From: Acidobacteriota bacterium
Lineage (GTDB): Bacteria > Acidobacteriota > Thermoanaerobaculia > Multivoradales > Multivoraceae
DNA length: 64,000 nucleotides
Reading direction: 5' to 3'
Assembly: GCA_026707325.1 (NCBI GenBank)
Contig: JAPOXA010000042.1
Span: 11,861-75,860 of the forward strand
The notes beneath the pieces are model-generated. The model saw nothing but the letters and a program-made list of their open reading frames with translations. It did not search any database and was not told where the DNA came from. This document shows positions 1 to 64,000 of the stretch, one piece after another. Positions within the stretch are counted from its first letter, which is position 1. Each line of letters opens with the position of its first letter. Position numbers and translations under genes: made by a program.

Positions 1-527
1 CGCTCCGCCAGAGGAACCAACTGTTCCGCGGCCTCGGCCAGGGTCGCTTCGTCGAAGTGCCCGACTTCGAGCGTCCGGCGGTCGCCGAAGTGAGCCGGGC
101 GCTCGCGGCGGGCGACCTCGACAACGACGGCGATCGCGACCTGGTGATCACCAACAACAACGGACCGGTTCGCATCCTGCTCAACCCCGGTCGGCCGGAA
201 CCCGCGCAGTGGGCCGGCGTCGACCTGCGATTTCCCGCCGTAGGAGCCGCCGCCGCGGGGCGGCGCGCCCTCGGCGCCTGGGTCGGTGTGCTGGACGCCG
301 GAAGCAACGAGCTCGTCCGCTGGCGTCGCTTCCATACCGACGGCTCCTATGCGGCGGCAAGCGACCCGCGCATTTCGATCGTCGGCCACGACGAGCCGCC
401 CGAGGTCGTGGTCGCGTGGCCCGACAGCGAGCAGGAGGCGTTCCGCCTCGGCGGACTGGGCCGCTACTTCACCCTCGTACGCGGCCAGGGCCTGAATGCC
501 GCGCCGTCCTCGGACCGGCGTCCATGA
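1..527 (+). CDS. FG-GAP/VCBS + ASPIC/UnbV (CRTAC1-like) secreted protein, C-terminal fragment; the 5' end lies outside the window
   Basis: The frame is open from nt 3. The translation '..QRNQLFRGLGQGRFVEV..AAGDLDNDGDRDLVITNNNGP..FHTDGSYAAASDPRI..' parallels the C-termini of the full-length paralogs at 2515-4206, 4203-5909 and 35275-36999. Confidence 0.8.
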   Translation, partial: LRQRNQLFRGLGQGRFVEVPDFERPAVAEVSRALAAGDLDNDGDRDLVITNNNGPVRILLNPGRPEPAQWAGVDLRFPAVGAAAAGRRALGAWVGVLDAGSNELVRWRRFHTDGSYAAASDPRISIVGHDEPPEVVVAWPDSEQEAFRLGGLGRYFTLVRGQGLNAAPSSDRRP

Positions 528-2530
528 TCCGTCCCGGCGCTGATCGAGTCTCTGCGTTGGCCCTGACGCTGGCCCTGACCCTGGCGACGCTTCCGGCGCA
601 GGCTCAGACCGCCCTGGAACCGGTCGAACCGCCGCGAATGGACCACTACGAGGGATCGGTGCGAAGTCAACTGGCCCGGGCGCAGAGCGAACTGGACGGT
701 TTGCTGAACGAACCGCGGCCGGACCAGGACCGACTTGCCGAGGCGTTCGGCCGCCTGGGCCAGCTCTACCTGCTGTACGACTTCATGGCGCCCTCCGCCG
801 CGGCGCTCCGCAATGCCCAGGCGCTGGCGCCGGACGATCCTCGATGGTCCTACTACCTGGCGATCAACTATCGCTACGAGGGCGCGCTCGAGGAGTCGGT
901 GGCCGCGCTCGACCGGGTGGTGGCGCTCGTGCCGAACGACCTTGCGGCCCTGACTCACCGGGCCGACATTCGGCTCGAGCTCGGTCTGACGGAGGAAGCG
1001 GAGGTCGACTATCGGCTGGTACTGGAACGCGATCCGGCCAGCTCCGCGGCTCGACTCGGCCTCGGGCGCATCGACTTCGACCGCCGCGACTACGAGTCGG
1101 CACTCGAGGGCTTCGAGCAGGCACTCCGGGGGCAGCCGCCCGGCTCGGTGGTGCATCACCACCTCGGCCTGACGCTGCGCCGCCTCGGCCGTCGGGAGGA
1201 AGCGGCGAAACAACTGGAGCTGAACGACCATCTCAGCGTCGTTTTCCCGGACCCCCTCTTCACGGAGCTGCAACGCCTGAACGTGAGCCGCGAAGCACAC
1301 ATCAAGCGCGGATCGGCCGCGATGCGCCAGGGGAATCCGCGCGCCGCGCTGGCGGCGTTCCTCGACGCCCTGGAAGCCATGCCCGACGACCCGCTGACCA
1401 TCTTCAACGTCGGCATGGCGCTGATCGAACTCGGCGAGAAGGAGGAGGCGGAGGCCCGTCTCAGGCAATCCATCGCGATCAACGACAACTACCGCGATCC
1501 TCAGTACAACCTGGCGCTCATCCTGGCGGAGCGCGGCGACCTGGAGGGTGCGGAACGCCACTTCCGCCGAGCCGCGGAGATCGACCACGAGGACATCGAA
1601 GCGCGAGTCCGGCACGCCGACGCCCTGACCCGGCTGCAACGGTCCGACGAGGCCATCGAACTCCTCGAAGGCGTGCTTGCGGCCGACGCGGCATCGCCGC
1701 TCGCCCAACTGGCGCTCGGCGCCGCGCACCAGAGGGCGGGTTCGGACAGCGCCGCCCGCATCGCCCTGAGCAAGGTACTCGACGCCGCGCCCGGCGCTTC
1801 CGCGGAACGGGCCGAGGCGCACTACCGGCTGGCGGTGCTCGCTGAAGCGAACGGAGCCGCGCAACCCGGCGCCTCCGGGAACGCCGGCGTCTCGCCCGGC
1901 TCGGCGACGCCCGCGCTCAAGGATGCCAACCGTCCCCCGGCCGACAGCGACCCGATCGAGCACCTCCGGCAAGCCATCGAACTCGACCCGGACTTCGCCG
2001 AGGCCCACGCGCTCCTGGGCCGCATGCTGGCGCGCCAGGAGCGCTACGTTGACGGCGCCCGCCATCTGGCGCGAGCCCTCAGGCACGATCCCGCCAACGC
2101 GGACTGGCATCGCGACCGCGCGATGTCACTCATCCTCGGCAAGCGCTACGCCGCGGCGCGGACGGGATTGATGGCCGGCCGGCAGGCCCTGGCGCGACTG
2201 GAGAGCGACTCAGCGAGGGACGCCGTGGACCATCTGGACACGCTGCGGGCGCGACTGCTTGCCGCAAGCCCCGACCCCAGCGTTCGCAACGGCGCCGAAG
2301 CCCTCGACATCGCGCAGCGCCTGATGGCGGACCGACCGTCGATCCAGCACGCCGAAACGGTCGCCATGGCGCTCGCCGAGGTCGGCGAGTTCAAGCAGGC
2401 AGCCGCTCTGCAGCAACAGGCGCTCGACGAGGTGGAGCGCCGGGGCGGCGCCCCGACGGCGGGCCAGAAGGAGCGACTGCGCGCCTACCTGAACGACGAA
2501 CCGGCCCGCGAACCGTGGTTCTCGCCCTGA
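524..2530 (+). CDS. Secreted TPR-repeat protein (668 aa)
   Basis: The ATG at 524 overlaps the upstream stop (ATGA). The N-terminus MIRPGADRVSALALTLALTLATLPAQAQ looks like a signal peptide. The body is made of degenerate 34-aa TPR-type helical repeats. The track start at 209 adds an Arg-rich extension out of frame with gene 1 and was rejected. Confidence 0.85.
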   Translation: MIRPGADRVSALALTLALTLATLPAQAQTALEPVEPPRMDHYEGSVRSQLARAQSELDGLLNEPRPDQDRLAEAFGRLGQLYLLYDFMAPSAAALRNAQALAPDDPRWSYYLAINYRYEGALEESVAALDRVVALVPNDLAALTHRADIRLELGLTEEAEVDYRLVLERDPASSAARLGLGRIDFDRRDYESALEGFEQALRGQPPGSVVHHHLGLTLRRLGRREEAAKQLELNDHLSVVFPDPLFTELQRLNVSREAHIKRGSAAMRQGNPRAALAAFLDALEAMPDDPLTIFNVGMALIELGEKEEAEARLRQSIAINDNYRDPQYNLALILAERGDLEGAERHFRRAAEIDHEDIEARVRHADALTRLQRSDEAIELLEGVLAADAASPLAQLALGAAHQRAGSDSAARIALSKVLDAAPGASAERAEAHYRLAVLAEANGAAQPGASGNAGVSPGSATPALKDANRPPADSDPIEHLRQAIELDPDFAEAHALLGRMLARQERYVDGARHLARALRHDPANADWHRDRAMSLILGKRYAAARTGLMAGRQALARLESDSARDAVDHLDTLRARLLAASPDPSVRNGAEALDIAQRLMADRPSIQHAETVAMALAEVGEFKQAAALQQQALDEVERRGGAPTAGQKERLRAYLNDEPAREPWFSP

Positions 2531-4206
2531 TCCCTGCCCTCGCGGCTGCGCTCGTCGCCGCCGAGACGGGCGCCGCAGCCGGAGGCCTCCGGTTCATCGA
2601 CGCGGCCGACGCCTGGGGCATCGACTTCCGGCACCGCCACGGCGGCCGGGGCGAGTTCTACATGATCGAGACGGTCGGCAGCGGCGTCGTCGCGTTCGAC
2701 TACGACGGGGACGGAGACGACGACCTGCTGTTCGTCGACAGCGGCGAGCCGGCGCCCCACGGCGGCAAGCCGGGCCGGACGACCCTGCTGCGGAACGACC
2801 TCGGCCTGAACGGCCCGCGCTTCGTCGACGCCACGAAAGCCTCCGGCATCCTTCTGGACAGCTACGGTATGGGCGCACTGACGGGCGACGTGGACGGCGA
2901 CGGGGACCCGGACGTTTACCTGACCGCATTCGGACCGAATCGGCTGTGGCTCAACCTGGGGGACGGCGCCTTCAGCCCCGCACCCGAGGACGGCGGGACC
3001 GCCGACCCGTCGTGGAGCGCCTCCGCGGCTTTCGGCGACATCGACCTGGACGGCGACCTCGACTTGTACGTGACGAACTACGTCGACTTCGGCTACGACA
3101 ACAACATCGTCTGCGGCGAGCCGCGCTCATACTGCCACCCGGACGCCTACGACAGCCTGCCGGACCGGTTCTACCGCAACGAGCACCGCCCCGGGCAGCC
3201 CGCCGCCTTCGTCGACGCCACGGCCGAGCTCGGCTTCGGCGACGCCCGGGGCGCCGGACTGGGCGTCGTCATCACGGACCTCGACCACGACCGCCGGCCC
3301 GACATTTACGTGGCGAACGACATGGACCCGAACTTCCACTTCCTCAACCGAAGCACCGACGCGACACCGCGCTTCGAGGACGACGCACTGCTGGCCGGCA
3401 CCGCTCTCTCGGACCGCGGCGAGGCGGAAGCGGGCATGGGAATCGCGGTCGGCGACGTGGACGGCAACGGCTTCGATGACCTGATCGTCACCCATCTCGA
3501 CCGGCAGACGAACGCCCTGTACTCGAATCGCGGCGACGGGCTCTTCCTGGAACGCCGCTTCGTCGCGGGCATTGCCGAGCCGTCCATGCCCTGGGTCGGT
3601 TTCGGCACGGACCTGGCCGACTTCGACCTTGACGGCGACCTGGACCTTGCCGTCGCGAACGGCCACGTGATCCACAACATCTCGGAGCAGGAGGGCTTCG
3701 GCGACGAGATCTACCGGCAGCCCAACCAGTTGCTGGAGAACCAGGGCGGCCGCTTCGCCGAAGTCGAGAACGGCGGCATCGACGCCGTCCGGGTGAGCCG
3801 CGGTCTGGCGACGGCGGACTTCGACCTCGACGGCGACCTGGACCTCGTCGTCTCGAACTGCAACGACCGGGCGGAGGTCTACCGCAACGAAAGCGATCGC
3901 CGCGGCGAGGCGTTCCAGGTCGACCTGCTGGACCGCGGGTCGCCGAACCGGCGCGCGGTCGGCGCCGCGATCGAGGTCCGTTCGACGGCCGGAAGTCAGC
4001 GCCGCGAAGTGCGCGCGGGCTCGTCGTACCTGTCGCAGAACTCGCTCACGCAGACGTTCGGCGTGCCGGCCTCCGACGCGGCCGGCGGCAAGGGCGAAGC
4101 CGAATCGTCCACGGACGGCGTCGAGATCCGCATCCACTGGCCCAGGCAGGGCGGCGTCAGGCTTCCGGGACTGCCCCCCGGACACCGCGTGCGGATCGTC
4201 CGATGA
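2515..4206 (+). CDS. FG-GAP/VCBS repeat + ASPIC/UnbV domain protein (CRTAC1-like), secreted
   Basis: It has repeated Ca-binding-type loops ('FDYDGDGDDDLLFVD', 'GDVDGDGDPDVYLT', 'GDIDLDGDLDLYVTNY', 'ADFDLDGDLDLVVSN') and a C-terminal 'AGSSYLSQNSLTQTFG' ASPIC/UnbV-type segment. The N-terminus is hydrophobic. The start is uncertain: GTG at 2515, or an in-frame CTG at 2527 that would form a CTGA overlap. Confidence 0.9.
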   Translation: MVLALIPALAAALVAAETGAAAGGLRFIDAADAWGIDFRHRHGGRGEFYMIETVGSGVVAFDYDGDGDDDLLFVDSGEPAPHGGKPGRTTLLRNDLGLNGPRFVDATKASGILLDSYGMGALTGDVDGDGDPDVYLTAFGPNRLWLNLGDGAFSPAPEDGGTADPSWSASAAFGDIDLDGDLDLYVTNYVDFGYDNNIVCGEPRSYCHPDAYDSLPDRFYRNEHRPGQPAAFVDATAELGFGDARGAGLGVVITDLDHDRRPDIYVANDMDPNFHFLNRSTDATPRFEDDALLAGTALSDRGEAEAGMGIAVGDVDGNGFDDLIVTHLDRQTNALYSNRGDGLFLERRFVAGIAEPSMPWVGFGTDLADFDLDGDLDLAVANGHVIHNISEQEGFGDEIYRQPNQLLENQGGRFAEVENGGIDAVRVSRGLATADFDLDGDLDLVVSNCNDRAEVYRNESDRRGEAFQVDLLDRGSPNRRAVGAAIEVRSTAGSQRREVRAGSSYLSQNSLTQTFGVPASDAAGGKGEAESSTDGVEIRIHWPRQGGVRLPGLPPGHRVRIVR

Positions 4207-5909
4207 ACGCGCGGTCCTCGGCCAGGCCGCACCCCCGGCCGGCCTGTCCGATCCTGGCGGCCGCCGCTCTGATGGCAGTGCCGATGCTGGCGATCCCCGC
4301 CGCCGCCGGCCAACCGGCCTTCCGTGAGACCGGCGCGGCATGGGGCCTCGAGTTCCACCACAACGCGGGTTTCTCGGGCCGGAAGTACATGGTGGAGACG
4401 ATGGGCGGCGGCGTCGTGCTCTTCGACTACGACGGAGACGGCGACGACGACGCCTTCTTCATCGATGGCGGCCCGCTGCCAAGCTACGAGGGTCCCGCGC
4501 CCCGTTCCCGGTTGCTGCGCAACGACGCCGGGCCGGACGGTCCCCGCTTCGTCGACGTGACGGATCGGTCGAACATCGACTTCGGCGGCTACGGCGCGGG
4601 CGGCGTCGCCGGCGACGTGGACGCCGACGGCGATCTCGACCTCTACGTCACGGCATTCGGCGGCAACCAGCTCTACCTCAACCTTGGCGACGGCGGCTTC
4701 CGGGCGGCCGGGGCCGAGCGCGGCGTCGACGATCCGCGCTGGAGCGCCTCGGCCGCCTTCGGCGATCTCGACCTGGACGGCGACCTGGACCTCTACGTGA
4801 CGAACTACACGGACTTCTCACTCGCGAATCACAAGTTCTGCGGCCTGGGCGGATCGACCGACAGCGCGGGCACCGACGGTGAACCGGGGCGCGGCTACTG
4901 CCACCCGGACATGTACAACGGCGTGCCCGACCGCCTCTACCGGAATGACGGCCGCGGCTTCTTCGTCGACGCCACCGCCGCCAGCAGTCTCGACGGCGCT
5001 GCCGAAGCCGGCCTTGGCGTCGTGATCGGCGACCTCGACGGCGACCGCTGGCCCGACGTCTACGTCGCCAACGACAAGGATCCGAACCTGCTCTTCCGCA
5101 ACCTGGGCAATGGCCGGTTCGAGGACGAATCCCTGCTCTCCGGTGCCGCCTACGACCGAGGCGGCGCCGCCGAAGCCGGAATGGGAGTCGAACTGGCCGA
5201 TCTCGACGGCGACGGACGTCAAGACCTGGTGGTTACCAACTTCGCGCTCGAAACGAACGCCTTCTATCGCAACGCGGGCGAGGGCGTCTTCCTCGACCGG
5301 CGCTTCCCGTCCGGCCTGGCTCAGCCCTCGCTCCAGCGACTCGCCTTCGGCGTCAACGCCCTGGACGCCGACCTCGACGGCGACGTCGACCTGTTCGTGG
5401 CCAATGGTCACATTCAGCCGGAAGCCGCGCGAATCGGCGAGGTCGGAACCTACGAACAGCCGAATCAACTGTTCGAGAACCTGGGCGACGGTCGCTTCAG
5501 GGAGCGTCTCGACGCGGGCCTGGACACGGTACGCACGAGCCGGGGCTCGGCGGTCGCCGACCTCGATCTCGACGGCGACCTGGACATCGTCGTCGTCAAC
5601 TCGAACCAGCCTTCCGAGGTCTACGACAACCGGGCGGGAGGCGGCTGGTTCGCGCTCGGATTCTCGCCCGGGGACGCCGGAAGCGCGGACGCGGTCGGCG
5701 CCGAAGTCGTCCTGACCGCAGGCGGCCGCGCGCAGGTACGGGAGACGCGGGCCGGGTCCTCCTACCTTTCGCAGAGCACGCTCACCGCCTTCTTCGGAGT
5801 CGGCGAAGCGCACCGCATCGAGCGCGTGACCGTGCGCCAGCCCCTCCGGAAGCGGCCGCTGGTCCTGCGCGACCTGCCCGCGAACCGGCGGGTTCGTCTG
5901 CGGCGATAG
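4203..5909 (+). CDS. FG-GAP/VCBS repeat + ASPIC/UnbV domain protein (CRTAC1-like), secreted
   Basis: This is a tandem paralog of 2515-4206 with the same DxDxDG loops and 'AGSSYLSQSTLTAFFG'. Its start forms an ATGA overlap with the upstream stop. The signal-like N-terminus is '..ACPILAAAALMAVPMLAIPAAAGQ'. Confidence 0.9.
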   Translation: MNARSSARPHPRPACPILAAAALMAVPMLAIPAAAGQPAFRETGAAWGLEFHHNAGFSGRKYMVETMGGGVVLFDYDGDGDDDAFFIDGGPLPSYEGPAPRSRLLRNDAGPDGPRFVDVTDRSNIDFGGYGAGGVAGDVDADGDLDLYVTAFGGNQLYLNLGDGGFRAAGAERGVDDPRWSASAAFGDLDLDGDLDLYVTNYTDFSLANHKFCGLGGSTDSAGTDGEPGRGYCHPDMYNGVPDRLYRNDGRGFFVDATAASSLDGAAEAGLGVVIGDLDGDRWPDVYVANDKDPNLLFRNLGNGRFEDESLLSGAAYDRGGAAEAGMGVELADLDGDGRQDLVVTNFALETNAFYRNAGEGVFLDRRFPSGLAQPSLQRLAFGVNALDADLDGDVDLFVANGHIQPEAARIGEVGTYEQPNQLFENLGDGRFRERLDAGLDTVRTSRGSAVADLDLDGDLDIVVVNSNQPSEVYDNRAGGGWFALGFSPGDAGSADAVGAEVVLTAGGRAQVRETRAGSSYLSQSTLTAFFGVGEAHRIERVTVRQPLRKRPLVLRDLPANRRVRLRR

Positions 5910-5918
5910 CATCGCTCC

Positions 5919-8222
5919 ATGTGCAGGTCACGCTTCAGAGGCCGCGTCTTCGGCGGCTTCCGGGCCCAGGCCGAGCCGCGCGTTCGTCCGCGCGCCGTGA
6001 CCGCGCTGGCCTTCGCCCTTCTCCTGGCCAGCGTGCCGGCGCCCACGAGCGCTCAGGAGCTCCCGGCTGAAGTCGCGGACGCCCTCGCGCTGGCCGCCGG
6101 CGGCGACCTGAGCGGCGCCATCGCAGCCATCGAGACCTTCTGTGCGACCGTCGACGCCCCCGACGCCGCCTTCGCGGCGCTGGGGGCGCTTCACGTCGAG
6201 GCCGGCAACCCCGAGCGCGCGCTGGACGTGCTGCGGCCGCTCATGGACCGCGAACCGGCCGACGCCGGCGTCCTCTACAACGCGGGCCGGGCCGCCGAAG
6301 CGCTCGGTCGGCCGGAGGAAGCGGCGAACCGCTACCGGCAGTCCCTGGCGATCCAGCCGCGTTCGCCGGCGCTGCGGTCGCTCGGCATGATGCTGGGCCG
6401 GCACGGATACACGGCCGAGGCGTACGCGTTCCTCCAGCCGTGGACGAACGCGAACCCGAACGACCTGGATGCCCGCGTCGCCGCCGCGGCCGGCGCCATC
6501 GCGCTCGAGCGTGCGCCCGAGGCGGAAGCCCTGCTCGAAGGACTGCCGGGAGACGACCCGGGCGTGAAGATGCTGCGAGCCCAGCTTCTGCTCCAGCAGG
6601 CCGATCCGTGGGGCGCGATCAACGAACTCCAGGCGATCGCCGACGACCCGCCGCCGACCATCGAAGGCGGAATTCGGCGGACGCTTGCCCGCGCCTACCT
6701 CGTCGTGGGCGAAGCCGAAGGCGCCCTGGAGCAGTTGGAACCGCTCGACGTCGCCGGACCCGAGGACGCCGTGCTTCTGGCCAGCGCCTGGTTCCAGGCC
6801 GGGCGCATGGACGAAGCCATCGAGGCGCTGGCGCCGTACGCGGAACCCTTGCTGACCAGCCCGCCCCCGGAAGCGCCGCCACCGGTGGCCCGCGACATCG
6901 TGCTGGAGTACGGCCGCTACCTGCACTCCTCCGGCGACGCCGAGCGGGCGGTCCCCTTCCTGCGCCTCGCCACCGAACTCGACGCCGGCAAGCCCGACGC
7001 CTACCAGGCGCTCGGACAGGCGCTCGCCGCCAGCGGCGAGCGCGAAGAGGCACGCGAGATCCTGGAGCGCTTCCAGGAACTCTCCCGCGACGCGAGCGAC
7101 GAGGTCGCCTCCGTCAACCGGCGCCGGAGCGACATCGCGGACCCGACGGGCCGCGAAGTGCGCCAGGCTCTGGAACTTGCAGCGGCCGGCGAGGTCGACG
7201 CCGCGCTCGACATCCTCGCCCGCGAAGCGCAGCTCGCCTCGACCGACCCGCGGCCCGTCTACGCCGCATCCTCGATCCTGCTGGACGCCGGACGCAACGA
7301 GGAGGCGCTCGCCGCCGCCGACCGGGCGCTTGCTGTGGCGCCCGAACGCGCCGACGGCCTCTATCAGCGCGGCGCCGTGCTCATGTCGCTGGAACGGTTG
7401 GCCGAGTCCGAAGAGATGTTCCGCCAGGCGCTCCAGGCCCAGCCAACCCATACGGCAACGCTGTCGGACTACGCGGTACTGCTGATGAGCGGAAACCGGA
7501 ACGGAGAGGCCGCCGGCCTGCTGGAGCGGCTGCTCGAGCTGCGACCCGGCGACGCCGCGGCCCGCGGCCATCTCGACCGGCTTCGCGCGGCGCGTGGGTC
7601 GGACGGCGGCCCGCACGAAGAACTGCCTCCGGCGGCGCTGGGGCGCGAGCTGATGCGGAACCGGGACTTCCGCGCCGCCGAACCGCCCCTCGACAGAGCC
7701 GTCCTGCTCGATCCGACGGACGCGAGCCTCCGTATCGACCTGGCCTCGGCCCTCTGGGAGAACAACAAGCCGGCGGAGGCCGAACTGCACGCTCGCGAGG
7801 CTGTTGCGCTCGAACCCTCCTCGGCGGAGGCGCACCGGATGCTCGGCGGTCTGCTGCACTGGCGCGGCGAACACCTCCAGGCGGCGGAGTCCCTCGAACG
7901 CGCGGCGGCGCTGGCCGAACCGGACGCGGCGCTGCTCGTCGACCTGGCTCGGGCCTGGGATGGCGTGGCCACCGACAGCGCAGGAACGGCGGATGAACGG
8001 ACGCGCCTGGGCAAGGCCGAAGACGCCTACCGCCGGGCGATCGTTGCGGCCCCCGATCACAGCGAAGCCATCTACGGTCTCGCCAGGGTGCTGCAGCGCC
8101 TCGGACGGGGGGACGAGGCGGCGATCCTGATGGAGCGTTACATGGAACTCTACGGTGAAGATCAGCGGGCCACGCAGGAGCAGGGGCTGGCGACGGCCGA
8201 GGGCCCTCCGGAAGGCGACTGA
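5919..8222 (+). CDS. Secreted TPR-repeat protein (767 aa)
   Basis: TPR-type helical repeats run throughout, and '..AVTALAFALLLASVPAPTSAQE' looks like a signal peptide. The gene follows the CRTAC1-like gene after a 9-nt gap. The exact start was not verified. Confidence 0.85.
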   Translation: MCRSRFRGRVFGGFRAQAEPRVRPRAVTALAFALLLASVPAPTSAQELPAEVADALALAAGGDLSGAIAAIETFCATVDAPDAAFAALGALHVEAGNPERALDVLRPLMDREPADAGVLYNAGRAAEALGRPEEAANRYRQSLAIQPRSPALRSLGMMLGRHGYTAEAYAFLQPWTNANPNDLDARVAAAAGAIALERAPEAEALLEGLPGDDPGVKMLRAQLLLQQADPWGAINELQAIADDPPPTIEGGIRRTLARAYLVVGEAEGALEQLEPLDVAGPEDAVLLASAWFQAGRMDEAIEALAPYAEPLLTSPPPEAPPPVARDIVLEYGRYLHSSGDAERAVPFLRLATELDAGKPDAYQALGQALAASGEREEAREILERFQELSRDASDEVASVNRRRSDIADPTGREVRQALELAAAGEVDAALDILAREAQLASTDPRPVYAASSILLDAGRNEEALAAADRALAVAPERADGLYQRGAVLMSLERLAESEEMFRQALQAQPTHTATLSDYAVLLMSGNRNGEAAGLLERLLELRPGDAAARGHLDRLRAARGSDGGPHEELPPAALGRELMRNRDFRAAEPPLDRAVLLDPTDASLRIDLASALWENNKPAEAELHAREAVALEPSSAEAHRMLGGLLHWRGEHLQAAESLERAAALAEPDAALLVDLARAWDGVATDSAGTADERTRLGKAEDAYRRAIVAAPDHSEAIYGLARVLQRLGRGDEAAILMERYMELYGEDQRATQEQGLATAEGPPEGD

Positions 8223-10403
8223 CTACAGCCCTCGCAACAGCGACCGCGCCAAATCCAGCTCCGCCGCGTAGCGGTCGCCGAGGATGGGCGCCGAGGCCTC
8301 CTTCACGTAGCGTTCCAGCGCCGGTCGCGCGACATCTCGAAGCCCCGCCCGCGCCGCCACGGTCGCCAGGTTGAACAGCACGTCGAGGTCGCCCGGATCG
8401 AGTTCGACCGACCGCTTCCAGGCGGTGATCGCCTCGCCCTCCCGGCGCTGGTTGAACAGCGCGATTGCCAGGTAGTTCCAGGCCAGCGGCAACGCCGGGT
8501 TGAGCGCCAGAGCTTCCCGCGCCTCGCGCTCGCAGAGCGGCCAGTCGCCGGCGTGCAGCGCCGCCAGGGCCAGGTTCTGCCGCGCCTGCGGATTCCTTTC
8601 GTCGAACTCCAGGGACCGCAGCAGGATCTCTCTGGCGCGGCCCGTCTCCCCCGACTCGGCGAGCACCAGACCGAGGACGTTCAGCGCGTCGGGATCGCTC
8701 GACGAAGCGTGCCGCTCCATCAACCGCGCCGCGTCCCGCGCCTGCCCCGTCCGGGCCAGGGTCAGGGCCAACTGCCGCTCGAGGAACGGCGACGCCAGAC
8801 CCTGGCGCTCCGCGTCGATCATCAGGCGCAGCGCTTCCTCCACCCGCCCGCGGTCGAGCAGCACCTGGGCCAGGTTGGAGTAGCCGAGCCCCATTCGCGG
8901 CCGGCGCCGGATCGTCCGCCGGGCGAGGTCCTCGGCCTCCTCCAGGCGGCCTTCCTGGTACGCTTTCGAGTAGTCCTGAAGCATCCGGTCGAGGTCGACC
9001 AGGTTCTTGGGGTCATCCTCCTCGCCGTAGGTCCGCAGCAGATCGAGGCCGCCGGAAGAACTGAGGTAGCCCAGACTCTGAAGTGCCCTGCGCTCGTCCT
9101 CGCTGACGCTTCCGGCCGTGGGAGGCCACTCCGACTCCGCCGGCAGCAGGGCCGCAAGTTCGGCGGCGGTCCCGGCTTCCGTGGCATGGAGATTGCGCAC
9201 TTCGGCCGGGTCGGCCGCCAGGTCGTAGAGTTCGGGCCGCGGCAGCGAGATGTACTTCAGGAGGCCGGCGCGGTCCTCGTCGCCCGTCTCCGTCCTCGGC
9301 TGAGCCACGACGCCGCGCAGGGGCGCCCAACCACGTTGCAGGTTGGGGCCCAGCACCTCGAAATAGGTCGCATCAGGCCCGGCGCCCGCGTCCGGCGCCC
9401 GCGCCCTCCAGAGACTGCGGCCCGCCATCCCGGGAATCGCCGAGGCGTCGATGCCCGCCGCTTCCAGCATGGTCGGCAGCACGTCGATGTGCTGGACCGG
9501 CGAGTCGATCCGCGAGGGCGTCAGTTCCTCGGCCCAGAGGACCAGCGGCACGGCGAGCGTGGCCTCGTAGGCGAAAAGGCCATGCGTCGCCTCGCCGTGA
9601 TCCCCCAGTCCCTCGCCGTGATCCGACGTGACGATCACCAGCGCGTCCGCGCTCCGGTCGCCGGGCGCCACGACCTGAAGAAGCCGGCCCACGTACTCGT
9701 CGGCGGCAGCGACTTCGCCCAGGTAGGGATTCCCGGCGAAGCGGGCGGAGAACGGCGCCGGCGGCTCGTAGGGAACGTGAGGCTCGTACAGGTGGACCCA
9801 GAGGAACCGGGGCTCGCCCTCGTACCGCCGCCACCAGGACGAGGCGGCCGCCACCACCTCGTCGCCGCTCCGTTCCGCGACGGCGAAGCCCCGGGTCGAA
9901 CCCTCCGGGTAAGAGTCGTCGTAGACCTCGAACCCCCGGTCCAGCCCGTAGCGAGCGTCCAGCGGGAACGCGGCGACGAACGCCGCGGTGCGAAATCCAG
10001 CGTCGCCGAAGGCTTCGGCGGCCGTCGGCACCGATTCGGGCAGCACGAAGCCGGCGTTGTCGCGCACCCCGTGCTCGTAGGGCAAGCGGCCCGTCAGCAG
10101 GTTCGCGTGAGACGGCAGCGTCATCACGCTGTGCGCGTGCGCCCGGCCGAAGACCCAGCCGCTGGCCGCGAGGCGGTCGAGGTGGGGAGTCTCCGCGGCC
10201 GCGTTCCCCGCGAACCCGACGGCGTCGGCCCGCAGGGTGTCGATCGTCACCAGGACGACATCCCGAGCGAACCCTGGTGCGGGCGCGTCAGGCCAGCCGG
10301 TCTCCGGCGCCGGCGACGCCGGCTGACTCCTGGAATCGGGCGCGCAGGCCGACACGACCAGGCCGACCAGCGCAACGGCGGCCGCCGCCGGGCCGGTTCT
10401 CAG
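8223..10403 (-). CDS. Alkaline-phosphatase-superfamily (sulfatase-like, PF00884-type) domain fused to C-terminal TPR repeats; predicted lipoprotein
   Basis: N-terminal-half motifs are 'VVLVTIDTLRADAVG', 'MTLPSHANLLTGRLPYEHGVRDN', 'LWVHLYEPHVPYEPP' and 'VTSDHGEGLGDHGE'. The C-terminal half is TPR. The track starts at GTG 10355, but the in-frame upstream codons encode 'LRTGPAAAAVALVGLVVSAC', a complete lipoprotein signal. I therefore extend the CDS to CTG 10403, which forms a CTGA overlap with the upstream stop. Confidence 0.85.
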   Translation of the reverse strand: MRTGPAAAAVALVGLVVSACAPDSRSQPASPAPETGWPDAPAPGFARDVVLVTIDTLRADAVGFAGNAAAETPHLDRLAASGWVFGRAHAHSVMTLPSHANLLTGRLPYEHGVRDNAGFVLPESVPTAAEAFGDAGFRTAAFVAAFPLDARYGLDRGFEVYDDSYPEGSTRGFAVAERSGDEVVAAASSWWRRYEGEPRFLWVHLYEPHVPYEPPAPFSARFAGNPYLGEVAAADEYVGRLLQVVAPGDRSADALVIVTSDHGEGLGDHGEATHGLFAYEATLAVPLVLWAEELTPSRIDSPVQHIDVLPTMLEAAGIDASAIPGMAGRSLWRARAPDAGAGPDATYFEVLGPNLQRGWAPLRGVVAQPRTETGDEDRAGLLKYISLPRPELYDLAADPAEVRNLHATEAGTAAELAALLPAESEWPPTAGSVSEDERRALQSLGYLSSSGGLDLLRTYGEEDDPKNLVDLDRMLQDYSKAYQEGRLEEAEDLARRTIRRRPRMGLGYSNLAQVLLDRGRVEEALRLMIDAERQGLASPFLERQLALTLARTGQARDAARLMERHASSSDPDALNVLGLVLAESGETGRAREILLRSLEFDERNPQARQNLALAALHAGDWPLCEREAREALALNPALPLAWNYLAIALFNQRREGEAITAWKRSVELDPGDLDVLFNLATVAARAGLRDVARPALERYVKEASAPILGDRYAAELDLARSLLRGL

Positions 10404-11374
10404 AGCGATTCCAGGTACTCCGCGAACTGCTTCGCCTCCTCGGCCTTCTCGCCTTCGGGTTCGAGCTCAAGGAACCGGCGGAAGTCGGCGGCGGCGGCGG
10501 CGTTGTTGCCGCCCGCCATGTTCGAGAGACCGCGGAAGTAGTAGGCCTCCGACCAGTCCGGCGCCGCCGCGACGGCAGCGTCGAGCTTGGCGATGGCGCC
10601 CTCGAAGTCGTTCGTGTTGTAGAGCGCAACGCCCTCACGCACGAGGATCTCCGGGTCCGCCCGCTGGTCTTCGGGCATTCGATCGAGATACGCCTGCGCT
10701 TCATCGCCGCGGCCCAATGCCGTCAGACGCCGGCTCATCAACCGAAGTGCGTCCACGTTCGACGGCGCCAGGGTCAAGGCCCGTTCGAGGTTCGTCAACG
10801 CCTCGTCGTCGCGCTCCAGTTGCACCTGGGCCTGGGCCACCGCGACGAGCACCGCCGCCTTGCCGCCGTCCGGCAGGGCATCGAGGGCCTCGGTGAAGAC
10901 CTGGATCGCCCCTTCGTAGTCCCCCACCGCAAGCAGGGCGTTGCCCTGTTCCAACTGTTCCCTTGCCGCCCGCGCCGCCTCGCCATCGTCCAGTGCGGCC
11001 GCCGAACCGTCCGTCGCCGATGCGGAGCCCGCCTCCAGGGTCGTCTTCAGGAACACGCGATCGGCCGGCGACGCGTACTCCTGCACCAAGGCGCTGTGCG
11101 TCGTGGACACGAAGCCCGGCTTCGACACCAGCACGTCCCAGTTTCCGCCGCCGAGGCCGGCCCGCGCCCAGCGGCCCTTGCCGTTCGTCGACACGGCCTC
11201 GGGCCCAGCCCCATCGAGGGTGAGCTGAACGCTCGCGCCCTCCACCGGATTGCCCTCCGCGTCCTGAACCGTGCCGCTCAACCGGCCGCGCCCGGCCCAG
11301 GCCTGGGCCGACGCCGCCGTCGCCAGAAGAACGCCCGCCAGCATCGCGCCGGCGACGCGGGTTCGATAGTTCAT
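10400..11374 (-). CDS. Secreted carboxypeptidase-regulatory-like (CarboxypepD_reg) beta-sandwich + TPR protein
   Basis: The start at ATG 11374 (MNYRTRVAGAMLAGVLLATAASAQA is a signal peptide) is preceded by GAGGGGAGGA. 'GRLSGTVQDAEGNPVEGASVQL..NGKGRW..L..G.W.V.VSKPGF' is CarboxypepD_reg-like. The C-terminal two thirds are TPR repeats. Confidence 0.8.
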   Translation of the reverse strand: MNYRTRVAGAMLAGVLLATAASAQAWAGRGRLSGTVQDAEGNPVEGASVQLTLDGAGPEAVSTNGKGRWARAGLGGGNWDVLVSKPGFVSTTHSALVQEYASPADRVFLKTTLEAGSASATDGSAAALDDGEAARAAREQLEQGNALLAVGDYEGAIQVFTEALDALPDGGKAAVLVAVAQAQVQLERDDEALTNLERALTLAPSNVDALRLMSRRLTALGRGDEAQAYLDRMPEDQRADPEILVREGVALYNTNDFEGAIAKLDAAVAAAPDWSEAYYFRGLSNMAGGNNAAAAADFRRFLELEPEGEKAEEAKQFAEYLESL

Positions 11375-11598
11375 GAGTCCTCCCCTCGTTCTCCGACCGC
11401 CGATCTGCCCAAGCATCCTACTACCCGGCACCCGGGGCCAAGCCGAAGCCGGCGGCCCGGAATCCGTCTAAGTCCGAAACGGCCTTCTCGCGCCCCAGTC
11501 GAATCGGTGGAACGCCCGTAGGCGTGCCGCAATCGGACCTGTCGTCTCCTGTCATTGGAACGGCCGGCTTCTGCTCCTCAACTCGCGGCCCAAGCCCC

Positions 11599-11636
11599 AG
11601 AAAAACAAAGAGGGCCGGGGGATGCCCCCGGCCCTC
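11599..11636 (-). terminator. Rho-independent terminator downstream of the TonB-dependent receptor gene
   Basis: On the minus strand the sequence is GAGGGCCGGGGG-CAT-CCCCCGGCCCTC. This is a perfect 12-bp stem with a 3-nt loop, followed by TTTGTTTTTCT. It lies 60-100 nt after the stop at 11699. Confidence 0.7.
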
Positions 11637-11698
11637 TCGATTCGCTGCGGTGCATCGCCCTCGTTCAGAGACTCAGGCCATGCACCTCCGGTTCTGGA

Positions 11699-14593
11699 CT
11701 ACTTCCAGTTCAGGCGCACGCCCAAGCGGTAGATGCGCGGTGAAATGTTGTCGTCCAGGTTGCCGCCGTTCGTGTACCGGGTGTTCAGCAGGTACGCGAG
11801 GCCGGTGCCCTCGTTCGTCGCGTTGAACACGTCGATGCCGAAGGTCATGTTGACCGGACCCTGAAGGGCGATCTCCTTCTCGACCCGCAAGTCGATCGTC
11901 TCGATGTCGTCCAGGCGGTACTGGTCGTAGTCCTGGTTCGGCACGATGTTGACCGTCGTTCTGGAGTTCCTCGAGCCCCAGGGAACCAAACGAGAGTTGT
12001 TCCAGTAGGCCAGCGGATAGCCCTCGCGTCCGGTCAGGTTCGCCGAGACGTTGAAGCCCCACGGACGGTCCGGCGCCACCTGGTACATGCCGTTCAGGCT
12101 GTAGCTCCAGGTGGCCTGCAGGAACCGCTCGCCCTTGCCGGAGCCCGTGGAACGGGTCAGGAAGAGGTCGCCGTCCTGGCAGCCGGCACGCCCCACTCCA
12201 GGACTCGCGTGGTCGTAGTACGAGCGCGGAATGCTGCACTCGCCCTTGCCGTACTGGTAGAAGCCGCGGGCCATCCAGCGATTCGCCAACCTCTTCGTGA
12301 AGCTGATCGAGTAGCCGAGATAGTCGCGTCCGCGGTCGCCGTTCGTGACGTAGCTGCCGCCCGTGTTCACGAGGTCCGCATTGGGAACGCCGTACAGGGG
12401 AACGGAGACTTCGCGACCGATCCTGGGCAACTCGCTCTCCAGAGTCCCGACCTGCTGGTAGTCGTTCCGGTTGGGAATCCGCGTGCTGCCGTCGGGCTGC
12501 CGGAAGAGCGTGAAGCCGTCGAGCAGATCGCTCACGTCCCGGTGCGTCACCGTGAAGGCAACGACGAACTCGGGCAGGAACGCGTGCTCCACCGCGGCCA
12601 GGATCTCCTGGGTGAGGGGAGCGTCCAGGCCCGGATCCGTCTCGTCGACGACCTTGAGCGGATTGTCGGGGTCGAAGCCTGACGCGTACTGGAACGCCCC
12701 GGTGACCGAGTCGAAGTAGGCGTACGAGGCCCCGAACGGCGAGTTCCTGGTCACCCAGCCCGAAGCCATCTGATCGTAGAACTGGGAGACGCTGGCGCGA
12801 ATCAGCGTCTTCCGCTGCTCGCCGATGGCGTAGGTGGCGCCCAGACGCGGCGCGATGCTTCCCCAACTGAACCCGGCCTCGGAGCCGCGGAAGTTGATGT
12901 CGGGGTAGATCTCGCGGTATGCCGCGACCGGATGAGCGGGCCGGTTGTACGGCTCGTTGGCGCCCCCCTGGTCGTCGTAGCGCAGACCGAAGTTGATCGT
13001 CGCCCGGCCGAAGGTCACCGTGTCCTGAGCCCAGATGGCGGTGTAGTCCGAAACGGCGACGCCCGTGTGATCCCGGACCGCGACCGACTGGCCCCAGTCG
13101 CCATGGAACACGTCCCGCGGCCCCCACTGGAACACGGAGTTCTGGGTGAACTCGCGGAAGCGACCGCCGACCTTCAACTCGTGGTTGACCGAAGCGCCCG
13201 TCGTGAAGAAGTAGGACGTGTCGACCTGGTAGGAGTCGAACGGGCGGGAGCTGCTACCGGTGAGGTAGTTGTCCTGCCAGACGCCGGCCTCCCGGCGCGG
13301 GTCGAGCGCATCCGGATGGAGTCCGTTCTCGTCCGAGCGAGTGCCTCGGGCCGCCAGTGCGAAACCGAAGTCGCCGTGCGAGTAGGTGCCGGTGAGGAAG
13401 AAGTTCGCCGAGAACACGTGCGTGTCCTCGAGCCGGTACTGGGCCGAGGGACCGCGCTGGTTCCAGGTGGTGGGCGCCGGCCGGGTCGTGCCCGCGCCGC
13501 GGCCGAACTTCAGCTTGTCGCCGTTGTTGAACGAGCCGACGATCGAGTTCGACGCGTTGATCTGGCCGTTCGCCTTGAGCGCCGTGTTCTCCAGGATCGT
13601 GTCGTCGGCAAGACCGTTCGCCGCGTTCTGCTGGATGTCGTTCTGACCCCAGCTACCCCAGAAGAAGAGCCGGTCCTGAATCGCGGCGCCCCCGGCCTCG
13701 AAGCCGAGATCCTCGATCTTCCGCGCCTGGGCGCCGGCGAGCTCGGTCTGGAAGTTGGCCGTGTACAACTCGCCCTCGATGTCCGGCTGCGACTGCTTGA
13801 GCGCACCGCCGAAGTAGCCGTTGCGCTGCGTGTTGTAGAACCGGGCCGAACCGCGGAACTCGTTGCTGCCGCGCTTCGTCACCAGGTTGACCTGGACGCC
13901 GGCGCTGTTCTTCGTCACGTCCGTGCCGCCGGTCGTGAACGACATCTCGGCGAACTGGTCGAAGTCGTAGTAGGTCGGCGAGGCGCCGGTGGCCGCCATG
14001 TCGGTGATCGACGTGCCGTCCATCTGGAAGTCGTTCTGGTTGCCGCTGACGCCCGGGGCGCGGAACGTGGCCTGCTGGCCGGATTCCGTGCCGCCGACGT
14101 TGACCCGGTCGACCAGCACGCCCGGGGTCTGCGAAAGCAGGGACCAGGGATCGCGCGCGGTCGGGATCTTCTCCAGTTCGACCTGGCTCACGTTGGTGCC
14201 GGTCGAGAGCTTCCGCTCGTCGAGCAGCGGACTCTCGGAAGTGACGGTGATCGTCTCTTCAAGCGCGGCTGTCAGAACCAGCGGCAAGCTCGTGTTGCGG
14301 CCGAGGGCGACAACGACGTCCGGGAACTCGATGCCGCCAAAGCCCTCGAGTTCGGCCACCACGGTGTAGGCGCCGGGATCCAGGGCGAGAAAGCGCCACT
14401 GGCCCTGGCCATCGGTGAACTGCGTACGCGGCGCGCCGATGCCGCTGACGGTGACCGTGACGCCGGGGAGCGCGGCTCCCGAGTCGTCCGTCACCGTGCC
14501 GTAGAGATTGCCCGTCGGCGTCTGGCCAAAGGCCATGCCGGCGACGAACAGGCAAAGGATGACGCTGAACGTCGAAATGAGGCGTCTACTCAT
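11699..14593 (-). CDS. TonB-dependent receptor-like outer-membrane protein with an N-terminal CarboxypepD_reg domain (964 aa)
   Basis: The signal peptide is MSRRLISTFSVILCLFVAGMAFGQ. 'GNLYGTVTDDSGAALPGVTVTVSG' is CarboxypepD_reg-like. The plug-like segment is 'VSQVELEKIPTARDPWSLLSQTPGVLVDRVNVGG'. A long beta-rich barrel follows. A GGAGGGAG Shine-Dalgarno lies 8 nt upstream of the ATG. Confidence 0.9.
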   Translation of the reverse strand: MSRRLISTFSVILCLFVAGMAFGQTPTGNLYGTVTDDSGAALPGVTVTVSGIGAPRTQFTDGQGQWRFLALDPGAYTVVAELEGFGGIEFPDVVVALGRNTSLPLVLTAALEETITVTSESPLLDERKLSTGTNVSQVELEKIPTARDPWSLLSQTPGVLVDRVNVGGTESGQQATFRAPGVSGNQNDFQMDGTSITDMAATGASPTYYDFDQFAEMSFTTGGTDVTKNSAGVQVNLVTKRGSNEFRGSARFYNTQRNGYFGGALKQSQPDIEGELYTANFQTELAGAQARKIEDLGFEAGGAAIQDRLFFWGSWGQNDIQQNAANGLADDTILENTALKANGQINASNSIVGSFNNGDKLKFGRGAGTTRPAPTTWNQRGPSAQYRLEDTHVFSANFFLTGTYSHGDFGFALAARGTRSDENGLHPDALDPRREAGVWQDNYLTGSSSRPFDSYQVDTSYFFTTGASVNHELKVGGRFREFTQNSVFQWGPRDVFHGDWGQSVAVRDHTGVAVSDYTAIWAQDTVTFGRATINFGLRYDDQGGANEPYNRPAHPVAAYREIYPDINFRGSEAGFSWGSIAPRLGATYAIGEQRKTLIRASVSQFYDQMASGWVTRNSPFGASYAYFDSVTGAFQYASGFDPDNPLKVVDETDPGLDAPLTQEILAAVEHAFLPEFVVAFTVTHRDVSDLLDGFTLFRQPDGSTRIPNRNDYQQVGTLESELPRIGREVSVPLYGVPNADLVNTGGSYVTNGDRGRDYLGYSISFTKRLANRWMARGFYQYGKGECSIPRSYYDHASPGVGRAGCQDGDLFLTRSTGSGKGERFLQATWSYSLNGMYQVAPDRPWGFNVSANLTGREGYPLAYWNNSRLVPWGSRNSRTTVNIVPNQDYDQYRLDDIETIDLRVEKEIALQGPVNMTFGIDVFNATNEGTGLAYLLNTRYTNGGNLDDNISPRIYRLGVRLNWK

Positions 14594-14728
14594 GCGTTGA
14601 ATACTCCCTCCAAGGTGTGTTCTGCGGGAAACCGGCGCCGCTCACGCGACGCAGAGCGACCTCCCGCGGTTTGGGAAGAGCCTGATCGGCTCGCCAACAG
14701 TACTAGAAACCACCGCAAGACGTGTGCC

Positions 14729-14751
14729 AAAACGGCCGTAGGCCGGCCGTT
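14729..14751 (-). promoter_or_regulatory. Terminator/attenuator-like hairpin inside the 5' leader of the TonB-dependent receptor gene
   Basis: The minus-strand sequence is AACGGCCG-GCCTA-CGGCCGTT-TTGG, an 8-bp stem that runs into four U residues. It lies about 140 nt upstream of the start codon. There is no upstream same-strand gene for it to terminate. Confidence 0.3.
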
Positions 14752-15161
14752 GCTGACGGTGGGAAGAAACCCGCTCTGTCGCGGGTTTGCGGGCATGTAC
14801 GGGTTTCGGTGCGCCAAATTGGCGCCCCGCCACGTACCGACCGATTCAAGTAAGTGCTCCACGTTCAATCTCTTGAAGCTACTCGCCATGCCAGTCATGC
14901 CGAAAGCAGTTGCCCGTCATCCGACCTTCGACTGACCAGCCTCCTCGTGCGGCAAAGCCGTACCGAAGAGCCCTGGCCGCCGATGGGACCTGAATCAGCG
15001 ACGAGTATCCGTCCGAGCAAGTCGCGACGGATACGCCTCGGGGAACAACCTGTCGAGTCCATGCATCGTACAGTAGAGAGAGTCGGTTGTCTACGGCAGC
15101 GGTTCCCGGACAGTTTCGGAACCCTCGCCGCCGCGACCGCCGGCATCCGAAGCGTCACGCC

Positions 15162-16310
15162 ATGAACCGCCGATCCCTCATGCCCCCGCCTGCTCCGGCG
15201 GTCACCCGCCGGGCCGCCGCGGCGCTGCTGCCCGCTCTGGCCACGGCCTGCGCCGGCTACGTCCCCTTCGACGGCACGCTGGCTCTGACGCCCGAGTTCG
15301 AACGGCGGCTGGGAGCCGGCTGGACGGAGCAGATCGTCGTGCCCTTCGCCACTGACGCCGCGCTGCGCCAGGCCATGGACGAGCGGGTCAGCCCGGCCGG
15401 CAGCGAAAGCCGGCGGCGCGATGCGGCGCTCGACTTCATCTTCGGCTTCGTGGACCTGGAGTACGCCCTCGCGCCCACCCGGACGGCGACCGAGACCTTC
15501 GCCGAAGCGACGGGCAACTGCCTCTCCTTCGTCAACCTGTTCGTGGCGGTTGGCCGCGAGCGACGGCTGAATCCCTTCTTCGTGGAAGTCGAGGACTACC
15601 AACGCTGGAACTACCAGGACGGCGTCGTGGTCAGCCGCGGGCACATGGTCGCGGGAATGTACGTGGACGGCGAGATGGCGACCTACGACTTCCTGCCCTA
15701 CCGGCCGAAGTCCTACCGCGACTTCCGGCCGATCACGGATCTCGCGGCAACCGGCCACTACTACAACAACCTGGGCGCCGAAGCCTTGATGGAGGGCGCG
15801 CTCGACGACGCCGAGCGCTGGCTGGACGTGGCCGTCCGGCTGACCCCCGACTTCGACAAGGCGATCAACAACTACGGCATCGTACTGCTGCGGCGGGGCC
15901 GACTGGCCGATGCCGTCCGCGTTCTGGAGGAGGGGCTCGAACTCCACCCGGACGACGTACCCATGCTGACGAACCTTGTCCGCGCCCATCAGCTCCGCGG
16001 CGACAACGAGCGCGCCGGCGAACTCCTGGACCAACTGGAAGACCTGAACCAGGCCAGTCCCTTCTTCTACGTCTACCGGGGCGACGCGGCGCTCGCCGCC
16101 GGCGACGCCGCTACCGCTCTCGACTACATGCGCCGCGCCCTGCGCGTCGACTCCGAGATCCCCGAGGTCCATGTGGGCCTGGTCCGGGTCTACCTGTCGA
16201 CGGGCAGATTGGACGAAGCGAAGCACCACGTCGAGCGCGCGCTCCGGCTCGACGCCACTCACGAGGAGGCGCGCAAGTTCGCGGCCTTGATCGAACGCGG
16301 TCCGCCCTAA
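15162..16310 (+). CDS. Transglutaminase-like cysteine-protease-fold domain + TPR repeats; probable lipoprotein
   Basis: The start is MNRRSLMPPPAPAVTRRAAAALLPALATAC. The Cys-His-Asp-type core is 'ATGNCLSFVNLF...SRGHMVAGMYVDGEMATYDF'. The C-terminal half is TPR. The track start at 15087 adds an Arg-rich extension and was rejected. Confidence 0.8.
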   Translation: MNRRSLMPPPAPAVTRRAAAALLPALATACAGYVPFDGTLALTPEFERRLGAGWTEQIVVPFATDAALRQAMDERVSPAGSESRRRDAALDFIFGFVDLEYALAPTRTATETFAEATGNCLSFVNLFVAVGRERRLNPFFVEVEDYQRWNYQDGVVVSRGHMVAGMYVDGEMATYDFLPYRPKSYRDFRPITDLAATGHYYNNLGAEALMEGALDDAERWLDVAVRLTPDFDKAINNYGIVLLRRGRLADAVRVLEEGLELHPDDVPMLTNLVRAHQLRGDNERAGELLDQLEDLNQASPFFYVYRGDAALAAGDAATALDYMRRALRVDSEIPEVHVGLVRVYLSTGRLDEAKHHVERALRLDATHEEARKFAALIERGPP

Positions 16311-16331
16311 CGCCCGGGGACCCCGGAGGCC

Positions 16332-18602
16332 ATGGGGAAGAACCTCCGCCCGAAGCTGTTAGCCTTCCTGTCAGCGATGCCCCGGAACAGGACAACAAGA
16401 GTCATGGCATCCGAATCATCGTCCGCACCCCGGGCGGCCCCGGTCGCGCTTTTCGCCCTCGCCGGCCTGCTCACCGCCGGCGCGCCGCACATCGCCCAGG
16501 GGCCCGAGGATCTGCGGCAGTTCGACGACCGCGCATCCGTGTTCGAAGTGCAGGTGCCGGTCAACGTGGTCACGCGGAATGGCGAACCGGTCCGCGGCCT
16601 GGGGCCGGAGGACTTCCAGATCCTCGACGAAGGCGCCCGCCAGGAGATCGTCGGCTTCCGGATCGTCGACCTGGACCTGATCGCTCCGGACGACCGCCAG
16701 GTGATCGAGGCCGATTATGGCATCCCGCCGGCGGCGCGGCGTCACTTCCTGTTCCTGTTCGACCTGTCGTTCTCGGCGCCGACCTCGGTCGGCAAGGCAC
16801 GGGCCGCCGCCCAGGACTTCGTGCTGGAACGGATGCACCCCACCGATCTCGCCGCGGTCGCGGTGCATACGGTGGAATCCGGGCCGCAACTGCTCATCAC
16901 CTTCACGCCGGACCGGGCGCAGCTCGCCCGGGCCATCGCCACGCTCGGCAATCCGCGCCTGCTGAACCTGGCGACCAGGGATCCGTTGGGCTTCATGATC
17001 GACGCGCCCAGCGCGAATCCCGTCAGCTCGCTCGACATCGGCGGAGTCAACGAAGACATCCGCGCCATGGAACGCGACATCGACTCCTACCTCCAGGTGA
17101 TCGGCAACGAGATGGCGAAGTACGAGAAGAGCTACGCCCGCGGCCAGATCTCGAGCTGGACCGGCGCCTTGCAGAGCATGGCGCGCATCCTCTCGAGCGT
17201 CGAAGGCCGGAAGCACGTCGTTCTCTTCTCCGAAGGGTTCGACGGCCGGCTGCTGTTCGGTCGGCAGCCGGACTTCTTCGACGAGGAAATGCACCGCGAA
17301 CAGGAGGCCATCGACACCGGGCAGTACGGCCGGGTGGACACGGACAACCGCTACGGCAACACGCAGCTTCTGGGCCAGGTGAATCGGATGCTGACCGAGT
17401 TCCAGCGGGCGAACACCGTGATCCACACGGTGGACATCTCGGGTCTCCGGGCGGACCTGCCGGAGGAACACCGCACGCGCGTCGTGCACCGGGACGCCCT
17501 GCACTACCTCGCCAACGAGACGGGCGGCGAACTCCACGAGGACGCGAACGACTTCGGAGCCGAGCTCGGAGACGTGCTGGAGTCATCGACCGTCACCTAC
17601 CTCCTGAGCTTCGAGCCCAGCGAACCCGGGGAGCCGGGCGAACATCATCGGATCAGGGTGCGGGCGCGGGCGCCGAAGGGGGCGCAGATTTCCCACCGGA
17701 TGGGCTACTACACGCCGCGGCCGTTCGGCGACCTGCACCCGCTGGAGAAACAACTTCTCGCTTCCGACCTGATCGCTGCGGCCCAGGAAAGGGACGACCT
17801 CAAGATCGACGTGCTGGCCGCGGCCTTCCGGGCGGGCGACGGAGCGGCCTACGTACCGGTGATCGTGGAGGTCGGCGGCGGCGGCCTGGTCGAGAACCAC
17901 GATCAATCGGTGCTGCCCATCGAGATCTACGCGTACGTCACCGACGAAAAGACGCAGATGCGCGACTTCTTCAGCCGCGTCGTCACCCTCAACCTGGCTG
18001 GCCGGGAAGACGCGTTCGCCAACACCGGCCTGAAGTACTACGGCCACCTGGAACTGGATCCGGGCGCCTATCTCGTCCGTGTTCTGGTCCGGAACAGCCT
18101 CACCGGCAACACGGGCGTCGAGACGGTCGAACTCCACGTTCCGACATTCCGGAGCGGCGAGCCGACCCTGCTGCCGCCCTTCTTCGAGCAGGAACCCGGA
18201 AGCTGGTTCCTCGTCCGCGAACAGCCGGCCGACCAGTACGCGAAGACGACCGTGTACCCCTTCACCGTGAACGGCGAACCGTACGTTCCGTCCGCGGCGC
18301 CCAAGGTACGAGGCGGCCGCAACGCCGGCGGGGTGGAGATCTGCCTGGTCGGCTACAACCTGGCGCAAGGCGACCTCGCGCTCCAGGCCTCCGTGACGGA
18401 TCCGAACGGCATACCGGTCGAGGGCGGCGAAGTCAGCCTTCGCGAACGGACCGTGACCGGCATCCCGGGGCTCGACAAACTGGTCGCGACCTTCGACGCC
18501 ACCGATCTTCCCGCGGGCGACTACACTCTGAGGGTCGCCGTGACCGACCCCGCGACCCGGGCACGGCCCGCGAACTCGATTCCTCTCAAGGTGCTGAACT
18601 GA
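16332..18602 (+). CDS. VWA-domain protein of the TIGR03436 'VWFA-related acidobacterial' type, paralog 1
   Basis: The N-terminal beta-sandwich segment is 'VFEVQVPVNVVTRNGEPVRGLGPEDFQILDEGARQEIVGF'. The VWA segment 'RRHFLFLFDLSFS' has an intact DxSxS at 16761-16775. An alternative start is ATG 16404 (MASESS...). Confidence 0.85.
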   Translation: MGKNLRPKLLAFLSAMPRNRTTRVMASESSSAPRAAPVALFALAGLLTAGAPHIAQGPEDLRQFDDRASVFEVQVPVNVVTRNGEPVRGLGPEDFQILDEGARQEIVGFRIVDLDLIAPDDRQVIEADYGIPPAARRHFLFLFDLSFSAPTSVGKARAAAQDFVLERMHPTDLAAVAVHTVESGPQLLITFTPDRAQLARAIATLGNPRLLNLATRDPLGFMIDAPSANPVSSLDIGGVNEDIRAMERDIDSYLQVIGNEMAKYEKSYARGQISSWTGALQSMARILSSVEGRKHVVLFSEGFDGRLLFGRQPDFFDEEMHREQEAIDTGQYGRVDTDNRYGNTQLLGQVNRMLTEFQRANTVIHTVDISGLRADLPEEHRTRVVHRDALHYLANETGGELHEDANDFGAELGDVLESSTVTYLLSFEPSEPGEPGEHHRIRVRARAPKGAQISHRMGYYTPRPFGDLHPLEKQLLASDLIAAAQERDDLKIDVLAAAFRAGDGAAYVPVIVEVGGGGLVENHDQSVLPIEIYAYVTDEKTQMRDFFSRVVTLNLAGREDAFANTGLKYYGHLELDPGAYLVRVLVRNSLTGNTGVETVELHVPTFRSGEPTLLPPFFEQEPGSWFLVREQPADQYAKTTVYPFTVNGEPYVPSAAPKVRGGRNAGGVEICLVGYNLAQGDLALQASVTDPNGIPVEGGEVSLRERTVTGIPGLDKLVATFDATDLPAGDYTLRVAVTDPATRARPANSIPLKVLN

Positions 18603-18663
18603 GGCCCGCGGGGCCGAAGCGAGGCGCCGACCCCACGAAACGCCAAGGACCAGGGAGCCCGAA

Positions 18664-20823
18664 ATGAACGAACGCAGGCTCAATGACCGTCCATCCTCCC
18701 ATCTGGCGCGCGCCGCGTCCCTGTTCTGCGCGGGCGCCCTCCTGCTCGCGGCCGCCTCGGCCGATGCCCAGCGCAACCGCCGGCAGCGGCAGGCGCAGTT
18801 CAGCGACACGACCACCGTGACCGTGGTCGAGGTCCCGGTGCAGGTGACGAGCGGCGGCAACCCGCTGCGCGACCTCACACGGGACGACTTCGAGCTGCTC
18901 GACGGCCGCAAGCCGGTCCAGATCACCGGCTTCGACCGCGTCGATCTCTCGACCGTCGAGGGCAAGGCCACAGACGAGCCGGTGCCGGCCGCGGCACGCC
19001 GGCACTTCCTGCTTCTGTTCGACCTGCTGTTCACGACGCCCGACTCCGTGGGCCGCGCTCAGCAAGCGGCGGCCGATCTCGTGCTCCGCGAGCTGCACCC
19101 CACCGACCTGGCCGCCGTGGCGCTCTACGACACCCGGCCCCGGCTGGTGCTGGGCTTCACCTCCGATCGCAGCCAGCTTCGTCAGGCGATCGCGACCCTG
19201 GGCAAGATCGAAACCGGCCGGGCGGTTCGCGATCCCCTGGGCCTGGTGATCGCCGACATGGGCGGCGAGTTGCCCACCGACAGCGGTCTCGGCGAAACCG
19301 CGGACCGCGCGGGGCTGGATTCCGAGGCCATGCTCTCCCAGGCGCGCAGCGAACTGGCAACCCTGCAGGCGACCGCCGACCGGGACCGGGCCGCCAGCGA
19401 CATCGCCGCCCTGACGTCCGGGATGGGCGAGCTTGCCGCCTGGATGGGAACCGTGCAGGGGCGCAAGCACGTCGTCTTCCTGTCGGAAGGTTTCGACAGC
19501 TCGATCGTCGTCGGCAATCGCGGCCTCACTTCCCAGGAGCAGGACCGGATGCTGGAACTCCAGCAGGCAGCGACCGACGGTCAGTCCTGGCGGGTCAACA
19601 ACGAGGAGATCTACGGCAGCACTTCCGCCCAGAGTGCCATGAACAAGATGCTGACCGCCTTCCGCGAGGCGGACTGCGCGATCCAGAGCGTGGACGTGAG
19701 CGGCGAAGTCCTGACCGAGGGCCAGAGCAACCGCGACTCGCTGCTCATGATGGCCCACGACAGCGGCGGCGAGCTGTTCGCCAACTTCACCGACCTGGGA
19801 GACGCAATGTCCGAGATGCTGGAACGGACGAGCGTCACCTACCTGCTCGCCTTCCAGCCCAACGACGTGAAGTACGACGGCAAGTTCCGCAGGCTGCGGG
19901 TGCGGATCAAGGACGCGCCCCGGGGTACCCAGATCGTCCACCGGCCCGGCTACTACCCGCCCAAGCCGTACGCGCAGACGAATCCGTTCGAACGGGCGCT
20001 GACCTCGGCCCAGCAGGTGATGGGCGGCGTGGAGACGGGCGAGATCGACGCTTCCGTGCTCACGGCCGGCTTCGCCGCCGCGAGCGGCAAGGCCTACGCC
20101 CCGGTGCTGATCGAGGCAAGGGGCGAAGACCTGATCGGCGGCCTCCAGCAGGGGACGGTGCCGCTCCAGGTCTATGCCTACGCGCTCGACGAGCACGGCA
20201 TCGTGCGCGATTTCTTCGTCCGCGCCATGGGGCTCGACCTGACCCAGGCCGGCGCCGCGCTGCGCCAGAGCGGGCTCAAGTACTGGGGCCACTTCGACCT
20301 GGACCCGGGCAGCTACTCCGTGCGGGTGCTGATCCGCAACGACGCCACCGGCCACCGCGCCCTGACCACCTCGACGCTCGACGTACCCGGCCAGGCGGCG
20401 ACGCTGCAGCCGCCGCTGTTCCCCGAACAGCCCGGCAAGTGGGTCCTGATCCGCGAAGAGGAGTCGGAACAGCGCAAGGACGTCGGCTTCCCCTTCCTGC
20501 GCAGCGGCGAGCCCTTCATCCCCGCGGCGCGGCCCGAGATCACGGCGGGCGGCGAGACGCCGATCAGCCTGGTGGGCACGGGCCTCGACGCGGGCCGCGT
20601 GTCGGTCCGCACCCAGGTCTTCACCTCCGACGGCCAGCAGGTAGCCGACGGCGGCGAGATCGTCCTCGCGCCCGACGCCCAGGCCGGTTCGGGGCTGTCG
20701 CAGCTTTCCGGCGTCTTCAGGGCGGGCAGGAAGCTGTCGGCCGGCGAGTACACCCTGTCCGTGATCGTGACCGATCAGGCGAACCGGGAGCACTCCTCGT
20801 CGACGCCGATCCGCGTCTTGTAG
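18664..20823 (+). CDS. VWA-domain protein of the TIGR03436 type, paralog 2
   Basis: 'VTVVEVPVQVTSGGNPLRDLTRDDFELLDGRKPVQITGF' and 'RRHFLLLFDLLFT' are collinear with paralog 1. A GGGAG Shine-Dalgarno lies upstream of the ATG. The signal peptide is '..LFCAGALLLAAASADAQ'. Confidence 0.85.
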   Translation: MNERRLNDRPSSHLARAASLFCAGALLLAAASADAQRNRRQRQAQFSDTTTVTVVEVPVQVTSGGNPLRDLTRDDFELLDGRKPVQITGFDRVDLSTVEGKATDEPVPAAARRHFLLLFDLLFTTPDSVGRAQQAAADLVLRELHPTDLAAVALYDTRPRLVLGFTSDRSQLRQAIATLGKIETGRAVRDPLGLVIADMGGELPTDSGLGETADRAGLDSEAMLSQARSELATLQATADRDRAASDIAALTSGMGELAAWMGTVQGRKHVVFLSEGFDSSIVVGNRGLTSQEQDRMLELQQAATDGQSWRVNNEEIYGSTSAQSAMNKMLTAFREADCAIQSVDVSGEVLTEGQSNRDSLLMMAHDSGGELFANFTDLGDAMSEMLERTSVTYLLAFQPNDVKYDGKFRRLRVRIKDAPRGTQIVHRPGYYPPKPYAQTNPFERALTSAQQVMGGVETGEIDASVLTAGFAAASGKAYAPVLIEARGEDLIGGLQQGTVPLQVYAYALDEHGIVRDFFVRAMGLDLTQAGAALRQSGLKYWGHFDLDPGSYSVRVLIRNDATGHRALTTSTLDVPGQAATLQPPLFPEQPGKWVLIREEESEQRKDVGFPFLRSGEPFIPAARPEITAGGETPISLVGTGLDAGRVSVRTQVFTSDGQQVADGGEIVLAPDAQAGSGLSQLSGVFRAGRKLSAGEYTLSVIVTDQANREHSSSTPIRVL

Positions 20824-20833
20824 CGGACGGTGC

Positions 20834-22675
20834 CTAGCGAACGTCGACGCCGCCGCGCAGGAACGACTGGCGACCCCCGATGTCGTCGCGCAAGCCGACG
20901 CCGATGTCGTGGTAGCCGGCTTCCATCGTGACCTCCAGGCCGTAACGCCAGAAGCCTCCCTCGATCTCCCCGAGCCGGTCCTCCGGCACGGTGATCGTCA
21001 ACTCCGTCAGGTGCGGCTCGGTCGCGTGATCGCGCTCGTCCTTCGCCGCCAGCCAGAGCTGGATGCGACCATGGTGGGCGCCGTCCCGCGGGATCAGCGC
21101 GAGTTCCTTCCACGCCACCTCGATCACTACCGGCACGTCGTAGTTGCCGTCCGGGCGTCGCTTCGCCGGCAGGCTGTCGACCCGCACGCCGAGCGGATTC
21201 TCCTGCATGTTCAGGTTGAGCGCCGAGAGGGTGCCCTCCTTCATCCGCGACTCGACCGTCTTGTCGCGGTAGCCCCTGCGGTGGCGAACGGAGGCCCCGC
21301 GCGGCCTGTTCTTCCAGCGTACGTCGACCGTGTGGTAGCGCCCGGCGACGACCGTCGCCGCCGGCATGTAGCCGAGCGAGTAGTAGTTGCGGAAGTCGTC
21401 CGCGATCTTGAGCAGATCCGGCATCACGCGGTTCGCGTTGACCACCGCGCGTCCGCCCGTTTCCTCGGCCATGAGCTGGAGCGGCGCCTGGAGGTTCGTC
21501 AACTGGATCTGGTCGATCAGCGACGCCTGCCCCGGCGCCCCCGCGACCTGGCCGTCCACCGTGCTCTGGGACAGGACCGTCAGCCCGCGGGCGTCGATCG
21601 TGTAGAAGCTGGTCCGATTCGCGTTCGCCCCCGCCGCGAGTTGCTGGAACCGCCTGGACATGTCGTACTCCGACATTTCGATCAGGGACACGGACCGCTC
21701 GTAGAGCTGCTCGACGAAGTAGAAGACGTCCTCGCCCGCGATCATCGGGATGCCGTCGGCGACGTAGATCACCGCCTTGCGGCCCGGCGCCGCCGAGAGG
21801 TTCTCCACCACCCGCGTCAGTCCGTCGATGGCCAGGTGCGTGTCGTTGCGGACCGAGCCGGCATAGGCCATCAGAGCGGTGCGCGCGAAACTGGCGCCGC
21901 CGCCGACCGTCAGCCCCGCACGCTCGGCCGCGGCGATCCCGGGCCGGTTCTCCATCGACTCTTCGTTGTTCACGTCGTTGACGTTGTTGATCAGGTCGCG
22001 GCGCTCGTTGTTGCGATGGAGCCGCTGGGCGGAGACCTCCTCCAGATCGAGCAGCGCGCGGTTCAACTCCTCGCGATTGTTGGTGAACGGCATGCGCAGG
22101 TTCAGCGCCGGGTCGAAGCTGGCCAGCATGACCTTGTCTTCGGGCCGCAACTGCTCCCGGATGAAGGCCCGAAGCTCCCGCAGCACCCGGTTCCGGTTGA
22201 ACGGGGTCAGGTTGTAGTTGTCGATGTAGACGGCGACGTGGAGCGCCTGTTCCGCCGGAATCTCCGGCGGCGCCCGGCGCAGCCGGTCGGCTTCCACGGG
22301 GTCCTCGGGAAGGGGCGGCAGGAGAGGCCGCGCCTCGACTTCGCCGCCGCGGCGGACGAACAGTTCGTCGTCGCGAAGTTCCACCGCGTAGAAATTGCTG
22401 ATCGGAACCGGCCGGCCGTCGACCCGGAGTTCGAAGTCGTCGGGACCGAGCCCGAGCACCGGCTTGCCGTCGGCGCCGGTGACGTACACGTCGATGTTCA
22501 CGACCTCGACGTTGACGACCTCCGTGAAGCCGGGGCCGGACGGAGCGGGTCCGGACGCCGGCTGCGGCTGGACCGCCGCCGGCTGCGTCAGCGCCGCGCA
22601 GAGGGAGACGCCTCCGGCCAGGAGGGCCGGACGGAAGTGCGAGTACCGATGAGGCGCGGAGCGGTTCGCCGACAT
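20834..22675 (-). CDS. VWA-domain protein of the TIGR03436 type, paralog 3 (divergent)
   Basis: 'VVNVEVVNIDVYVTGADGKPVLGLGPDDFELRVDGRPVPISNF' matches the same family architecture. I prefer the start at ATG 22675 (MSANRS..LLAGGVSLCAALTQPAAVQ). The track start at 22741 would overlap the upstream gene by 38 nt. Confidence 0.8.
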   Translation of the reverse strand: MSANRSAPHRYSHFRPALLAGGVSLCAALTQPAAVQPQPASGPAPSGPGFTEVVNVEVVNIDVYVTGADGKPVLGLGPDDFELRVDGRPVPISNFYAVELRDDELFVRRGGEVEARPLLPPLPEDPVEADRLRRAPPEIPAEQALHVAVYIDNYNLTPFNRNRVLRELRAFIREQLRPEDKVMLASFDPALNLRMPFTNNREELNRALLDLEEVSAQRLHRNNERRDLINNVNDVNNEESMENRPGIAAAERAGLTVGGGASFARTALMAYAGSVRNDTHLAIDGLTRVVENLSAAPGRKAVIYVADGIPMIAGEDVFYFVEQLYERSVSLIEMSEYDMSRRFQQLAAGANANRTSFYTIDARGLTVLSQSTVDGQVAGAPGQASLIDQIQLTNLQAPLQLMAEETGGRAVVNANRVMPDLLKIADDFRNYYSLGYMPAATVVAGRYHTVDVRWKNRPRGASVRHRRGYRDKTVESRMKEGTLSALNLNMQENPLGVRVDSLPAKRRPDGNYDVPVVIEVAWKELALIPRDGAHHGRIQLWLAAKDERDHATEPHLTELTITVPEDRLGEIEGGFWRYGLEVTMEAGYHDIGVGLRDDIGGRQSFLRGGVDVR

Positions 22676-22703
22676 GACGCGGAAGAGACTAACCCGTTTG
22701 GGC

Positions 22704-24896
22704 CTACCGCGAAGCGGCGAGCAGCCGCAGTACCTCGGCATCGGGCCAGCGCCGCAGTGCCTCGCCGAGCAGGCCGTCGGCCGAGCGCTCGTCGTTCATC
22801 GCCCGGAGCGCCCGCACGGCCTCGGCGTAGGCGGCCGGATTCGGATTCACCGTGACCATCTCCTGGAGCGTGCGGCCGACTTCGCCGCCTCGTCCGGCCA
22901 GGGCCTGGAGGAAGGCCAGCGACGAGTACGCTCCCAGCAGATCGGGCCGCAGGCCGATGGCGTCCCCGTAGGCGCTCCCGGCCTCCTCGTCCCTGCCCAG
23001 AGCCGCCAGCGCGGCGCCCCGGTAGAGATACAGGTGTCCGAGGATCTCCCGGTCGCCGCGGTCGCCGAACTCGGCCAACACCTCGTCGCTCAGCTCCAGG
23101 GCCTCCTCGTAGCGGTCCTGGCTGTTCAGCCAGACCGTCTTCGTGATCAGCGGTCTCACGTGGAAGCCGCGCTCGGCTATCGCGCGTTCCAGGTACTTCC
23201 CGGCCGCTTCCAGGTCGCCCTCCAGCAACGCCGCCTGGGCGAGCACGTCGTTGGCCATCGGCGAGCGGTCCACGACCGCCAGGGCGTGCTCCCGAGCCTC
23301 GTCGACCCGGCCTTCCAGCAGCAACAACTCCGCCACCTTGAGGCCGGCACTCGAAGCGTCGCCCGCGGACTCCTCGAACGCCTTGCGGTACGCCTGAAGC
23401 GCCTGCCCGGGAAGCGCGCGCCGCTCCAGAAGGTCGCCCAGTTGCTGCCAGGCCAGCACGAGCTGCGGCTCGGCGGCGAGCACTGCCCGTAGCGCCTCTT
23501 CCGCCTCCGACAGATCGCCGCTCTCGATCAGCCGGGAGGCCCGGCCCAGGTCGGCAACGACGCCGATGCGGCTCTTCGGGTCCGCCAGCGACTCGGCGCC
23601 GGAGCGCGCACCGCCGGACAGGTAGCCGAGCGATTCCAGCCGGCGGCGGGTCTCGGGATCGTCCTCGGCCGGCGAGGTCAGCGTGCGGTCGATCGCCCGA
23701 AGAGCCGCGCGCAGGCGCCGCGCCGCCGCCCGCTCCTCCTGGATCACGTTGTTGCGCTCTCCCGGATCCTCGGACAGCCGGTAGAGCTCGGGATCGGGCG
23801 ACTCGATGAAGTGCAGATCGCCTTCGACGATCGACGCGAGATCGCTCCAGCCGAAGTGGATACGGGGATACACGCTCTCGGAGACGATCCGTCGGGGCGC
23901 GGCGCCCGGGGAAGCCGCCTCGGGCGCGAGCAGATCCAGCCCGGCCAGCCCCACGGGCGCCGCCAGCTCCGCAACCGGGTACACCGTCGGCGCGACATCG
24001 CTGAGCTGGGCGCCGGCCGTGATGCGTTCGCCGCCGCGCTCGCCTCCCGGGAGCTTGAAGATCAGGGGCACCTGGATCGTCTCGCGGTAGATCAGGATCA
24101 GGTGATCCATCTCGCCGTGGTCCATCAAACCCTCCCCGTGGTCCGAGAGCAGAACGACCAGCGCCTCGTCGTAGACCCCAAGCTCCTCGAGACGCCCGAT
24201 CAGGCCGGCGACCACCGCATCCGCGGCGGCCACCTCCCCGTCGTAGGGGTCGTCGTAGCGGCCGGCAAACGGCGGCGGCGGCGCGTACGGGGCGTGCGGC
24301 TCGTACAGGTGGAGAAACAGGAAGAAGGGCGAACCCGCCACCCCTCCGAGCCACTCCGACGCAGCCGCAAGCGTCTCCGCCCCGGGACGTTGAAGCCGCC
24401 CCAGTTGCCGCCCGGTCTCGAATCCGACCTCGTCGTCGTAGACGTCGAACCCCCTGGCGATCCCGGTCCCGGAGCGCAGGACGTAGGATGAAACGAACCC
24501 TCCGGTCGCGTAGCCGGCTTTCCCGAACTCGGCCGCCAGCGTCGGGATCGCCTCGTCCAGGCGGTAGCCCGCGTTGTCTCGCACGCCGTGCTCCGACGGC
24601 AGCAGGCCAGTGAACACGCTGACATGGGAAGGCAGGGTGACGTTGACGTGCGTGTAGGCACGCTCGAACAGGATGCCCTCGGCCGCGAGGCGGTCGATGG
24701 CGGGCGTCTCGACCCCGTCGTAGCCGTAGGCCGGCAGCCGGTCCGAGCGCAGGGTGTCGATCGAGATCAGGACGATCGGCGGCCGCGGCGTCTCGGCGGC
24801 CGGCGACGGACCGTCCGGCGGCGACGGACCGCAGGCCAGCGCGACCAGCGCCACGGCGACGGCCAGCCGCCGAGCGGGAGCACCGGGGGCGATCAC
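22704..24896 (-). CDS. Alkaline-phosphatase-superfamily (sulfatase-like) domain + TPR fusion, paralog 2; probable lipoprotein
   Basis: Motifs are 'IVLISIDTLRSDRLPAYG', 'VNVTLPSHVSVFTGLLPSEHGVRDN', 'LHLYEPHAPYAPP' and 'LLSDHGEGLMDHGE', followed by TPR repeats. GTG 24896 (VIAPGAPARRLAVAVALVALAC) forms a GTGA overlap with the upstream stop. The 883-aa track ORF's N-terminal extension was rejected. Confidence 0.85.
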   Translation of the reverse strand: MIAPGAPARRLAVAVALVALACGPSPPDGPSPAAETPRPPIVLISIDTLRSDRLPAYGYDGVETPAIDRLAAEGILFERAYTHVNVTLPSHVSVFTGLLPSEHGVRDNAGYRLDEAIPTLAAEFGKAGYATGGFVSSYVLRSGTGIARGFDVYDDEVGFETGRQLGRLQRPGAETLAAASEWLGGVAGSPFFLFLHLYEPHAPYAPPPPFAGRYDDPYDGEVAAADAVVAGLIGRLEELGVYDEALVVLLSDHGEGLMDHGEMDHLILIYRETIQVPLIFKLPGGERGGERITAGAQLSDVAPTVYPVAELAAPVGLAGLDLLAPEAASPGAAPRRIVSESVYPRIHFGWSDLASIVEGDLHFIESPDPELYRLSEDPGERNNVIQEERAAARRLRAALRAIDRTLTSPAEDDPETRRRLESLGYLSGGARSGAESLADPKSRIGVVADLGRASRLIESGDLSEAEEALRAVLAAEPQLVLAWQQLGDLLERRALPGQALQAYRKAFEESAGDASSAGLKVAELLLLEGRVDEAREHALAVVDRSPMANDVLAQAALLEGDLEAAGKYLERAIAERGFHVRPLITKTVWLNSQDRYEEALELSDEVLAEFGDRGDREILGHLYLYRGAALAALGRDEEAGSAYGDAIGLRPDLLGAYSSLAFLQALAGRGGEVGRTLQEMVTVNPNPAAYAEAVRALRAMNDERSADGLLGEALRRWPDAEVLRLLAASR

Positions 24897-25450
24897 TTCA
24901 GTTCGAGGGTCGTCTCGACGGTCTGCGGCAAACCGGAGACCTCGCCGACCGGCGTCCACACCTCGACCGTCTCGCCGTCTTCCTCGACCTCGGACACGTC
25001 CACCCAACGCGCCTCGCGCAGGCGAACGAGCACTTCGAGCTTGCCGTCTGCCGGCGCCGGACGGCCGGTCTCCGAGGTCCAGAAGTTGAAGAGGGCGACG
25101 TCCTCCGACTCGCCCGCTTCGATCACCTGCAGGAAGAGCTGCTTCTCGTAGACGGGCAACGGCGTCCCGTTCAACTCGACGTCGAAGCCGAAACTGTAGA
25201 CGGCCCGGCTGCCGCTGTTCACGATCGTCGCGGTCAGCTTGCAGAGCGTCTCGGCGCCGGGGGCGCTCGGCGCCACCTCGATGCCGGAGAGGGCCACTTC
25301 CGGCCGGTCCTCCGCGATGACCGCCGTGACGGCAAGCAGGCAGAACGCGGACCACACGCTGACGGTTCGTGACCGCACTGACCGGCTGCGTGACCGGGTC
25401 GTTCCACCGGAAGCTTCGGTCCCTGACGCCGCGTTGAGCACGGCATGCAT
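24893..25450 (-). CDS. Small membrane-anchored or secreted hypothetical protein, probable Ig-like/CARDB-like beta-sandwich
   Basis: From ATG 25450 there is a basic N-region, then the hydrophobic 'VSVWSAFCLLAVTAVIA', then beta-strand-pattern sequence 'LCKLTATIVNSGSRAVYSFGFDVELNG'. GC3 looks high by eye. It is translationally coupled to the downstream AP-TPR gene. The fold assignment is inference. Confidence 0.55.
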   Translation of the reverse strand: MHAVLNAASGTEASGGTTRSRSRSVRSRTVSVWSAFCLLAVTAVIAEDRPEVALSGIEVAPSAPGAETLCKLTATIVNSGSRAVYSFGFDVELNGTPLPVYEKQLFLQVIEAGESEDVALFNFWTSETGRPAPADGKLEVLVRLREARWVDVSEVEEDGETVEVWTPVGEVSGLPQTVETTLELK

Positions 25451-26908
25451 ACTATCGACGGGAAGAACCCGATCATGGCCCTCCGCTCGCTCCTCGCATT
25501 CTCCACCGCGATCCTCGGTCTGGCGCTGCTCGGCGCGACCGTCCTGCCCGCCCAACACCGGGATTCGGACGACCTGCCGCAGGTCACGCCGGACTACCCG
25601 ACACTGGACTCGGCCAGCGGCGGCGGCGCCGTCTACGACCGGCTGCGCCGGTTGATGTCCGAGAAGCCGAAAGCGAGGCGCAGGGCCGCGAACGCGCTGG
25701 CCAAGTCGAATCCGCAAACCCTGGTGCCCCTGGTGGACGCCTACTTCTTCACGCAGGGGGAAGCGCGCACCGACGCACGGCAGCTCCTGGAGTCCCTCTC
25801 AGGAAAGCAGCTCGGAAGCCGCTACCGCGACTGGTTCACGCACGTAGGAAGCCGCACGGACCTTGACGCGCCGCCCGGCTACGTCGCCTGGAAGGGCGAG
25901 CTCTTCTCCCGCATCGACCCGGTCTACCGGCGCATCCTGAGCCCCGGCGTTGCCGTCAGGCTCCGGCTCCGCGAGGTCCAGTGGGGCGGCGTGCCCCTGG
26001 ACGGCATCCCGGCCATCGACGATCCGCAGGCCGTACCCGCCGATACCGCGCGCTTCATGCGCGATACGGATACCGTCTTCGGCGTCCGTATCGGCGGCGA
26101 GCATCGCGCCTATCCGGTGAAGGTCCTCAGTTGGCATGAACTGCTGAACGACACGGTGGGAGGCCAGCCGATCACCCTCTCGTTCTGCACTCTCTGCGGT
26201 TCCGGAATCCTCTACTCGGCAGTCGACGACGGGGGCAACCGGCTGATGTTCGGCACCTCCGGCCTGCTCTACCGATCGAACAAGCTGATGTTCGACCGGG
26301 CCACACTCAGCCTCTGGAGCAACCTGACCGGCGAGGCCATGGTGGGGACGCAAGCCGCCGAAGGCGCCGCGCTCACCATGCTGCCGATGACGCTGACCCG
26401 CTGGGACGCCTGGCGCCAGCGCCATCCCGACACGACCGTGATGGTCCCGGACCCGGCGGCCGCGCAGCGAACGGGCTACCGCTACGTGGAAGGCGCCGCG
26501 GATCAGGCGCGCGCCGGAGTCGAGTTCCCGGTGTGGCGGCAAAGCGATGTACTGGAACGAAACGCGCGGATCTATGCGCTCCGGGTGAACGGCGAAGCGA
26601 AGGCGTATCCCCTCGAGAAGCTGGGCGCGGAGCGCCTGGTCAACGACATCGTTGGAGGGCTCGAAATCGTGCTCGTCCTCGACCCCGACAGCGACGCCGT
26701 GCGAGCCTACGAACGTGGCAGCCTCACGTTCCAGACACCCGACGAGGGCCGGCTTCGGACGCTCCGCGCCGGAGACGGGTCCACCTGGTGGCTCGCGGAG
26801 GAGGGGCTGGCGCCCGAGGGAGACGGCGATCTCCTACCGCGGGTCCCCGGCCACACGGCGTTCTGGTTCGGCTGGTTTGCGTTCTACCCGGAGACGGCGG
26901 TCTACTGA
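25445..26908 (+). CDS. DUF3179-domain protein, secreted
   Basis: 'FGVRIGGEHRAYPVKVLSWHELLNDTVGGQPITLSFCTLCGSGILY...FGTSGLLYRSNKLMFDRATLSLWSNLTGEAMVG' is the DUF3179 core. The start is either ATG 25445 or ATG 25475 (MALRSLLAFSTAILGLALLGA). Confidence 0.85.
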   Translation: MHTIDGKNPIMALRSLLAFSTAILGLALLGATVLPAQHRDSDDLPQVTPDYPTLDSASGGGAVYDRLRRLMSEKPKARRRAANALAKSNPQTLVPLVDAYFFTQGEARTDARQLLESLSGKQLGSRYRDWFTHVGSRTDLDAPPGYVAWKGELFSRIDPVYRRILSPGVAVRLRLREVQWGGVPLDGIPAIDDPQAVPADTARFMRDTDTVFGVRIGGEHRAYPVKVLSWHELLNDTVGGQPITLSFCTLCGSGILYSAVDDGGNRLMFGTSGLLYRSNKLMFDRATLSLWSNLTGEAMVGTQAAEGAALTMLPMTLTRWDAWRQRHPDTTVMVPDPAAAQRTGYRYVEGAADQARAGVEFPVWRQSDVLERNARIYALRVNGEAKAYPLEKLGAERLVNDIVGGLEIVLVLDPDSDAVRAYERGSLTFQTPDEGRLRTLRAGDGSTWWLAEEGLAPEGDGDLLPRVPGHTAFWFGWFAFYPETAVY

Positions 26909-26949
26909 CTCCCCCGGCCCCGGGCGGATCCACGCCGGGTTCGGCTACC

Positions 26950-29496
26950 TCAGTCGCCGCAGGGAAACGCCTTGTTGTCGCTCCTCGCCGCGGCGGTCTG
27001 ACCGAGACGGTTGCTGTGCCTCCAGACCTCGTCGTCTGGGTTCGGCGACACCACGGTGAGATCGAACGCGAGGTCCGTCACAGGCGCCACGTACACCCAC
27101 CGATAGGGGGCGAAACTGCAAGTGTCCAGCACCTTGATGAGAACCTCGGCGTTGTTCGGGTTGAAGAAGTAGAGGAGGCCAGACTGCTTCGATTTGAGCC
27201 CGTAGTCCTGCGCCTTCGTGACCGTCGGCTCGCCCGTCGCGGAGTCCAGGTACTCGACGCACATGTTCACGATGTAGCCATCCGCCAGCGTCGCCACCGG
27301 CTCGGGTTCGCAGTCCGTCGCCTCGTTGGGAGCGATCGCCTGAGTGACGCCAACGGGTGCCGGCGCCGAAAAGACCGGCGGCGCAATCGCGGAGCGGGCC
27401 ACGGGGAAGCCGGAATCGACGAGTTCCAGCCCCGGCGTACCAGCGGGGCCAAGTGCCACGGCCACCGTCGAGGCGGATGTCTCACAGGGGAACGCGCGGT
27501 TGTCGCTCCGGGTCGTCGCAGTCGTTCCACCCTTCGGATTCCGGTGCGTCCACCGCCTTCCGGGCGCGGACTCTTCCACGTTGAGATTGTCCACGTGGAG
27601 ATTGAACGCAAGGTCCGTTACCGGCGCCACGTAGACCCAGTAGTAGTCGCTGATGGCACAGGTGTTCAGCACCTTGACCAGCACCTCCGCATTGTCCCGA
27701 TCGAAGAAGTACAGGATGCCGGACTCGCTCGACTCCAGACCGTAGTTCTGGGCGTCCTCCGCAACGGTTTGACCCGTGTCCGGGTCTCGGTACTCGACGC
27801 ACATGCTGACGGAAAAGCCATGCTCGAACGTGATCTGCGAGGCCGATGGCACGCAGTTCGTGTACTCGGCCTCGCTCAGGATGATCGTGGTCACTCCGCT
27901 ATTCCGGCCGCCGCTCCGGTTCCAGGCCCGGACGCGGAAGTCGTAGCGGCCGCCGGCACGGAGGCCGTCGACATCGGCCGACTCCGCGTTCGCGGGCGCC
28001 TCGGCCACCGTCCGCCAGCCGGCGCCCGCGAGCCGGGCGTGGACGTGGAAGCCGTGCTCGTTGTCCGACGCGTCGGTCCAGGTCACCTTGACGCTGGTGC
28101 TGGCGGTCGCGATGACGCTGACATCCGTCGGCGCGTCCGGGCGGTCGCCAGGCGGCGGCGGTGGTGGCGGCGGTTCCCCCGGTTCCGGAAGATGGTCGCT
28201 GAGCCGGACCGCGATGTGAATGGTCTGCTGCACGGCGCGCTCGTTCTCCCGCTCGTCCTTGACGCCGAGGGTGTAGCCATCCGGTTTCACCCGCACGGTC
28301 GAGAAGAACGGCATCTGCCTGCCCTCGTTGTAGCTCATGACGCTCTTCCGGTTGGGCTGGGGCGTGAAGTTGTGGTGACCGTAGGCGTACGGATAGACCG
28401 CATTCGAACGCTGCACGCCCGTGTTGTCCGGGTCGTGGTTCCCGCCCAGGTTGTGCCCGATCTCGTGGGCGAACGTCTCGACGTGGTTCGCGTGTTCTCC
28501 AGGCCGTACCAGGCGCTCGGCGCTGACGCAGCCGCCGGCCACGGACGTGATGCCGTAGCCGCTACCCCAGAAGTTCGCCGCCGTGTGCCCACGCGTCATC
28601 ACCCATGCCTGACCGCAGAGACCGGCGTCGGCGTTGAAGAACAGGTGGACGAGATCGGCCTCATGCTCCACTCGCAGGTCGTGCACCTCTCGATTGTTGG
28701 TGAGCGGGTCCAGCGGATTGTTGAACTGACCGAGTCCGGCCGGCGCCTCCTCCTGATGCACCATGTTCGCCGTCACGGCGACCTGGTTGTTGCGGAACAC
28801 CAGGTTCAGGTAGTCCATCGCGTGCTGTGTGAACATTGCGGGCGGCCCCCAGCCAGCCTGTTCCAACCGCTGCCGCGCGGACGCCGTGTAGAGGATGAGG
28901 ATGTCGAGCCGGTCGTGGTTCGACGCACTGGCCACGCGCCGCGGCGTGTCAGCGCGCGCCGCCGCGGCGACCCGCGCCGCCGGGTCGGCGTCCGGAACGA
29001 CTCCGCCGCCACAGGCCCGGGCCGAAGCCTCGCCGCCCTCGGTCAGGCGGCCGAAACCGTCGGCGGGCGAGCGAATCCAGTAGGTGTCGCCTTCCGGCAG
29101 CCCCAAGCGCCCGACCAGGTGGCCGTCCTGCAACGTCAGCAAGACGCTGTCGTAGCCAGCTTCCGGGTAGCCGCCAACCCACATCGCATTCCCGTCGCCG
29201 CGGTCTTCGAAGACGCGCATCTCCGGGGCCAGCACGCGGCCGTCCGGCGCCTCGAACTCAAGGCGTCGGGGAGCGGAACGCACGAGATCGTGATCGACCT
29301 CGACGGACCACCCGCCGTCCGAGGTCGGATCATCGCCCAGCGGGACGACGTTCAGAAACCGCTGACCCTGCGCACTCGCGGCAAGAAAGACAAGGAGGAA
29401 AAGCGGCAGACAGGACGGAAAGGGCCGTCCCCGCCGTCGGTCTGAAAGGGGCGCGCAAGCGCCGTCATCCCCTGCGGGAAGTCGTCGATCGTTCAT
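26950..29496 (-). CDS. Secreted zinc metalloprotease (metzincin/reprolysin-like) + FN3 + two C-terminal repeats of an unnamed domain (848 aa)
   Basis: HEIGHNLGGNHD (HExxHxxGxxH) lies at 28432-28467. A poly-Pro linker precedes an FN3-like 'PTDVSVIATASTSVKVTWTD..RYDFRVRAWN'. The repeats lie at 27484-27855 and 26953-27312. A signal-like 'LPLFLLVFLAASAQGQ' is present. Confidence 0.9.
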   Translation of the reverse strand: MNDRRLPAGDDGACAPLSDRRRGRPFPSCLPLFLLVFLAASAQGQRFLNVVPLGDDPTSDGGWSVEVDHDLVRSAPRRLEFEAPDGRVLAPEMRVFEDRGDGNAMWVGGYPEAGYDSVLLTLQDGHLVGRLGLPEGDTYWIRSPADGFGRLTEGGEASARACGGGVVPDADPAARVAAAARADTPRRVASASNHDRLDILILYTASARQRLEQAGWGPPAMFTQHAMDYLNLVFRNNQVAVTANMVHQEEAPAGLGQFNNPLDPLTNNREVHDLRVEHEADLVHLFFNADAGLCGQAWVMTRGHTAANFWGSGYGITSVAGGCVSAERLVRPGEHANHVETFAHEIGHNLGGNHDPDNTGVQRSNAVYPYAYGHHNFTPQPNRKSVMSYNEGRQMPFFSTVRVKPDGYTLGVKDERENERAVQQTIHIAVRLSDHLPEPGEPPPPPPPPGDRPDAPTDVSVIATASTSVKVTWTDASDNEHGFHVHARLAGAGWRTVAEAPANAESADVDGLRAGGRYDFRVRAWNRSGGRNSGVTTIILSEAEYTNCVPSASQITFEHGFSVSMCVEYRDPDTGQTVAEDAQNYGLESSESGILYFFDRDNAEVLVKVLNTCAISDYYWVYVAPVTDLAFNLHVDNLNVEESAPGRRWTHRNPKGGTTATTRSDNRAFPCETSASTVAVALGPAGTPGLELVDSGFPVARSAIAPPVFSAPAPVGVTQAIAPNEATDCEPEPVATLADGYIVNMCVEYLDSATGEPTVTKAQDYGLKSKQSGLLYFFNPNNAEVLIKVLDTCSFAPYRWVYVAPVTDLAFDLTVVSPNPDDEVWRHSNRLGQTAAARSDNKAFPCGD

Positions 29497-29509
29497 GGCG
29501 AATCAGTTC

Positions 29510-29538
29510 AGTATAGACCTCCGCCACAGGGCCGTCAT
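29510..29538 (-). promoter_or_regulatory. Candidate sigma70-type promoter for the 26950-29496 metalloprotease gene
   Basis: On the minus strand the sequence is ATGACG-N17-TATACT, ending 13 nt upstream of the start codon (ATG 29496-29494). It sits in the only AT-rich patch of the 78-bp intergenic gap. It is a sequence-pattern match only. Confidence 0.25.
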
Positions 29539-29574
29539 GGCGTCCGACCGGTCGGTAGCGAGGAGCCGCTCTCC

Positions 29575-32334
29575 CTAGCGCGGCAGCGCTCCGGTGTCGA
29601 TGCCGCCACACAGGCTGCCCGCCGCGTTGTAGTAGGGCACGGACTCGCCGGTTACCGTGTCGGTCAGCGTGATCGTGTACTCCACGTCCGAGAGACCGCC
29701 GTACAGGAACCAGTACTTGCCGGTCAGGGCGCGGCCGTCCAGCACCTTCGCCGCCAGCTCCACGTTGGTCGGGCTGAAGAACCAGAAGAAGCCGGTCTCC
29801 TTCGTCGTCAGCGACGAAACGACCTGGCCGGCCTTCCTCTCATTCACGTTCGGATCGGTGAACTCGACTTCAACCGAGAACCGACCGTCGTGCAGGCAGA
29901 GGCGGCCGGCGCCGGGTTCACAGGTTCCGGCGCCGTCCTGGGCCAGCGCAACACCAGGAACATCGATGGAAACCGCCTTCATCGGGACCAGGTCGACTCC
30001 CTCACTCCCGTCCGCCGCAGCCGAGTCGACGGACGCGGAGAACGCGGCGGGAACGAACGCCGTGATGTCGGACTGACCGCAGTTCTCGGCCGGCGGGTTG
30101 TGGTATGTCCGGCGGCGGCCGCCGGCGGTGTCGCGGACCGTGACCCAGTACTCGACGTCCGAGAGGGCGCCGAAGAACACCCAGTAGTGGCCGTTGACTC
30201 CGGTGCCATCGAGAGCCTTGACCACGAGTTCGATGTTCGAGTTGCTGAAGAACCAGAACATCCCCGACTCGTCCGAGACGTCGACCGGCACGGCGGTCCC
30301 CAGGCCGTACACGCCTTCGCGGTTGTGGTCCTTCCAATGCGCCTGGATCTCGAAGCGGCCCCGGGACAGGCAGAGGTACTGCCCTCCCGATCGGCAGGGG
30401 CCGGACACGTCACCGGTCGTCACGTTGATCTCGTCCGACCAGGAGGAGACCTTGCCGCCGTTTGCGCGCAGACGCAGACGGAAGGTGTAGGGAGCCTCGG
30501 CGTCGAGGCCCTCCACCGTCACCCGACCGGCCGCGGCATCGGTCGAAGCCACGTTGCGCCACCCTTCCTTCCACGACCGCGCCTCGATCTCGACCGTGCC
30601 ATCCACGGGTGACCATCCCAGTTCGACCGCGGTGGCACCGCCAGGCGTCGCCGTGAGGTCGTCCGGCACGCTGATCCCCTCGGGACCGGGGCCTGGACCG
30701 GGACCGTCGCCGCCGGCACGCAGCGTGACGGTGACCAGATCGCTGTCGGCGCCGCCAAGGTTGTGGCGCGCGCGTACCCGAAACGTGTAGCGTCCTTCTT
30801 CCTTCAGTCCGGTAATCTCGATGGACTCAGTGTCAGCCGGCGCCGCACCGACGTGCCTCCAGATGTCCGCGCCTGTTCTGGCCTGGATCGCGAAGGCGAT
30901 CTCATCGTCCGACCGGTCTTCCCATTCAAGTCGAGCGCTTGTACTGCTCGTCGCCTTGACGCTCAGGCTCGCCGGCGCCACGGGCACCCAATCCGGGACC
31001 TCGTCGAACTCCGCCGGATCCGGCATGTGCTCGTCATAACCGACCGCCTGCGGAACCGTGTCGTACAGAGCCCGCTCATTGTCCCGCTCGTCGGCCTTGC
31101 CGATCGTCCAGTCGTTCGGCTGGATGCGCGTCGAGGAGAAGAACGGCACCCACTGGCGCGGCAAGTAGCTCCGGTAGCTCATGATCGTCTCGACCGTGGG
31201 AACGACGTTGATGTCGAAGTGGCCGAAGGCCCACGGCCTGACCGCCACGTCCTTGCTGATCCCGGTGTTGGCGGGATCGTGGTTGGCGCCCAGGTTGTGG
31301 CCGATCTCGTGAGCGAAGACCTGGCCGAAGTAGGGATAGGCGCCCTCCTGGGCGGGGAAGCTGCAGTTCGCGGTCGTCACGCCATGAGCGTTCGACCAGT
31401 CGGCCCGCTCGCCGGCGCGGGTGAGTATGTATGCGCGGCCGCAGAAACCGAGACGTCGCGGATCCTCGCCGATGAACAGGTGGACAAGGTCAGCCCGGTG
31501 CTCCGCCCGCAACTCGGCCACCTCCCGAAGGTCCTGCAACCGTCCAAGCACGGACTGCGGACCGTCCAGCGCCGCGGGCGCTTCGGCCATGTGCACCAGA
31601 CGGGCGCTGGCCGGCATCGAGTTGTTCCGCAACACGAGATTCAGGAAGTCCATCGCGGCTTGAATCGACGCCCTGGGCGTGCCGTAGCCGAAGCTCTCCC
31701 AGACCTCCGCCGCCTCCACCGTGTAGAGAGCGAGAATGTCGAGCCGATCGTGGTTCGACTCGCTGGCCACAACGGTAGGCGGATCGGATCGCCGCGGTCG
31801 GGCTGCGGCGTTCGTCTCCGGCGAATCGGAGACGACGCCTCCCGCGCAGAACTCCACACCGCCCGCCGGTCCGCGCTGGGCAGGCTGATCCAACCAGCCT
31901 CGGCCGTCCCGGCCGGAGCGAATCCAGTGGGCGGCTCTGCCCGGTTCGCCGAACATCCCCTGGAGGTGCCCGCCCTGAACCGTCAACACGACGCTGTCGT
32001 AGTTCGCGCCCGGGAACCGGCCCGCCCACATCACGTTGCCGCCTCCCCGATCCTCGAACGCACTGCGCTCGGCGACCAGGATCCGGCTGTCCGTACCCTG
32101 TAACTCCAGGCGCTGGGGACCCGCACGCACCAGATCGTGGTCGACGACGATCGCCGTTCCGGCCGCGCGCGCCGCGGCGCTCCGGTCGTCGGCGGCGGAC
32201 GCGAGGCTTGCGAACTGCTGGCCTTGAGCACCGGCGGCCACGAACAGCAGACAAAGACCCGGCAGCAGCCGGCGACACGCAAGAGCGACCCGCCTGGACC
32301 GGCGTCCACCAGTCCTGAACCTCAACAGCGACAC
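29575..32334 (-). CDS. Secreted zinc metalloprotease (metzincin/reprolysin-like) + two FN3 + two C-terminal repeats of the same unnamed domain (919 aa)
   Basis: HEIGHNLGANHD lies at 31276-31311. It is collinear with the 848-aa paralog through the pro/catalytic region. It has two FN3-like modules and a GPGPGPGP linker. The repeats lie at 30049-30396 and 29578-29922. The GTG start is preceded by GAGGAGGAG. Confidence 0.9.
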   Translation of the reverse strand: MSLLRFRTGGRRSRRVALACRRLLPGLCLLFVAAGAQGQQFASLASAADDRSAAARAAGTAIVVDHDLVRAGPQRLELQGTDSRILVAERSAFEDRGGGNVMWAGRFPGANYDSVVLTVQGGHLQGMFGEPGRAAHWIRSGRDGRGWLDQPAQRGPAGGVEFCAGGVVSDSPETNAAARPRRSDPPTVVASESNHDRLDILALYTVEAAEVWESFGYGTPRASIQAAMDFLNLVLRNNSMPASARLVHMAEAPAALDGPQSVLGRLQDLREVAELRAEHRADLVHLFIGEDPRRLGFCGRAYILTRAGERADWSNAHGVTTANCSFPAQEGAYPYFGQVFAHEIGHNLGANHDPANTGISKDVAVRPWAFGHFDINVVPTVETIMSYRSYLPRQWVPFFSSTRIQPNDWTIGKADERDNERALYDTVPQAVGYDEHMPDPAEFDEVPDWVPVAPASLSVKATSSTSARLEWEDRSDDEIAFAIQARTGADIWRHVGAAPADTESIEITGLKEEGRYTFRVRARHNLGGADSDLVTVTLRAGGDGPGPGPGPEGISVPDDLTATPGGATAVELGWSPVDGTVEIEARSWKEGWRNVASTDAAAGRVTVEGLDAEAPYTFRLRLRANGGKVSSWSDEINVTTGDVSGPCRSGGQYLCLSRGRFEIQAHWKDHNREGVYGLGTAVPVDVSDESGMFWFFSNSNIELVVKALDGTGVNGHYWVFFGALSDVEYWVTVRDTAGGRRRTYHNPPAENCGQSDITAFVPAAFSASVDSAAADGSEGVDLVPMKAVSIDVPGVALAQDGAGTCEPGAGRLCLHDGRFSVEVEFTDPNVNERKAGQVVSSLTTKETGFFWFFSPTNVELAAKVLDGRALTGKYWFLYGGLSDVEYTITLTDTVTGESVPYYNAAGSLCGGIDTGALPR

Positions 32335-32393
32335 GACTTCTCCTCCTCAAGACCGGGTGTCCGGCCTTTCGGGCCGTCCCCTGCGCGGCAAGG

Positions 32394-33818
32394 CTATCGC
32401 GACGCCGCGTCGCCCACGACGACCACCGCCACGCCCTCGGGGTCGATGAAGCGCTGCGCCGCCCGCAGGATGTCGGCAGCGGTGACCGCGAGGAGCCGCT
32501 CGCGATACACCGCCCAGTATTCGTGAGGGCGACCAAGCAGCTCGTCCTCGGCGTAGCGGCCGGCGACGGTCTCGGCGCGATCGAACAGCAGCGGCAGGCG
32601 GGCGAGAAGGGACTGCCTGGCGGTGGCGATCTCCGTACCGGGCACGTCCTCCTGCCGGAGCCGGCGGAGTTCCTCGAGCACGGCGGCGGCGGCCGTCGCG
32701 GCCGACTCGGGGGCAGTCTCGAGGAAGACGCGGAACTCTCCCCCACCCTGGCTCCCCGCCGAAACCGATGCGGCCGGAACGACATCCAGGTCGAACCAGG
32801 TGAGCACCCGGTAGGTGAGCCCCTCCTCGAGCTGCAGCCGCGAACGCAGACGCGACACCGCGCCCGGGCCGTCGAGGATCTCGGTCAGCAGCATGAGGGC
32901 CCAGCGATCGGGATCGTCCCAGGATTCGAAGACGGCACCCCGGTGGCCGATCGCGATCGCGGCCTGCGGTCCCGCACGGTCGATCGCCCTCCAGCCCGGC
33001 GTCGCGGCGGCGACGGCCGGGAGCGCTCCGCCTCCGGTCGCTTGCCGCTCCGACGCCTTCCAACCGCCGAACAGCTCGTCGAGGCGCGCCACCAGCTCGT
33101 CGGCGTCGACGTCGCCCGAGACGGCGATCACTGCTCCCTCCGGCCGCCAGTGCCGCCGGTGGAACCGGACCAGCACGCCCGGATCGAATGCCGCCACGGA
33201 CGCCTCCGTCAGCCGGCGGCTCCGCTTCGAGTCCGGGCCATGCACGAGACGCAGCCACTCGCGGTCCAGCACCGCCCGCGGGTCGTCGGCTTCCGCCAGC
33301 AGGCTGACGCGGAGGTTCTCTTTCGCCTGTTCCAGTCGTTCTTCGTCGAACCGCGGCTCGAACAGGATCGCCGCCAGCAGCTCCAGCCCCCGGTCGAGCG
33401 ACTCGGAACCCGAGTCGAGCACCAGGACCGTACGTCCCCAGGAACTGCTCGCCTGGATACGGGCGCCCAGGGCGTCGATCTCGTCGTCGAGCTGCTCGGG
33501 ACCGAGGTCGCCGGCGCCGCCGCGCCGCGCCATCGCGGCCGTCATGGAGGCCAGTCCGTCCTCGCCCGGTCCCTCGTTCCGGTCACCGACCGGAAGCGCC
33601 ACCACGACGTCCATGAGCGGCAGGCTGCGGTCGGGCACGACATAGACCGGCAGGCCGTTCCGAAGCTCGAAGCGGAGCCCGTCGACCGGCGGCGGCTCGA
33701 ACGTCGACGGAGCGAAGCGCAGTTCCTCCGGCCGCTCCGGGATCGCCTGCGCCGGAAGGCACTCGGCGAACGGCGGCGCCGCCGCCGCGAGAACCGCGAG
33801 TGCGAGCAGCCGGCTCAC
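32394..33818 (-). CDS. M16 (pitrilysin/insulinase) family protein, non-catalytic-type subunit (no HxxEH)
   Basis: It shows M16 fold-like collinearity ('LRFELRNGLPVYVVPDRSLPLMDVVVALPVGDRNEG') but lacks the HxxEH motif. GTG 33818 (VSRLLALAVLAAAAPP) forms a GTGA overlap with the upstream stop. Confidence 0.85.
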   Translation of the reverse strand: MSRLLALAVLAAAAPPFAECLPAQAIPERPEELRFAPSTFEPPPVDGLRFELRNGLPVYVVPDRSLPLMDVVVALPVGDRNEGPGEDGLASMTAAMARRGGAGDLGPEQLDDEIDALGARIQASSSWGRTVLVLDSGSESLDRGLELLAAILFEPRFDEERLEQAKENLRVSLLAEADDPRAVLDREWLRLVHGPDSKRSRRLTEASVAAFDPGVLVRFHRRHWRPEGAVIAVSGDVDADELVARLDELFGGWKASERQATGGGALPAVAAATPGWRAIDRAGPQAAIAIGHRGAVFESWDDPDRWALMLLTEILDGPGAVSRLRSRLQLEEGLTYRVLTWFDLDVVPAASVSAGSQGGGEFRVFLETAPESAATAAAAVLEELRRLRQEDVPGTEIATARQSLLARLPLLFDRAETVAGRYAEDELLGRPHEYWAVYRERLLAVTAADILRAAQRFIDPEGVAVVVVGDAASR

Positions 33819-35278
33819 GGTCCGGCGTTCCCGGTCCGGGTCAGCGAGAGGACGGCCCGGTCGACCGGCCGGAGCCAGCGGTCGATCACCCGCTCCAGGT
33901 CGTCGGCCGAGACCGCGGCCGCGGCGTCGAGCCATTCCGTCAACTGTCGCCAGCCCCCGAGCGCCTCGGCCGCCGCCAGACGTTGCGCCAGCCCGGCGTC
34001 CTGCTCGAGCTGGCGCCAGGAATCCGTCAGGAGCTGCCGGCGCACCCGCTCGAGTTCGGCATCACCGGCGCGGCCCGTGCGCAACCGGCCGAGGAGCCGG
34101 TCCCAGGCCGGGATCAACTCCTCGGGACCGACGCCCTCGCCCGCCTCGATCCGCACCGCGAAGTAACCGCCGAGGCTGCGCGACACATGCTCCGCCGACG
34201 CCGCGAAGGCGACCCGGCCTTCGCCCACGACCAGGTCCCGGTAGAGCCGGCCGGAACGGCTGTTCAGGAGACCGGCCAGGACGTCCAGGGCGACCGGGTC
34301 GCCACCGGCCTCGAAGGGCACCGTGGGATAGCGAATCTCGACCTGGCTGCGGCAGGCACAGGAGCCTTCGAGGGATTCGAGCGCCGGCTTCGCGACCTTC
34401 TCCGCGCCAGCCGCGTCGCCGGCCTCTCCCCCACGCGCACGGCCGGCGCGGTCGAGCCTGCCGAAGTAGCGTTTCGCCAAGTCGCGAGCGCGCTCTGGCG
34501 ACAGGTCCCCCACCAGCACCGCGACGAGACGGTCGGGCCGGTAGTGGGTTTCGAAGTGGGAACGCGCGTCCGCCGGCAGGAGCCGCGCAACCTCGAGGCG
34601 CTCGCCGCCCGGCGAATGGGCGTAGGGGTGTCCGGCGCCCCAGTAGGCGGCGTCGAACAGCTCGAACCAGGTTCCGGCAGGAGTCGAATCGATGCGCTGG
34701 CGGCGCTCCTGTTCGACCACCGCCAGTTCTCGCCGGAAGCCCCGGAACACCGGCTCGAGCAGGCGGTCGGATTCCATCCAGAACCAGAGTTCGAGCTTCT
34801 CCTTCGGCACGAGCGTCTGGAACGCCGTCGAGTCGTGACGGGTGACCGCGTCGATCCCGAGCGCGGCCGCCCGGGTGTAGATGCTGGAATAGGCGCCGGG
34901 ACGCTGAACGGCGTTCAACCGCCGCTCAACCCGGTCCAGACCGGACACTGTCGCGCCGCGCCGGACGGACTGTTCGTACAGCCGCTCCCAGCGCCGGAGC
35001 AAGGGCGCTTCCTTCTCCCAGTCGCGGGTGCCGATCGTCCGGCTGCCTGCGTACAGGAGATGTTCGACGACGTGGGCGAGACCGCGGCGGCCGGGCGGAT
35101 CCGACGCGGAGCCGCCACGCACCACCCAGACGGCGGCCACCAGGGGCCGGCCAGGGCGTTCGACGACCAGGAAGGTCATCCCGTTGTCGAGGGTGAAACG
35201 GGCGGGTTCGAGGGGCGGCGCGGCAGCGGCCGCCGTTGCGGCGACGAGCAGGAGCGCCGGCGCACCGACGGGTTTCAC
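33815..35278 (-). CDS. M16 family zinc peptidase, catalytic-type subunit
   Basis: 'GLAHVVEHLLYAGS' contains HxxEH at 35060-35074. GTG 35278 (VKPVGAPALLLVAATAAAAA is a signal peptide) forms a GTGA overlap with the upstream CRTAC1-like gene. Confidence 0.85.
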   Translation of the reverse strand: MKPVGAPALLLVAATAAAAAPPLEPARFTLDNGMTFLVVERPGRPLVAAVWVVRGGSASDPPGRRGLAHVVEHLLYAGSRTIGTRDWEKEAPLLRRWERLYEQSVRRGATVSGLDRVERRLNAVQRPGAYSSIYTRAAALGIDAVTRHDSTAFQTLVPKEKLELWFWMESDRLLEPVFRGFRRELAVVEQERRQRIDSTPAGTWFELFDAAYWGAGHPYAHSPGGERLEVARLLPADARSHFETHYRPDRLVAVLVGDLSPERARDLAKRYFGRLDRAGRARGGEAGDAAGAEKVAKPALESLEGSCACRSQVEIRYPTVPFEAGGDPVALDVLAGLLNSRSGRLYRDLVVGEGRVAFAASAEHVSRSLGGYFAVRIEAGEGVGPEELIPAWDRLLGRLRTGRAGDAELERVRRQLLTDSWRQLEQDAGLAQRLAAAEALGGWRQLTEWLDAAAAVSADDLERVIDRWLRPVDRAVLSLTRTGNAGP

Positions 35279-36999
35279 GGGCGTTCCTCGACGACGAGGT
35301 AGGCGCCGGCCGGTGGATCGACGATCCGGGTGCGGGCGCCCGAGGGCCAGCGGAGGTCGAGTTGCCGCCGGCCGTCCGCCGCCGGGACGGCCCAGCGCAG
35401 GCGGTGGCCGCTCGACGACTGGTAGCTGTCGCCGCGGATCGCCCAGCGTCGTGCCGGCGGCGTGCCGGTTTCGCCGGACAGGGTCGCCACGGCGCCCACC
35501 GCCTGCGTGTTCGGAGACCGTCCGCGCAGTTCGAGGCCCAGCCACGTAGCGCCAGCCGGCCCGGCCGTGTCGTTTCGCCACAGGCGGGCCGGACCGTCGT
35601 TCGCCGTCACGAGAAGATCGCCGTCGCCGTCGTTGTCGTAGTCCGCGATGGCGGCCCCCCGGCTCACCAGGGGATCCTCGTCGGTCCAGGCGCAGCGCAC
35701 CTCGGAGAAACTCCCCGCCGCCTTGCCGGAGCGGCCACGCAGCAAGAGGTTCCGCTGCCGGTGCTCCGTGTTGTCACGCCGCGGCGACGCGAAGATATGG
35801 CCGTTCGCGACGTACACGTCGAGGGCGCCGTCGCGGTCGAAGTCCTCGGCGACGATCCCGAAACCCAACAGGTTGAACGATGGCTGCCCGAAACCGGCAG
35901 TGGCCGAGACGTCCTCGAACAGCAGGTCCGGTCCCGGCCCGGCGTTTCGATACAGCGTGTTCGTCTCCACGTCGAAGTTGGTCACGGCCAGATCGGGGTC
36001 GCCGTCGAGGTCGAAGTCGGACACGGCGAGACCCATGCCCGCCTCGGGCCGGCCGTTGCGGTTGACGGCGGCGCCCGAGAGCAGGGACAGATCCTCGAAC
36101 GTGCCGTCGCCCCGGTTCCCGAACAGGAGGTTCAGCGTCAGGTCGTTCGCGACGTAGAGGTCGGGCCGGCCGTCCGCGTTCAGGTCGGTGAACAGGGCGC
36201 CCAGGCCCTTGCCGTCTGCGCCGGCCAGGCCGGCGGAGGACGTCGCGTCCTCGAACTCGCCTCCGCCGCGGTTCGTGTAGAACCGGTCGTGCTGGCCAAC
36301 GAACAGGGACGGATCGCACACCTCGGGCGGCGATTCGGAACCCTCCCGGCGGCAGTCCAGGCCGTGATCCGGGTCGTAGTCGACGTAGCGGCTGACATGG
36401 AGATCGAGATCGCCGTCCCCATCCGCGTCGGCCAGCGCCATCGAGGAGCCCCAGGGGAACTCGGCCGCCTCTCCCTCCGGCGCGGCCGCCGGCAGCGGTT
36501 TCGCCGCGGCGAAGCGACCGGCGCCGTCGTTGCGCAGGAGGACCGTGGGGCCATAGCGCGAGACGAGCAGGTCGATGTCGCGGTCACCGTCGACGTCGGC
36601 GGCGGCGACGCCCTGGCCGTAGCCGCGCGCGAGCTCGCCGGCGCCGGCCGGAATGAAACGAAACTCCCCGGCGCCGTCCGGACCGAGGTTCCGGAACAGC
36701 CGGTCCGACGAACGCGCGCCGCCATCCGGCGGAAACGGCCCCGACTGCACCAGGTAGAGATCCAGCCAGCCGTCGCCGTCGAAGTCGATCCACGCCACCC
36801 CGGCGCCCATCGTCTCCGGCAGGTGCAGCCCGCCGCGTGAGCCGGAGTCGTGGACGAAGCGGACTCCCGCTTCGGCTGCCGTCTCCGCGAACGTGAAGCC
36901 GCAGTCCTCCGGGGCAGCGGCCAGGCAGGGGCGGAGAGCGAACGACTGAACGGCGGCCAGGACGACGGCCAACCGCCGGACACCGCCTCGCCAACCCAT
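35275..36999 (-). CDS. FG-GAP/VCBS repeat + ASPIC/UnbV domain protein (CRTAC1-like), secreted
   Basis: 'GAGVAWIDFDGDGWLDLYLV', 'AADVDGDRDIDLLVS', 'ADADGDGDLDLHVSRY' and 'SDFDLDGDPDLAVTNF' are present, with a C-terminal '..IRGDSYQSSSGHRLRWAV'. It is the first gene of a three-gene minus-strand operon. Confidence 0.9.
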   Translation of the reverse strand: MGWRGGVRRLAVVLAAVQSFALRPCLAAAPEDCGFTFAETAAEAGVRFVHDSGSRGGLHLPETMGAGVAWIDFDGDGWLDLYLVQSGPFPPDGGARSSDRLFRNLGPDGAGEFRFIPAGAGELARGYGQGVAAADVDGDRDIDLLVSRYGPTVLLRNDGAGRFAAAKPLPAAAPEGEAAEFPWGSSMALADADGDGDLDLHVSRYVDYDPDHGLDCRREGSESPPEVCDPSLFVGQHDRFYTNRGGGEFEDATSSAGLAGADGKGLGALFTDLNADGRPDLYVANDLTLNLLFGNRGDGTFEDLSLLSGAAVNRNGRPEAGMGLAVSDFDLDGDPDLAVTNFDVETNTLYRNAGPGPDLLFEDVSATAGFGQPSFNLLGFGIVAEDFDRDGALDVYVANGHIFASPRRDNTEHRQRNLLLRGRSGKAAGSFSEVRCAWTDEDPLVSRGAAIADYDNDGDGDLLVTANDGPARLWRNDTAGPAGATWLGLELRGRSPNTQAVGAVATLSGETGTPPARRWAIRGDSYQSSSGHRLRWAVPAADGRRQLDLRWPSGARTRIVDPPAGAYLVVEERP

Positions 37000-37085
37000 G
37001 CGGCGACGCTAGCAGCCCGGCCGGCACCTTAGCGCCCCGAAACCCCTCGCAGGCTCGGTGTTTCGGCCCATCCCGTCCTCGTCCA

Positions 37086-37135
37086 GGAGCTTGCGCCTCG
37101 CCTCTCACACTGTAGCGGGCTACGGCGCAAGCTCC
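37086..37135 (+). promoter_or_regulatory. 12-bp perfect inverted repeat (hairpin or operator) immediately upstream of folP
   Basis: GGAGCTTGCGCC (37086-37097) and GGCGCAAGCTCC (37124-37135) are separated by 26 nt. The repeat ends 12 nt before the folP ATG at 37148. Confidence 0.3.
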
Positions 37136-37147
37136 TAGACTGCGCCG

Positions 37148-38410
37148 ATGGAACTGGCCTGCGGCACGCACACTCTGACCTTCGACGAACGCCCCCTGGT
37201 GATGGGCGTCCTGAACGTGACGCCGGACAGCTTCTCGGACGGTGGCCTCTTCGACACGCCGGAGCGTGCGGTCGAGCACGCGCGGCGCATGACGGCGGAG
37301 GGCGCCGATCTGATCGACGTCGGCGCGGAGAGCACTCGTCCGGGCGCCGGAACGGTCGAGCTGGAGGACGAGCTCGCGCGCCTGTTGCCGGTGATCGAGG
37401 GCATCGCCGCGCTCGACCTCGGCGTGCCGCTGAGCGTCGACACGGCGAAGCCGGAAGCCGCCGACCGGGCGCTGGCCGCCGGCGCGGGAATGATCAACGA
37501 CATCTCGGGCGCCGGCGAGGCAATGCTGGAGGTCGCCGCCCGCCACGGCGCGCCGATCGTCGCGATGCACATGCGGGGCGAGCCCCGAACGATGCAGCAC
37601 GCGCCGCGCTACGACAACGTCGTGGCGGAGATCCGTGACTACCTCGCTGCCCGCGTGGCCGCAGGCCGCAAGCTCGGAGTCGATGTCCTGGTGGACCCGG
37701 GCATCGGATTCGGCAAGACGCTGGAGCACAATCTGGAGCTGCTGGCAAACCTCCACACGCTGCGGAGACTCGACGCGCCGGTGGTGCTGGGTGTATCCCG
37801 CAAGTCCTTCCTCGACCGCCTGCTCGGTGGCGTACCGGTCGAGGAGCGGCTGGCCGGGACGCTCACGGTCAACGCCTGGGCCGCCGCCCTCGATGCCGCC
37901 GACGTGCTGCGGGTCCACGACGTGCGGGAGCACCGGCAACTGGCCGAGAGCATCGCCGCCCTGCGCCGGCATCGCCGGGCGGCGGCGCCGCGGCGGCGGG
38001 TGCTGGCTCGCGGTATCCCCGGCCGCTGCCGCGTCGGCGTAACGGCGAAGGAACGGGCCGAGCCGCAGGAGCTGCTGGTGGACGTCGAGGTGGCCCTGGC
38101 GCCGGCCGGCCTGGGCGCGCCCGACGAGCTGGACACGACCGTGGACTACGCGGAACTTGCCGCGGTCGCACAGGCCGTCGCGGCCAGGGACGAGTACCGT
38201 CTCGTGGAGACACTGGCCGAACGGGTCGCGGTCGCGGTCGCGACCGAGGCCGGCTCGACAACCGGCGCCACGGCGACCGACGGCACGGCGACAGGCGGGA
38301 CGGCGGCCCCGGAACGAATCGAGTCGGTCCGCGTGCGCGTTTCCAAGCCGGGCGCGGCGCGCGAGCTCGGCGTCGCCGAAGTCGGCGCGGAGATCGACTG
38401 GCGGCCGTGA
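37148..38410 (+). CDS. folP: Dihydropteroate synthase fused to dihydroneopterin aldolase (FolP-FolB)
   Basis: The N-terminal part 'PLVMGVLNVTPDSFSDGG...DLIDVGAESTRPGA...MINDISG' is DHPS. The C-terminal part 'GVTAKERAEPQELLVDVEV...DELDTTVDYAELA...RLVETLAERVA...VRVRVSKPGA' is a FolB-type aldolase. Confidence 0.9.
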   Translation: MELACGTHTLTFDERPLVMGVLNVTPDSFSDGGLFDTPERAVEHARRMTAEGADLIDVGAESTRPGAGTVELEDELARLLPVIEGIAALDLGVPLSVDTAKPEAADRALAAGAGMINDISGAGEAMLEVAARHGAPIVAMHMRGEPRTMQHAPRYDNVVAEIRDYLAARVAAGRKLGVDVLVDPGIGFGKTLEHNLELLANLHTLRRLDAPVVLGVSRKSFLDRLLGGVPVEERLAGTLTVNAWAAALDAADVLRVHDVREHRQLAESIAALRRHRRAAAPRRRVLARGIPGRCRVGVTAKERAEPQELLVDVEVALAPAGLGAPDELDTTVDYAELAAVAQAVAARDEYRLVETLAERVAVAVATEAGSTTGATATDGTATGGTAAPERIESVRVRVSKPGAARELGVAEVGAEIDWRP

Positions 38411-38886
38411 CGCGTACCAGCGCGTTCATCGCTCTCGGGTCCAACCTGCGGCCGCGGACTGCACACCTGCAGGCAGCCCTCGATCGCCTGCGCGACGACG
38501 CGGAGGTGACCGCGGTGTCACGCTTCCTTCGCACCGAGGCCGTAGCCGAGCGCGGCGTCGCGGCGACCGACCCGGAGTTTCGGAACGCCGCGGCCGCGCT
38601 CGAGACCGGGCTCGACGCCCGCGGGCTGCTCGCTGCCCTGCTGGAGATCGAGGCCGGCCTCGGCCGCGACCGGACCGCCGGCGCTGGCGGCCCGAGGACG
38701 ATCGATCTCGACCTGCTGCTGTTTGGCGCCGCCGTCATCGACGAGCCCGGACTGGTCGTGCCGCATCCACGGATGCACCGGCGGCGCTTCGTCCTCGAGC
38801 CCCTGGTCGAGATCGCTCCGAACGCCTGGCATCCGGGCCTGCGGAAGACCGCTGCCGAACTCCTGGCGGAGTTGCCCGGTCAGTAG
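38407..38886 (+). CDS. folK: 2-amino-4-hydroxy-6-hydroxymethyldihydropteridine pyrophosphokinase (HPPK)
   Basis: 'AFIALGSNL...GPRTIDLDLLLFG...VVPHPRMHRRRFVLEPL' is the HPPK signature. The GTG start forms a GTGA overlap with the folP-folB stop. Confidence 0.9.
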   Translation: MTRTSAFIALGSNLRPRTAHLQAALDRLRDDAEVTAVSRFLRTEAVAERGVAATDPEFRNAAAALETGLDARGLLAALLEIEAGLGRDRTAGAGGPRTIDLDLLLFGAAVIDEPGLVVPHPRMHRRRFVLEPLVEIAPNAWHPGLRKTAAELLAELPGQ

Positions 38887-40049
38887 CTCTTCGGCAGGCC
38901 GAGCACCTTCTCCGCGATGTGGCAGAGGATGAGTTGCGGGCTCACCGGGGCGAGTCGCGGGATCATCACTTCCCGCATCAGCCGCTCGACGTGAAACTCC
39001 TTCGCGTACCCCATGCCCCCGTGCGTCATCACCGCCTGGGTACAGGCCTTGAAACCGGCTTCGGCGCCGAGGTACTTCGCCGCGTTCGCATAGTGGCCGC
39101 AGGGTTCGTCGCGGTCGTAGAGCGACGCCGCCTGCATCGCCATAAGAAACGCTGCCTCCAGCTCCATCCAGCATTCCGCCAGCGGATGCTGGATCGACTG
39201 GTTCTGGCCGATCGGACGACCGAAGACCCTGCGTTCGCGCGCGTAGTCAGTCGCCCGTTCCAGCGCGTTGCGGCCCACTCCCACCGCCTCGATGCCGATC
39301 AGGATCCGCTCCGGGTTCAGGCTGTGCAGGATGTACTCGAAGCCGCGCCCCTCTTCGCCGATCCGGTCCTCGGCCGGCACCTCGAGACCGTCGATGAACA
39401 GTTCGTTCGAGTCGACCGCCGCGCGGCCCATCTTCGGAATGCGCCGGACCTCGATTCGGGACCGGTCGAGCGTCGTGTAGAACAGCGAGAGGCCCTTGGT
39501 CGCCTTCCCCGTCTCGGCCCGCGGCGTAGTTCGCGCGAGCAGCATCACGCGGTCCGCCTCCTGGGCGGTCGTGGTCCAGATCTTGCGGCCATGGACGATG
39601 TAGCCGCCGTCCGGTTGCCGTTCGGCGCGGGTCGTGATCGCCGTGGTTTCCAGACCCGCGTCGGGCTCGGTGACCGCGAAACAGGTCTTCGCCCGGCCCT
39701 CGATCAGTTCGGGCAGGAACCGCCGTCGCTGCTCCTCCGTCCCGAAGACGACGATCGGGTGCGGACCGAAGATGTTGATGTGAATCGCCGACGCCGCGCT
39801 CATGCCGCCGCCGGCGCGGGCCACCTCGTGCATCACCAGGGCGGCTTCCGTCACGCCCAGGCCCGAACCGCCATACGCCTCCGGCATGGCGATTCCAAGC
39901 GCGCCGCACTCGGCCATGGCGCGGTGGAACTCACCAGGGAACCGCACCTCGTTGTCGACCGCGAGCCAGTACTCGTCGTCGAAGCCGGCGCAGGTGCGCG
40001 CGATACCCTCGCACAGGGCCCGCTGCTGTCCGGTAAGCGTGAAGTCCAT
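38880..40049 (-). CDS. Acyl-CoA dehydrogenase
   Basis: From ATG 40049 the sequence is 'MDFTLTGQQRALCEGIA...CFAVTEPDAGLETTAITTRAE...' with an ACAD-type C-terminal helical domain. The 521-aa track ORF's N-terminal extension was rejected. Confidence 0.9.
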   Translation of the reverse strand: MDFTLTGQQRALCEGIARTCAGFDDEYWLAVDNEVRFPGEFHRAMAECGALGIAMPEAYGGSGLGVTEAALVMHEVARAGGGMSAASAIHINIFGPHPIVVFGTEEQRRRFLPELIEGRAKTCFAVTEPDAGLETTAITTRAERQPDGGYIVHGRKIWTTTAQEADRVMLLARTTPRAETGKATKGLSLFYTTLDRSRIEVRRIPKMGRAAVDSNELFIDGLEVPAEDRIGEEGRGFEYILHSLNPERILIGIEAVGVGRNALERATDYARERRVFGRPIGQNQSIQHPLAECWMELEAAFLMAMQAASLYDRDEPCGHYANAAKYLGAEAGFKACTQAVMTHGGMGYAKEFHVERLMREVMIPRLAPVSPQLILCHIAEKVLGLPKSY

Positions 40050-40390
40050 CAACCGGGCGCGGATGGCAACAGGACGTACCGCGCCAGCGCGGCGAAGCCA
40101 CCGATCAGGATCAGCGCCGCGGTCCAGATCAGGGCCAACTGCTGCCACCGTTCGAGATGGTCGAGCGCCCGTACCCGCCGCAGGATGCCGCGCAGCAGGA
40201 ACGGCATGGAGGCGCCCCAGACCAGGAGCAGGCCCAGGAGCAGCCACGAGGTCGGCGAGAAGCCCTGCAACACGGCCAGCGCCCCGATCGCGAACAGGAG
40301 GGCCAGGCGCACCACGACGCGCACGAAGCGCAGGCTCCCGGCCTGCTGCCGCCTTAGCTGATCCCGCCGGTCGCTGAAATCGATCGCCAC
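40049..40390 (-). CDS. Small hypothetical membrane protein (about 113 aa, about 3 TM helices)
   Basis: It fills the gap between the ptrB stop (40399) and the ACAD start (40049, TGATG junction). GC3 is high. Hydrophobic helices include 'VVVRLALLFAIGALAVL', 'WLLLGLLLVWGASMPFLL' and 'LALIWTAALILIGGFAAL'. The GTG start was chosen by position only. Confidence 0.5.
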   Translation of the reverse strand: MAIDFSDRRDQLRRQQAGSLRFVRVVVRLALLFAIGALAVLQGFSPTSWLLLGLLLVWGASMPFLLRGILRRVRALDHLERWQQLALIWTAALILIGGFAALARYVLLPSAPG

Positions 40391-40398
40391 GTCTCGAC

Positions 40399-42567
40399 TC
40401 AGGATTCGCCGAGGCCGGCCAGGTCGAGCAGGAACGAGTAGACAAGGGCCGTCTCGCGGTAACGGTCGTACCGTCCGGACGCGCCGCCGTGGCCGGCTCC
40501 CATGTTCGTCTCGAGCAGCAGGAGATTGCCGTCCGTCTTGTTGGCTCGCAGCCGCGCCACCCACTTCGCCGGCTCCCAGTACTGGACCTGCGAGTCGTGC
40601 AGGCCGGTGGTCACGAGCAGGTGGGGATAGTCCCGCGCCTCCACGTTGTCGTAGGGCGAGTAGGAGAGCATGTAGTCGTAGTACTCGCGCACCCTCGGAT
40701 CGCCCCATTCGTCCCACTCGAAGGTGGTGAGCGGGATGCTCGCGTCGAGCATCGTGGTCACGACGTCGACGAAGGGCACGCGGGCCACAACGCCGTCCCA
40801 GAGGTCGGGCCGCATCGTGAACACCGCGCCCACCAGCAGCCCCCCGGCGCTGCCGCCCATCGCGTAGATCCGGTCCGGATCCGCGTAGCCCTCGGCCACG
40901 AGATGCTCGGCCGCGGCGATGAAGTCGGTGAAGGTGTTCTTCTTGTGAAGCAGCTTGCCGTTCTCGTACCAGGAGCGGCCCATCTCCTCGCCGCCGCGGA
41001 TGTGGGCGATCGCGTAGACGAACCCGCGGTCGATCAGGCTCAGGAGCGGCGAACTGAACGACGCATCCATGCTCGAGCCGTAGGAACCGTAGCCGTAGAG
41101 CAAGAGCGGGCTGCCGCCGTCCCCGGAGCGCAGGTCGGAACGGTAGACGAGCGACACCGGCACCCGGGTGCCGTCCTCCGCCGTCGCCCATAGTCGTTCG
41201 CTCCGGTAGTTCGCGGCGTCGAAACCGCCGAGCACCTGGTCCTGCTTGCGCAGGGTCTTCTCGCGGGTCGCCGGGTCGTAGTCGAACACCGACCGCGGCG
41301 TGGTCAGCGACTGGTAGACGTAGCGGAGCGTGCCGGACGACGGATCCGGGTTGACACCGAGGCCGGCAGAGTAGGTCGGTTCGCCGAAGTCGAGGTCATG
41401 ACCCGTGACGGAGCCGTCCCCGGCGCCGGACCCGCCGCCCATCGGCTCGATGCGGAGCTGCTCCAGGCCCTCGCGCCTCTCCGCCAGCACGAGGAAACGA
41501 TCGAACAGCTCGAAGCCCACCAACAGCACGTCGTCCCGGTGCGCCAACTCCTCGCGCCAGGCCGAGCGCCCCGTATCGGCTTCGGCGGTCGACATGAGCC
41601 GGAAGTTCGCCGCCCCGTCGTTCGTCCGCACCCAGAACCGGTCGCCCAGGTGATCGACGCTGTACTCGTGGCGCTCGCCCCGCGGCTCGAAGACAACGAA
41701 GTCACCGTCCGGGTCGTCGGCCCGCAGGACGCGCACTTCCGTGCGCAGGGTGTGGCTCGAGGTGGCCAGCAGGTACTTCCGTGACTGCGTCCGCCCCAGG
41801 AACACGCTGAACGTCTCGTCCGGCTCCTCGTAGACCAGTTCGTCCGGCTCGGAGGAACCCAGGCGGTGACGGTAGACCTGGTAGGCGCGCAGCGTGTCGG
41901 GATCCTGACGAACGTAGAACAGGGTCGCGCTGTCGGCGGCCCAGACGAGATTCGCCGTAACGTCCGGGATCTCGTCCGCGAGAGTCTCACCCGTCGTCAG
42001 GTCCTTGAACCGAACGGTGTAGAACCGCCGTCCAACGTCGTCCACCCCATACGCCAGGATCCGGTGGTCCGGGCTGACGGACGGACGGACCGCCGTGTAC
42101 TCCCTGCCTTCGGCGACCTCGTTCACGTCGATCAGCACTTCTTCGGCCTCGGGAGCCTGATCACCGCCGAAGACGTCGCCGTCGGCCGGCCGGCGGCCGT
42201 GGATCGGGTACTGCTTTCCCTCCTCGTAGCGCGTGTAGTACCAGTAGTCCCCGTCGCGATAGGGAACGGATGAGTCGTCCTCGACGACGCGGCTCCGGAT
42301 CTCCGCGAACACGATCTCCTGAAGGGCTTCGGTGTGCGCCAGCGCGGCGTCGACGTACGCGTTCTCCGCCTCGAGATAGGCGATCACTTCCGGGTTCTCG
42401 CGTTCCCGGAGCCAGTAGTACTCGTCGACCCGCACGTCGCCGTGGGTCTCGAGTTCGTGGGGACGCGCCTCGGCGAGTGGTGGCTCGCCGGGACCCGCCG
42501 CGGGACCGGCGCAGGAGGTCACGGCGAGGGCGGCCAGAAGGGGGACTGCGGCAGGTACCTTTGACAT
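40399..42567 (-). CDS. ptrB: Oligopeptidase B (S9A prolyl-oligopeptidase family), lipoprotein-type signal
   Basis: 'HGDVRVDEYYWLRERENPEVIAYLEAENAY' matches the protease II N-terminus. 'AMGGSAGGLLVG' is the catalytic Ser motif. The signal is 'LLAALAVTSC'. Confidence 0.9.
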   Translation of the reverse strand: MSKVPAAVPLLAALAVTSCAGPAAGPGEPPLAEARPHELETHGDVRVDEYYWLRERENPEVIAYLEAENAYVDAALAHTEALQEIVFAEIRSRVVEDDSSVPYRDGDYWYYTRYEEGKQYPIHGRRPADGDVFGGDQAPEAEEVLIDVNEVAEGREYTAVRPSVSPDHRILAYGVDDVGRRFYTVRFKDLTTGETLADEIPDVTANLVWAADSATLFYVRQDPDTLRAYQVYRHRLGSSEPDELVYEEPDETFSVFLGRTQSRKYLLATSSHTLRTEVRVLRADDPDGDFVVFEPRGERHEYSVDHLGDRFWVRTNDGAANFRLMSTAEADTGRSAWREELAHRDDVLLVGFELFDRFLVLAERREGLEQLRIEPMGGGSGAGDGSVTGHDLDFGEPTYSAGLGVNPDPSSGTLRYVYQSLTTPRSVFDYDPATREKTLRKQDQVLGGFDAANYRSERLWATAEDGTRVPVSLVYRSDLRSGDGGSPLLLYGYGSYGSSMDASFSSPLLSLIDRGFVYAIAHIRGGEEMGRSWYENGKLLHKKNTFTDFIAAAEHLVAEGYADPDRIYAMGGSAGGLLVGAVFTMRPDLWDGVVARVPFVDVVTTMLDASIPLTTFEWDEWGDPRVREYYDYMLSYSPYDNVEARDYPHLLVTTGLHDSQVQYWEPAKWVARLRANKTDGNLLLLETNMGAGHGGASGRYDRYRETALVYSFLLDLAGLGES

Positions 42568-42598
42568 AGGTACGGGAGTGTAGCCCGCTGATCAGGCA

Positions 42599-43537
42599 TC
42601 AACTCCGCTCCCACAACAGGATGGCGGCGAAGAGGTCCTCCAGCGCGGCGCCGACCGACTTGAACAGCGTGATCTCGGACGGGCCATGACGCCCCCCGTG
42701 CCGGCCGCGGCACAGCTCGTGGAGATCGCCGGCAACCTCTTCGGCCCTCAGCGCGCCTGACTCGATCGGTTGAACCAGGTCGCCGGCCTCGACCAGAGCG
42801 CCCTCGCGCGTGTCGACGAACACGGTGGAACGGCGCACCGCCTCGTCGTCCGCCTCGCGCATCGCCGGCGTGAAGCCGCCGACCAGGTCGACATGCATGC
42901 CCTCACGGAGCCAGTCGCCCAGGACCAGGGGTTCCGTGGCCAGGGTCGCGGTGCTCACGATGTCGGCGCCGCGGACCGCCGTCTCCAGGTCACCTGCGGC
43001 GCCGGTCGCGAGCCCTTCAAGCAGCGCCGACCGCGACGCCACGAGCGCACGCTCGCGCCGGCGACCCCAGAACTCGACCTCGAGATTCGGGTTCACGGCG
43101 GCGTGGGCCCCGGCCAGGTGGGGCGCCAGGTTGCCGGCGCCGACCACGAGCAGGCGACGGGCGTCCGTCCGGGCGAGGAACCGCGCAGCCAGCGCCGACG
43201 CCGCCGCGGTGCGCCGCCGGGTCAGCTCCGCACCGTCGATCAGGGCCAGCGGCTCGCCGGTCTCTCCCGACGCCAGGATGTAGCTGGCCTGAATCGTGTC
43301 GAGGCCGCGCGAAACGTTGCCCGGGAAGGCCGTCGCCACCTTGACGCCCAGGTAGCCGCCGACGGTCCAGGCCGGCATCAGGAGCAGAGTCGCATCAGGC
43401 TCGCCGGCCAGCGCCTGGACCCGGTGGTGGTGGCGCACCGGCATCTCGCAACCGTCCCGGAAACCCACCTCGAGGGCGTCCACGAGAGCGCCCCAGGGGA
43501 GCAGGTCGGCGGTCCGCGCAGCGTCGAAGATCTTCAT
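42599..43537 (-). CDS. Ornithine cyclodeaminase / mu-crystallin family protein
   Basis: From ATG 43537 the sequence is 'MKIFDAARTADLL...LLLMPAW...YLGVKVATAFPGN...RTAAASALAARFLAR...LLVVGAGNLAPH'. Confidence 0.85.
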   Translation of the reverse strand: MKIFDAARTADLLPWGALVDALEVGFRDGCEMPVRHHHRVQALAGEPDATLLLMPAWTVGGYLGVKVATAFPGNVSRGLDTIQASYILASGETGEPLALIDGAELTRRRTAAASALAARFLARTDARRLLVVGAGNLAPHLAGAHAAVNPNLEVEFWGRRRERALVASRSALLEGLATGAAGDLETAVRGADIVSTATLATEPLVLGDWLREGMHVDLVGGFTPAMREADDEAVRRSTVFVDTREGALVEAGDLVQPIESGALRAEEVAGDLHELCRGRHGGRHGPSEITLFKSVGAALEDLFAAILLWERS

Positions 43538-43566
43538 ACAGTTGGCGGAGGATAGTCTCATCCGCG

Positions 43567-44310
43567 ATGAGCCACCTCAAGGAACTCGAAGGGAACGGCT
43601 ACGTCATCCTGGAAGGGGTACTCGACCGCGAGCAGCAGGAGGCGCTGCGCGGAGTGCTCCAGCCCCACTTCGAACGCCATCTGTTCGGCCGCAACCCCTT
43701 CGAAGGCCACAACACGCAACGGGTCTACGGCCTGCTCGCGAAGTCGCGGTTGTTCGATGCCCTGGTCGCGCACCCCGCGGTCATGGCGGCCTGCGAGGCG
43801 ACGCTCGGACCCGGCTTCCTGCTTTCGGTGGCCCACGCGATCCTGATCCACCCGGGCGAAGTGGCGCAGAGCCTCCACCACGACGACTCGTTCTACCCGC
43901 TGCCGCGGCCCAGAAAGGCGCTCGGCGTGAGCACGATCTGGGCACTCGACGACTTCACCGAGGACAACGGCGCCACCCGCGTCGTGCCCGGAAGCCACCG
44001 CTGGAACGGCGACCGGCCCCACGACGCGGAAGCCCGGCCCGTCATCATGCCCGCCGGCTCCCTGCTCATCTTCCTCGGCACGCTCTACCACGGCGGCGGC
44101 GAGAACTGCTCCGCGGGGTCCCGACTCGGCCTGACCATCCAGTACTGTCCGGCCTGGGCCCGCCAGCAGGAGAACTTCATCCTCGGCGTGCCGGCCGGCG
44201 AAGTGCCGCGTCTGTCCGATACGGTCCAGGAACTCATCGGCTACGGCATCCATCCCCCGTTCATGGGACACGTCGACGGCCGCCACCCATTGAAGGCGCT
44301 CCAGACATGA
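43567..44310 (+). CDS. Phytanoyl-CoA dioxygenase (PhyH) family Fe(II)/2-oxoglutarate oxygenase
   Basis: 'LEGNGYVILEGVL', 'LHHDDSFYP' (HxD) and 'FTEDNGATRVVPGSHRW' are present. GGAGGA lies upstream of the start. Confidence 0.85.
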   Translation: MSHLKELEGNGYVILEGVLDREQQEALRGVLQPHFERHLFGRNPFEGHNTQRVYGLLAKSRLFDALVAHPAVMAACEATLGPGFLLSVAHAILIHPGEVAQSLHHDDSFYPLPRPRKALGVSTIWALDDFTEDNGATRVVPGSHRWNGDRPHDAEARPVIMPAGSLLIFLGTLYHGGGENCSAGSRLGLTIQYCPAWARQQENFILGVPAGEVPRLSDTVQELIGYGIHPPFMGHVDGRHPLKALQT

Positions 44311-45953
44311 AGAAGCTCGCACTGTTGCTCGCGCTGGCCGCGTTGCCGTTCGCACTGGCCTGCGGCGCCCCGGCCGACGCTCCGGAAACCGAAGCCAGCG
44401 GCGGAGGAACCACCGGCAGCGCCGTCCCCGAAGGCACGCCCCGGCTCGTTCTCGTCATCGTGGTCGACCAGATGCGCGGCGACTACCTGGAGCGCTTCGC
44501 CCCCCTTCTGAAGCGCGGGCTGGCGCGGCTCCTCCGCGAGGGCATCGTCTTCACCGACACCCACCACTTCCACTCGAACACCGAGACCGCCCCCGGCCAC
44601 GCCACGCTCGCCACCGGCGTGTTTCCAAAGCGCCACGGAGTCATCAGCAACGGCTGGTTCGACCGTGAGCGCGGCCAGGACGTCTACTGCTGCGGCGACT
44701 CGGACCACGGCGTCTCACCACGCAACATGCTGGCGCCGGCTCTGGGCGATCTACTGAAAGCCGCGTATCCCCAAGCCAAGGTGTACGCCGCCAGCGCCAA
44801 GGACCGCGCGGCGATCCTCATGGGCGGACACCACGCGGACGGCGCCTGGTGGTACGGCCGCTCCACCGGCAGCTTCGTCACCTCGACCTACTACGGCGAC
44901 GAGGAGTCCCAACCCGCCTGGGTCGACGCCTTCAACGACGAGGACCGGCTGGCCGTCCACTTCGCCAACGCCTGGAAGCCGCTCCTCCACCTCGACCACA
45001 CGTCGGCCTACGACATCGAACCGCTCGACCGCGGCCCCTTCATCGACACCTTCCCCCACGCGGTGGGCGGCTTCACCGTCGAGCGCGAATCGTTCTACCG
45101 CGACGTTTACACGTCGCCCTTCGTCGACGGTTACCTGAAGGACTTCGCCGAGGTCCTGATCGAGGCGGAGAACCTGGGCGCCGACGAGATCCCCGATCTC
45201 CTGGCGGTCAGCTTCTCGGCCCTCGACACGGTGGGTCACGGTTACGGCCCGGACGCCCCCGAGACGCTGGACACCATCCTCCGGCTCGACCGCACGATCG
45301 GCGAGCTGCTCGACTTCGTCGACGAGCGCATCGGGCTGGAGAACATGGTCGTCGCGTTTTCCTCCGACCACGGCGTCGGCGAGGTCCCCGAACTCGTGGT
45401 TCGCGACGGCGGCGACGGCGGCCGCTTCGACACCGACCAGACCCTTTGCCTGCAGCGCCTCCAGTCGCGTCTGAAAGGCCGCTTCGGCGGCGGGGAGTTC
45501 CTGCTCGACACCTTCTATCTCGACGGCGAGACGATCACGGCCGAAGAGGCCAACCGGGCCGCGATCGAGGACGAGATCATCGAGGCGATGAGCGACTGCC
45601 CGCTGATCGCCGAGGTCGTCCGGCCGGCGGAACTCGACCCGGCGAATCCGATCCACGAGCTGTACCTCAACAACTACTACCCCGGGCGCAGCGGAGACCT
45701 GGTCCTGGTGCCAGAGCCGAACGTCCTGCCCGTGCCGGCGTCCGTCATCGTGGCCAGCCACGGCTCGCCGTACGCCTACGACACTCACGTGCCGATGATC
45801 ATCCGCCGGCAGGACGGCGCGGGCCAGACGGTCGAAGCGAGAGCGAACACGATCGACCTGGCGCCCAGCCTGGCCCCGATTCTCGGCGTCGACGTCACGA
45901 GCATCGCCGGCTTCGAGGGCTTCGACGGCACGGACCGGCTGACCGATCTCTAG
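44307..45953 (+). CDS. Alkaline phosphatase family / type I phosphodiesterase-nucleotide pyrophosphatase-like lipoprotein
   Basis: The start forms an ATGA overlap with the PhyH stop. 'MKKLALLLALAALPFALAC' is a lipoprotein signal. 'LVLVIVVDQMRGDYL', 'NTETAPGHATLATGVFPKRHGVISNGW' and 'AFSSDHGVG' are family motifs. Confidence 0.85.
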   Translation: MKKLALLLALAALPFALACGAPADAPETEASGGGTTGSAVPEGTPRLVLVIVVDQMRGDYLERFAPLLKRGLARLLREGIVFTDTHHFHSNTETAPGHATLATGVFPKRHGVISNGWFDRERGQDVYCCGDSDHGVSPRNMLAPALGDLLKAAYPQAKVYAASAKDRAAILMGGHHADGAWWYGRSTGSFVTSTYYGDEESQPAWVDAFNDEDRLAVHFANAWKPLLHLDHTSAYDIEPLDRGPFIDTFPHAVGGFTVERESFYRDVYTSPFVDGYLKDFAEVLIEAENLGADEIPDLLAVSFSALDTVGHGYGPDAPETLDTILRLDRTIGELLDFVDERIGLENMVVAFSSDHGVGEVPELVVRDGGDGGRFDTDQTLCLQRLQSRLKGRFGGGEFLLDTFYLDGETITAEEANRAAIEDEIIEAMSDCPLIAEVVRPAELDPANPIHELYLNNYYPGRSGDLVLVPEPNVLPVPASVIVASHGSPYAYDTHVPMIIRRQDGAGQTVEARANTIDLAPSLAPILGVDVTSIAGFEGFDGTDRLTDL

Positions 45954-45973
45954 GCCCGGGGAGGAAGACCGAC

Positions 45974-47005
45974 ATGCGCAACGCATTCCGAAACGCCGCC
46001 GCCGTCGTCGTCACGCTCTGCCTGGCCTCCGTTCTCGTCGCGGGCTGCGAGGCCGGAGCGCAGACCTATGCCGAGAAGCTCGGCTTCCCCGCCGGTACCC
46101 GCGCCGTCATCCTGCACGTCGACGACGCCGGCATGTCGCACGACTCGAACGTCGGCGCCCTTCGCTCGATCCTGGAGGGCGCCGCGAACTCGATGAGCGT
46201 GATGATGCCCTGCCCCTGGGTGCCGCAACTCGTGCGAAGCCTGGAGGAGAACCCGGGCATCGACGCCGGCCTCCACCTGACGCTGACCGCCGAGTGGGAC
46301 GACTACCGCTGGGGACCGCTGGTGGGCCGCGAAGCGGCGCCGGGCCTGGTCGACCCGGAGGGCGCGCTCTGGTCGAGCGTCGCGGAGGTCGTCGCCCACG
46401 CCTCCCCCGACGAGGTGGAAGCGGAAATTCGCGAGCAGATCCGCCGCGCCCGGACGATGGGCTTCGAACCGACCCACCTCGACTCGCACATGGGCACCCT
46501 GTTCGCCACGATGGACTTCCTCGAGCGCTACATCGAAGTCGGCATCGAGGAAGGCATCCCGCTCATGTTCCCCGGTGGCCACAACGAGATCCTCAAGGCC
46601 GAGTACCGGGCCCAGGGACGCGACACGCCGCCGGGGCTCGGCCGCGCGACCGAACTCGGCGAGCGGATCTGGGACGCCGGCCTGCCCGTCCTCGACGACC
46701 TCCACACCGTGAGCTACGGATGGGTCCCGGAGAGCGGCGCCGACGCCACCGACGAGGAGTTGACCGACTACAAGGTCGAGCGCTACGTCCAGACCCTGCG
46801 CGACCTGCGCCCCGGCGTCACGATGGTCATCCTGCACTCGACCGACCCGAGCGAAAACTTCAAGTACATCTCGAGTTCCGGCCCCAGCCGCAAGGGCGAC
46901 ATGCTGGCGATGCTCGACCCCCGCGTGCAGCAGGCGATCGAGGACGAGGGCCTGGTGCTGACGACCTTCCGCGAGCTCAAGGAAAGGCGGGACCGCGTCG
47001 ACTGA
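45974..47005 (+). CDS. YdjC/ChbG-family carbohydrate deacetylase-like protein with a lipoprotein signal
   Basis: A GGGGAGGAAG Shine-Dalgarno lies upstream. 'VVVTLCLASVLVAGC' contains a lipobox. 'AVILHVDDAGMSHDSNVG' and 'PTHLDSHMG' match the YdjC family. Confidence 0.85.
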   Translation: MRNAFRNAAAVVVTLCLASVLVAGCEAGAQTYAEKLGFPAGTRAVILHVDDAGMSHDSNVGALRSILEGAANSMSVMMPCPWVPQLVRSLEENPGIDAGLHLTLTAEWDDYRWGPLVGREAAPGLVDPEGALWSSVAEVVAHASPDEVEAEIREQIRRARTMGFEPTHLDSHMGTLFATMDFLERYIEVGIEEGIPLMFPGGHNEILKAEYRAQGRDTPPGLGRATELGERIWDAGLPVLDDLHTVSYGWVPESGADATDEELTDYKVERYVQTLRDLRPGVTMVILHSTDPSENFKYISSSGPSRKGDMLAMLDPRVQQAIEDEGLVLTTFRELKERRDRVD

Positions 47006-47093
47006 GAGCCGGCTCCTCCTGGAGACGACGGGAGACGCGGCTCCCGAAGAAACGGCGGCCGCCTGGCTGGTTCAGGCGAGGCGGCTGCTGGCA

Positions 47094-47303
47094 GTGATGG
47101 ACTGGCCCGTCGAGTCAGCGAGGATCGAAACGACACCTGAGGGACCACTGGTCCTTCTGGAGGTTGCCCCCGGCGAGGAAGCCGCCACCGCCGACGCGAT
47201 CCTCGACTGGGCGTCGGAAGCCGCGGCGCGGGTTTTTCGCGGCGACCGGCAGCCGTCTGACGCCGAGGTCTACAAGGCGGCTCGCGCCCTGCTCAGCTCG
47301 TGA
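47094..47303 (+). CDS. Hypothetical small acidic protein (69 aa), doubtful
   Basis: This is the only ORF in a 287-bp gap. It resembles no family I recognise. Its GC3 is visibly lower than that of neighbouring genes. It overlaps the 3' end of the convergent gene by 11 nt. Confidence 0.25.
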   Translation: MMDWPVESARIETTPEGPLVLLEVAPGEEAATADAILDWASEAAARVFRGDRQPSDAEVYKAARALLSS

Positions 47304-48132
47304 TGCGCTGGAACTTCGGCGGGCGGCGCTCGACGAAGGAAGCGACGCCTTCCTTGAAGTCGTCGCGCTGGAGGCTCTCGGCCATCAACTCGTTCGACTC
47401 GCGGAGCGCGTCGCCGGTGTCCATCATCAGGTGACGGTAGACCTGCTGCTTGATCACCTTGAGCGACGTCGGCGCCGATCGCTCAGCGAGCGCCCGGACG
47501 TAGTTCTCGGCCTCCGGGACGACCCGGTCGTGGGGCACGGATCGGTTCACGACGCCCATCTGGGCCGCCTCCGGACCGTAGAACTTGCGGCCCGTCCACA
47601 GGATGTCGAGCGCGTTCGCCGGGCCCGCCACGCGGGGCAGGATCCAGCTCAGCCCGTGCTCGGCGATCAGGCCGCGGTTGACGAATGCGGAGGTGAAGAC
47701 CGCCCGGTCCGAGGCCAGACGGATATCGCAGAGCATCGCGATGGCGAAGCCGAGGCCCGCGCAGGGACCGTTGATCGCAGCGACGATCGGCTTGCGCACC
47801 GCCATCAGGTAGTTGTAGGTGACGCCGAAGTTGTCTCTGCCCATTTCATCGATCGCCCCGGCATCGGCGTCCTCCAACGTCGGCCCCCCGCCGCCCCGCT
47901 CGCCGCGGCTCGTCGCCTGAAGGCCCTGCATGTCCGCTCCGGCGCAGAATCCGCGGCCGGCGCCGGTCAGGACGATGCCGACGACGCGGTCGTCGCTCTC
48001 GGCGGCCGCCATCGCGTGCTTCATCTCCGCCATCATGCTGCCGGTGATCGCGTTCAGCTGCTCCGGGCGGTTCAGGGTGATCGTGGCGATCGGATCGTCC
48101 ACGTCGTACTTGATGAGTTCGTACTCGGTCAT
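47293..48132 (-). CDS. Enoyl-CoA hydratase/isomerase (crotonase) family protein
   Basis: From ATG 48132 the sequence is 'MTEYELIKYDVDDPIATITLNRPEQLNAI...VLTGAGRGFCAGADM'. Confidence 0.9.
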   Translation of the reverse strand: MTEYELIKYDVDDPIATITLNRPEQLNAITGSMMAEMKHAMAAAESDDRVVGIVLTGAGRGFCAGADMQGLQATSRGERGGGGPTLEDADAGAIDEMGRDNFGVTYNYLMAVRKPIVAAINGPCAGLGFAIAMLCDIRLASDRAVFTSAFVNRGLIAEHGLSWILPRVAGPANALDILWTGRKFYGPEAAQMGVVNRSVPHDRVVPEAENYVRALAERSAPTSLKVIKQQVYRHLMMDTGDALRESNELMAESLQRDDFKEGVASFVERRPPKFQRITS

Positions 48133-48199
48133 TCGCTTGGCCTCCAGCCGCTGTTGAGAGTGAGCGGCCGAGACTAGCAGCGTGCGCCGCGGCGCTAAC

Positions 48200-49036
48200 A
48201 TGGAGCCCGTGCTGCGACCCCGAACACCGCGAGGAACACGAACCACCGACGGGAGGCTCGCCCTCGCCGCCGCCGCTTTCCTCCTCGCCTGCGCCGGCGC
48301 GGAGCCTGTGTCCGAGCCCCGGCCGGTCGCGCCGCCCGGCACGTCGGACCGGCTGGACATCGTCGACCGCGCGATCGAGCACCACGGCGGCGAGCTGTTC
48401 GAGCATTCGCGGGTCAGGCTGACGGTGGCTTCACGTTCCGGGAGCTTCGACGTCGACTCGACGACGGACGGCGACCGCTTCGAGTACGTCATCCGGGCCT
48501 CCGCCGGAGACGACCAGCGCGAGTACCGGCGCGACAACGCGGCTCTGGAGGTGACCGAAAGCGGCGAATCGATGGACATGGACGAGAGAGAGCAGGTGCG
48601 CGCGGAGAGCTACGTCAACCAGCGCATGTACTTCCTCTTCCTGCCCTACAAGCTGAACGACCCCGGCACCTTCAAGGAAGACCAGGGGCTGGAGGAATGG
48701 AACGGGCGGCAACTGCACCGGGTCCGCGTGACTTTCGAGCCCGATTCGAGCGCCGGCGCGGACAGCGCGTACATCTACTGGTTCGATCCGGAAACCGCCC
48801 GCCTCGAGCAGTTCGCCTACGACTACAGCGCGGGCACCGGGCTCCGCTTCCGCACCCTCCGGAACTACCGCCGCATCGGCGGCCTGCTGTTCTACGACGC
48901 GGACAACTACGGCCTGAACACTCCGGACGGAGGACTGACCGTCGACGACATCACGCCGGCGTACGTCGAGGAGGAACTGCCTCTCGTCTCGCGGGTCGAG
49001 CTCCGCGACGTCGACGTGGAGAGCCTCGCCCAATGA
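48200..49036 (+). CDS. Hypothetical lipoprotein
   Basis: 'RLALAAAAFLLAC' contains a lipobox. The coding-like composition is consistent. No family was assigned. The start is either ATG 48200 or GTG 48182. Confidence 0.7.
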   Translation: MEPVLRPRTPRGTRTTDGRLALAAAAFLLACAGAEPVSEPRPVAPPGTSDRLDIVDRAIEHHGGELFEHSRVRLTVASRSGSFDVDSTTDGDRFEYVIRASAGDDQREYRRDNAALEVTESGESMDMDEREQVRAESYVNQRMYFLFLPYKLNDPGTFKEDQGLEEWNGRQLHRVRVTFEPDSSAGADSAYIYWFDPETARLEQFAYDYSAGTGLRFRTLRNYRRIGGLLFYDADNYGLNTPDGGLTVDDITPAYVEEELPLVSRVELRDVDVESLAQ

Positions 49037-49524
49037 AGGTCGGACTCGTGAAGAGCGGAGTCGCAGCCTCCGCTCTCGCCGGGTTCGCGGCCTGCATGCT
49101 GGCCGTGGCCTGCGAGCCGCCCGAACTCGAAGAGCCAGAACCGGCGTTCGACCCGCAAACGGTTGCCGCGGCGGTGCTCGACGTGCTCGACACGCAGGTG
49201 GAGGCCTGGAACGGCGGCGACATCGAGGGCTTCATGGCGAGCTACCTGCGAAGCGAGGAGCTGCGCTTCACTTCGGGCAACGAGGTCCGCCGCGGCTGGA
49301 GGCAGACTCTCGAACGCTACCGCCAGACCTACCCCGACCGCGCAGCGATGGGCACGCTGGCCTTCGATCAACTGGACGTCCGGGTGCTCTCCGAGCACGC
49401 CGCACAGGTCTTCGGCCGCTTTCGGCTGACGAGGGAATCCGACGAACCGACGGGCCTGTTCACGTTGCTCGTGGAACGGCACGGAGAGCGGTGGCTGATC
49501 GTCACCGATCACACCTCCAGCTAG
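49033..49524 (+). CDS. SnoaL-like / DUF4440 (NTF2-fold) lipoprotein
   Basis: The start forms an ATGA overlap with the upstream stop. '..AGFAACMLAVAC' is a lipoprotein-type signal. 'VEAWNGGDIEGFMASYL...RWLIVTDHTS' is typical of the NTF2-like DUF4440 pattern. Confidence 0.75.
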   Translation: MKVGLVKSGVAASALAGFAACMLAVACEPPELEEPEPAFDPQTVAAAVLDVLDTQVEAWNGGDIEGFMASYLRSEELRFTSGNEVRRGWRQTLERYRQTYPDRAAMGTLAFDQLDVRVLSEHAAQVFGRFRLTRESDEPTGLFTLLVERHGERWLIVTDHTSS

Positions 49525-49570
49525 CCAGGGCACCGCCGCGACGGGCAGCGGCGGGCACGAAGATGAGACG

Positions 49571-50587
49571 ATGAGAGAACCGAGCGTCATCCTGATGGGC
49601 GTGGCCCTGTTGCTGCTGCTGGGAGCCGTCTGCTTCGCGCTGGAGCTGCCCCGGATCGAGGCGGCGATCGAGGCGAGCACTGCCGCGGCGCTCGCGGATG
49701 TCGGCGTGCGCGGTCTCCGCATCGAATCGGACGGCCGCGACGTCACGCTCAACGGCACGATCGCCTTCGCCGAGATCGGGATCGAGGCGGCGCGGCGCGC
49801 GGCGGACGAGCCCGGAGTGCGAAGCGTCGACAACCGCCTGGTGATGGCGGGCGAGCCAAGCTTCGAGTTCGGCCTTGACGGCGATATCTGGCTGCTGGCC
49901 GGGCGCTTGCCGACCCCCGAGAGCCGGCAGGAGCTGTTCGACGCGGCCGCAGCGATCATGGGTCAGGGCAACGTGATCGACGAAACCGAAGTCGATGCGG
50001 CCGTCACCGAGCCGCCCTGGATCCCGACTCTTCCGAGGCTGATTCAGCTCCTGAGACAGGTGGACGGTGGACCCGGTCTGAGGCTGCGTGACGGAACGTT
50101 GAGCCTGACCGGCCACACTTCGAGCGAAGGCATGAGGGACCGCCTCGAGTTCGATGTGGGCGCGATTGCGGAAGCGGCCGAAACCGGCTGGACGATCGCC
50201 AACGAGATGGCGGTCGCTCCCGTCGCGGTGAACAGAGTGGCCCAGAACCGGATCCGGCGCCTGCTGGGGGAGCAGCCGATCGCGTTCCAGGGGCGTACGG
50301 ATGCGCTTACCGGGGACGCGCGGGCCGCCATCGCCGGCATTGGCGAACTGCTCGACGCATTCTCGGACACACGGATCGAGATCCTCGTCCGCGCGGCTAA
50401 CGGTGGCGACTCCGAAGGCGACCGTCGGCTCAGCATGGCGCAGGCCGAGTCCATCCGCGAAGTCCTCTCCGCGAGCGTCCATCCCGACCGCCTGCTGGCC
50501 TTCGGCTACGGCAGCGACCGGCCGGCCGACGAAGACGGCGCGGGCGGGAGTCAAGGGGTCGAGTTCCGGGTTCTCCACCGCCCCTGA
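49571..50587 (+). CDS. Membrane-anchored BON-domain + OmpA-like (peptidoglycan-binding) protein
   Basis: An N-terminal TM helix is present. 'DGRDVTLNGTIAFAEIGIEAARRAADEPGVRSVDNRL' is BON-like. The C-terminal 'IAFQGRTDALTGDARAAIAGIGELL...RRLSMAQAESIREVL...FGYGSDRP' is OmpA_C-like. Confidence 0.8.
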   Translation: MREPSVILMGVALLLLLGAVCFALELPRIEAAIEASTAAALADVGVRGLRIESDGRDVTLNGTIAFAEIGIEAARRAADEPGVRSVDNRLVMAGEPSFEFGLDGDIWLLAGRLPTPESRQELFDAAAAIMGQGNVIDETEVDAAVTEPPWIPTLPRLIQLLRQVDGGPGLRLRDGTLSLTGHTSSEGMRDRLEFDVGAIAEAAETGWTIANEMAVAPVAVNRVAQNRIRRLLGEQPIAFQGRTDALTGDARAAIAGIGELLDAFSDTRIEILVRAANGGDSEGDRRLSMAQAESIREVLSASVHPDRLLAFGYGSDRPADEDGAGGSQGVEFRVLHRP

Positions 50588-50599
50588 AGCAGGATTCGC

Positions 50600-50803
50600 A
50601 TGCTCTACGTCCTGTTCGAGATCTGGATCTGGGTGGTTGCCGCGGGCCTGGTCGGCGCCATGTTCGGCTGGTGGCTCCGCAGCATGCGGGCCCGTCGCCA
50701 GGTCGCCCGGGAAGCGTTGCTCTGGCAACGCCGGATCGAACGCCTGAGGAAACTCACCAGGAGCCTGCGGCAGACCACGGAGGCCGACACGGACGGCGAC
50801 TGA
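50600..50803 (+). CDS. Small single-pass membrane protein (67 aa)
   Basis: GC3 is high. The TM helix is 'LFEIWIWVVAAGLVGAMFGWWL', followed by a basic coiled segment. The gene lies 12 nt downstream of the OmpA-like gene. Confidence 0.5.
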   Translation: MLYVLFEIWIWVVAAGLVGAMFGWWLRSMRARRQVAREALLWQRRIERLRKLTRSLRQTTEADTDGD

Positions 50804-50811
50804 CCGCGGTA

Positions 50812-52254
50812 TCAGTCGCCGCCGGTCCGAAGATCGAGCTGCGACGGCGCCACCTCCACGCCCGCCAGGTGCTGGAGCGCGCGAGCCGTGACTTCCGCCA
50901 GCGCCGCCGGCTGCGCCGCCGCGATGTCCCACTGCTCGCCCGCGTCGACCGACAGGTCGTAGAGCAGCGGCGGGTCGTGCTCCATCCGTTCACCACCGAG
51001 CCCGTACTCGCCCCTCGTGATGAAGTGCGCCTTGTAGTTGCCGACCCGGTAGGCGTGGAGCTCGCTGCCGCGGTAGAACGGCATCTCGTCGCGTGGCCCC
51101 TCCCCATCGCCGCGAAGCACCGGGGCGAGATCCAGACTGTCCATCGGCCTGTCGTCCGGCATGGCGCCGTCGGAAAGCGAGAGGAAGGTCGCGAGCAGAT
51201 CGCTGGTCGACCCGATTTCGTCCGTGACCACGGACGGAGCGATCGTTCCGGGCCACCAGAACAGCCCCGGCACGCGCATGCCGCCCTCCCAGGTCATCCC
51301 CTTGCCTTCGCGAAACGGGCCGGCCAGGCCGCCCTGCGTGCGAAACGCGGTCCACGGGCCGTTGTCGCTGCTGAAGAAGACCACCGTGTTCTCCGCCAGC
51401 CCCTCCTCCTCGAGCGTGTCGAGGATCCGGCCCACGCTCCAGTCGATCTCCTCGATCACGTCGCCGTAGAGCCCCGCGCCGCTATGGCCCTCGAAGTCGG
51501 GCGCCCGGAACAGCGGCACGTGGGGCATGCTGTGCGGCACGTAGACGAAGAACGGCACGTCCCGGTGCGCGCGGATGAAGTCCACCGCCTCCTCGGCGTA
51601 GCGCTTCGTGATCGTCGTCTGGTCCGCCGGCTGCTCCAGTGTCTCGGTGACGATCTCGCCGGCCGCGTCGCGCTCCGAGCGGATCAGGGGCACGTCCCAG
51701 TACTCGATCTTCGGATCGAGGAACGCGGCGCGACGCTCCTCGCGCGGGAGGGTCGACATCATGTCGTTCGAGTACGGAATGCCGAACCAGTAGTCGAAAC
51801 CGTGCCGGGTCGGCAGGTACCGCGGCCGGTCGCCCAGGTGCCACTTGCCGAACATTCCCGTCGCGTAGCCGAGATCCGTGAGCGCCTCGGCGATCGTGAT
51901 CTCCTCATCCTGGATCCCGCCCACGAAGTCCGGGAACAGGACCCGGACCCGGTCGCCGTAGAGGCCGTTTCGCACCGCCAACCGCCCGGTCAGCAAGCCC
52001 GCCCGACTCGGCGAGCAGACGGAGGCGGTCACGTAGAAATTCGTCCAGCGCTGACCTTCGGCCGCCATCCGGTCGAGGTGCGGCGTGCGGATCACGGGCG
52101 CGCCGTAGCTGCCGAGGTCGCCCCAACCCAGGTCGTCGGCGAAGACGATGACGAAGTTCGGGGGGCGGTCCGGAGACGACGATTCCGGAGATCCCTGAGC
52201 ACATGCAGCGAGGACCGCGGCCAGCAGGAGAGCGAGGCGGGCTGTTCTTGGCAT
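50812..52254 (-). CDS. Arylsulfatase (type I, formylglycine-dependent), lipoprotein signal
   Basis: 'PNFVIVFADDLGWGDLG' is present, and the canonical 'CSPSRAGLLTGR' lies at 52003-52017. The signal is 'LLLAAVLAAC'. Confidence 0.9.
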   Translation of the reverse strand: MPRTARLALLLAAVLAACAQGSPESSSPDRPPNFVIVFADDLGWGDLGSYGAPVIRTPHLDRMAAEGQRWTNFYVTASVCSPSRAGLLTGRLAVRNGLYGDRVRVLFPDFVGGIQDEEITIAEALTDLGYATGMFGKWHLGDRPRYLPTRHGFDYWFGIPYSNDMMSTLPREERRAAFLDPKIEYWDVPLIRSERDAAGEIVTETLEQPADQTTITKRYAEEAVDFIRAHRDVPFFVYVPHSMPHVPLFRAPDFEGHSGAGLYGDVIEEIDWSVGRILDTLEEEGLAENTVVFFSSDNGPWTAFRTQGGLAGPFREGKGMTWEGGMRVPGLFWWPGTIAPSVVTDEIGSTSDLLATFLSLSDGAMPDDRPMDSLDLAPVLRGDGEGPRDEMPFYRGSELHAYRVGNYKAHFITRGEYGLGGERMEHDPPLLYDLSVDAGEQWDIAAAQPAALAEVTARALQHLAGVEVAPSQLDLRTGGD

Positions 52255-52346
52255 GCGGCGAGTGTAGGTGACAACGCTGGTTCAGGTCCGCTTGGCGGCG
52301 GCGCCGAATGCCGGCCAGAGGGTGAAAAGTCCGACAGGGGGCTCAA

Positions 52347-53576
52347 GTGGAGACAGTAGGATCGCCAACTTCCGCCAAACCGACCAACCCGAGACCGCCC
52401 ATGCCCCAACCCAGAATCGACGAAGCCCGCGCCCTCGACCATCTGATGGACCTGCTGGCCATCGAGGGCCTGAGCGGCCGCGAGGGCAAGGTCGCGGCGG
52501 CCGTGCAGGAGAAACTGCTGGCCGCGGGTTGCGAGGCGTCCTGGATCGGCCACGACGCCGCGAACGAGCGGATTCCCGGCAACTACGAGGTCGGCAACCT
52601 GATCGTCGACCTGCCAGGCACGAGGCCCGGGCCGCGACGGCTGTTCATGGGGCACATGGACACGGTGCCCCTCTGCCGGGGCGCGGTGCCGGTGCGCCTG
52701 AACGGACGGATCGAGGCGGAAGGCGACACGGCGCTCGGCGGCGACAACCGGACCTCGATCGGCGCTCTCGTGACGATGGTCGAGACCCTGCTCGCTCAGG
52801 ACGTTCCCCGGCCGCCGATCACGGTGCTGATGACGGTCGGCGAGGAGGTCGGCCTGTGGGGCGCGCGGACCGTGGAGCTCGAGCGCCTCGGGAACCCGGA
52901 GATGGGCTTCAACATCGACTCCGGCGCGCCGCACGTGGTGATCATCGGCGCCACCGGCGCCGACCGCTGGCAGGTCGACATCCACGGCAAGTCCTCGCAC
53001 GCGGGCGTTCATCCCGAGCACGGGGTTTCCGCGGCGCTGATCGCCTCGCGCGCGGTGGCCGACGTGGCCGCCCGGGGCTTCTTCGGGAAGATCGAGCTGG
53101 CGGCCGGCAGCGGCACCTCGAACGTCGGCCGCATGGCGGGCGGCGAGGCCAGCAACCAGGTGACGGACCATGTCTTCGTCTCCGGCGAATCGCGCAGCCA
53201 CGACAAGGCGTTCCTGGCGCAGATCACGGCCGCCTGGCGCGACGCCTTCGAGCAGGCGGCACGGAGCGTCACGAGTTTCGACGGCCAGTGCGGCCGCGTC
53301 GACTTCCGGGCCGAAACCGACTACGAGGCATTCGAGATGCCGAAGGACTCACCGCCCGTGAAGCTCGCCGCGGAACGGGTCCGGGCGCTTCTCGGCATGG
53401 AAGCCGGGTACCTCGTCGCCAACGGCGGCCTCGACGCGAACTACCTGAACGCCAAGGGCCTGCCGACGGTGACCCTGGGCGCGGGCCAGCACAACCCCCA
53501 CACCGTGGACGAGTACGTCGACGTCAAGGAGTACCTCGACGGCTGCCGGCTGGTCACGGGCATCGCCGCGGCCTGA
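52347..53576 (+). CDS. M20/M42-type metallopeptidase (peptidase T-like)
   Basis: 'FMGHMDTVP', 'ALGGDNRTSIGALV' and 'MTVGEEVGLWGA' are present. An alternative start is ATG 52401. Confidence 0.75.
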   Translation: METVGSPTSAKPTNPRPPMPQPRIDEARALDHLMDLLAIEGLSGREGKVAAAVQEKLLAAGCEASWIGHDAANERIPGNYEVGNLIVDLPGTRPGPRRLFMGHMDTVPLCRGAVPVRLNGRIEAEGDTALGGDNRTSIGALVTMVETLLAQDVPRPPITVLMTVGEEVGLWGARTVELERLGNPEMGFNIDSGAPHVVIIGATGADRWQVDIHGKSSHAGVHPEHGVSAALIASRAVADVAARGFFGKIELAAGSGTSNVGRMAGGEASNQVTDHVFVSGESRSHDKAFLAQITAAWRDAFEQAARSVTSFDGQCGRVDFRAETDYEAFEMPKDSPPVKLAAERVRALLGMEAGYLVANGGLDANYLNAKGLPTVTLGAGQHNPHTVDEYVDVKEYLDGCRLVTGIAAA

Positions 53577-53655
53577 GCCCGGAACCGTCCTCTCGTCCCG
53601 CCAGGCCGCAACCACACACAAGACGCAATCATCCCCAAGACAGGGAGGCCCCGAA

Positions 53656-54573
53656 ATGAACACTCGCATGTTGCACGAGAAGGTGATCGTCGTCACCGGC
53701 GCAGGCCGCGGCATCGGCCGCGACATCGCGCTGCTCGCCGCTTCCCACGGCGCTTCCGTCGTCGTCAACGACCTCGGCGGGTCCGAGCGCGGCGACGGCG
53801 GCGACCAGACGCCGGCCCAGGCCGTCGCCTCCGAGATCCAGGCTGCCGGCGGACGCGCCGCCGCGAACTACGAGAGCGTCGCCGACCACGACGGCGCCGG
53901 GCGGATCGTCGAGCAGGCGCTGGACGAGTTCGGCCAGATCGACGGCGTCGTCAACAACGCCGGCATCCTGCGGGACGGCATCTTCCACAAGATGACCGAG
54001 AGCGACTGGGACGCCGTGATCGCCGTGCATCTCAAGGGCAGCTTCAACATGGCGCGGGCCGCAGCGCCCCACTACCGCAAGCAGATCGGAGGCGCCTTCG
54101 TCCACATGACCTCGACTTCGGGGCTGATCGGCAACTTCGGCCAGGCGAACTACGCCGCCGCCAAGCTCGGCATCGTCGGCCTGTCGAAGTCCCTGGCGCT
54201 CGACATGCAGCGCTTCGAGGTGCGCTCGAACTGCATCGCCCCCTTTGCCTGGTCCCGCCTGATCGGCACGATCCCGACCGCCGACCCGGCCCAGGCCGCG
54301 CGGGTCGCCAAGATGAAGGAGATGACTCCGGCCCTGGTCGCGCCGCTCGCCGTCTACCTGCTGAGCGATTCGGCGAAGGAGGTCAGCGGCCAGATCTTCG
54401 CGGTGCGCAAGAACGAGATCTTCCTGATGAGCCAGCCCCGGCCGGTCCGCTCGGTCCACAACGGCGACGGCTGGACCCCGGAGGCGATCGCCGAGCACGG
54501 CATGCCGGCCCTGGCCGGGTCGTTCTTCGACCTGGACCGCACGACCGACGTCTTCACCTGGGATCCGACGTAG
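53656..54573 (+). CDS. Short-chain dehydrogenase/reductase (MFE-2-like 3-hydroxyacyl-CoA dehydrogenase type)
   Basis: 'VIVVTGAGRGIGRDIAL', 'NNAGILRD' and 'ANYAAAKLG' are present. A GGGAGG Shine-Dalgarno lies upstream. Confidence 0.9.
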   Translation: MNTRMLHEKVIVVTGAGRGIGRDIALLAASHGASVVVNDLGGSERGDGGDQTPAQAVASEIQAAGGRAAANYESVADHDGAGRIVEQALDEFGQIDGVVNNAGILRDGIFHKMTESDWDAVIAVHLKGSFNMARAAAPHYRKQIGGAFVHMTSTSGLIGNFGQANYAAAKLGIVGLSKSLALDMQRFEVRSNCIAPFAWSRLIGTIPTADPAQAARVAKMKEMTPALVAPLAVYLLSDSAKEVSGQIFAVRKNEIFLMSQPRPVRSVHNGDGWTPEAIAEHGMPALAGSFFDLDRTTDVFTWDPT

Positions 54574-54599
54574 GCGACGCTTGGAGGGAGCCGGCCGCT

Positions 54600-54647
54600 C
54601 ACTGGGTGCGCCGGCGTCCCCGCCGGCTGCCGCCGCAGGCGGCCAGG
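54600..54647. repeat. Intergenic GC-rich repeat, copy A (REP-like, hairpin-forming)
   Basis: CACTGGGTGCGCCGGCGTCCCCGCCGGC-tg-CCGCCGCAGGCGGCCAGG matches 59077-59124 at 46 of 48 positions. It lies between convergent genes. Confidence 0.7.
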
Positions 54648-54706
54648 TCCACGCGCCGGCCGCAAGGCCGGCATCCTCTTCGCGGCCGGTTCCGTCCAGG
54701 CGTCGC

Positions 54707-55510
54707 CTACAACTGCCACGCCAGCAGCAACTGCACGGCGCTCTCGTCTTCCTCCGTGCCGAGCTTGTTGCTCCAGTACTGGTACTCGATGCCCGCGAAC
54801 AGCTTGCCGGCATCGCCGCCGAACGCCTTGCCCGCGTCCCAGCGGAACTGGGGCTGGGCGAGGATCGTGCCGCCGGACTCGACGCCGAACTCGTTCGTCA
54901 CGGCACCGATGTACTCGGCGTGGCCGGTGATCTGGAAGCTCTGCTCGCCGACCGAGAACAGGTACAGCCAGTTCACGTCGAAACAGTAGCTGTCGTCGGT
55001 TTTCGGCGCGCCGCCGGCGCCGACGCCGCTGCTGTCGTCGACGTACAGCATCAGGTCCGTGTTCAGGAAGATGAACCCGGACGCCTTCCAGGCCAGACGC
55101 AGCCCGGGCAGGTACTTGACCACCTTCGCGTCGCCGGCGGCGTTCAGGCCGGCGATGAAGCCGACGTCGACGAGCGGGCCGCCGCCGACCGTCTTCCCGG
55201 TCATCTTGCCGAGGCTCAGCGTCGGGTACCACTCGCCGTAGAAATCCCGCTCGTTCAAGCCGTCGCGGCCCCTGTCGTCGAGATAGTCGATGAAGAAGAA
55301 GCTGTCGCCGTACTTCCACTGCGTCGCTTGCTGCAGGGTGAGGACGAAGCTCTCTTCCTCCTGAGCCGAAAACGGGTTCAGAAGCTCGCCGAACTGGAAA
55401 TGGAACTCCGTCTGCGCGGCCGCCGGAGCGGAGGCCGCGACAAGGGCGGCCAAAGCGACGACGGCGAAACGCCGTCGCCCGACTTCACTCCGCCCGCCGC
55501 CGAGCCTCAC
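54707..55510 (-). CDS. Outer-membrane beta-barrel protein, Tsx/OmpK-like channel
   Basis: GTG 55510 forms a GTGA overlap with the thiolase stop. The signal is '[19 protein letters not shown]'. The sequence has an alternating beta pattern. 'FFFIDYLD', '[14 protein letters not shown]' and '[12 protein letters not shown]' resemble the Tsx/OmpK family. The family call is from memory. Confidence 0.6.
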
Positions 55511-56688
55511 GCCACCTCGAAGAGCCCCGCGGCGCCCATGCCGCCGCCGATGCACATCGTGACGACCACGTTCTTCGCGCCGCGGCGCTTGCCCTCGATC
55601 AGGGCATGGCCGACCATGCGGGCGCCGCTCATGCCGTAGGGATGGCCGATCGAGATCGCGCCGCCGTTCACGTTCAGCTTGTCGTTCGGGATGCCCAGCC
55701 GGTCGCGGCAGTAGATGACCTGGACCGCGAATGCTTCATTGAGCTCCCAGAGGTCGATGTCGTCCACCGTCAGATCGAAGCGCTCGAGCAGCTTGGGAAC
55801 GGCGAAGACAGGGCCGATCCCCATCTCGTCCGGCTCGCAGCCGGCAACCGCCATGCCCTTGTAGATGCCAAGCGGCTCGAGGCCGCGCTGCTCCGCCACC
55901 TTCGAGTCCATGACCACGCACGCCGACGCACCGTCGGAGAGCTGGCTGGCGTTGCCGGCTGTGATCGTGCCGTTCTCCCTCACTGGCTTGAGCCCGGAGA
56001 GACCCTCGATCGTCGTGGTGGGCCGGTTGCCCTCGTCCTGGCTCAGTTCGACCTCGCCGAAGCTGATGTCGCCGGTGGCCTTGTCGAGGATCATCTTGGT
56101 CGCGTTCATCGTGATGATCTCGTCGTCGAACGCGCCAGACTCTTGCCCGGCGGCGGTCCGCTGCTGGCTCTGCAGGCCGTACTCGTCCTGCTGTTCACGC
56201 GTGACGTTGTAGCGCTTCGCCACCACCTCGGCGGTGTCGATCATCGGCATGTGAAGATCCGGCTTGTTGTCCCGGATCCACGGATCGGGCGCGCGGAAGC
56301 CGTTCATCTTGTCGTTCTGCACCAGGCTGATCGAGTCGATGCCGCCGGCGACGACGACCGGCGCCCTGTCGACCAGGACCTGCTTGGCGGCAGTCGCGAT
56401 CGACATCAGGCCGGAGGAGCACTGCCGGTCCATCGTCATTCCCGACACCTCGACGGGCAGGCCGGCGCGAATCGCGCACTGGCGGGCCACGTTGAAGCCC
56501 TGGGTGCCCTGCTGCATGGCGCAGCCCATGACGACATCGTCGACCTCGCCCTTCTCGACTCCGGCGCGTTCGATTGCGGCTTCGACCGCCGCGGCGCCCA
56601 TGGTCGGCGATTCGAGGTTGTTGAAGGCGCCCCGATAGGCCTTGCCGATCGGCGTGCGGGCGGTGGAAACGATGACGGCGTCAGTCAT
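55507..56688 (-). CDS. Acetyl-CoA C-acyltransferase (thiolase)
   Basis: '[17 protein letters not shown]', 'DRQCSSGL', '[11 protein letters not shown]' and '[14 protein letters not shown]' are present. Confidence 0.95.
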
Positions 56689-56771
56689 GGAGAAGCTCCT
56701 GGCTTGGATGGTTGCTGTGTGGTGAGTCCTGTTGGCTGCGGGAGATTATCACCTACCGTCCGGTCGGTCGG

Positions 56772-57623
56772 TCACTCCTCCAGCCAGGCATTGAAGGACG
56801 GCTTTCGCTTCTCGCGGAAGGCGGCCACGCCCTCGCGAGAGTCCGGATGATGGTCGCCCATCGGCGTCCGGGCGGCGATGTCCTCGAGCGACTGTTCCCA
56901 GGTCTGGTCGGCGGCGTTGTAGAGGCTGCGCTTGAGTAGTCGCATCGCCACCTGCGGTCCGTTCGCCAGTTCGCGAGCCAGGTCCACGGCCCGCGGCATC
57001 AGCTGGTCGGGCTCCACGACTTCGTGGACGAGCCCGAGCTCCAGCGCCTCCGCCGCGCCAACGAGCTTGCTGCGCATCAGGAAGTCCATCGTCTTCGGCA
57101 GCCCCATCATCTGCAGCAGCAGGTAGTGGCCGCCTTCGTCCGGCAGAAGCCCGAAGCGGAGCGTGCCGCTGCCCATGCGCGCCGCGCTCGAGGCGATCCG
57201 GAAATCGCAACTGAGCGCCAGCGAGAAGCCGGTCTGGACCGCGACGCCGTTCATCGCCGCGACCGTCAGCTTGTCCATGCCACGGATCGCCGTGTTGATG
57301 GGCTGGGAGATCTTGCGCAGGCCGTTGATCGTGCCGAGCACGTTGTCGTGGCCACGGTGAATGTCGGGCACCAGCGCCTCGCCGCGCCGGCCCTTGTCCT
57401 GGCCGCTGATGTCGTCACCGGCCGAAAACGCCCTGCCGCTGCCCACAAACAGCACGACCCGGACCGAGTCCTCCATCGCGGCCTGGGTGAGCGTCTCCAG
57501 CAGGTCCCGCTTCATCGGCGCGTCCATGCCGTTGAGACGATCCGGCCGGTTGAAGGTGATGACCAGGATCCCCGGATCCTCGGTGGACACCTCGAAGCCC
57601 CTGAACTCGCCCGTCTGGATCAT
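56772..57623 (-). CDS. Enoyl-CoA hydratase/isomerase family protein
   Basis: From ATG 57623 the sequence is 'MIQTGEFRGFEVSTEDPGILVITFNRPDRLNGM...FVGSGRAFSAGDDI'. The track's 363-aa N-terminal extension was rejected. Confidence 0.9.
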   Translation of the reverse strand: MIQTGEFRGFEVSTEDPGILVITFNRPDRLNGMDAPMKRDLLETLTQAAMEDSVRVVLFVGSGRAFSAGDDISGQDKGRRGEALVPDIHRGHDNVLGTINGLRKISQPINTAIRGMDKLTVAAMNGVAVQTGFSLALSCDFRIASSAARMGSGTLRFGLLPDEGGHYLLLQMMGLPKTMDFLMRSKLVGAAEALELGLVHEVVEPDQLMPRAVDLARELANGPQVAMRLLKRSLYNAADQTWEQSLEDIAARTPMGDHHPDSREGVAAFREKRKPSFNAWLEE

Positions 57624-57675
57624 GCCTGCCGCTCCTTCCTGGGTGGTCGTTGTTCGATGACGGCCGGTGATTGTG

Positions 57676-57689
57676 GCACAGCGCTGTGC
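57676..57689. promoter_or_regulatory. 14-bp perfect palindrome, candidate operator in a divergent intergenic region
   Basis: GCACAGC|GCTGTGC lies between the start of the enoyl-CoA hydratase/thiolase operon (57623) and the small secreted protein gene (57760). Confidence 0.3.
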
Positions 57690-57759
57690 TACGTTGCGCC
57701 CACCTTCAACACGCACTTCGCGGAGCCGCTCTACCTCTGCGACGGGAGACACATCAAGG

Positions 57760-58134
57760 ATGAAACGGTTCATCATCGGCCTGTCGGCCTCCATCCTGGT
57801 TGCCTGCCTTGCGCAGGCGGCCCTGTCCGCATCCGGCACCATCGCCGCGGGCAAGGGGATCAACCCCAGGGACGCCTACACCATGGGCAAGGCGCTCACC
57901 TTCCAGAAGCTCGTCTGCCCCTCCTGCCCCCTCGAGAAGCGAGACCTCGATCGGGATCGCGCCCTGAGCCTGAAGAACAGCCTTGAAGCTCGGGACGAAG
58001 CTGCCAAGCCCGGCACCGAGGACGACGAGCACATCAACGTGCTCTGCCCCGGCGCCGGCGAAGCCGCGTGCGCGGAAGCACCGGACGAGCAGGAACTCGT
58101 TCACTTCTATCTGACCCGCCGCTACAAGCTGTAG
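57760..58134 (+). CDS. Small secreted Cys-containing protein, cytochrome-c-like pattern with CPSCP instead of CxxCH
   Basis: AAGGA lies immediately upstream of the ATG. The signal peptide is MKRFIIGLSASILVACLAQAALSA. 'GKALTFQKLVCPSCPL' has its CPSCP at 57916-57930. The C-terminus ends '..ELVHFYLTRRYKL'. Confidence 0.55.
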   Translation: MKRFIIGLSASILVACLAQAALSASGTIAAGKGINPRDAYTMGKALTFQKLVCPSCPLEKRDLDRDRALSLKNSLEARDEAAKPGTEDDEHINVLCPGAGEAACAEAPDEQELVHFYLTRRYKL

Positions 58135-58141
58135 CCCGAAC

Positions 58142-59050
58142 ATGACGATGAACAGACGTTCCCTGAGTCCGCTCCTTCTGACGGCGGTTGCCGTCCTCGT
58201 CTGCACGGCGCCGCCGCTGGTCGCCGAAGGCTCCCCCTGGCTGCCCGCGCCCGGATCGGGCACGATCACGTTCTCCTACGTCTCCCAGGAGGCGACCGAC
58301 TACGAGCGCTCCGAGCGCTGGCGAAGCATGGCCGGCGCCGACTCGACGACCATCCAGCTCGCCGGCACGCTCGGCCTCGACACCGTCTGGATCAACGGGA
58401 CGTACGGCATCTCCGACGCCCTCGCGCTCGACTTCCAGATCGGCACGTCGGACAGCCAGTACCCCGGGGGCGGCCCCAAGCACCCGGACAAGGATGACCT
58501 GAGCGGGCTCCAGGACGCGAGAGCCGGCCTGACCTGGCGGTTCCGGGACGAAGTCGTGACTTCGGGCCCCAGCATGGCGCTGCGCTTCGGCGCCATCCTG
58601 GCCGGCGACTACGACACCGGCTACATCAACTCCCTGGGCGACGGCGGCAACGGCGCCGAGGTCTCTCTGCTGATCGGCAAGTACGTCGGCGAGCGGGGCG
58701 TCCTTTCCGCCGAGGTCGGCTACCGCTACCGCAGCGACGACATTCCGGAGGACATCATCCTGAATCTCTCGGCCGGCGTCCTGGTCGGAGAACGAGTCGG
58801 CCTGAGCGTCGGCTACCGGATGACCGACGGCGGTTCGGGGCTGGACATCGGCGTTCCGCCCTTTTCACCGGCCCGCTTCCCGGAGCTTCAGGAAGACATC
58901 GACCTTCTCTACGGCACGGTGAACATCGGCCTCACGGGCAGCGCGAGCCTCGCGTTGACCTATGGCGACGTGATCGGCGGCCGCAACACCCCGAACTCCC
59001 AGGTCCTCGGCCTCAGCATCGGCTTCACCTTCGGCGGCGGCGGGTTCTGA
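58142..59050 (+). CDS. Outer-membrane beta-barrel protein (family unassigned)
   Basis: A signal peptide is present. Alternating amphipathic strands include 'GLSVGYRM', 'LSAEVGYRY' and 'ASLALTYGD'. The C-terminus 'GLSIGFTFGGGGF' ends in Phe. The gene starts 7 nt after the upstream gene. Confidence 0.7.
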   Translation: MTMNRRSLSPLLLTAVAVLVCTAPPLVAEGSPWLPAPGSGTITFSYVSQEATDYERSERWRSMAGADSTTIQLAGTLGLDTVWINGTYGISDALALDFQIGTSDSQYPGGGPKHPDKDDLSGLQDARAGLTWRFRDEVVTSGPSMALRFGAILAGDYDTGYINSLGDGGNGAEVSLLIGKYVGERGVLSAEVGYRYRSDDIPEDIILNLSAGVLVGERVGLSVGYRMTDGGSGLDIGVPPFSPARFPELQEDIDLLYGTVNIGLTGSASLALTYGDVIGGRNTPNSQVLGLSIGFTFGGGGF

Positions 59051-59076
59051 CCTGAGCTGGCCGGGTTCTGGTCGCG

Positions 59077-59124
59077 CACTGGGTGCGCCGGCGTCCCCGC
59101 CGGCATCCGCCGCAGGCGGCCAGG
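59077..59124. repeat. Intergenic GC-rich repeat, copy B (REP-like), bracketed by an 11-bp inverted repeat
   Basis: CACTGGGTGCGCCGGCGTCCCCGCCGGC-at-CCGCCGCAGGCGGCCAGG matches copy A. It is flanked by GAGCTGGCCGG (59054-59064) and CCGGCCAGCTC (59141-59151). It lies between convergent genes. Confidence 0.7.
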
Positions 59125-59149
59125 ATCGACGCGGCCATGTCCGGCCAGC

Positions 59150-59971
59150 TCAGGGCGCGTTCAGGCTCCAGTCGTACTCGTAGTCGATCGAACCCGCGAA
59201 CCCCTCGAGACGCGCGGCGAGTTCTTCGCCCGCGTACTCGATGAGGTGGGCGACAACGGACTCCTCCGTGTTGCCGAAGTCCTCGGTGTACCAGTCGTAG
59301 ATGCTCGAGATGACGATGAAGTCCTCGTCCACGAAGTCGACGCCGCGCGGGTTGTTCACGTAGTCGTGCGCACCCTGCTCGAGCAGGTCCTCCGTGTTGG
59401 CCGCGGTGAACGCCGTGGCGAGCAGATGGGGACAACCGTACGCGGCGCAGTTCACCGCGTAGTGGATCCGCTTGTCGCGCCAGAGGGGACGCAGGATGCC
59501 GTGCTCGATGTCGTCCAGGCTCAGATCCCGGCCGTTCACTTGCGCGTGCGGGTCCTGCCACGGGCCGGTGTTCGGAATGACGCCCTCGTGAATCTCCTTG
59601 ATGGAATCCACCGGGTACTCGGAAAGCACCACCTGGACCGTGAGCGCGTTGTAGAGGTTGATCCAGTACGCCATCTGCTCAGCCCGTGAGTAGACGCTCG
59701 GATCGAGCCCCTGCAGGTAGTCGAGATAGTCGCCCAGCTTCGCGGTGTCGGCGGCGCTGGCCGAGATCACCGCGTAGTCGAACAGGTTGACTCCCATGTC
59801 GTCGGTGCCGACGTAGGCGTCCAGGATCTCCTGCCAGGGACCGTGATCGAGCGTCTCGCTACTCATCTCGTCACTGACGTCCCACCCCGCGATCTCCTTC
59901 GACTCCGGAGCTCCACAGGCCAGCGCGATCGCCATCGCGGCCGCGACACCCATCAACTTGCGACTCGTCAT
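59150..59971 (-). CDS. DUF547-domain lipoprotein
   Basis: ATG 59971 forms an ATGA overlap with the upstream stop. 'AAAMAIALAC' contains a lipobox. 'YWINLYNALTVQVVLSEYPVDSIKEI...SLDDIEHGILR...RIHYAVNCAAYGCPHL' is the DUF547 core. Confidence 0.85.
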   Translation of the reverse strand: MTSRKLMGVAAAMAIALACGAPESKEIAGWDVSDEMSSETLDHGPWQEILDAYVGTDDMGVNLFDYAVISASAADTAKLGDYLDYLQGLDPSVYSRAEQMAYWINLYNALTVQVVLSEYPVDSIKEIHEGVIPNTGPWQDPHAQVNGRDLSLDDIEHGILRPLWRDKRIHYAVNCAAYGCPHLLATAFTAANTEDLLEQGAHDYVNNPRGVDFVDEDFIVISSIYDWYTEDFGNTEESVVAHLIEYAGEELAARLEGFAGSIDYEYDWSLNAP

Positions 59972-61263
59972 TCCACTTCCTTTCGCATCCCTCTGCGCCG
60001 ATACACGATGAAATCGATCGCGAGCGCCAGTCCGATCAGACCGAACTCCAGCCCCCGGCCCCAGACCGGCTGCTCGTAGGGTTGCAACGTGTAGTCGGGC
60101 AGGTTGAGCCCGGTGATGTAGCTGAACAGGACCGCAACCGATGCCGTCCACGCCCAGACGCTCGGAAAGACTACCGCGAAGGGCAACAGCCAGAGCAGGT
60201 ACCACGGGTTGATCACCGGCGACAGCACCAGCAGAACGCCGAACAGCCAGTCGCCTCGCGGAATCTCCCGGTTCCCGCCGCGGACGTAGTGAAGGACGTA
60301 GGCGACCCAGAGTACGGCGAACAGCAGCCCGACGACGACCCGCGCCGCGGACGGCGCAACCACCGTCTTGAGCAACGCGAACACCGCCGAGTTGAACTCC
60401 CAGTCGCGCGCGAAGACCCCGAGCGACAACAGATCCGTGCCTCCACCGATCGCGAACGGCAAGTACATCGCCGCCACGGTGCCGACAAACAGGGCCCAGT
60501 GCTTCGGCCGCGCGCGGACAAGAACCAGGGGCGCCAGCACCAGGGCGAAGGTCTTCGTCGCGACGGCCAGCCCAAGAAGAGCGGCCGCCGTCCAGAACCG
60601 GCGTTCCCGCGCGAGGACGATCCCGGCCAGCAGCAAACACACGCCGACCCCGTCCGGGTGGGCGGTAAAGGCGATCTCCTTGACCACCAGGGGACACCAG
60701 GCGTAGAGGAGGACGCGGCGCGCCGGGGCCAGACGGAGCAGGAGGACGACGACGGCCAGATCGACAGCGATCAGGATCGCCTGCAGCACGGCAACGCTCG
60801 CCGGCTTGATCCAGTACGCGACGAGGAAGACAAGCTGCGTGACCGGCGCGTAGATCGTCGGCAGCTCCGGGTAGTTGACGCCGTCCAGGACGCCCTGGAA
60901 CAACACCGGCACCGCCGGATCGACGAAGAACTCCTCCGGCGCGGCGCCGTACGGCGTCCCCGCAGTGGCGAACCGGAATCCGTCCCAGAGGTAGCGGTAG
61001 AAGTCGTCCTCGTAGAACGGACCGCCGACGAGCCCCACGAGGCGAAAGGCGACCGCCCAGAACAGCAGCCGCGGGACGGGAAAGGGCTCCGCCGTCCCGC
61101 GGAAGTGAAAGAAAAGGCCGAAGACCGGCAGACCCGTCCAGGCAACGAGGACAAGGAACGCCCGCAGATCGGGCTCGCCGGTTTGCCGCGCCAGGAACGC
61201 CAGTGCGGCGTATCCCAGGACGCACCAGAGGCCAACGGCATCTACAGTTCTTCTAGAGGCCAA
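59968..61263 (-). CDS. Polytopic membrane protein, GT-C-type glycosyltransferase-like (DUF2029-like)
   Basis: It has at least 9 hydrophobic helices. An acidic first-loop motif 'FYEDDFYRYLWDG' is present. Its size and topology fit GT-C enzymes. The family call is inference. The start overlaps the upstream stop by 11 nt, so a slightly later start is possible. Confidence 0.65.
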   Translation of the reverse strand: MASRRTVDAVGLWCVLGYAALAFLARQTGEPDLRAFLVLVAWTGLPVFGLFFHFRGTAEPFPVPRLLFWAVAFRLVGLVGGPFYEDDFYRYLWDGFRFATAGTPYGAAPEEFFVDPAVPVLFQGVLDGVNYPELPTIYAPVTQLVFLVAYWIKPASVAVLQAILIAVDLAVVVLLLRLAPARRVLLYAWCPLVVKEIAFTAHPDGVGVCLLLAGIVLARERRFWTAAALLGLAVATKTFALVLAPLVLVRARPKHWALFVGTVAAMYLPFAIGGGTDLLSLGVFARDWEFNSAVFALLKTVVAPSAARVVVGLLFAVLWVAYVLHYVRGGNREIPRGDWLFGVLLVLSPVINPWYLLWLLPFAVVFPSVWAWTASVAVLFSYITGLNLPDYTLQPYEQPVWGRGLEFGLIGLALAIDFIVYRRRGMRKEVE

Positions 61264-62182
61264 CCCACTCCGTCCAGCCGGATCCGCGATGGCCGAAGTC
61301 GAAGACCTCCGGGTGCAGCAACTCGGCCAGGATCTCCGCCGACTCGACGACCCGCGGCCCCGGCCGGTTGAAGTACTGGTTGCCGTCGGTCAGGAAGACG
61401 CGGCCGCTCCGCACCGCGGAGAGATCGGACCAGCCGGGCCGAGCCGCCAGGGGCGGCATCTCGACCGCGGTACGCGGGATGTCGAAGCCGCAGGGCATGA
61501 CCGCAATCACGTCGGGATCGGCCTCGATCACCCGCTCGAACTCGAAGTAGCCCGAGTGCTTTCCGGCCTCGCCGAGAATCACCTTGCCCCCGGCGATCTC
61601 CACGAGCTCCGGCACCCAGTTCTCGGCGTTCATCAACGGGTCGATCCACTCGATGCAGGCGATCGTGGGCCGTTCGCCAAGCCCACTCGAGCGCTCGCGG
61701 ATCGCGTCGAGGCGGGCCGTCAGCCCGGCGTTCAGCCGCTCCGCCCGCTCCCGGCGACCGAGCGTCCCGGCAACCGTGCGGATGTCGTCGAACACGTCAC
61801 CGAGAGCCATCGGCTCGAGCGACACGATACGCGGCTCGGACGCCACGAGCTCGCACACCGCCTGCTCCACGTCCTTCAGGCTGACCGCGCACACCTCGCA
61901 CTGGGTCTGGGTCACGATCACGGTCGGCGCGAGTTCGTCCAGAAGCTTCGCGTCGACGCGGTAGACAGAGAGGGCGTCCGCCACGATCGCGCGCACCTGA
62001 TCGTCGATCGCGCGGCTCGATCCGTCGACGTTGACCTTCGACGAAGAGCACACCGGCAGCTTCTCCACCGACAGCGGAAAGTCGCACTCGTGCGACCGGC
62101 CAACCATGCAGTCCTCGAAGCCGAGCGCGCACACGATCTCGGTAGCGCTGGCGATCAGCGAGACGATCCGGGGCTGGCTCAT
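61253..62182 (-). CDS. BtuF/TroA-fold (Peripla_BP_2-like) binding protein lacking a signal peptide
   Basis: From ATG 62182 (ATGA overlap) the sequence is 'MSQPRIVSLIASATEIVCALGFEDCMVGRSHECDFP...VIVTQTQCEVCAVS...PDVIAVMPCG'. There is no hydrophobic N-terminus. The 526-aa track ORF's N-terminal extension was rejected. Confidence 0.8.
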   Translation of the reverse strand: MSQPRIVSLIASATEIVCALGFEDCMVGRSHECDFPLSVEKLPVCSSSKVNVDGSSRAIDDQVRAIVADALSVYRVDAKLLDELAPTVIVTQTQCEVCAVSLKDVEQAVCELVASEPRIVSLEPMALGDVFDDIRTVAGTLGRRERAERLNAGLTARLDAIRERSSGLGERPTIACIEWIDPLMNAENWVPELVEIAGGKVILGEAGKHSGYFEFERVIEADPDVIAVMPCGFDIPRTAVEMPPLAARPGWSDLSAVRSGRVFLTDGNQYFNRPGPRVVESAEILAELLHPEVFDFGHRGSGWTEWVGL

Positions 62183-62877
62183 CCTGAGGCTGCCCGCGCC
62201 GGAATCGGGCGGACCGCGGGCAGCAGATCGCAGAAGCCAAAGCCGTCCCGCTCCGCCACTTCGCCTAGATCGACCGCGATCGGCCGGTCGAAGATCGGTC
62301 CGTCGAACACGAAGGTGTGGAACTCGCCGTTCTCCCCGCACGGGTCGACGCCGGTTGGAAGATCGGCGAGGAAGGCGTCGTCGAAGGCGCGTCCCGCGAA
62401 CGAGACGGGCAGAACCGCCGGGTTGACGCAGACGGTGAGCGCGCGAAAGCCGTCGCCGATGAACGAGCGTGCCAGCTCGTCCGTGGGCGTGTGCCAGATC
62501 GGGAACTCGCACTCGAGGCCCGTTTCCGCGAGCTGGCGGACGCGGTACTCCCGGAGGTCTTCGAGAAAGAGGTCCCCGAACGCGACCCGTCGAATGCCCC
62601 GGGCGCTCAGCCGACCGAACGCCTTTCCCATCTCGCGCTCGTACACCACGTTCGACGGCTCGGGAGGCACGATTACCTCGGTCAGCGGAAGGCCGATCGA
62701 GTCCGCCTGCTCCCGCAACAACGAACGCCGGACGCCGTGCATGCTGACCCGGTCGAAGGCGTCGGTCACGGTGGTGATCAGCTCCACGACTTGGAAACGG
62801 CCCTGCCGGCGCAGTTCCTGGAGGGCCAGACAACTGTCCTTGCCGCCGCTGAAGCAGAGTGCGATCGGTTCCGGCAT
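62179..62877 (-). CDS. PP-loop ATP pyrophosphatase of the Dph6/MJ0570-like (DUF71, COG2102) family
   Basis: 'IALCFSGGKDSCLAL' is the SGGKDS PP-loop. 'ENGEFHTFVFDGPIF' matches the family C-terminus. Confidence 0.8.
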   Translation of the reverse strand: MPEPIALCFSGGKDSCLALQELRRQGRFQVVELITTVTDAFDRVSMHGVRRSLLREQADSIGLPLTEVIVPPEPSNVVYEREMGKAFGRLSARGIRRVAFGDLFLEDLREYRVRQLAETGLECEFPIWHTPTDELARSFIGDGFRALTVCVNPAVLPVSFAGRAFDDAFLADLPTGVDPCGENGEFHTFVFDGPIFDRPIAVDLGEVAERDGFGFCDLLPAVRPIPARAASG

Positions 62878-62889
62878 GGCAGGTCGAGG

Positions 62890-64000
62890 CTACCGCCTAC
62901 CGAGCAGGAGGACCGCCGCCGCGGGCAGCACCGTCACCGACGCCAGCAGGCATGCCGGCAAGCCGATCAGCATGACCGCCGCCATGGTCTCCAGGCCCGG
63001 GTGGTCGGTGAACAGCAGGATCGAGAAACTGGCCGTCGTGGTCAGCGTCGTCATCGCGATCGCCCGACCGACCGACAGGGCTGCCCCGCGAATCGGCTGA
63101 GCCGGATCGTCCAGGATTCGGTGGACGACGTGGATGCCGTCGTCGATCCCGAGCCCGAAGATCAGCGGCAACACGAGCCACGTCATCACGTTGAAGGGAA
63201 TGCCGACCCAGCACAGCACGCCCAGGGTGAATGGCGCCGCCGCCAACACCGGCAGCACCGCCAGCAGGACCGAGGCGGGGCGCCGGAAGTCGACGCAGAG
63301 GACGACCAGCACGAATCCCAGGATCGAAAGGGCGATCCACGGGATCCACGGCCGATCGCCGATCATCATTCCTTCCACCACCGCCAACAGCCCGCTGGCC
63401 CCTGGGTCGATCGCCTGCACGACCTCGCGCTGGCGCCGGGCCAGGGCGCCGTCCGCCTTCGAGTCCGTGGCGTAGGCGTAAACCAGCAACTCCCCGGTCG
63501 GTGCGATGAACTTCTCGCGCAGACCGGGCGGCAGCGACTCGACGTCTGGCGGGCCGGCGGCAGCGGCTCGACGGAGCGCTCCTACGGCCAGGGCCCGGGG
63601 ATCACCCATCCCCCCGGCGACCCCGACCGTCCGTCCCTCGGAGCCGAACACCCGGTGCAGTTCCGCGGCGCGCTCAGCCAGATCGGCCGGCAGAATCGTG
63701 CCGAGGCTGACCGTCTCGCTGAACAACGGATGACCGTCCAGCCGGCGCGCGAAGTTCCGGGTCTGCTCGAGACTCTCCGCCGCCAGAATCCACGGCGCGC
63801 CATTGGTGCCTAGAACCTCCTGAATCCGGTCGACCATCGCGATGGCAGGGACACCGCGATTCATGATCCGCTCCAGCCTTGTCTCGACCTGCAGCCGCGG
63901 CAACCCCGCGAGGGCCGCCGTCACCAGGACACCGCTAACTATGAGGCAACGCACTGGCCATTCAGTCGCCCAACGCACGACGGACGGGAGGCCGGGAACG
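62890..64000 (-). CDS. MMPL/RND-superfamily transporter (HpnN-like), C-terminal half; the 5' end lies outside the window
   Basis: The frame stays open to the window edge. Multiple TM helices are present, and 'LIFGLGIDDGIHVVHRIL' is an RND/MMPL-type motif. Confidence 0.8.
   Translation of the reverse strand, partial: VPGLPSVVRWATEWPVRCLIVSGVLVTAALAGLPRLQVETRLERIMNRGVPAIAMVDRIQEVLGTNGAPWILAAESLEQTRNFARRLDGHPLFSETVSLGTILPADLAERAAELHRVFGSEGRTVGVAGGMGDPRALAVGALRRAAAAGPPDVESLPPGLREKFIAPTGELLVYAYATDSKADGALARRQREVVQAIDPGASGLLAVVEGMMIGDRPWIPWIALSILGFVLVVLCVDFRRPASVLLAVLPVLAAAPFTLGVLCWVGIPFNVMTWLVLPLIFGLGIDDGIHVVHRILDDPAQPIRGAALSVGRAIAMTTLTTTASFSILLFTDHPGLETMAAVMLIGLPACLLASVTVLPAAAVLLLGRR

Follow-up and report, generated by a model that had tools for sequence, protein, structure and literature searches.

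A TonB-dependent transporter, a transglutaminase-like lipoprotein and secreted VWA proteins form the core of a conserved cell-envelope gene cluster in Thermoanaerobaculia

In Bacteroidota, N-terminally extended TonB-dependent transporters (TBDTs) that import peptides or glycans together with surface binding proteins are established (RagAB, SusCD). A precedent for outward transport of a Sec-exported protein by a TBDT is given by Oar and PopC of Myxococcus xanthus, where secretion of protein through the outer membrane requires Oar, the Oar gene adjoins the Ton system genes and an Oar subclass of TBDTs has been defined (PMC6434023). In the literature searched no statement on the adjacency of the Oar cargo gene was found. 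The nearest described 'integrin-like' bacterial assembly is the Myxococcus gliding adhesion module, in which the VWA adhesins CglB and CglD act with outer-membrane barrels and TPR proteins (PMC9946355; bioRxiv 10.1101/2023.10.19.562135). Bat proteins of Bacteroides and Leptospira are likewise encoded in VWA and TPR operons, which have no known substrate (PMC3557215). In Acidobacteria, TBDT, VWA and ASPIC/UnbV proteins form large expanded paralog families, for example in Ca. Solibacter usitatus (PMC3174227), so that composition by itself proves nothing; the more-than-chance association of the genes described below rests on the synteny test.

The DNA investigated here, a window of 64,000 nucleotides, belongs to a metagenome scaffold of an uncultured sponge-associated member of the Thermoanaerobaculia (Acidobacteriota). 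A sequence-only reading had described its first part as a 25-kb island of exported proteins; coordinates and strands were correct, all four blocks were confirmed in place, and nearly all domain identifications were borne out by Pfam and TIGR03436 profile matches (Table 1). The island contains six TPR proteins, as claimed, and no regulator, ATPase or inner-membrane protein within 1-25450. A signal peptide or lipobox-type Cys is readable across the translations with the exception of G6, whose signal precedes the first canonical start codon. G6 is probably a lipoprotein with its real start upstream of the annotated one, possibly at CTG 10403. Similar to the sequence-only reading, which knew of no described system of such composition, our literature search found none, and no paper on the TIGR03436 family was found in it. 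The island borders are arbitrary. Past the right-hand one come DUF3179, a pair of reprolysin-fn3 genes, two M16 peptidases and one more CRTAC1-like gene, the fifth.

Table 1. Genes, blocks and DNA elements of the island and its right-hand border (window positions)
Feature	Description	Position	Strand	Basis
Block (a)	G1-G5	1-8222	+	neighbouring stop/start codons overlap
G1	CRTAC1-like C-terminal end (FG-GAP + UnbV_ASPIC)	3..527	+	Pfam
G2	secreted TPR protein, 668 aa	524..2530	+	Pfam TPR families, signal peptide in translation
G3	CRTAC1-like, FG-GAP_3 x6 + UnbV_ASPIC	2515..4206	+	Pfam (FG-GAP_3 E 7e-37; UnbV_ASPIC E 1e-8)
G4	CRTAC1-like, FG-GAP_3 x7 + UnbV_ASPIC	4203..5909	+	Pfam (FG-GAP_3 E 1.5e-43; UnbV_ASPIC E 6.7e-12)
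G5	secreted TPR protein, 767 aa; last gene of propeller/TPR module	5919..8222	+	Pfam
Block (b)	G8, hairpin, G7, G6	14593-8223	-	
G6	PF00884 (AP-superfamily) enzyme fused to TPR, Thr nucleophile T-L-P-S-H	8223..10355	-	Pfam
G7	secreted CarboxypepD_reg beta-sandwich + TPR protein	10400..11374	-	Pfam
Hairpin	hairpin + T-run between TBDT gene and G7	11608..11638	-	14 bp, 11 G-C pairs
G8	TBDT, 964 aa	11699..14593	-	CarboxypepD_reg (PF13620), TonB box, weak Plug
Intergenic	divergent region, TBDT gene / G9 operon	14594..15161	.	568 bp, gene coordinates
Block (c)	G9, G10, G11	15162-20823	+	
G9	divergent transglutaminase-like (papain-fold) domain + ~5 TPR repeats	15162..16310	+	alignment, AF2, PF01841
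G10	secreted TIGR03436 VWA protein	16404..18602	+	TIGR03436 161 bits (cut-off 81)
G11	secreted TIGR03436 VWA protein, paralog of G10	18664..20823	+	TIGR03436 152 bits (cut-off 81)
Block (d)	G14, G13, G12	25450-20834	-	
G12	third TIGR03436 VWA protein	20834..22675	-	TIGR03436 184 bits
G13	second PF00884 enzyme fused to TPR, T-L-P-S-H, lipoprotein-type signal	22704..24896	-	Pfam
G14	small exported beta-sandwich protein	24893..25450	-	weak CARDB match, E 3.4e-4
G15	exported DUF3179 protein	25445..26908	+	E 3e-71

The earlier assignment of a transglutaminase-like domain to G9 was upheld, for which family-level evidence was required. Searched by itself against Pfam, G9 gave TPR matches only; PF01841 is matched by 29 of 29 family members (best E 4.4e-6) and with confidence by remote homologs. 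Lipobox Cys30 as well as Cys120, His161 and Asp176 are invariant among 36 aligned sequences (alignment A1), and in the AF2 model (pLDDT 84.9) the triad Cys sits at a helix start. G9 is a predicted outer-membrane lipoprotein with a Cys-His-Asp triad domain.

The VWA proteins combine VWA and Ig-like tandems with ordinary Sec signal peptides, and no lipid anchor, transmembrane anchor or cytoplasmic tail was found in them. G10, to which G11 is 40% and G12 24% identical, starts with a small beta domain, continues with a VWA domain that has a long helical insert and ends in two to three Ig/FnIII-like beta-sandwiches. Of the three proteins only this first one retains the MIDAS motif: D-x-[ST]-x-S is kept in every G10 ortholog (alignment A2), and the corresponding positions are degenerate in G11 (D-L-L-F-T) and G12 (D-N-Y-N-L). 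With Foldseek, G10 matched best to RbmA, a biofilm scaffold protein of Vibrio, and to Ig-type adhesion molecules, with further matches to Factor XIII, ANTXR2, ITIH1 and integrin alphaX-beta2; due to the low TM-scores (0.1-0.2) they indicate domain-level likeness only.

G8 is an Oar-subclass TBDT, placed there by domain architecture (PF13620 extension, TonB box) and not by Oar sequence. Its signal peptide is followed by the extension and the TonB box ETITVTS (aa 113-119); the Plug match lies below threshold (22.4 bits vs. the Pfam cut-off of 23.9) and the barrel gave no Pfam match. The transporter had been assigned no role in the sequence-only reading, yet of all partners of the VWA operon it is the most constant. 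The terminator proposed downstream of its gene could be located as a strong hairpin with T-run (11638-11608), a candidate terminator or attenuator. The divergent intergenic region is presumed to be a shared promoter or regulatory region. A single promoter-like match occurs in it (minus strand, 15093-15065), and an Rfam search of it returned no family.

In the AP-superfamily enzymes G6 and G13 the T-L-P-S-H motif, present in 69 of 69 AP-TPR homologs, rules out a reading as formylglycine sulfatases, the nucleophile being Thr; DHG metal motifs are present as well. A canonical C-S-P-S-R sulfatase is, in contrast, encoded elsewhere within the window. At the left border, the complete G1 gene comprises 581 aa on the source scaffold, with its start some 1.7 kb before window position 1; the start of G2 overlaps the G1 stop.

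Synteny was surveyed in 65 species-level genomes with G9 identities of 53-97% and was demonstrated within one class. G9 is followed by at least two co-directional TIGR03436 VWA genes in 52 of 52 species-level loci, and a divergent TBDT lies upstream of it in 49 of 50 genome loci. The reverse test, starting from metagenome loci selected by VWA, revealed G9 upstream of a G10-type VWA gene in 32/36 and a TBDT, divergent from G9, in 17/19. The G9-G10 pair persists at 42-48% identity in locus L076, where the two coding regions overlap. The outer flanks are scrambled between loci (GH3, glyoxalase, RNase Y, ThrRS), and one MAG harbours two cluster copies (L010, L022). Homologs of the transglutaminase-like/TPR protein (TG-TPR) at 25-40% identity lie in unrelated gene contexts, with neither VWA nor TBDT neighbours. 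The core is an Oar-subclass TBDT divergent from an operon of G9 and two secreted VWA-Ig-like proteins. Near-constant accessories are the Thr-nucleophile AP-superfamily-TPR enzymes and the CarboxypepD_reg-TPR protein (38 of the 43 full-flank loci each).

Other genes vary. At least three VWA genes occur in 35/43 full-flank loci, large TPR genes in 34/43, CRTAC1-like genes (FG-GAP/ASPIC) in 26/43 and a G14-type gene in 15/43; in many of the related metagenome loci, two to five G11-type genes stand in tandem. In L052 and L051 a single strand carries G9, G10, G11 and AP-TPR, followed by CRTAC1-like/TPR or, as in L051, CARDB-like (G14-type) genes. In L045, L049 and L067 a DUF3179 gene, co-directional with both, separates G9 from G10, and DUF3179 also lies within 12 of 52 G9-G10 junctions of metagenome loci; G15, located beyond the interval first described, is probably an additional cluster component. 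Next to the core, CRTAC1-like/TPR pairs turn up again in distant lineages, with varying side and strand (L057, L060, L061, L067, L089-L093 and L151). Since they occur in 26 loci only and are missing from the reduced cluster versions L042, L043 and L076, the propellers are no obligate partners of the VWA proteins. The propeller/TPR module is a facultative accessory of the core, as are DUF3179, the third VWA and the CARDB-like protein. Of the suggested co-localisation of all these families, that of the core is upheld, being syntenic in both test directions down to about 42-50% identity. The proposed single complex would pair propellers and VWA proteins as in integrins, on a TPR scaffold and with transglutaminase-like and AP-type enzymes. 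Of its parts, G9, two VWA proteins and AP-TPR are conserved in synteny, together with the TBDT and CarboxypepD_reg-TPR; the propellers are facultative, and two of three VWA proteins have no MIDAS.

Similar to the polysaccharide-utilisation-type loci (PULs) of Bacteroidota (SusC/SusD, RagA/RagB), the cluster is built around a constant TBDT that is extended N-terminally by a CarboxypepD_reg-type domain. Encoded alongside are Ig-like binding proteins, lipoprotein enzymes and partners made of helical (TPR-like) repeats; extracellular peptidases are near, and a dedicated ATPase is missing. It differs in phylum, in having neither a SusD/RagB family protein nor constant glycoside hydrolases, in its TIGR03436 VWA binding proteins and in its enzymes, in which a transglutaminase-like or a Thr-type AP-superfamily domain is joined to TPR. 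G8 resembles Oar at the level of architecture (PF13620 extension, plug with TonB box, large barrel; PMC6434023), although its barrel matches no Pfam model. VWA/MIDAS proteins, outer-membrane beta-barrels and TPR proteins are shared with the Myxococcus module (CglB/CglD, GltA/B/H and GltC/D/E, respectively). There, however, the VWA proteins are lipoproteins, and an Agl motor and inner-membrane Glt parts, both missing here, take part; conversely, that module has no transglutaminase-like or AP-type enzymes and no FG-GAP propeller. Bat/MoxR-VWA systems also pair tandem VWA genes with TPR proteins, but their VWA proteins are membrane-anchored and accompanied by a MoxR AAA+ ATPase and DUF58, all absent in the cluster, and Bat operons contain no TBDT. 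LapG/LapA and TgpA-type proteins offer the parallel of a periplasmic Cys-His-Asp enzyme of transglutaminase fold that is linked functionally to an exported protein with a VWA domain; LapD, type I secretion genes and a giant RTX adhesin are missing, and G9 is a TPR-fused lipoprotein with PF06035, the LapG family, absent among its profile matches. With metazoan integrins the locus shares FG-GAP Ca-binding propellers (G1, G3 and G4 have the FG-GAP and UnbV_ASPIC architecture of CRTAC1) and VWA/MIDAS in one gene neighbourhood. Unlike in integrins, the two belong to different soluble proteins that lack transmembrane and cytoplasmic segments, and many cluster versions do without the propeller genes.

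The leading alternative to import is surface adhesion or matrix display, which we regard as rather unlikely. The VWA-Ig proteins would then be adhesins or extracellular scaffolds, integrin-like or RbmA-like, with or without the propellers, exported by G8 as Oar exports PopC and assembled on TPR scaffolds, and G9 would cleave or cross-link them, as LapG acts on LapA or factor XIII on VWA proteins. The Oar-subclass architecture with its TonB box, the RbmA and adhesion-molecule matches and the MIDAS of G10, the tightness of the G9/G10 pair, the tandem expansion of G11-type genes in some loci, frequent among surface proteins, and the precedent of CglB and CglD are consistent with it; export by Sec and TBDT would also account for the absent ATPase and inner-membrane parts. 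However, the TM-scores are low, Oar is not known to be encoded together with its cargo, the propellers are facultative, anchor, sorting signal and motor are all absent, and phosphoesterase-TPR enzymes and embedded peptidases have no obvious adhesion role. A Bat-type complex inside the envelope, which might for example tether the outer membrane, confer stress tolerance or help other outer-membrane proteins to assemble, with the TBDT as a mere co-regulated neighbour, appears quite improbable. The substrate-less Bat operons, the plain Sec signals of the VWA proteins and sub-threshold NCBIfam matches of the TPR parts to envelope-assembly lipoproteins (PilW, Tgl, GltE, BamD, LapB) point that way, but these matches are generic TPR hits far under their cut-offs, MoxR, DUF58 and VWA transmembrane anchors are missing, and the near-universal TBDT pairing (49/50 loci) argues for the transporter being part of the function.

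That separate CRTAC1-like/TPR, TBDT, VWA and AP-TPR modules were merely juxtaposed and inherited from a recent ancestor is improbable. The expanded paralog families, the variable propeller block, CARDB-like gene and third VWA, the arbitrary block borders with exported hydrolases continuing past the island, and the contexts of the remote TG-TPR homologs would fit such an origin. Against it stand core conservation in 52/52 and 49/50 loci to about 50% identity, the reverse test, the scrambled outer flanks, the duplication of the cluster as a block and the recurrence of CRTAC1-like/TPR pairs by the core in distant lineages; for the core this explanation is already refuted by conserved synteny in both test directions.

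We tentatively favour, at somewhat less than an even chance, a PUL-like locus for TonB-coupled capture, processing and import of macromolecules. Extracellular peptidases encoded within the cluster or next to it suggest import: in 19/33 mid-identity loci G11 and G12 are separated by a reprolysin-fn3 gene, and in the window two reprolysins, two M16 and one S9 adjoin the cluster. Several points speak against this reading. A constant SusD-like protein or glycoside hydrolase was not found among the cluster members, the TBDT gave a sub-threshold Plug match and no Pfam match for its barrel, and a surface location of the VWA proteins, which have plain signal peptides and no lipid anchor, is an assumption. 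From the G9-VWA coupling, the VWA protein itself is as plausible a substrate of G9 as a nutrient is. Synteny was demonstrated within one class, and the remote TG-TPR homologs lie in unrelated contexts.

In a capture and uptake system, every part would be exported by Sec or Lol, which may explain the missing dedicated ATPase and inner-membrane part, and TPR domains would assemble the parts at the outer membrane. VWA/MIDAS and Ig-like modules, plus Ca-binding propellers where present, would capture an extracellular macromolecule, likely a polymer that is rich in protein or contains phosphoesters. It would be processed by the Cys-hydrolase and phosphoesterase modules, and the products would be imported by the TBDT with energy from a TonB system whose genes lie elsewhere. 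The island is not one indivisible 25-kb system; it is a conserved, lineage-specific cell-envelope cluster of the Thermoanaerobaculia.

Shared composition by itself proves little in Acidobacteria, where TonB-dependent transporters (TBDTs), VWA proteins and ASPIC/UnbV proteins all come in large sets of paralogs (PMC3174227). Gene order was followed in two directions. In the forward test, a scan with the transglutaminase-like/TPR lipoprotein G9 (TG-TPR), keeping one genome per species, gave 65 loci of 53–97% identity, which were mapped by tblastn. At least two co-directional VWA genes follow G9 in all 52 loci with enough sequence, and a divergent TBDT ends at most 1.5 kb upstream of it in 49 of 50. 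For the reverse test, 78 metagenome loci were picked by the family of the VWA protein G10; here 32 of 36 loci have TG-TPR upstream of the VWA gene, and a divergent TBDT was found in 17 of 19. Scattered orthologs, which the sequence-only reading had named as the outcome speaking against its idea, were not observed for the core in either direction; the core is syntenic. We find four core genes that are strictly conserved and accompanied by near-constant TPR-fused enzymes, the accessory genes being counted in the 43 forward-test loci with full 10-kb flanks (see table). Outside the cluster the genes vary by lineage (GH3, glyoxalase, RNase Y, ThrRS, ribosomal proteins), indicating that gene order decayed around a retained core.

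The window belongs to a metagenome scaffold of 81.6 kb (ROBB21-1_SAMN13943207 scaffold_167) and has a G+C content of about 70%. Its nearest genomes are Thermoanaerobaculia/'Candidatus Multivorans' MAGs; according to the record names, close relatives come from sponge and coral assemblies and distant ones from other environmental assemblies. Frame-specific G+C, ORF lists and independent scaffold gene calls concur with the four gene blocks and the coordinates drawn earlier, and Pfam/NCBIfam profile searches confirmed the domain composition. UnbV_ASPIC passes its Pfam cut-off in G3 and G4 and stays below it in G1, which is truncated.

Features of the cluster and its neighbourhood, with the occurrence of each gene family among the 43 full-flank loci
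Feature	Position in window	Assignment	Source	Full-flank loci
G1, G3, G4 (CRTAC1-like)		FG-GAP_3 repeats, then UnbV_ASPIC (CRTAC1 architecture)	Pfam	26/43
G2, G5 (large TPR)		long TPR proteins	Pfam	34/43
G6, G13 (AP-TPR)		PF00884 (alkaline-phosphatase superfamily) + TPR	Pfam	38/43
G7 (CarboxypepD_reg-TPR)		CarboxypepD_reg + TPR	Pfam	38/43
G8 (TBDT)		CarboxypepD_reg + just-sub-threshold Plug match	Pfam	
G10, G11, G12 (VWA)		TIGR03436 VWA, well over curated cut-off	NCBIfam	35/43 (three or more VWA genes)
G14 (CARDB-like)		weak CARDB match	Pfam	15/43
G15	25445-26908 (+)	DUF3179		
Two tandem metalloproteases	26950-32334 (-)	reprolysin-like, with fn3 domains		
Two M16 peptidases and fifth CRTAC1-like gene	32.3-37.0 kb (-)			
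Of these, the fifth CRTAC1-like gene	35275-36999			
S9 peptidase	40399-42567			
Third PF00884 gene	50812-52254 (-)	lipoprotein sulfatase		

All cluster products carry Sec-type or lipoprotein-type signals, and positions 1-25450 indeed hold no regulator, ATPase or inner-membrane protein. The hairpin proposed 3' of the TBDT gene was confirmed (14 bp, 11 G-C pairs, followed by a T-run); in the promoter/terminator scan all other counts were at chance level, and Rfam families are absent throughout the window. Where the island is taken to begin and end is arbitrary. Its first propeller gene starts about 1.7 kb 5' of the window, preceded by housekeeping genes for ornithine/arginine decarboxylase, glycerate kinase and enolase. 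Past 25450 follow the DUF3179 gene, two reprolysin-fn3 proteases, two M16 peptidases, a fifth CRTAC1-like gene, an S9 peptidase and a canonical sulfatase, and this neighbourhood is rich in exported peptidases. A RES-domain (toxin-type) gene about 9 kb 5' of the window start (L003:1-250) is unrelated to the cluster.

Arrangement around the core varies. One MAG (CATOTG01) carries two differently arranged copies (loci L010 and L022). One copy matches the window; in the other, G11 and G12 are separated by a reprolysin gene and the propeller/TPR block is inverted. The two copies suggest that the cluster was duplicated as a unit. A reprolysin gene separates G11 from G12 in 19 of 33 mid-identity loci as well. 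In some loci G9, G10, G11 and AP-TPR form a single-strand run, continued by CRTAC1-like/TPR genes in L052 and by a CARDB-like gene in L051.

The N-domain family of G9 comprises 584 clusters at 50% identity, nearly all of about 350–400 aa. A homolog at 42% identity still lies between a CarboxypepD_reg-TPR gene and a G10-like VWA gene (48% identical). Members at 25–40% identity stand in unrelated gene contexts, so the linkage of TG-TPR with VWA genes, gone below about 40% identity, is a property of one subfamily and not of the whole family. On present data this linked subfamily is confined to Thermoanaerobaculia. The notion of a sponge-specific island of 'eukaryote-like proteins' was discarded, the same cluster being present in many non-sponge MAGs and metagenome contigs. 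Two distant loci deserve mention. At L079:10001-14563 a TG-TPR homolog (N-domain about 37% identical) precedes genes for a PF00884 sulfatase and for a radical-SAM/SPASM protein that looks like a sulfatase maturase; here too TG-TPR adjoins an AP-superfamily gene, in another lineage and with VWA genes absent. At L072/L073:8362-9879, from a very remote lineage, a TG-TPR gene of 25% identity is divergent from a gene for a GWxTD-domain protein, a member of another uncharacterised exported family.

For G9 of the window, Pfam reports only TPR above threshold, with PF01841 at 13.9 bits versus a gathering cut-off of 23. PF01841 (Transglut_core) is, however, matched by 29 of 29 N-domains of the G9 family (best E 4.4e-6), and distant homologs retrieved by phmmer (E 1e-14 to 6e-8) match it confidently. 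The lipobox Cys30, Cys120 (GNCLSF), His161 (SRGH) and Asp176 are invariant in an alignment of 36 sequences. In the AF2 model (pLDDT 84.9) Cys120 opens a helix (120–133), and His161 and Asp176 belong to the following strands (161–168 and 171–175). On the basis of the invariant Cys-His-Asp triad, its placement in the model and the matches in the family and in distant homologs, we accept the transglutaminase-like call; the domain may act as a protease, as a cross-linking enzyme or in some other way. A Foldseek search of the full model against the PDB gave TPR proteins only, which masked the N-terminal domain. With the N-domain profile the sole PDB sequence match was the transglutaminase-like 3ISR, which is non-significant (E 1.1). 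PF06035, the LapG-type BTLCP protease family, was not among the matches of G9 (E up to 10) or of its family (E up to 1).

The VWA proteins G10, G11 and G12 score 161, 152 and 184 bits for TIGR03436, versus an NCBIfam cut-off of 81. The MIDAS motif D-x-S-x-S is found in G10 only, as D-L-[ST]-[FY]-S in G10 and its 32 aligned orthologs, and is degenerate in G11 (DLLFT) and G12 (DNYNL). The AF2 model of G10 (pLDDT 76) consists of a small N-terminal beta domain, a VWA fold with a long helical insert and two to three Ig/FnIII-like sandwiches; the DxSxS motif directly follows the first VWA strand (113–120). Foldseek returned RbmA, Ig-type adhesion molecules, factor XIII barrels, ANTXR2, ITIH1 and integrin alphaX-beta2, a likeness at domain level only, given the low TM-scores. 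Comparison of the VWA proteins with PDB sequences by phmmer and profile search yielded nothing useful, and literature searches on TIGR03436 and 'VWFA-related' returned no papers. The MIDAS-degenerate G11-type gene occurs in two to five tandem copies in many metagenome loci, namely L098, L099, L107, L118, L120, L122, L140, L152 and L156-L158.

The transporter G8 carries an N-terminal PF13620 CarboxypepD_reg extension (E 5.4e-15, 55.9 bits versus a cut-off of 32.3), which defines the Oar subclass of TBDTs (PMC6434023). The Plug match of 22.4 bits falls just below its cut-off of 23.9. A TonB-box-like ETITVTS at residues 113–119 is conserved in 50 of 64 homologs. The barrel region (residues 232–964) has no Pfam match even at E 10, PF00593 included, and G8 has none among PDB sequences; its length of 964 aa is compatible with a 22-stranded TBDT barrel.

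DUF3179 is probably a further component of the cluster. Its gene adjoins the 25-kb interval, and in L045, L049, L054, L067, L085, L089, L093 and others it is inserted, in the same orientation, between G9 and the first VWA gene. Among the metagenome loci it was found in 12 of 52 G9–G10 junctions. In L075 no more than about 8 kb separate DUF3179 from a distant TG-like homolog.

The AP-superfamily enzymes G6 and G13 match PF00884 with E 4.5e-38 and 7.2e-35, resemble S1 sulfatases in sequence and contain the metal-ligand motifs IDT..RxD and SDHGE. Their nucleophile motif is T-L-P-S-H, and all 69 homologs, G6 and G13 included, have T-L-P-[SA]-H. Within the AP superfamily, Thr or Ser nucleophiles are associated with phosphoryl transfer, whereas enzymes acting on sulfate esters use formylglycine. 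Judged from this Thr nucleophile, G6 and G13 are probably phosphoesterases. A role as formylglycine (S1) sulfatases acting on sulfated sponge glycans was rejected, since the C/S-x-P-x-R motif is missing and Thr takes its place in 69/69. The canonical formylglycine motif, C-S-P-S-R, does occur in the third PF00884 gene of the window. In G6 the lipoprotein-type signal (..AAAAVALVGLVVSAC) lies 5' of the first canonical start, GTG 10355 (-). The sole in-frame CTG seen far enough 5' (10403-10401) shares bases with the stop codon of G7 (cTGA). Most sponge-clade orthologs (L007-L040) keep the h-region and the Cys and lack an ATG, GTG or TTG early enough; in L066, a distant ortholog, the start is a normal ATG. 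This pattern may reflect non-canonical or termination-coupled initiation.

No system of this composition was found described in the literature. The nearest are Bacteroidota SusCD/RagAB, the Oar/PopC export pair, Myxococcus CglB/CglD-Glt, Bat/MoxR-VWA and LapG/LapA; as their defining features are missing here, the cluster is not placed among them. SusC/SusD-type loci have a SusD/RagB lipoprotein beside the TBDT, whereas here a CarboxypepD_reg-TPR gene without a SusD-family Pfam match takes this position. LapG is a PF06035 protease, and G9 gave no PF06035 match at E up to 10. The CglB/CglD-Glt adhesion module of Myxococcus is the published 'integrin-like' bacterial case. The earlier proposal of one integrin-like system is partly supported: synteny shows a real conserved cluster, but the propellers are not constant members. 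CRTAC1-like genes accompany the VWA cluster in only 26 of 43 loci, and the putative pairing of propeller and VWA proteins would be facultative. Integrins possess membrane anchorage and cytoplasmic tails; the cluster proteins have N-terminal signal peptides only and no C-terminal hydrophobic segments.

The working of the cluster seems to resemble, to a degree, that of a TBDT-centred locus for utilisation or display. Its proteins would act jointly at the outer membrane with the TPR domains as a common docking element, and TonB energy supplied by genes elsewhere would stand in for a dedicated ATPase. We tentatively favour a role in capture, processing and import, since no partner is as constant as the TBDT, genes for extracellular peptidases recur within or beside the cluster, and the enzyme modules are of hydrolase types. 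The main rival, which we consider rather unlikely, is the display of VWA-Ig adhesin or matrix proteins, which the TBDT would export as Oar does and G9 would modify in the way of LapG or factor XIII; this rival accounts better for the tight coupling of G9 and G10. In a further, improbable reading, a matrix-like adhesion layer would be built without a dedicated secretion ATPase: the Oar-class TBDT would export the MIDAS VWA-Ig proteins, the transglutaminase-fold lipoprotein G9 would cross-link or clip them, and CRTAC1-like Ca-binding propellers would dock. If true, the integrin/VWA/transglutaminase matrix toolkit would have a counterpart in prokaryotes, and protein export through a TBDT a second, genetically linked case.

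Less likely than capture and import is also a Bat-like periplasmic role of the VWA proteins. A Bat/MoxR system was rejected, since its MoxR AAA+ ATPase, DUF58 and transmembrane anchor are missing; neither MoxR nor DUF58 was found in positions 1-32 kb of the window or 9.5 kb upstream, and none was assigned in the related loci. That the genes form no single system is likewise less likely; the synteny refutes it for the core, and it may hold for the propeller block.

Few exported protein families of Acidobacteria, a phylum abundant in soils, sediments and sponges but poorly cultured, are as expanded and as little understood as TIGR03436 VWA proteins, Oar-type TBDTs and CRTAC1-like propellers. An unexpected mechanism is not evident so far; the cluster is a solid way into several of these large uncharacterised families. 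The fixed partnership of a TBDT, a TG-TPR lipoprotein and VWA-Ig proteins provides the first concrete handle on their function and a small protein set for heterologous expression, interface prediction and metatranscriptome mining. The Thr nucleophile also corrects "sulfatase" annotations that feed claims of sulfated-glycan use by sponge symbionts. If the TBDT exports its neighbours, the single Oar/PopC precedent would be generalised; if it imports, the cluster would represent a non-Bacteroidota type of macromolecule-utilisation locus.

Follow-up and report, generated by a model that had tools for sequence, protein, structure and literature searches.

A paired extracellular domain on two reprolysin-like proteases of Acidobacteriota: an undescribed family and its candidate role in binding or anchoring

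Two metalloproteases with paired C-terminal modules

The window (the whole stretch of DNA analysed here, 64,000 nucleotides in length) encodes on its reverse strand two metalloproteases, referred to below as protein 1 and protein 2, each of which ends in two copies of the same small cysteine-containing module (Table 1). Both proteins begin with a signal peptide and an N-terminal pro-like region followed by an M12B/reprolysin-like metzincin, which is joined to the two modules through one fn3 domain in protein 1 and through two in protein 2. The translation of protein 1 includes HEIGHNLGGNHD, an SVMSY Met-turn and a signal-peptide-like N-terminus, RRRGRPFPSCLPLFLLVFLAASA/QG, and that of protein 2 includes HEIGHNLGANHD together with a TIMSY Met-turn. 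As judged from their sequences, both proteases are M12B/reprolysin-like metzincins, since the Pfam scores, the HExxHxxGxxH(D) motif and the Met-turn all agree on this assignment; Reprolysin_5 scores 49 and 48.7 bits for the two proteases (cut-off 27), and Reprolysin_3 and Reprolysin_4 are also above cut-off.

An earlier note on this DNA had described the module as a Cys-framed domain present twice in each metalloprotease, and the four copies were confirmed at the coordinates of Table 1, with none elsewhere in the window. They can be regarded as a single domain, given that they align with E-values of 6e-44 and 3e-30 within the two proteins and of 2e-14 between them, and all four are recovered by a profile built solely from unrelated members of the family. 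The copies of protein 2 are of the canonical type, and those of protein 1, the second of which closes the protein with ...AFPCGD*, represent a minority four-cysteine variant. The protein 1 copies are, as had been reported, far closer to each other (52-54% identity) than to the copies of protein 2 (23-29%, over match columns).

Table 1. Coordinates of the two metalloprotease genes and their domains in the window, with the evidence for each.
Feature	Coordinates	Strand	Evidence
Protein 1, 848 aa	26950..29496	(-)	ORF; called on public contigs as a single 848-aa gene; scores for Pfam Reprolysin_5/3/4 and fn3 exceed gathering cut-offs
Protein 1 metzincin catalytic region, ~aa 197-438	28183..28908	(-)	Pfam Reprolysin_5 (aa 256-398), Reprolysin_3, Reprolysin_4; partial NCBIfam Mep72 match
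Protein 1 fn3 (aa 454-531)	27904..28137	(-)	Pfam fn3, E 1.7e-09
Protein 1 module copy 1 (aa 546-671), four-cysteine variant	27484..27861	(-)	HMM domain E 2.1e-33; independent profile 1.5e-09; cysteine pattern
Protein 1 inter-copy linker, ~55 aa, Ala/Pro/Gly/Ser/Val-rich	27319..27483	(-)	Gap between HMM envelopes; family linker statistics
Protein 1 module copy 2 (aa 727-848), four-cysteine variant	26953..27318	(-)	HMM domain E 4.8e-29; independent profile 5.7e-07
Protein 2, 919 aa	29575..32334	(-)	ORF; Pfam; one 919-aa gene call on public contigs; identical to representative P0143
Protein 2 metzincin catalytic region, ~aa 198-405	31120..31743	(-)	Pfam Reprolysin_5/3/4; partial NCBIfam Mep72 match, E 2.7e-17
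Protein 2 two fn3, ~aa 453-641	30412..30978	(-)	Pfam fn3, 2 stretches, E 4.1e-14; fn3_2 at aa 588-640
Protein 2 module copy 1 (aa 645-760), canonical Cys3/Cys11 + Cys105	30055..30402	(-)	HMM domain E 4.8e-47; independent profile 1.4e-39
Protein 2 module copy 2 (aa 803-918), canonical type	29581..29928	(-)	HMM domain E 4.7e-50

Search for relatives and predicted fold

The module is an undescribed extracellular domain of approximately 115 residues, real and without a named relative. No family name had been attached to it in the earlier note, and it remains nameless after scans of Pfam, NCBIfam and PHROGs and of PDB sequences, none of which gave a match above cut-offs. Scans of the four copies, one at a time, against the curated profiles gave best values of E 0.045 for Pfam-A and 0.0013 for PHROGs, both far below the cut-offs, and NCBIfam returned no match at E≤1; PDB sequence-profile searches with alignments of 4 and 40 sequences gave chance matches only (best E 0.1). 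Comparisons of predicted structure with Foldseek led to the same outcome. Against the PDB, the single-copy model reached a best E of 0.095 with TM-scores of 0.31-0.33, and the tandem model TM-scores of 0.19 or less, so that no relative, and specifically no solved beta-sandwich relative or solved carbohydrate-binding module (CBM) structure, was retrieved; against the viral BFVD there was no match at E≤0.001. The highest TM-scores across the PDB and BFVD searches were approximately 0.3-0.44, none of them at E≤0.001. Precomputed Pfam domains occur in few of the top 240 database relatives and are those of partner domains (fn3, CARDB), and literature searches found no relevant description of a C-terminal domain from Acidobacteria or Thermoanaerobaculia.

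The copy modelled singly with AlphaFold2 was module copy 2 of protein 2, for which an all-beta fold of nine strands and one short helix is predicted (pLDDT 94.6, pTM 0.87). A tandem model retains a pTM of 0.82 even with a disordered linker, and this value, taken by itself, implies a defined packing between the copies, which are predicted to associate as one pseudo-dimeric unit. Conserved positions of the module comprise aromatic residues (FWFF, W, Y) and several Asp/Asn/Glu residues. Cys3 and Cys11 are present in 92-95% of family copies, and signal peptides are found on the host proteins, both in the window and at the N-termini of the relatives listed; together, these features point to an exported, oxidised domain that is probably stabilised by extracellular disulfides.

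Distribution, architecture and origin of the pairs

The family comprises 10,393 cluster representatives (50% identity) under a cut-off of E≤1e-3, and the stricter limit of E≤1e-10 leaves 9,409. Among the top-scoring matches, all of those that carry a taxonomic label belong to the Acidobacteriota (Thermoanaerobaculia, Holophagales), and the family is apparently restricted to this phylum. Acidobacteriota are among the most abundant bacteria of soils, sediments and sponges and are mostly uncultured. The module therein marks a large and varied set of exported enzymes, with more than 10,000 sequence clusters that are nameless in databases and a predicted fold without a solved relative. Naming the family would improve the annotation of thousands of 'hypothetical' proteins and would offer a means of tracing, by sequence, the proteins that Thermoanaerobaculia and Holophagae secrete or display on their surface.

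Architectures were assessed in two collections: the 150 top representatives, which are a score-biased sample, and 80 genome loci found by scanning contigs with an alignment of the canonical subfamily, which were not selected on copy number but are biased toward canonical copies of Thermoanaerobaculia and Holophagales. All 150 representatives contain two or four copies, as do 84 of the 117 ORFs in the genome loci. Pairing is not obligatory, because single-copy proteins exist, including a recurrent family of approximately 400 aa; short matches that appeared to be stand-alone modules, in turn, were mostly gene-call fragments or products of length filtering. Across the family, the linker between copies has a median length of 36 aa and consists of Ala, Pro, Gly and Ser. 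The pair is C-terminal in 132 of the representatives, directly follows the signal peptide in 9 and is internal in 9, and in the genome loci the last copy is followed by no more than 8 aa in 106 of 111 ORFs (~95%), 73 of the 106 ending exactly on ...AF. The proteins that carry the pair away from the C-terminus contain no known sorting signals. Fusion partners are diverse and without exception extracellular, including PKD, Sortilin/BNR, fn3, Laminin_G_3, Vgb-lyase propellers and Calx-beta as well as M10/M12/M23 peptidases, GH113, an F510_1955 glycosylhydrolase, lipases and cupredoxin. Partners linked to carbohydrates (GH113, F510_1955, BNR/sortilin) thus occur beside many proteases, lipases, PKD/fn3/Calx-beta proteins, propellers of unknown function, adhesin-like repeats and unannotated domains, and most partners do not appear to be carbohydrate-active enzymes. 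Paralogues of module proteins are numerous within genomes and also within loci. No conserved neighbouring gene was seen across the 80 loci, which give no hint of dedicated machinery. Of the seemingly stand-alone short matches, P0012 corresponds to the C-terminal end of an orthologue of protein 2 and P0087 reaches upstream into a zincin motif.

The greater likeness of the copies within protein 1 had been attributed to independent internal duplication or gene conversion. Recent conversion can be rejected, because the DNA of the two copies is only ~65-76% identical and lacks long identical tracts. The median within-pair identity of 0.64 nonetheless exceeds the family background of 0.55, so that copies have to some degree been homogenised over the long term or duplicated anew, and the proposal is in part supported. 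The pair as a whole moves as a two-domain cassette: the pair of protein 2 matches that of the GH113 protein P0144 position for position (87% identity for copy 1 and 76% for copy 2), and, across the family, 220 of 298 copies have their nearest neighbour at the corresponding position of a different protein. Over the first 540 aa, proteins 1 and 2 themselves share 44% identity, against only ~27% in the modules, a difference better explained by cassette exchange than by recent conversion. On this comparison of sequences, the modules of the two proteases would differ through replacement of the cassette by that of another subfamily.

Candidate roles of the pair

The two roles suggested for the module in the earlier note, binding and sorting, are each compatible with all of the observations and are candidates here. 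The reading that we favour, with roughly even confidence, is that the module is a non-catalytic binding or anchoring unit that works as a pair. In this model, the domain would normally act as a tandem pair joined by a flexible Ala/Pro/Gly/Ser linker, situated at a terminus of the mature protein and nearly always at its extreme C-terminus, and would tether the attached enzyme or adhesin-like passenger to one shared ligand, for which an envelope or matrix polymer, such as a polysaccharide, is the most plausible candidate. The two zinc proteases of the window, adamalysin-like and Sec-exported, would thereby be held near the cell surface or matrix. The diversity of partners, the transfer of the cassette between unrelated enzymes and the lack of a conserved neighbouring gene in the 80 loci count in favour of binding or anchoring, and pairs that lie behind a signal peptide or internally are more readily explained by a binding unit than by an export signal confined to the C-terminus. 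The closest organisational parallel is Mep72 of Pseudomonas aeruginosa (NF052434), a metzincin with two C-terminal CBMs that is secreted by the type II pathway and whose autolysis is slowed by alginate (PMC4334185). The window proteases share with it Sec export and an adamalysin-like metzincin followed by two tandem non-catalytic C-terminal modules, but these modules are unrelated in sequence to the Mep72 CBMs and are preceded by fn3 spacers. The two proteases match only the catalytic part of the Mep72 model (protein 1, E 1.9e-18; protein 2, E 2.7e-17), covering positions 2-234 and 2-198 of 573, with scores of 66.4 and 62.6 bits against an equivalog cut-off of 645 bits. No likeness to a characterised carbohydrate-binding or anchoring module emerged from sequence searches (Pfam, NCBIfam, PDB) or from Foldseek structure searches. 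The pair is in any case an expressible target (~115 residues for one copy, 275 for two) with which to look for a novel specificity of binding or, alternatively, a novel route of protein sorting.

Several features count against anchoring: the searches gave no likeness to a characterised binding module, most partners do not appear to be carbohydrate-active enzymes, single-copy proteins exist, and almost no protein continues beyond its last copy, a constraint tighter than binding modules usually show and reminiscent of sorting domains. The main rival, which we think unlikely, is that the module acts at the C-terminus as a signal for secretion or sorting in an unrecognised export or surface-attachment pathway specific to Acidobacteriota, which outer-membrane machinery would recognise and perhaps cleave off or exploit to attach the protein covalently, in analogy with the type IX secretion (T9SS) CTD of Bacteroidota or with PEP-CTERM/exosortase. 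The strict placement (106 of 111 ORFs ending no more than 8 aa after the last copy, 73 of the 106 on the conserved ...AF; C-terminal pairs in 132 of 150 representatives), the apparent confinement to one phylum, the many paralogues per genome and locus, and a range of cargo much like that of the T9SS (proteases, glycosidases, lipases, PKD/fn3/BNR/Calx-beta) would all follow from such a role. The likeness to the T9SS CTD (Por_Secre_tail, TIGR04183 / PF18962) extends to a small C-terminal beta domain shared by diverse exported enzymes and adhesins of one phylum and to large numbers of cargo genes in each genome, but the module belongs to Acidobacteriota rather than Bacteroidota, matches neither TIGR04183 / PF18962 nor their fold, nor any other sorting-signal model of NCBIfam or Pfam, and no machinery gene was seen to be conserved alongside it in the 80 loci. 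A strictly C-terminal signal is, moreover, incompatible with the N-terminal or internal pairs of 18 of the 150 representatives, and known CTD signals are not duplicated, as the module usually is. The internal first copy also finishes in the AF motif with no free C-terminus, and neither window protein ends in F. An outer-membrane beta-signal based on a terminal Phe was considered and rejected, as positions -3 and -5 are polar and the same motif is found on internal copies. It seems to us decidedly improbable that the twin module, with a beta fold lacking a solved relative, is specifically the element through which an undiscovered sorting or surface-display system of Acidobacteriota alone recognises or attaches its proteins; if true, the module would correspond in function to the T9SS CTD, PEP-CTERM or dockerin systems, and the exported proteome of Thermoanaerobaculia and Holophagae would be defined by it. 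Dockerins of cellulosomal enzymes are ~70-residue Ca2+-binding helical repeats with a cohesin partner. The module resembles them in organisation only, as an internally duplicated C-terminal unit common to many enzymes of a restricted group of organisms, and differs in its beta structure and its size of 2 x 115 residues, and no partner is known for it.

A narrower form of ligand binding, in which the module is a CBM in the CAZy sense that binds one environmental polysaccharide and concentrates degradative enzymes there, not on the surface of the producer, also appears unlikely. It draws on the fusions to GH113, F510_1955-type glycosylhydrolases, BNR/sortilin-type propellers and LamG, on the analogy with Mep72, and on the conserved FWFF, W, Y and Asp/Asn/Glu residues, which could form a sugar or Ca2+ site but may simply belong to the core. 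The enzyme-fn3-module order common in chitinases and cellulases is likewise found in the window. CBMs and PPC domains (PF04151, including the collagen-binding domains of clostridial collagenase) are, similarly, non-catalytic beta modules that often occur in tandem on flexible linkers, C-terminal to secreted hydrolases including metalloproteases; however, no Pfam CBM or PPC model matches the module at E≤1, and Foldseek, with TM-scores of 0.33 or less, retrieved no solved CBM fold. The partners appear, furthermore, to be mostly proteases, lipases, propellers of unknown function and adhesin-like repeats rather than CAZymes. It is very unlikely that the module serves mainly in oligomerisation or folding, as a dimerisation domain or intramolecular chaperone without an external ligand that pairs within the chain when in tandem and between chains when single, since this role alone would leave its phylum-wide spread over unrelated passengers and its terminal placement unexplained. 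The features consistent with it are the copy-copy packing implied by the tandem pTM of 0.82, which is indirect evidence, the elevated within-pair identity relative to background, and the single-copy ~400 aa family, whose members could homodimerise.

Identity, extent and predicted fold of the module

The unnamed module of about 115 residues that closes the two metalloproteases (proteins 1 and 2) is an extracellular domain family that is undescribed, very large and apparently specific to Acidobacteriota, and the observation is real and statistically solid. Two tandem copies in each protein had been proposed in the earlier note, and both the observation and its coordinates (see table) are confirmed because alignments, a scan of the window and a profile of unrelated members all agree. 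The four segments are alignable from end to end, with BLASTP E values of 6e-44 and 3e-30 inside each protein and 2e-14 across proteins; scanning the 64-kb window in all six frames with a family HMM finds exactly these four copies; and a profile of ten unrelated family members recovers all of them (domain E 1.4e-39 to 5.7e-07). That the module lacks a name was likewise borne out. Only chance-level matches at E≤1 were obtained for each of the four copies in Pfam-A (copy dated 2025) and NCBIfam release 20, PHROGs yielded nothing for the module, profile searches with it against all PDB sequences gave a best E of 0.1, and a literature search found no description of it. The family is new but joins a familiar class, that of accessory modules on secreted enzymes; it would matter far more if a sorting or display system of a new kind proved to be defined by it.

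Searching 5.8 billion proteins by word index returned 294 relatives, all "hypothetical" and almost none with a precomputed Pfam domain, the labelled ones belonging to Thermoanaerobaculia or Acidobacteria(ota). An exhaustive HMMER search covered 1.84 billion representatives of clusters at 50% identity. It matched 10,393 proteins at E≤1e-3, of which 9,409 reach E≤1e-10 and 4,482 reach E≤1e-30; this is the picture of a large, sharply delimited family. At least 575 module matches were confirmed in a GTDB scan of one genome per species; the best 80 of these are all from Acidobacteriota (Thermoanaerobaculia, Holophagales and one "Candidatus Multivoraceae") and, judged on such top-scoring matches, the module is apparently restricted to that phylum.

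An AlphaFold2 model of a single copy (protein 2 copy 2, 40-sequence alignment) has nine beta strands and one short helix (pLDDT 94.6, pTM 0.87). With this model, Foldseek retrieved nothing from the PDB at E≤0.001 (best E 0.095, TM 0.31–0.33) and no match among viral predicted structures. In a tandem model of the 279-aa C-terminal region of protein 2 (pLDDT 88.1), the linker, about 45 aa long, is disordered, and fixed packing of the two copies as a pseudo-dimer is predicted because the pTM of 0.82 is high for two 115-aa domains; this model also found no relative in the PDB. The fold is confidently predicted and is without a solved relative among PDB chains, although a new fold is not claimed.

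Architecture, partners and candidate roles

In the 150 best representatives, which form a sample biased by score, two copies are present in 147 and four in 3. The pair makes up the extreme C-terminus of 132 of them, follows the signal peptide directly in 9 and is internal in 9; the copies are joined by an Ala/Pro/Gly/Ser-rich linker (median 36 aa). In 80 genome loci (L001–L080), for which copy number was no selection criterion, two or four copies occur in 84 of 117 module-bearing ORFs, two or more module-bearing genes stand side by side in 24 loci, as in the window, and no neighbouring gene is conserved. Partner domains, identified by scanning about 120 representatives in batches against Pfam and NCBIfam, are very diverse and every one extracellular: the enzymes include M10, M12 and M23 peptidases, trypsin-like peptidase, GH113, F510_1955 glycosylhydrolase and lipases, and the other partners PKD, Sortilin/BNR, fn3, Laminin_G_3, Vgb-lyase-type propellers, Calx-beta, SdrD_B and cupredoxin. 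The main exception to C-terminal placement is a family of about 800 aa (the related proteins P0153, P0167, P0208, P0222 and P0248) in which the pair immediately follows the signal peptide and precedes some 500 residues without a Pfam or NCBIfam match. In P0130, P0138 and P0238 the pair is also not C-terminal, and the partners are unusual (cupredoxin, M23 peptidoglycan endopeptidase and an MXAN_6640-type HExxH domain).

The best explanation, to which an about even chance is given, is that the module would serve as a binding or anchoring unit for exported passengers, its ligand being left undefined. This reading is favoured by the twin unit, predicted to be self-contained and borne on a flexible linker, by the spread over unrelated exported passengers and by the ability of the pair to occupy either end of the mature protein. 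Its closest architectural precedent is Mep72 from P. aeruginosa, an adamalysin-like metzincin whose C-terminus carries two carbohydrate-binding modules in tandem; Mep72 undergoes type II secretion and its autolysis is retarded by alginate (PMC4334185). The window proteases match the Mep72 model in its catalytic part only. A C-terminal sorting signal, which is favoured by a T9SS-like cargo spectrum, the apparent confinement to one phylum and the unusual strictness with which proteins end at the last copy, is nonetheless considered rather unlikely. Of the 111 ORFs in the 80 loci that reach a stop codon, 106 have no more than 8 aa beyond the last copy, and in 73 of those 106 the conserved ...AF is the exact protein end (...ADTxAF, then stop); no explanation was found for this terminal Phe, and the pattern does not fit an outer-membrane beta-signal.

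A substrate-specific CBM is considered about as probable as a sorting signal, and a pure oligomerisation or folding unit is the least probable role, with a slim chance.

Cysteine subfamilies and cassette exchange

Of 310 copies, 92–95% keep Cys3 and Cys11, and 32% have a further Cys at column 105. Protein 2 has this canonical pattern, whereas the copies of protein 1 represent a minority variant in which Cys11 is absent and four cysteines are present (first residue, inserted "MC", "D(T/G)C" and final "FPC"). A dedicated search established the variant as a real subfamily, with two copies in about 30 proteins and labelled members from Holophagales or Acidobacteria MAGs. A single four-cysteine copy ends a recurrent family of about 400 aa (P0326, P0327, P0331 and P0352), made up of a signal peptide, a domain of about 250 aa that lacks annotation, a striking (PD/PE)n linker and the module. 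A zincin motif followed by a four-cysteine copy, as in protein 1, occurs in one other locus, L083, where the ORF is short, starts just after a large carboxylase gene and may encode a protease that is truncated or degenerate; some 500–600 bases downstream, around 7050–7200, there is a stretch of N.

Proteins 1 and 2 share 44% identity over their first 540 residues and about 27% in the modules, and the protein 2 pair matches that of a GH113 enzyme found in a different sample, position for position, at 87% and 76%. Across the family, 220 of 298 copies have the same-position copy of another protein as their nearest neighbour, and only 39 have their own partner. The pair therefore spreads between genes as a two-domain cassette, accompanied by slow homogenisation or occasional re-duplication. 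There is no deep distinction between copy 1 and copy 2 (0.550 vs 0.550). Independent duplication or gene conversion had been suggested for the closeness of the copies within protein 1; identity within pairs does exceed background (median 0.64 vs 0.55), but recent conversion is not upheld, as the protein 1 copies are about 65–76% identical at the DNA level and contain no conversion tracts. Cassettes of different subfamilies, and not recent conversion, are the best explanation of the difference between the two proteins.

The metzincin genes and their surroundings

Both proteins, the products of adjacent minus-strand genes, have N-termini that, as read from the translation, resemble a Sec signal peptide, followed by about 150 aa without annotation and an M12B/reprolysin-like metzincin domain (Reprolysin_5/3/4 exceed Pfam gathering scores) with HEIGHNLG(G/A)NHD and a Met-turn. 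Pfam places one fn3 domain after the metzincin in protein 1 and two in protein 2, and the four module segments fall in the C-terminal 300 and 275 residues, respectively. Together with two M16 genes, the metzincin genes make four predicted peptidase genes in a row. The sulfatase-TPR, DUF3179 and FG-GAP/ASPIC-UnbV neighbours are of kinds typically exported or envelope-located.

Coordinates of the module copies, the metzincin genes, their neighbours and the related ORF of locus L083 (window positions unless a locus is named)
Feature	Position	Strand	Remarks
Protein 1 gene	26950..29496	-	848 aa; one gene on public contigs identical to the window
Protein 1, module copies 1 and 2	27484..27861; 26953..27318	-	four-cysteine variant
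Protein 2 gene	29575..32334	-	919 aa; one gene on public contigs identical to the window
Protein 2, module copies 1 and 2	30055..30402; 29581..29928	-	canonical type
M16 (pitrilysin/insulinase-type) peptidase gene	32394-33935	-	directly upstream of the metzincins, same strand
M16 (pitrilysin/insulinase-type) peptidase gene	33815-35581	-	slightly overlaps the adjoining M16 gene
719-aa gene	18664-20823	+	719 aa also on public contig; no Pfam match
635-aa gene	20834-22741	-	613 aa on public contig; no Pfam match
Sulfatase fused to TPR repeats	22704-25355	-	without module
DUF3179 protein	25445-26908	+	without module
FG-GAP/ASPIC-UnbV protein	35275-36999	-	without module
Longer ORF taking in gene call P0087 (173 aa)	L083 5668-6522	+	HEAGHNLGIAH, then one four-cysteine copy
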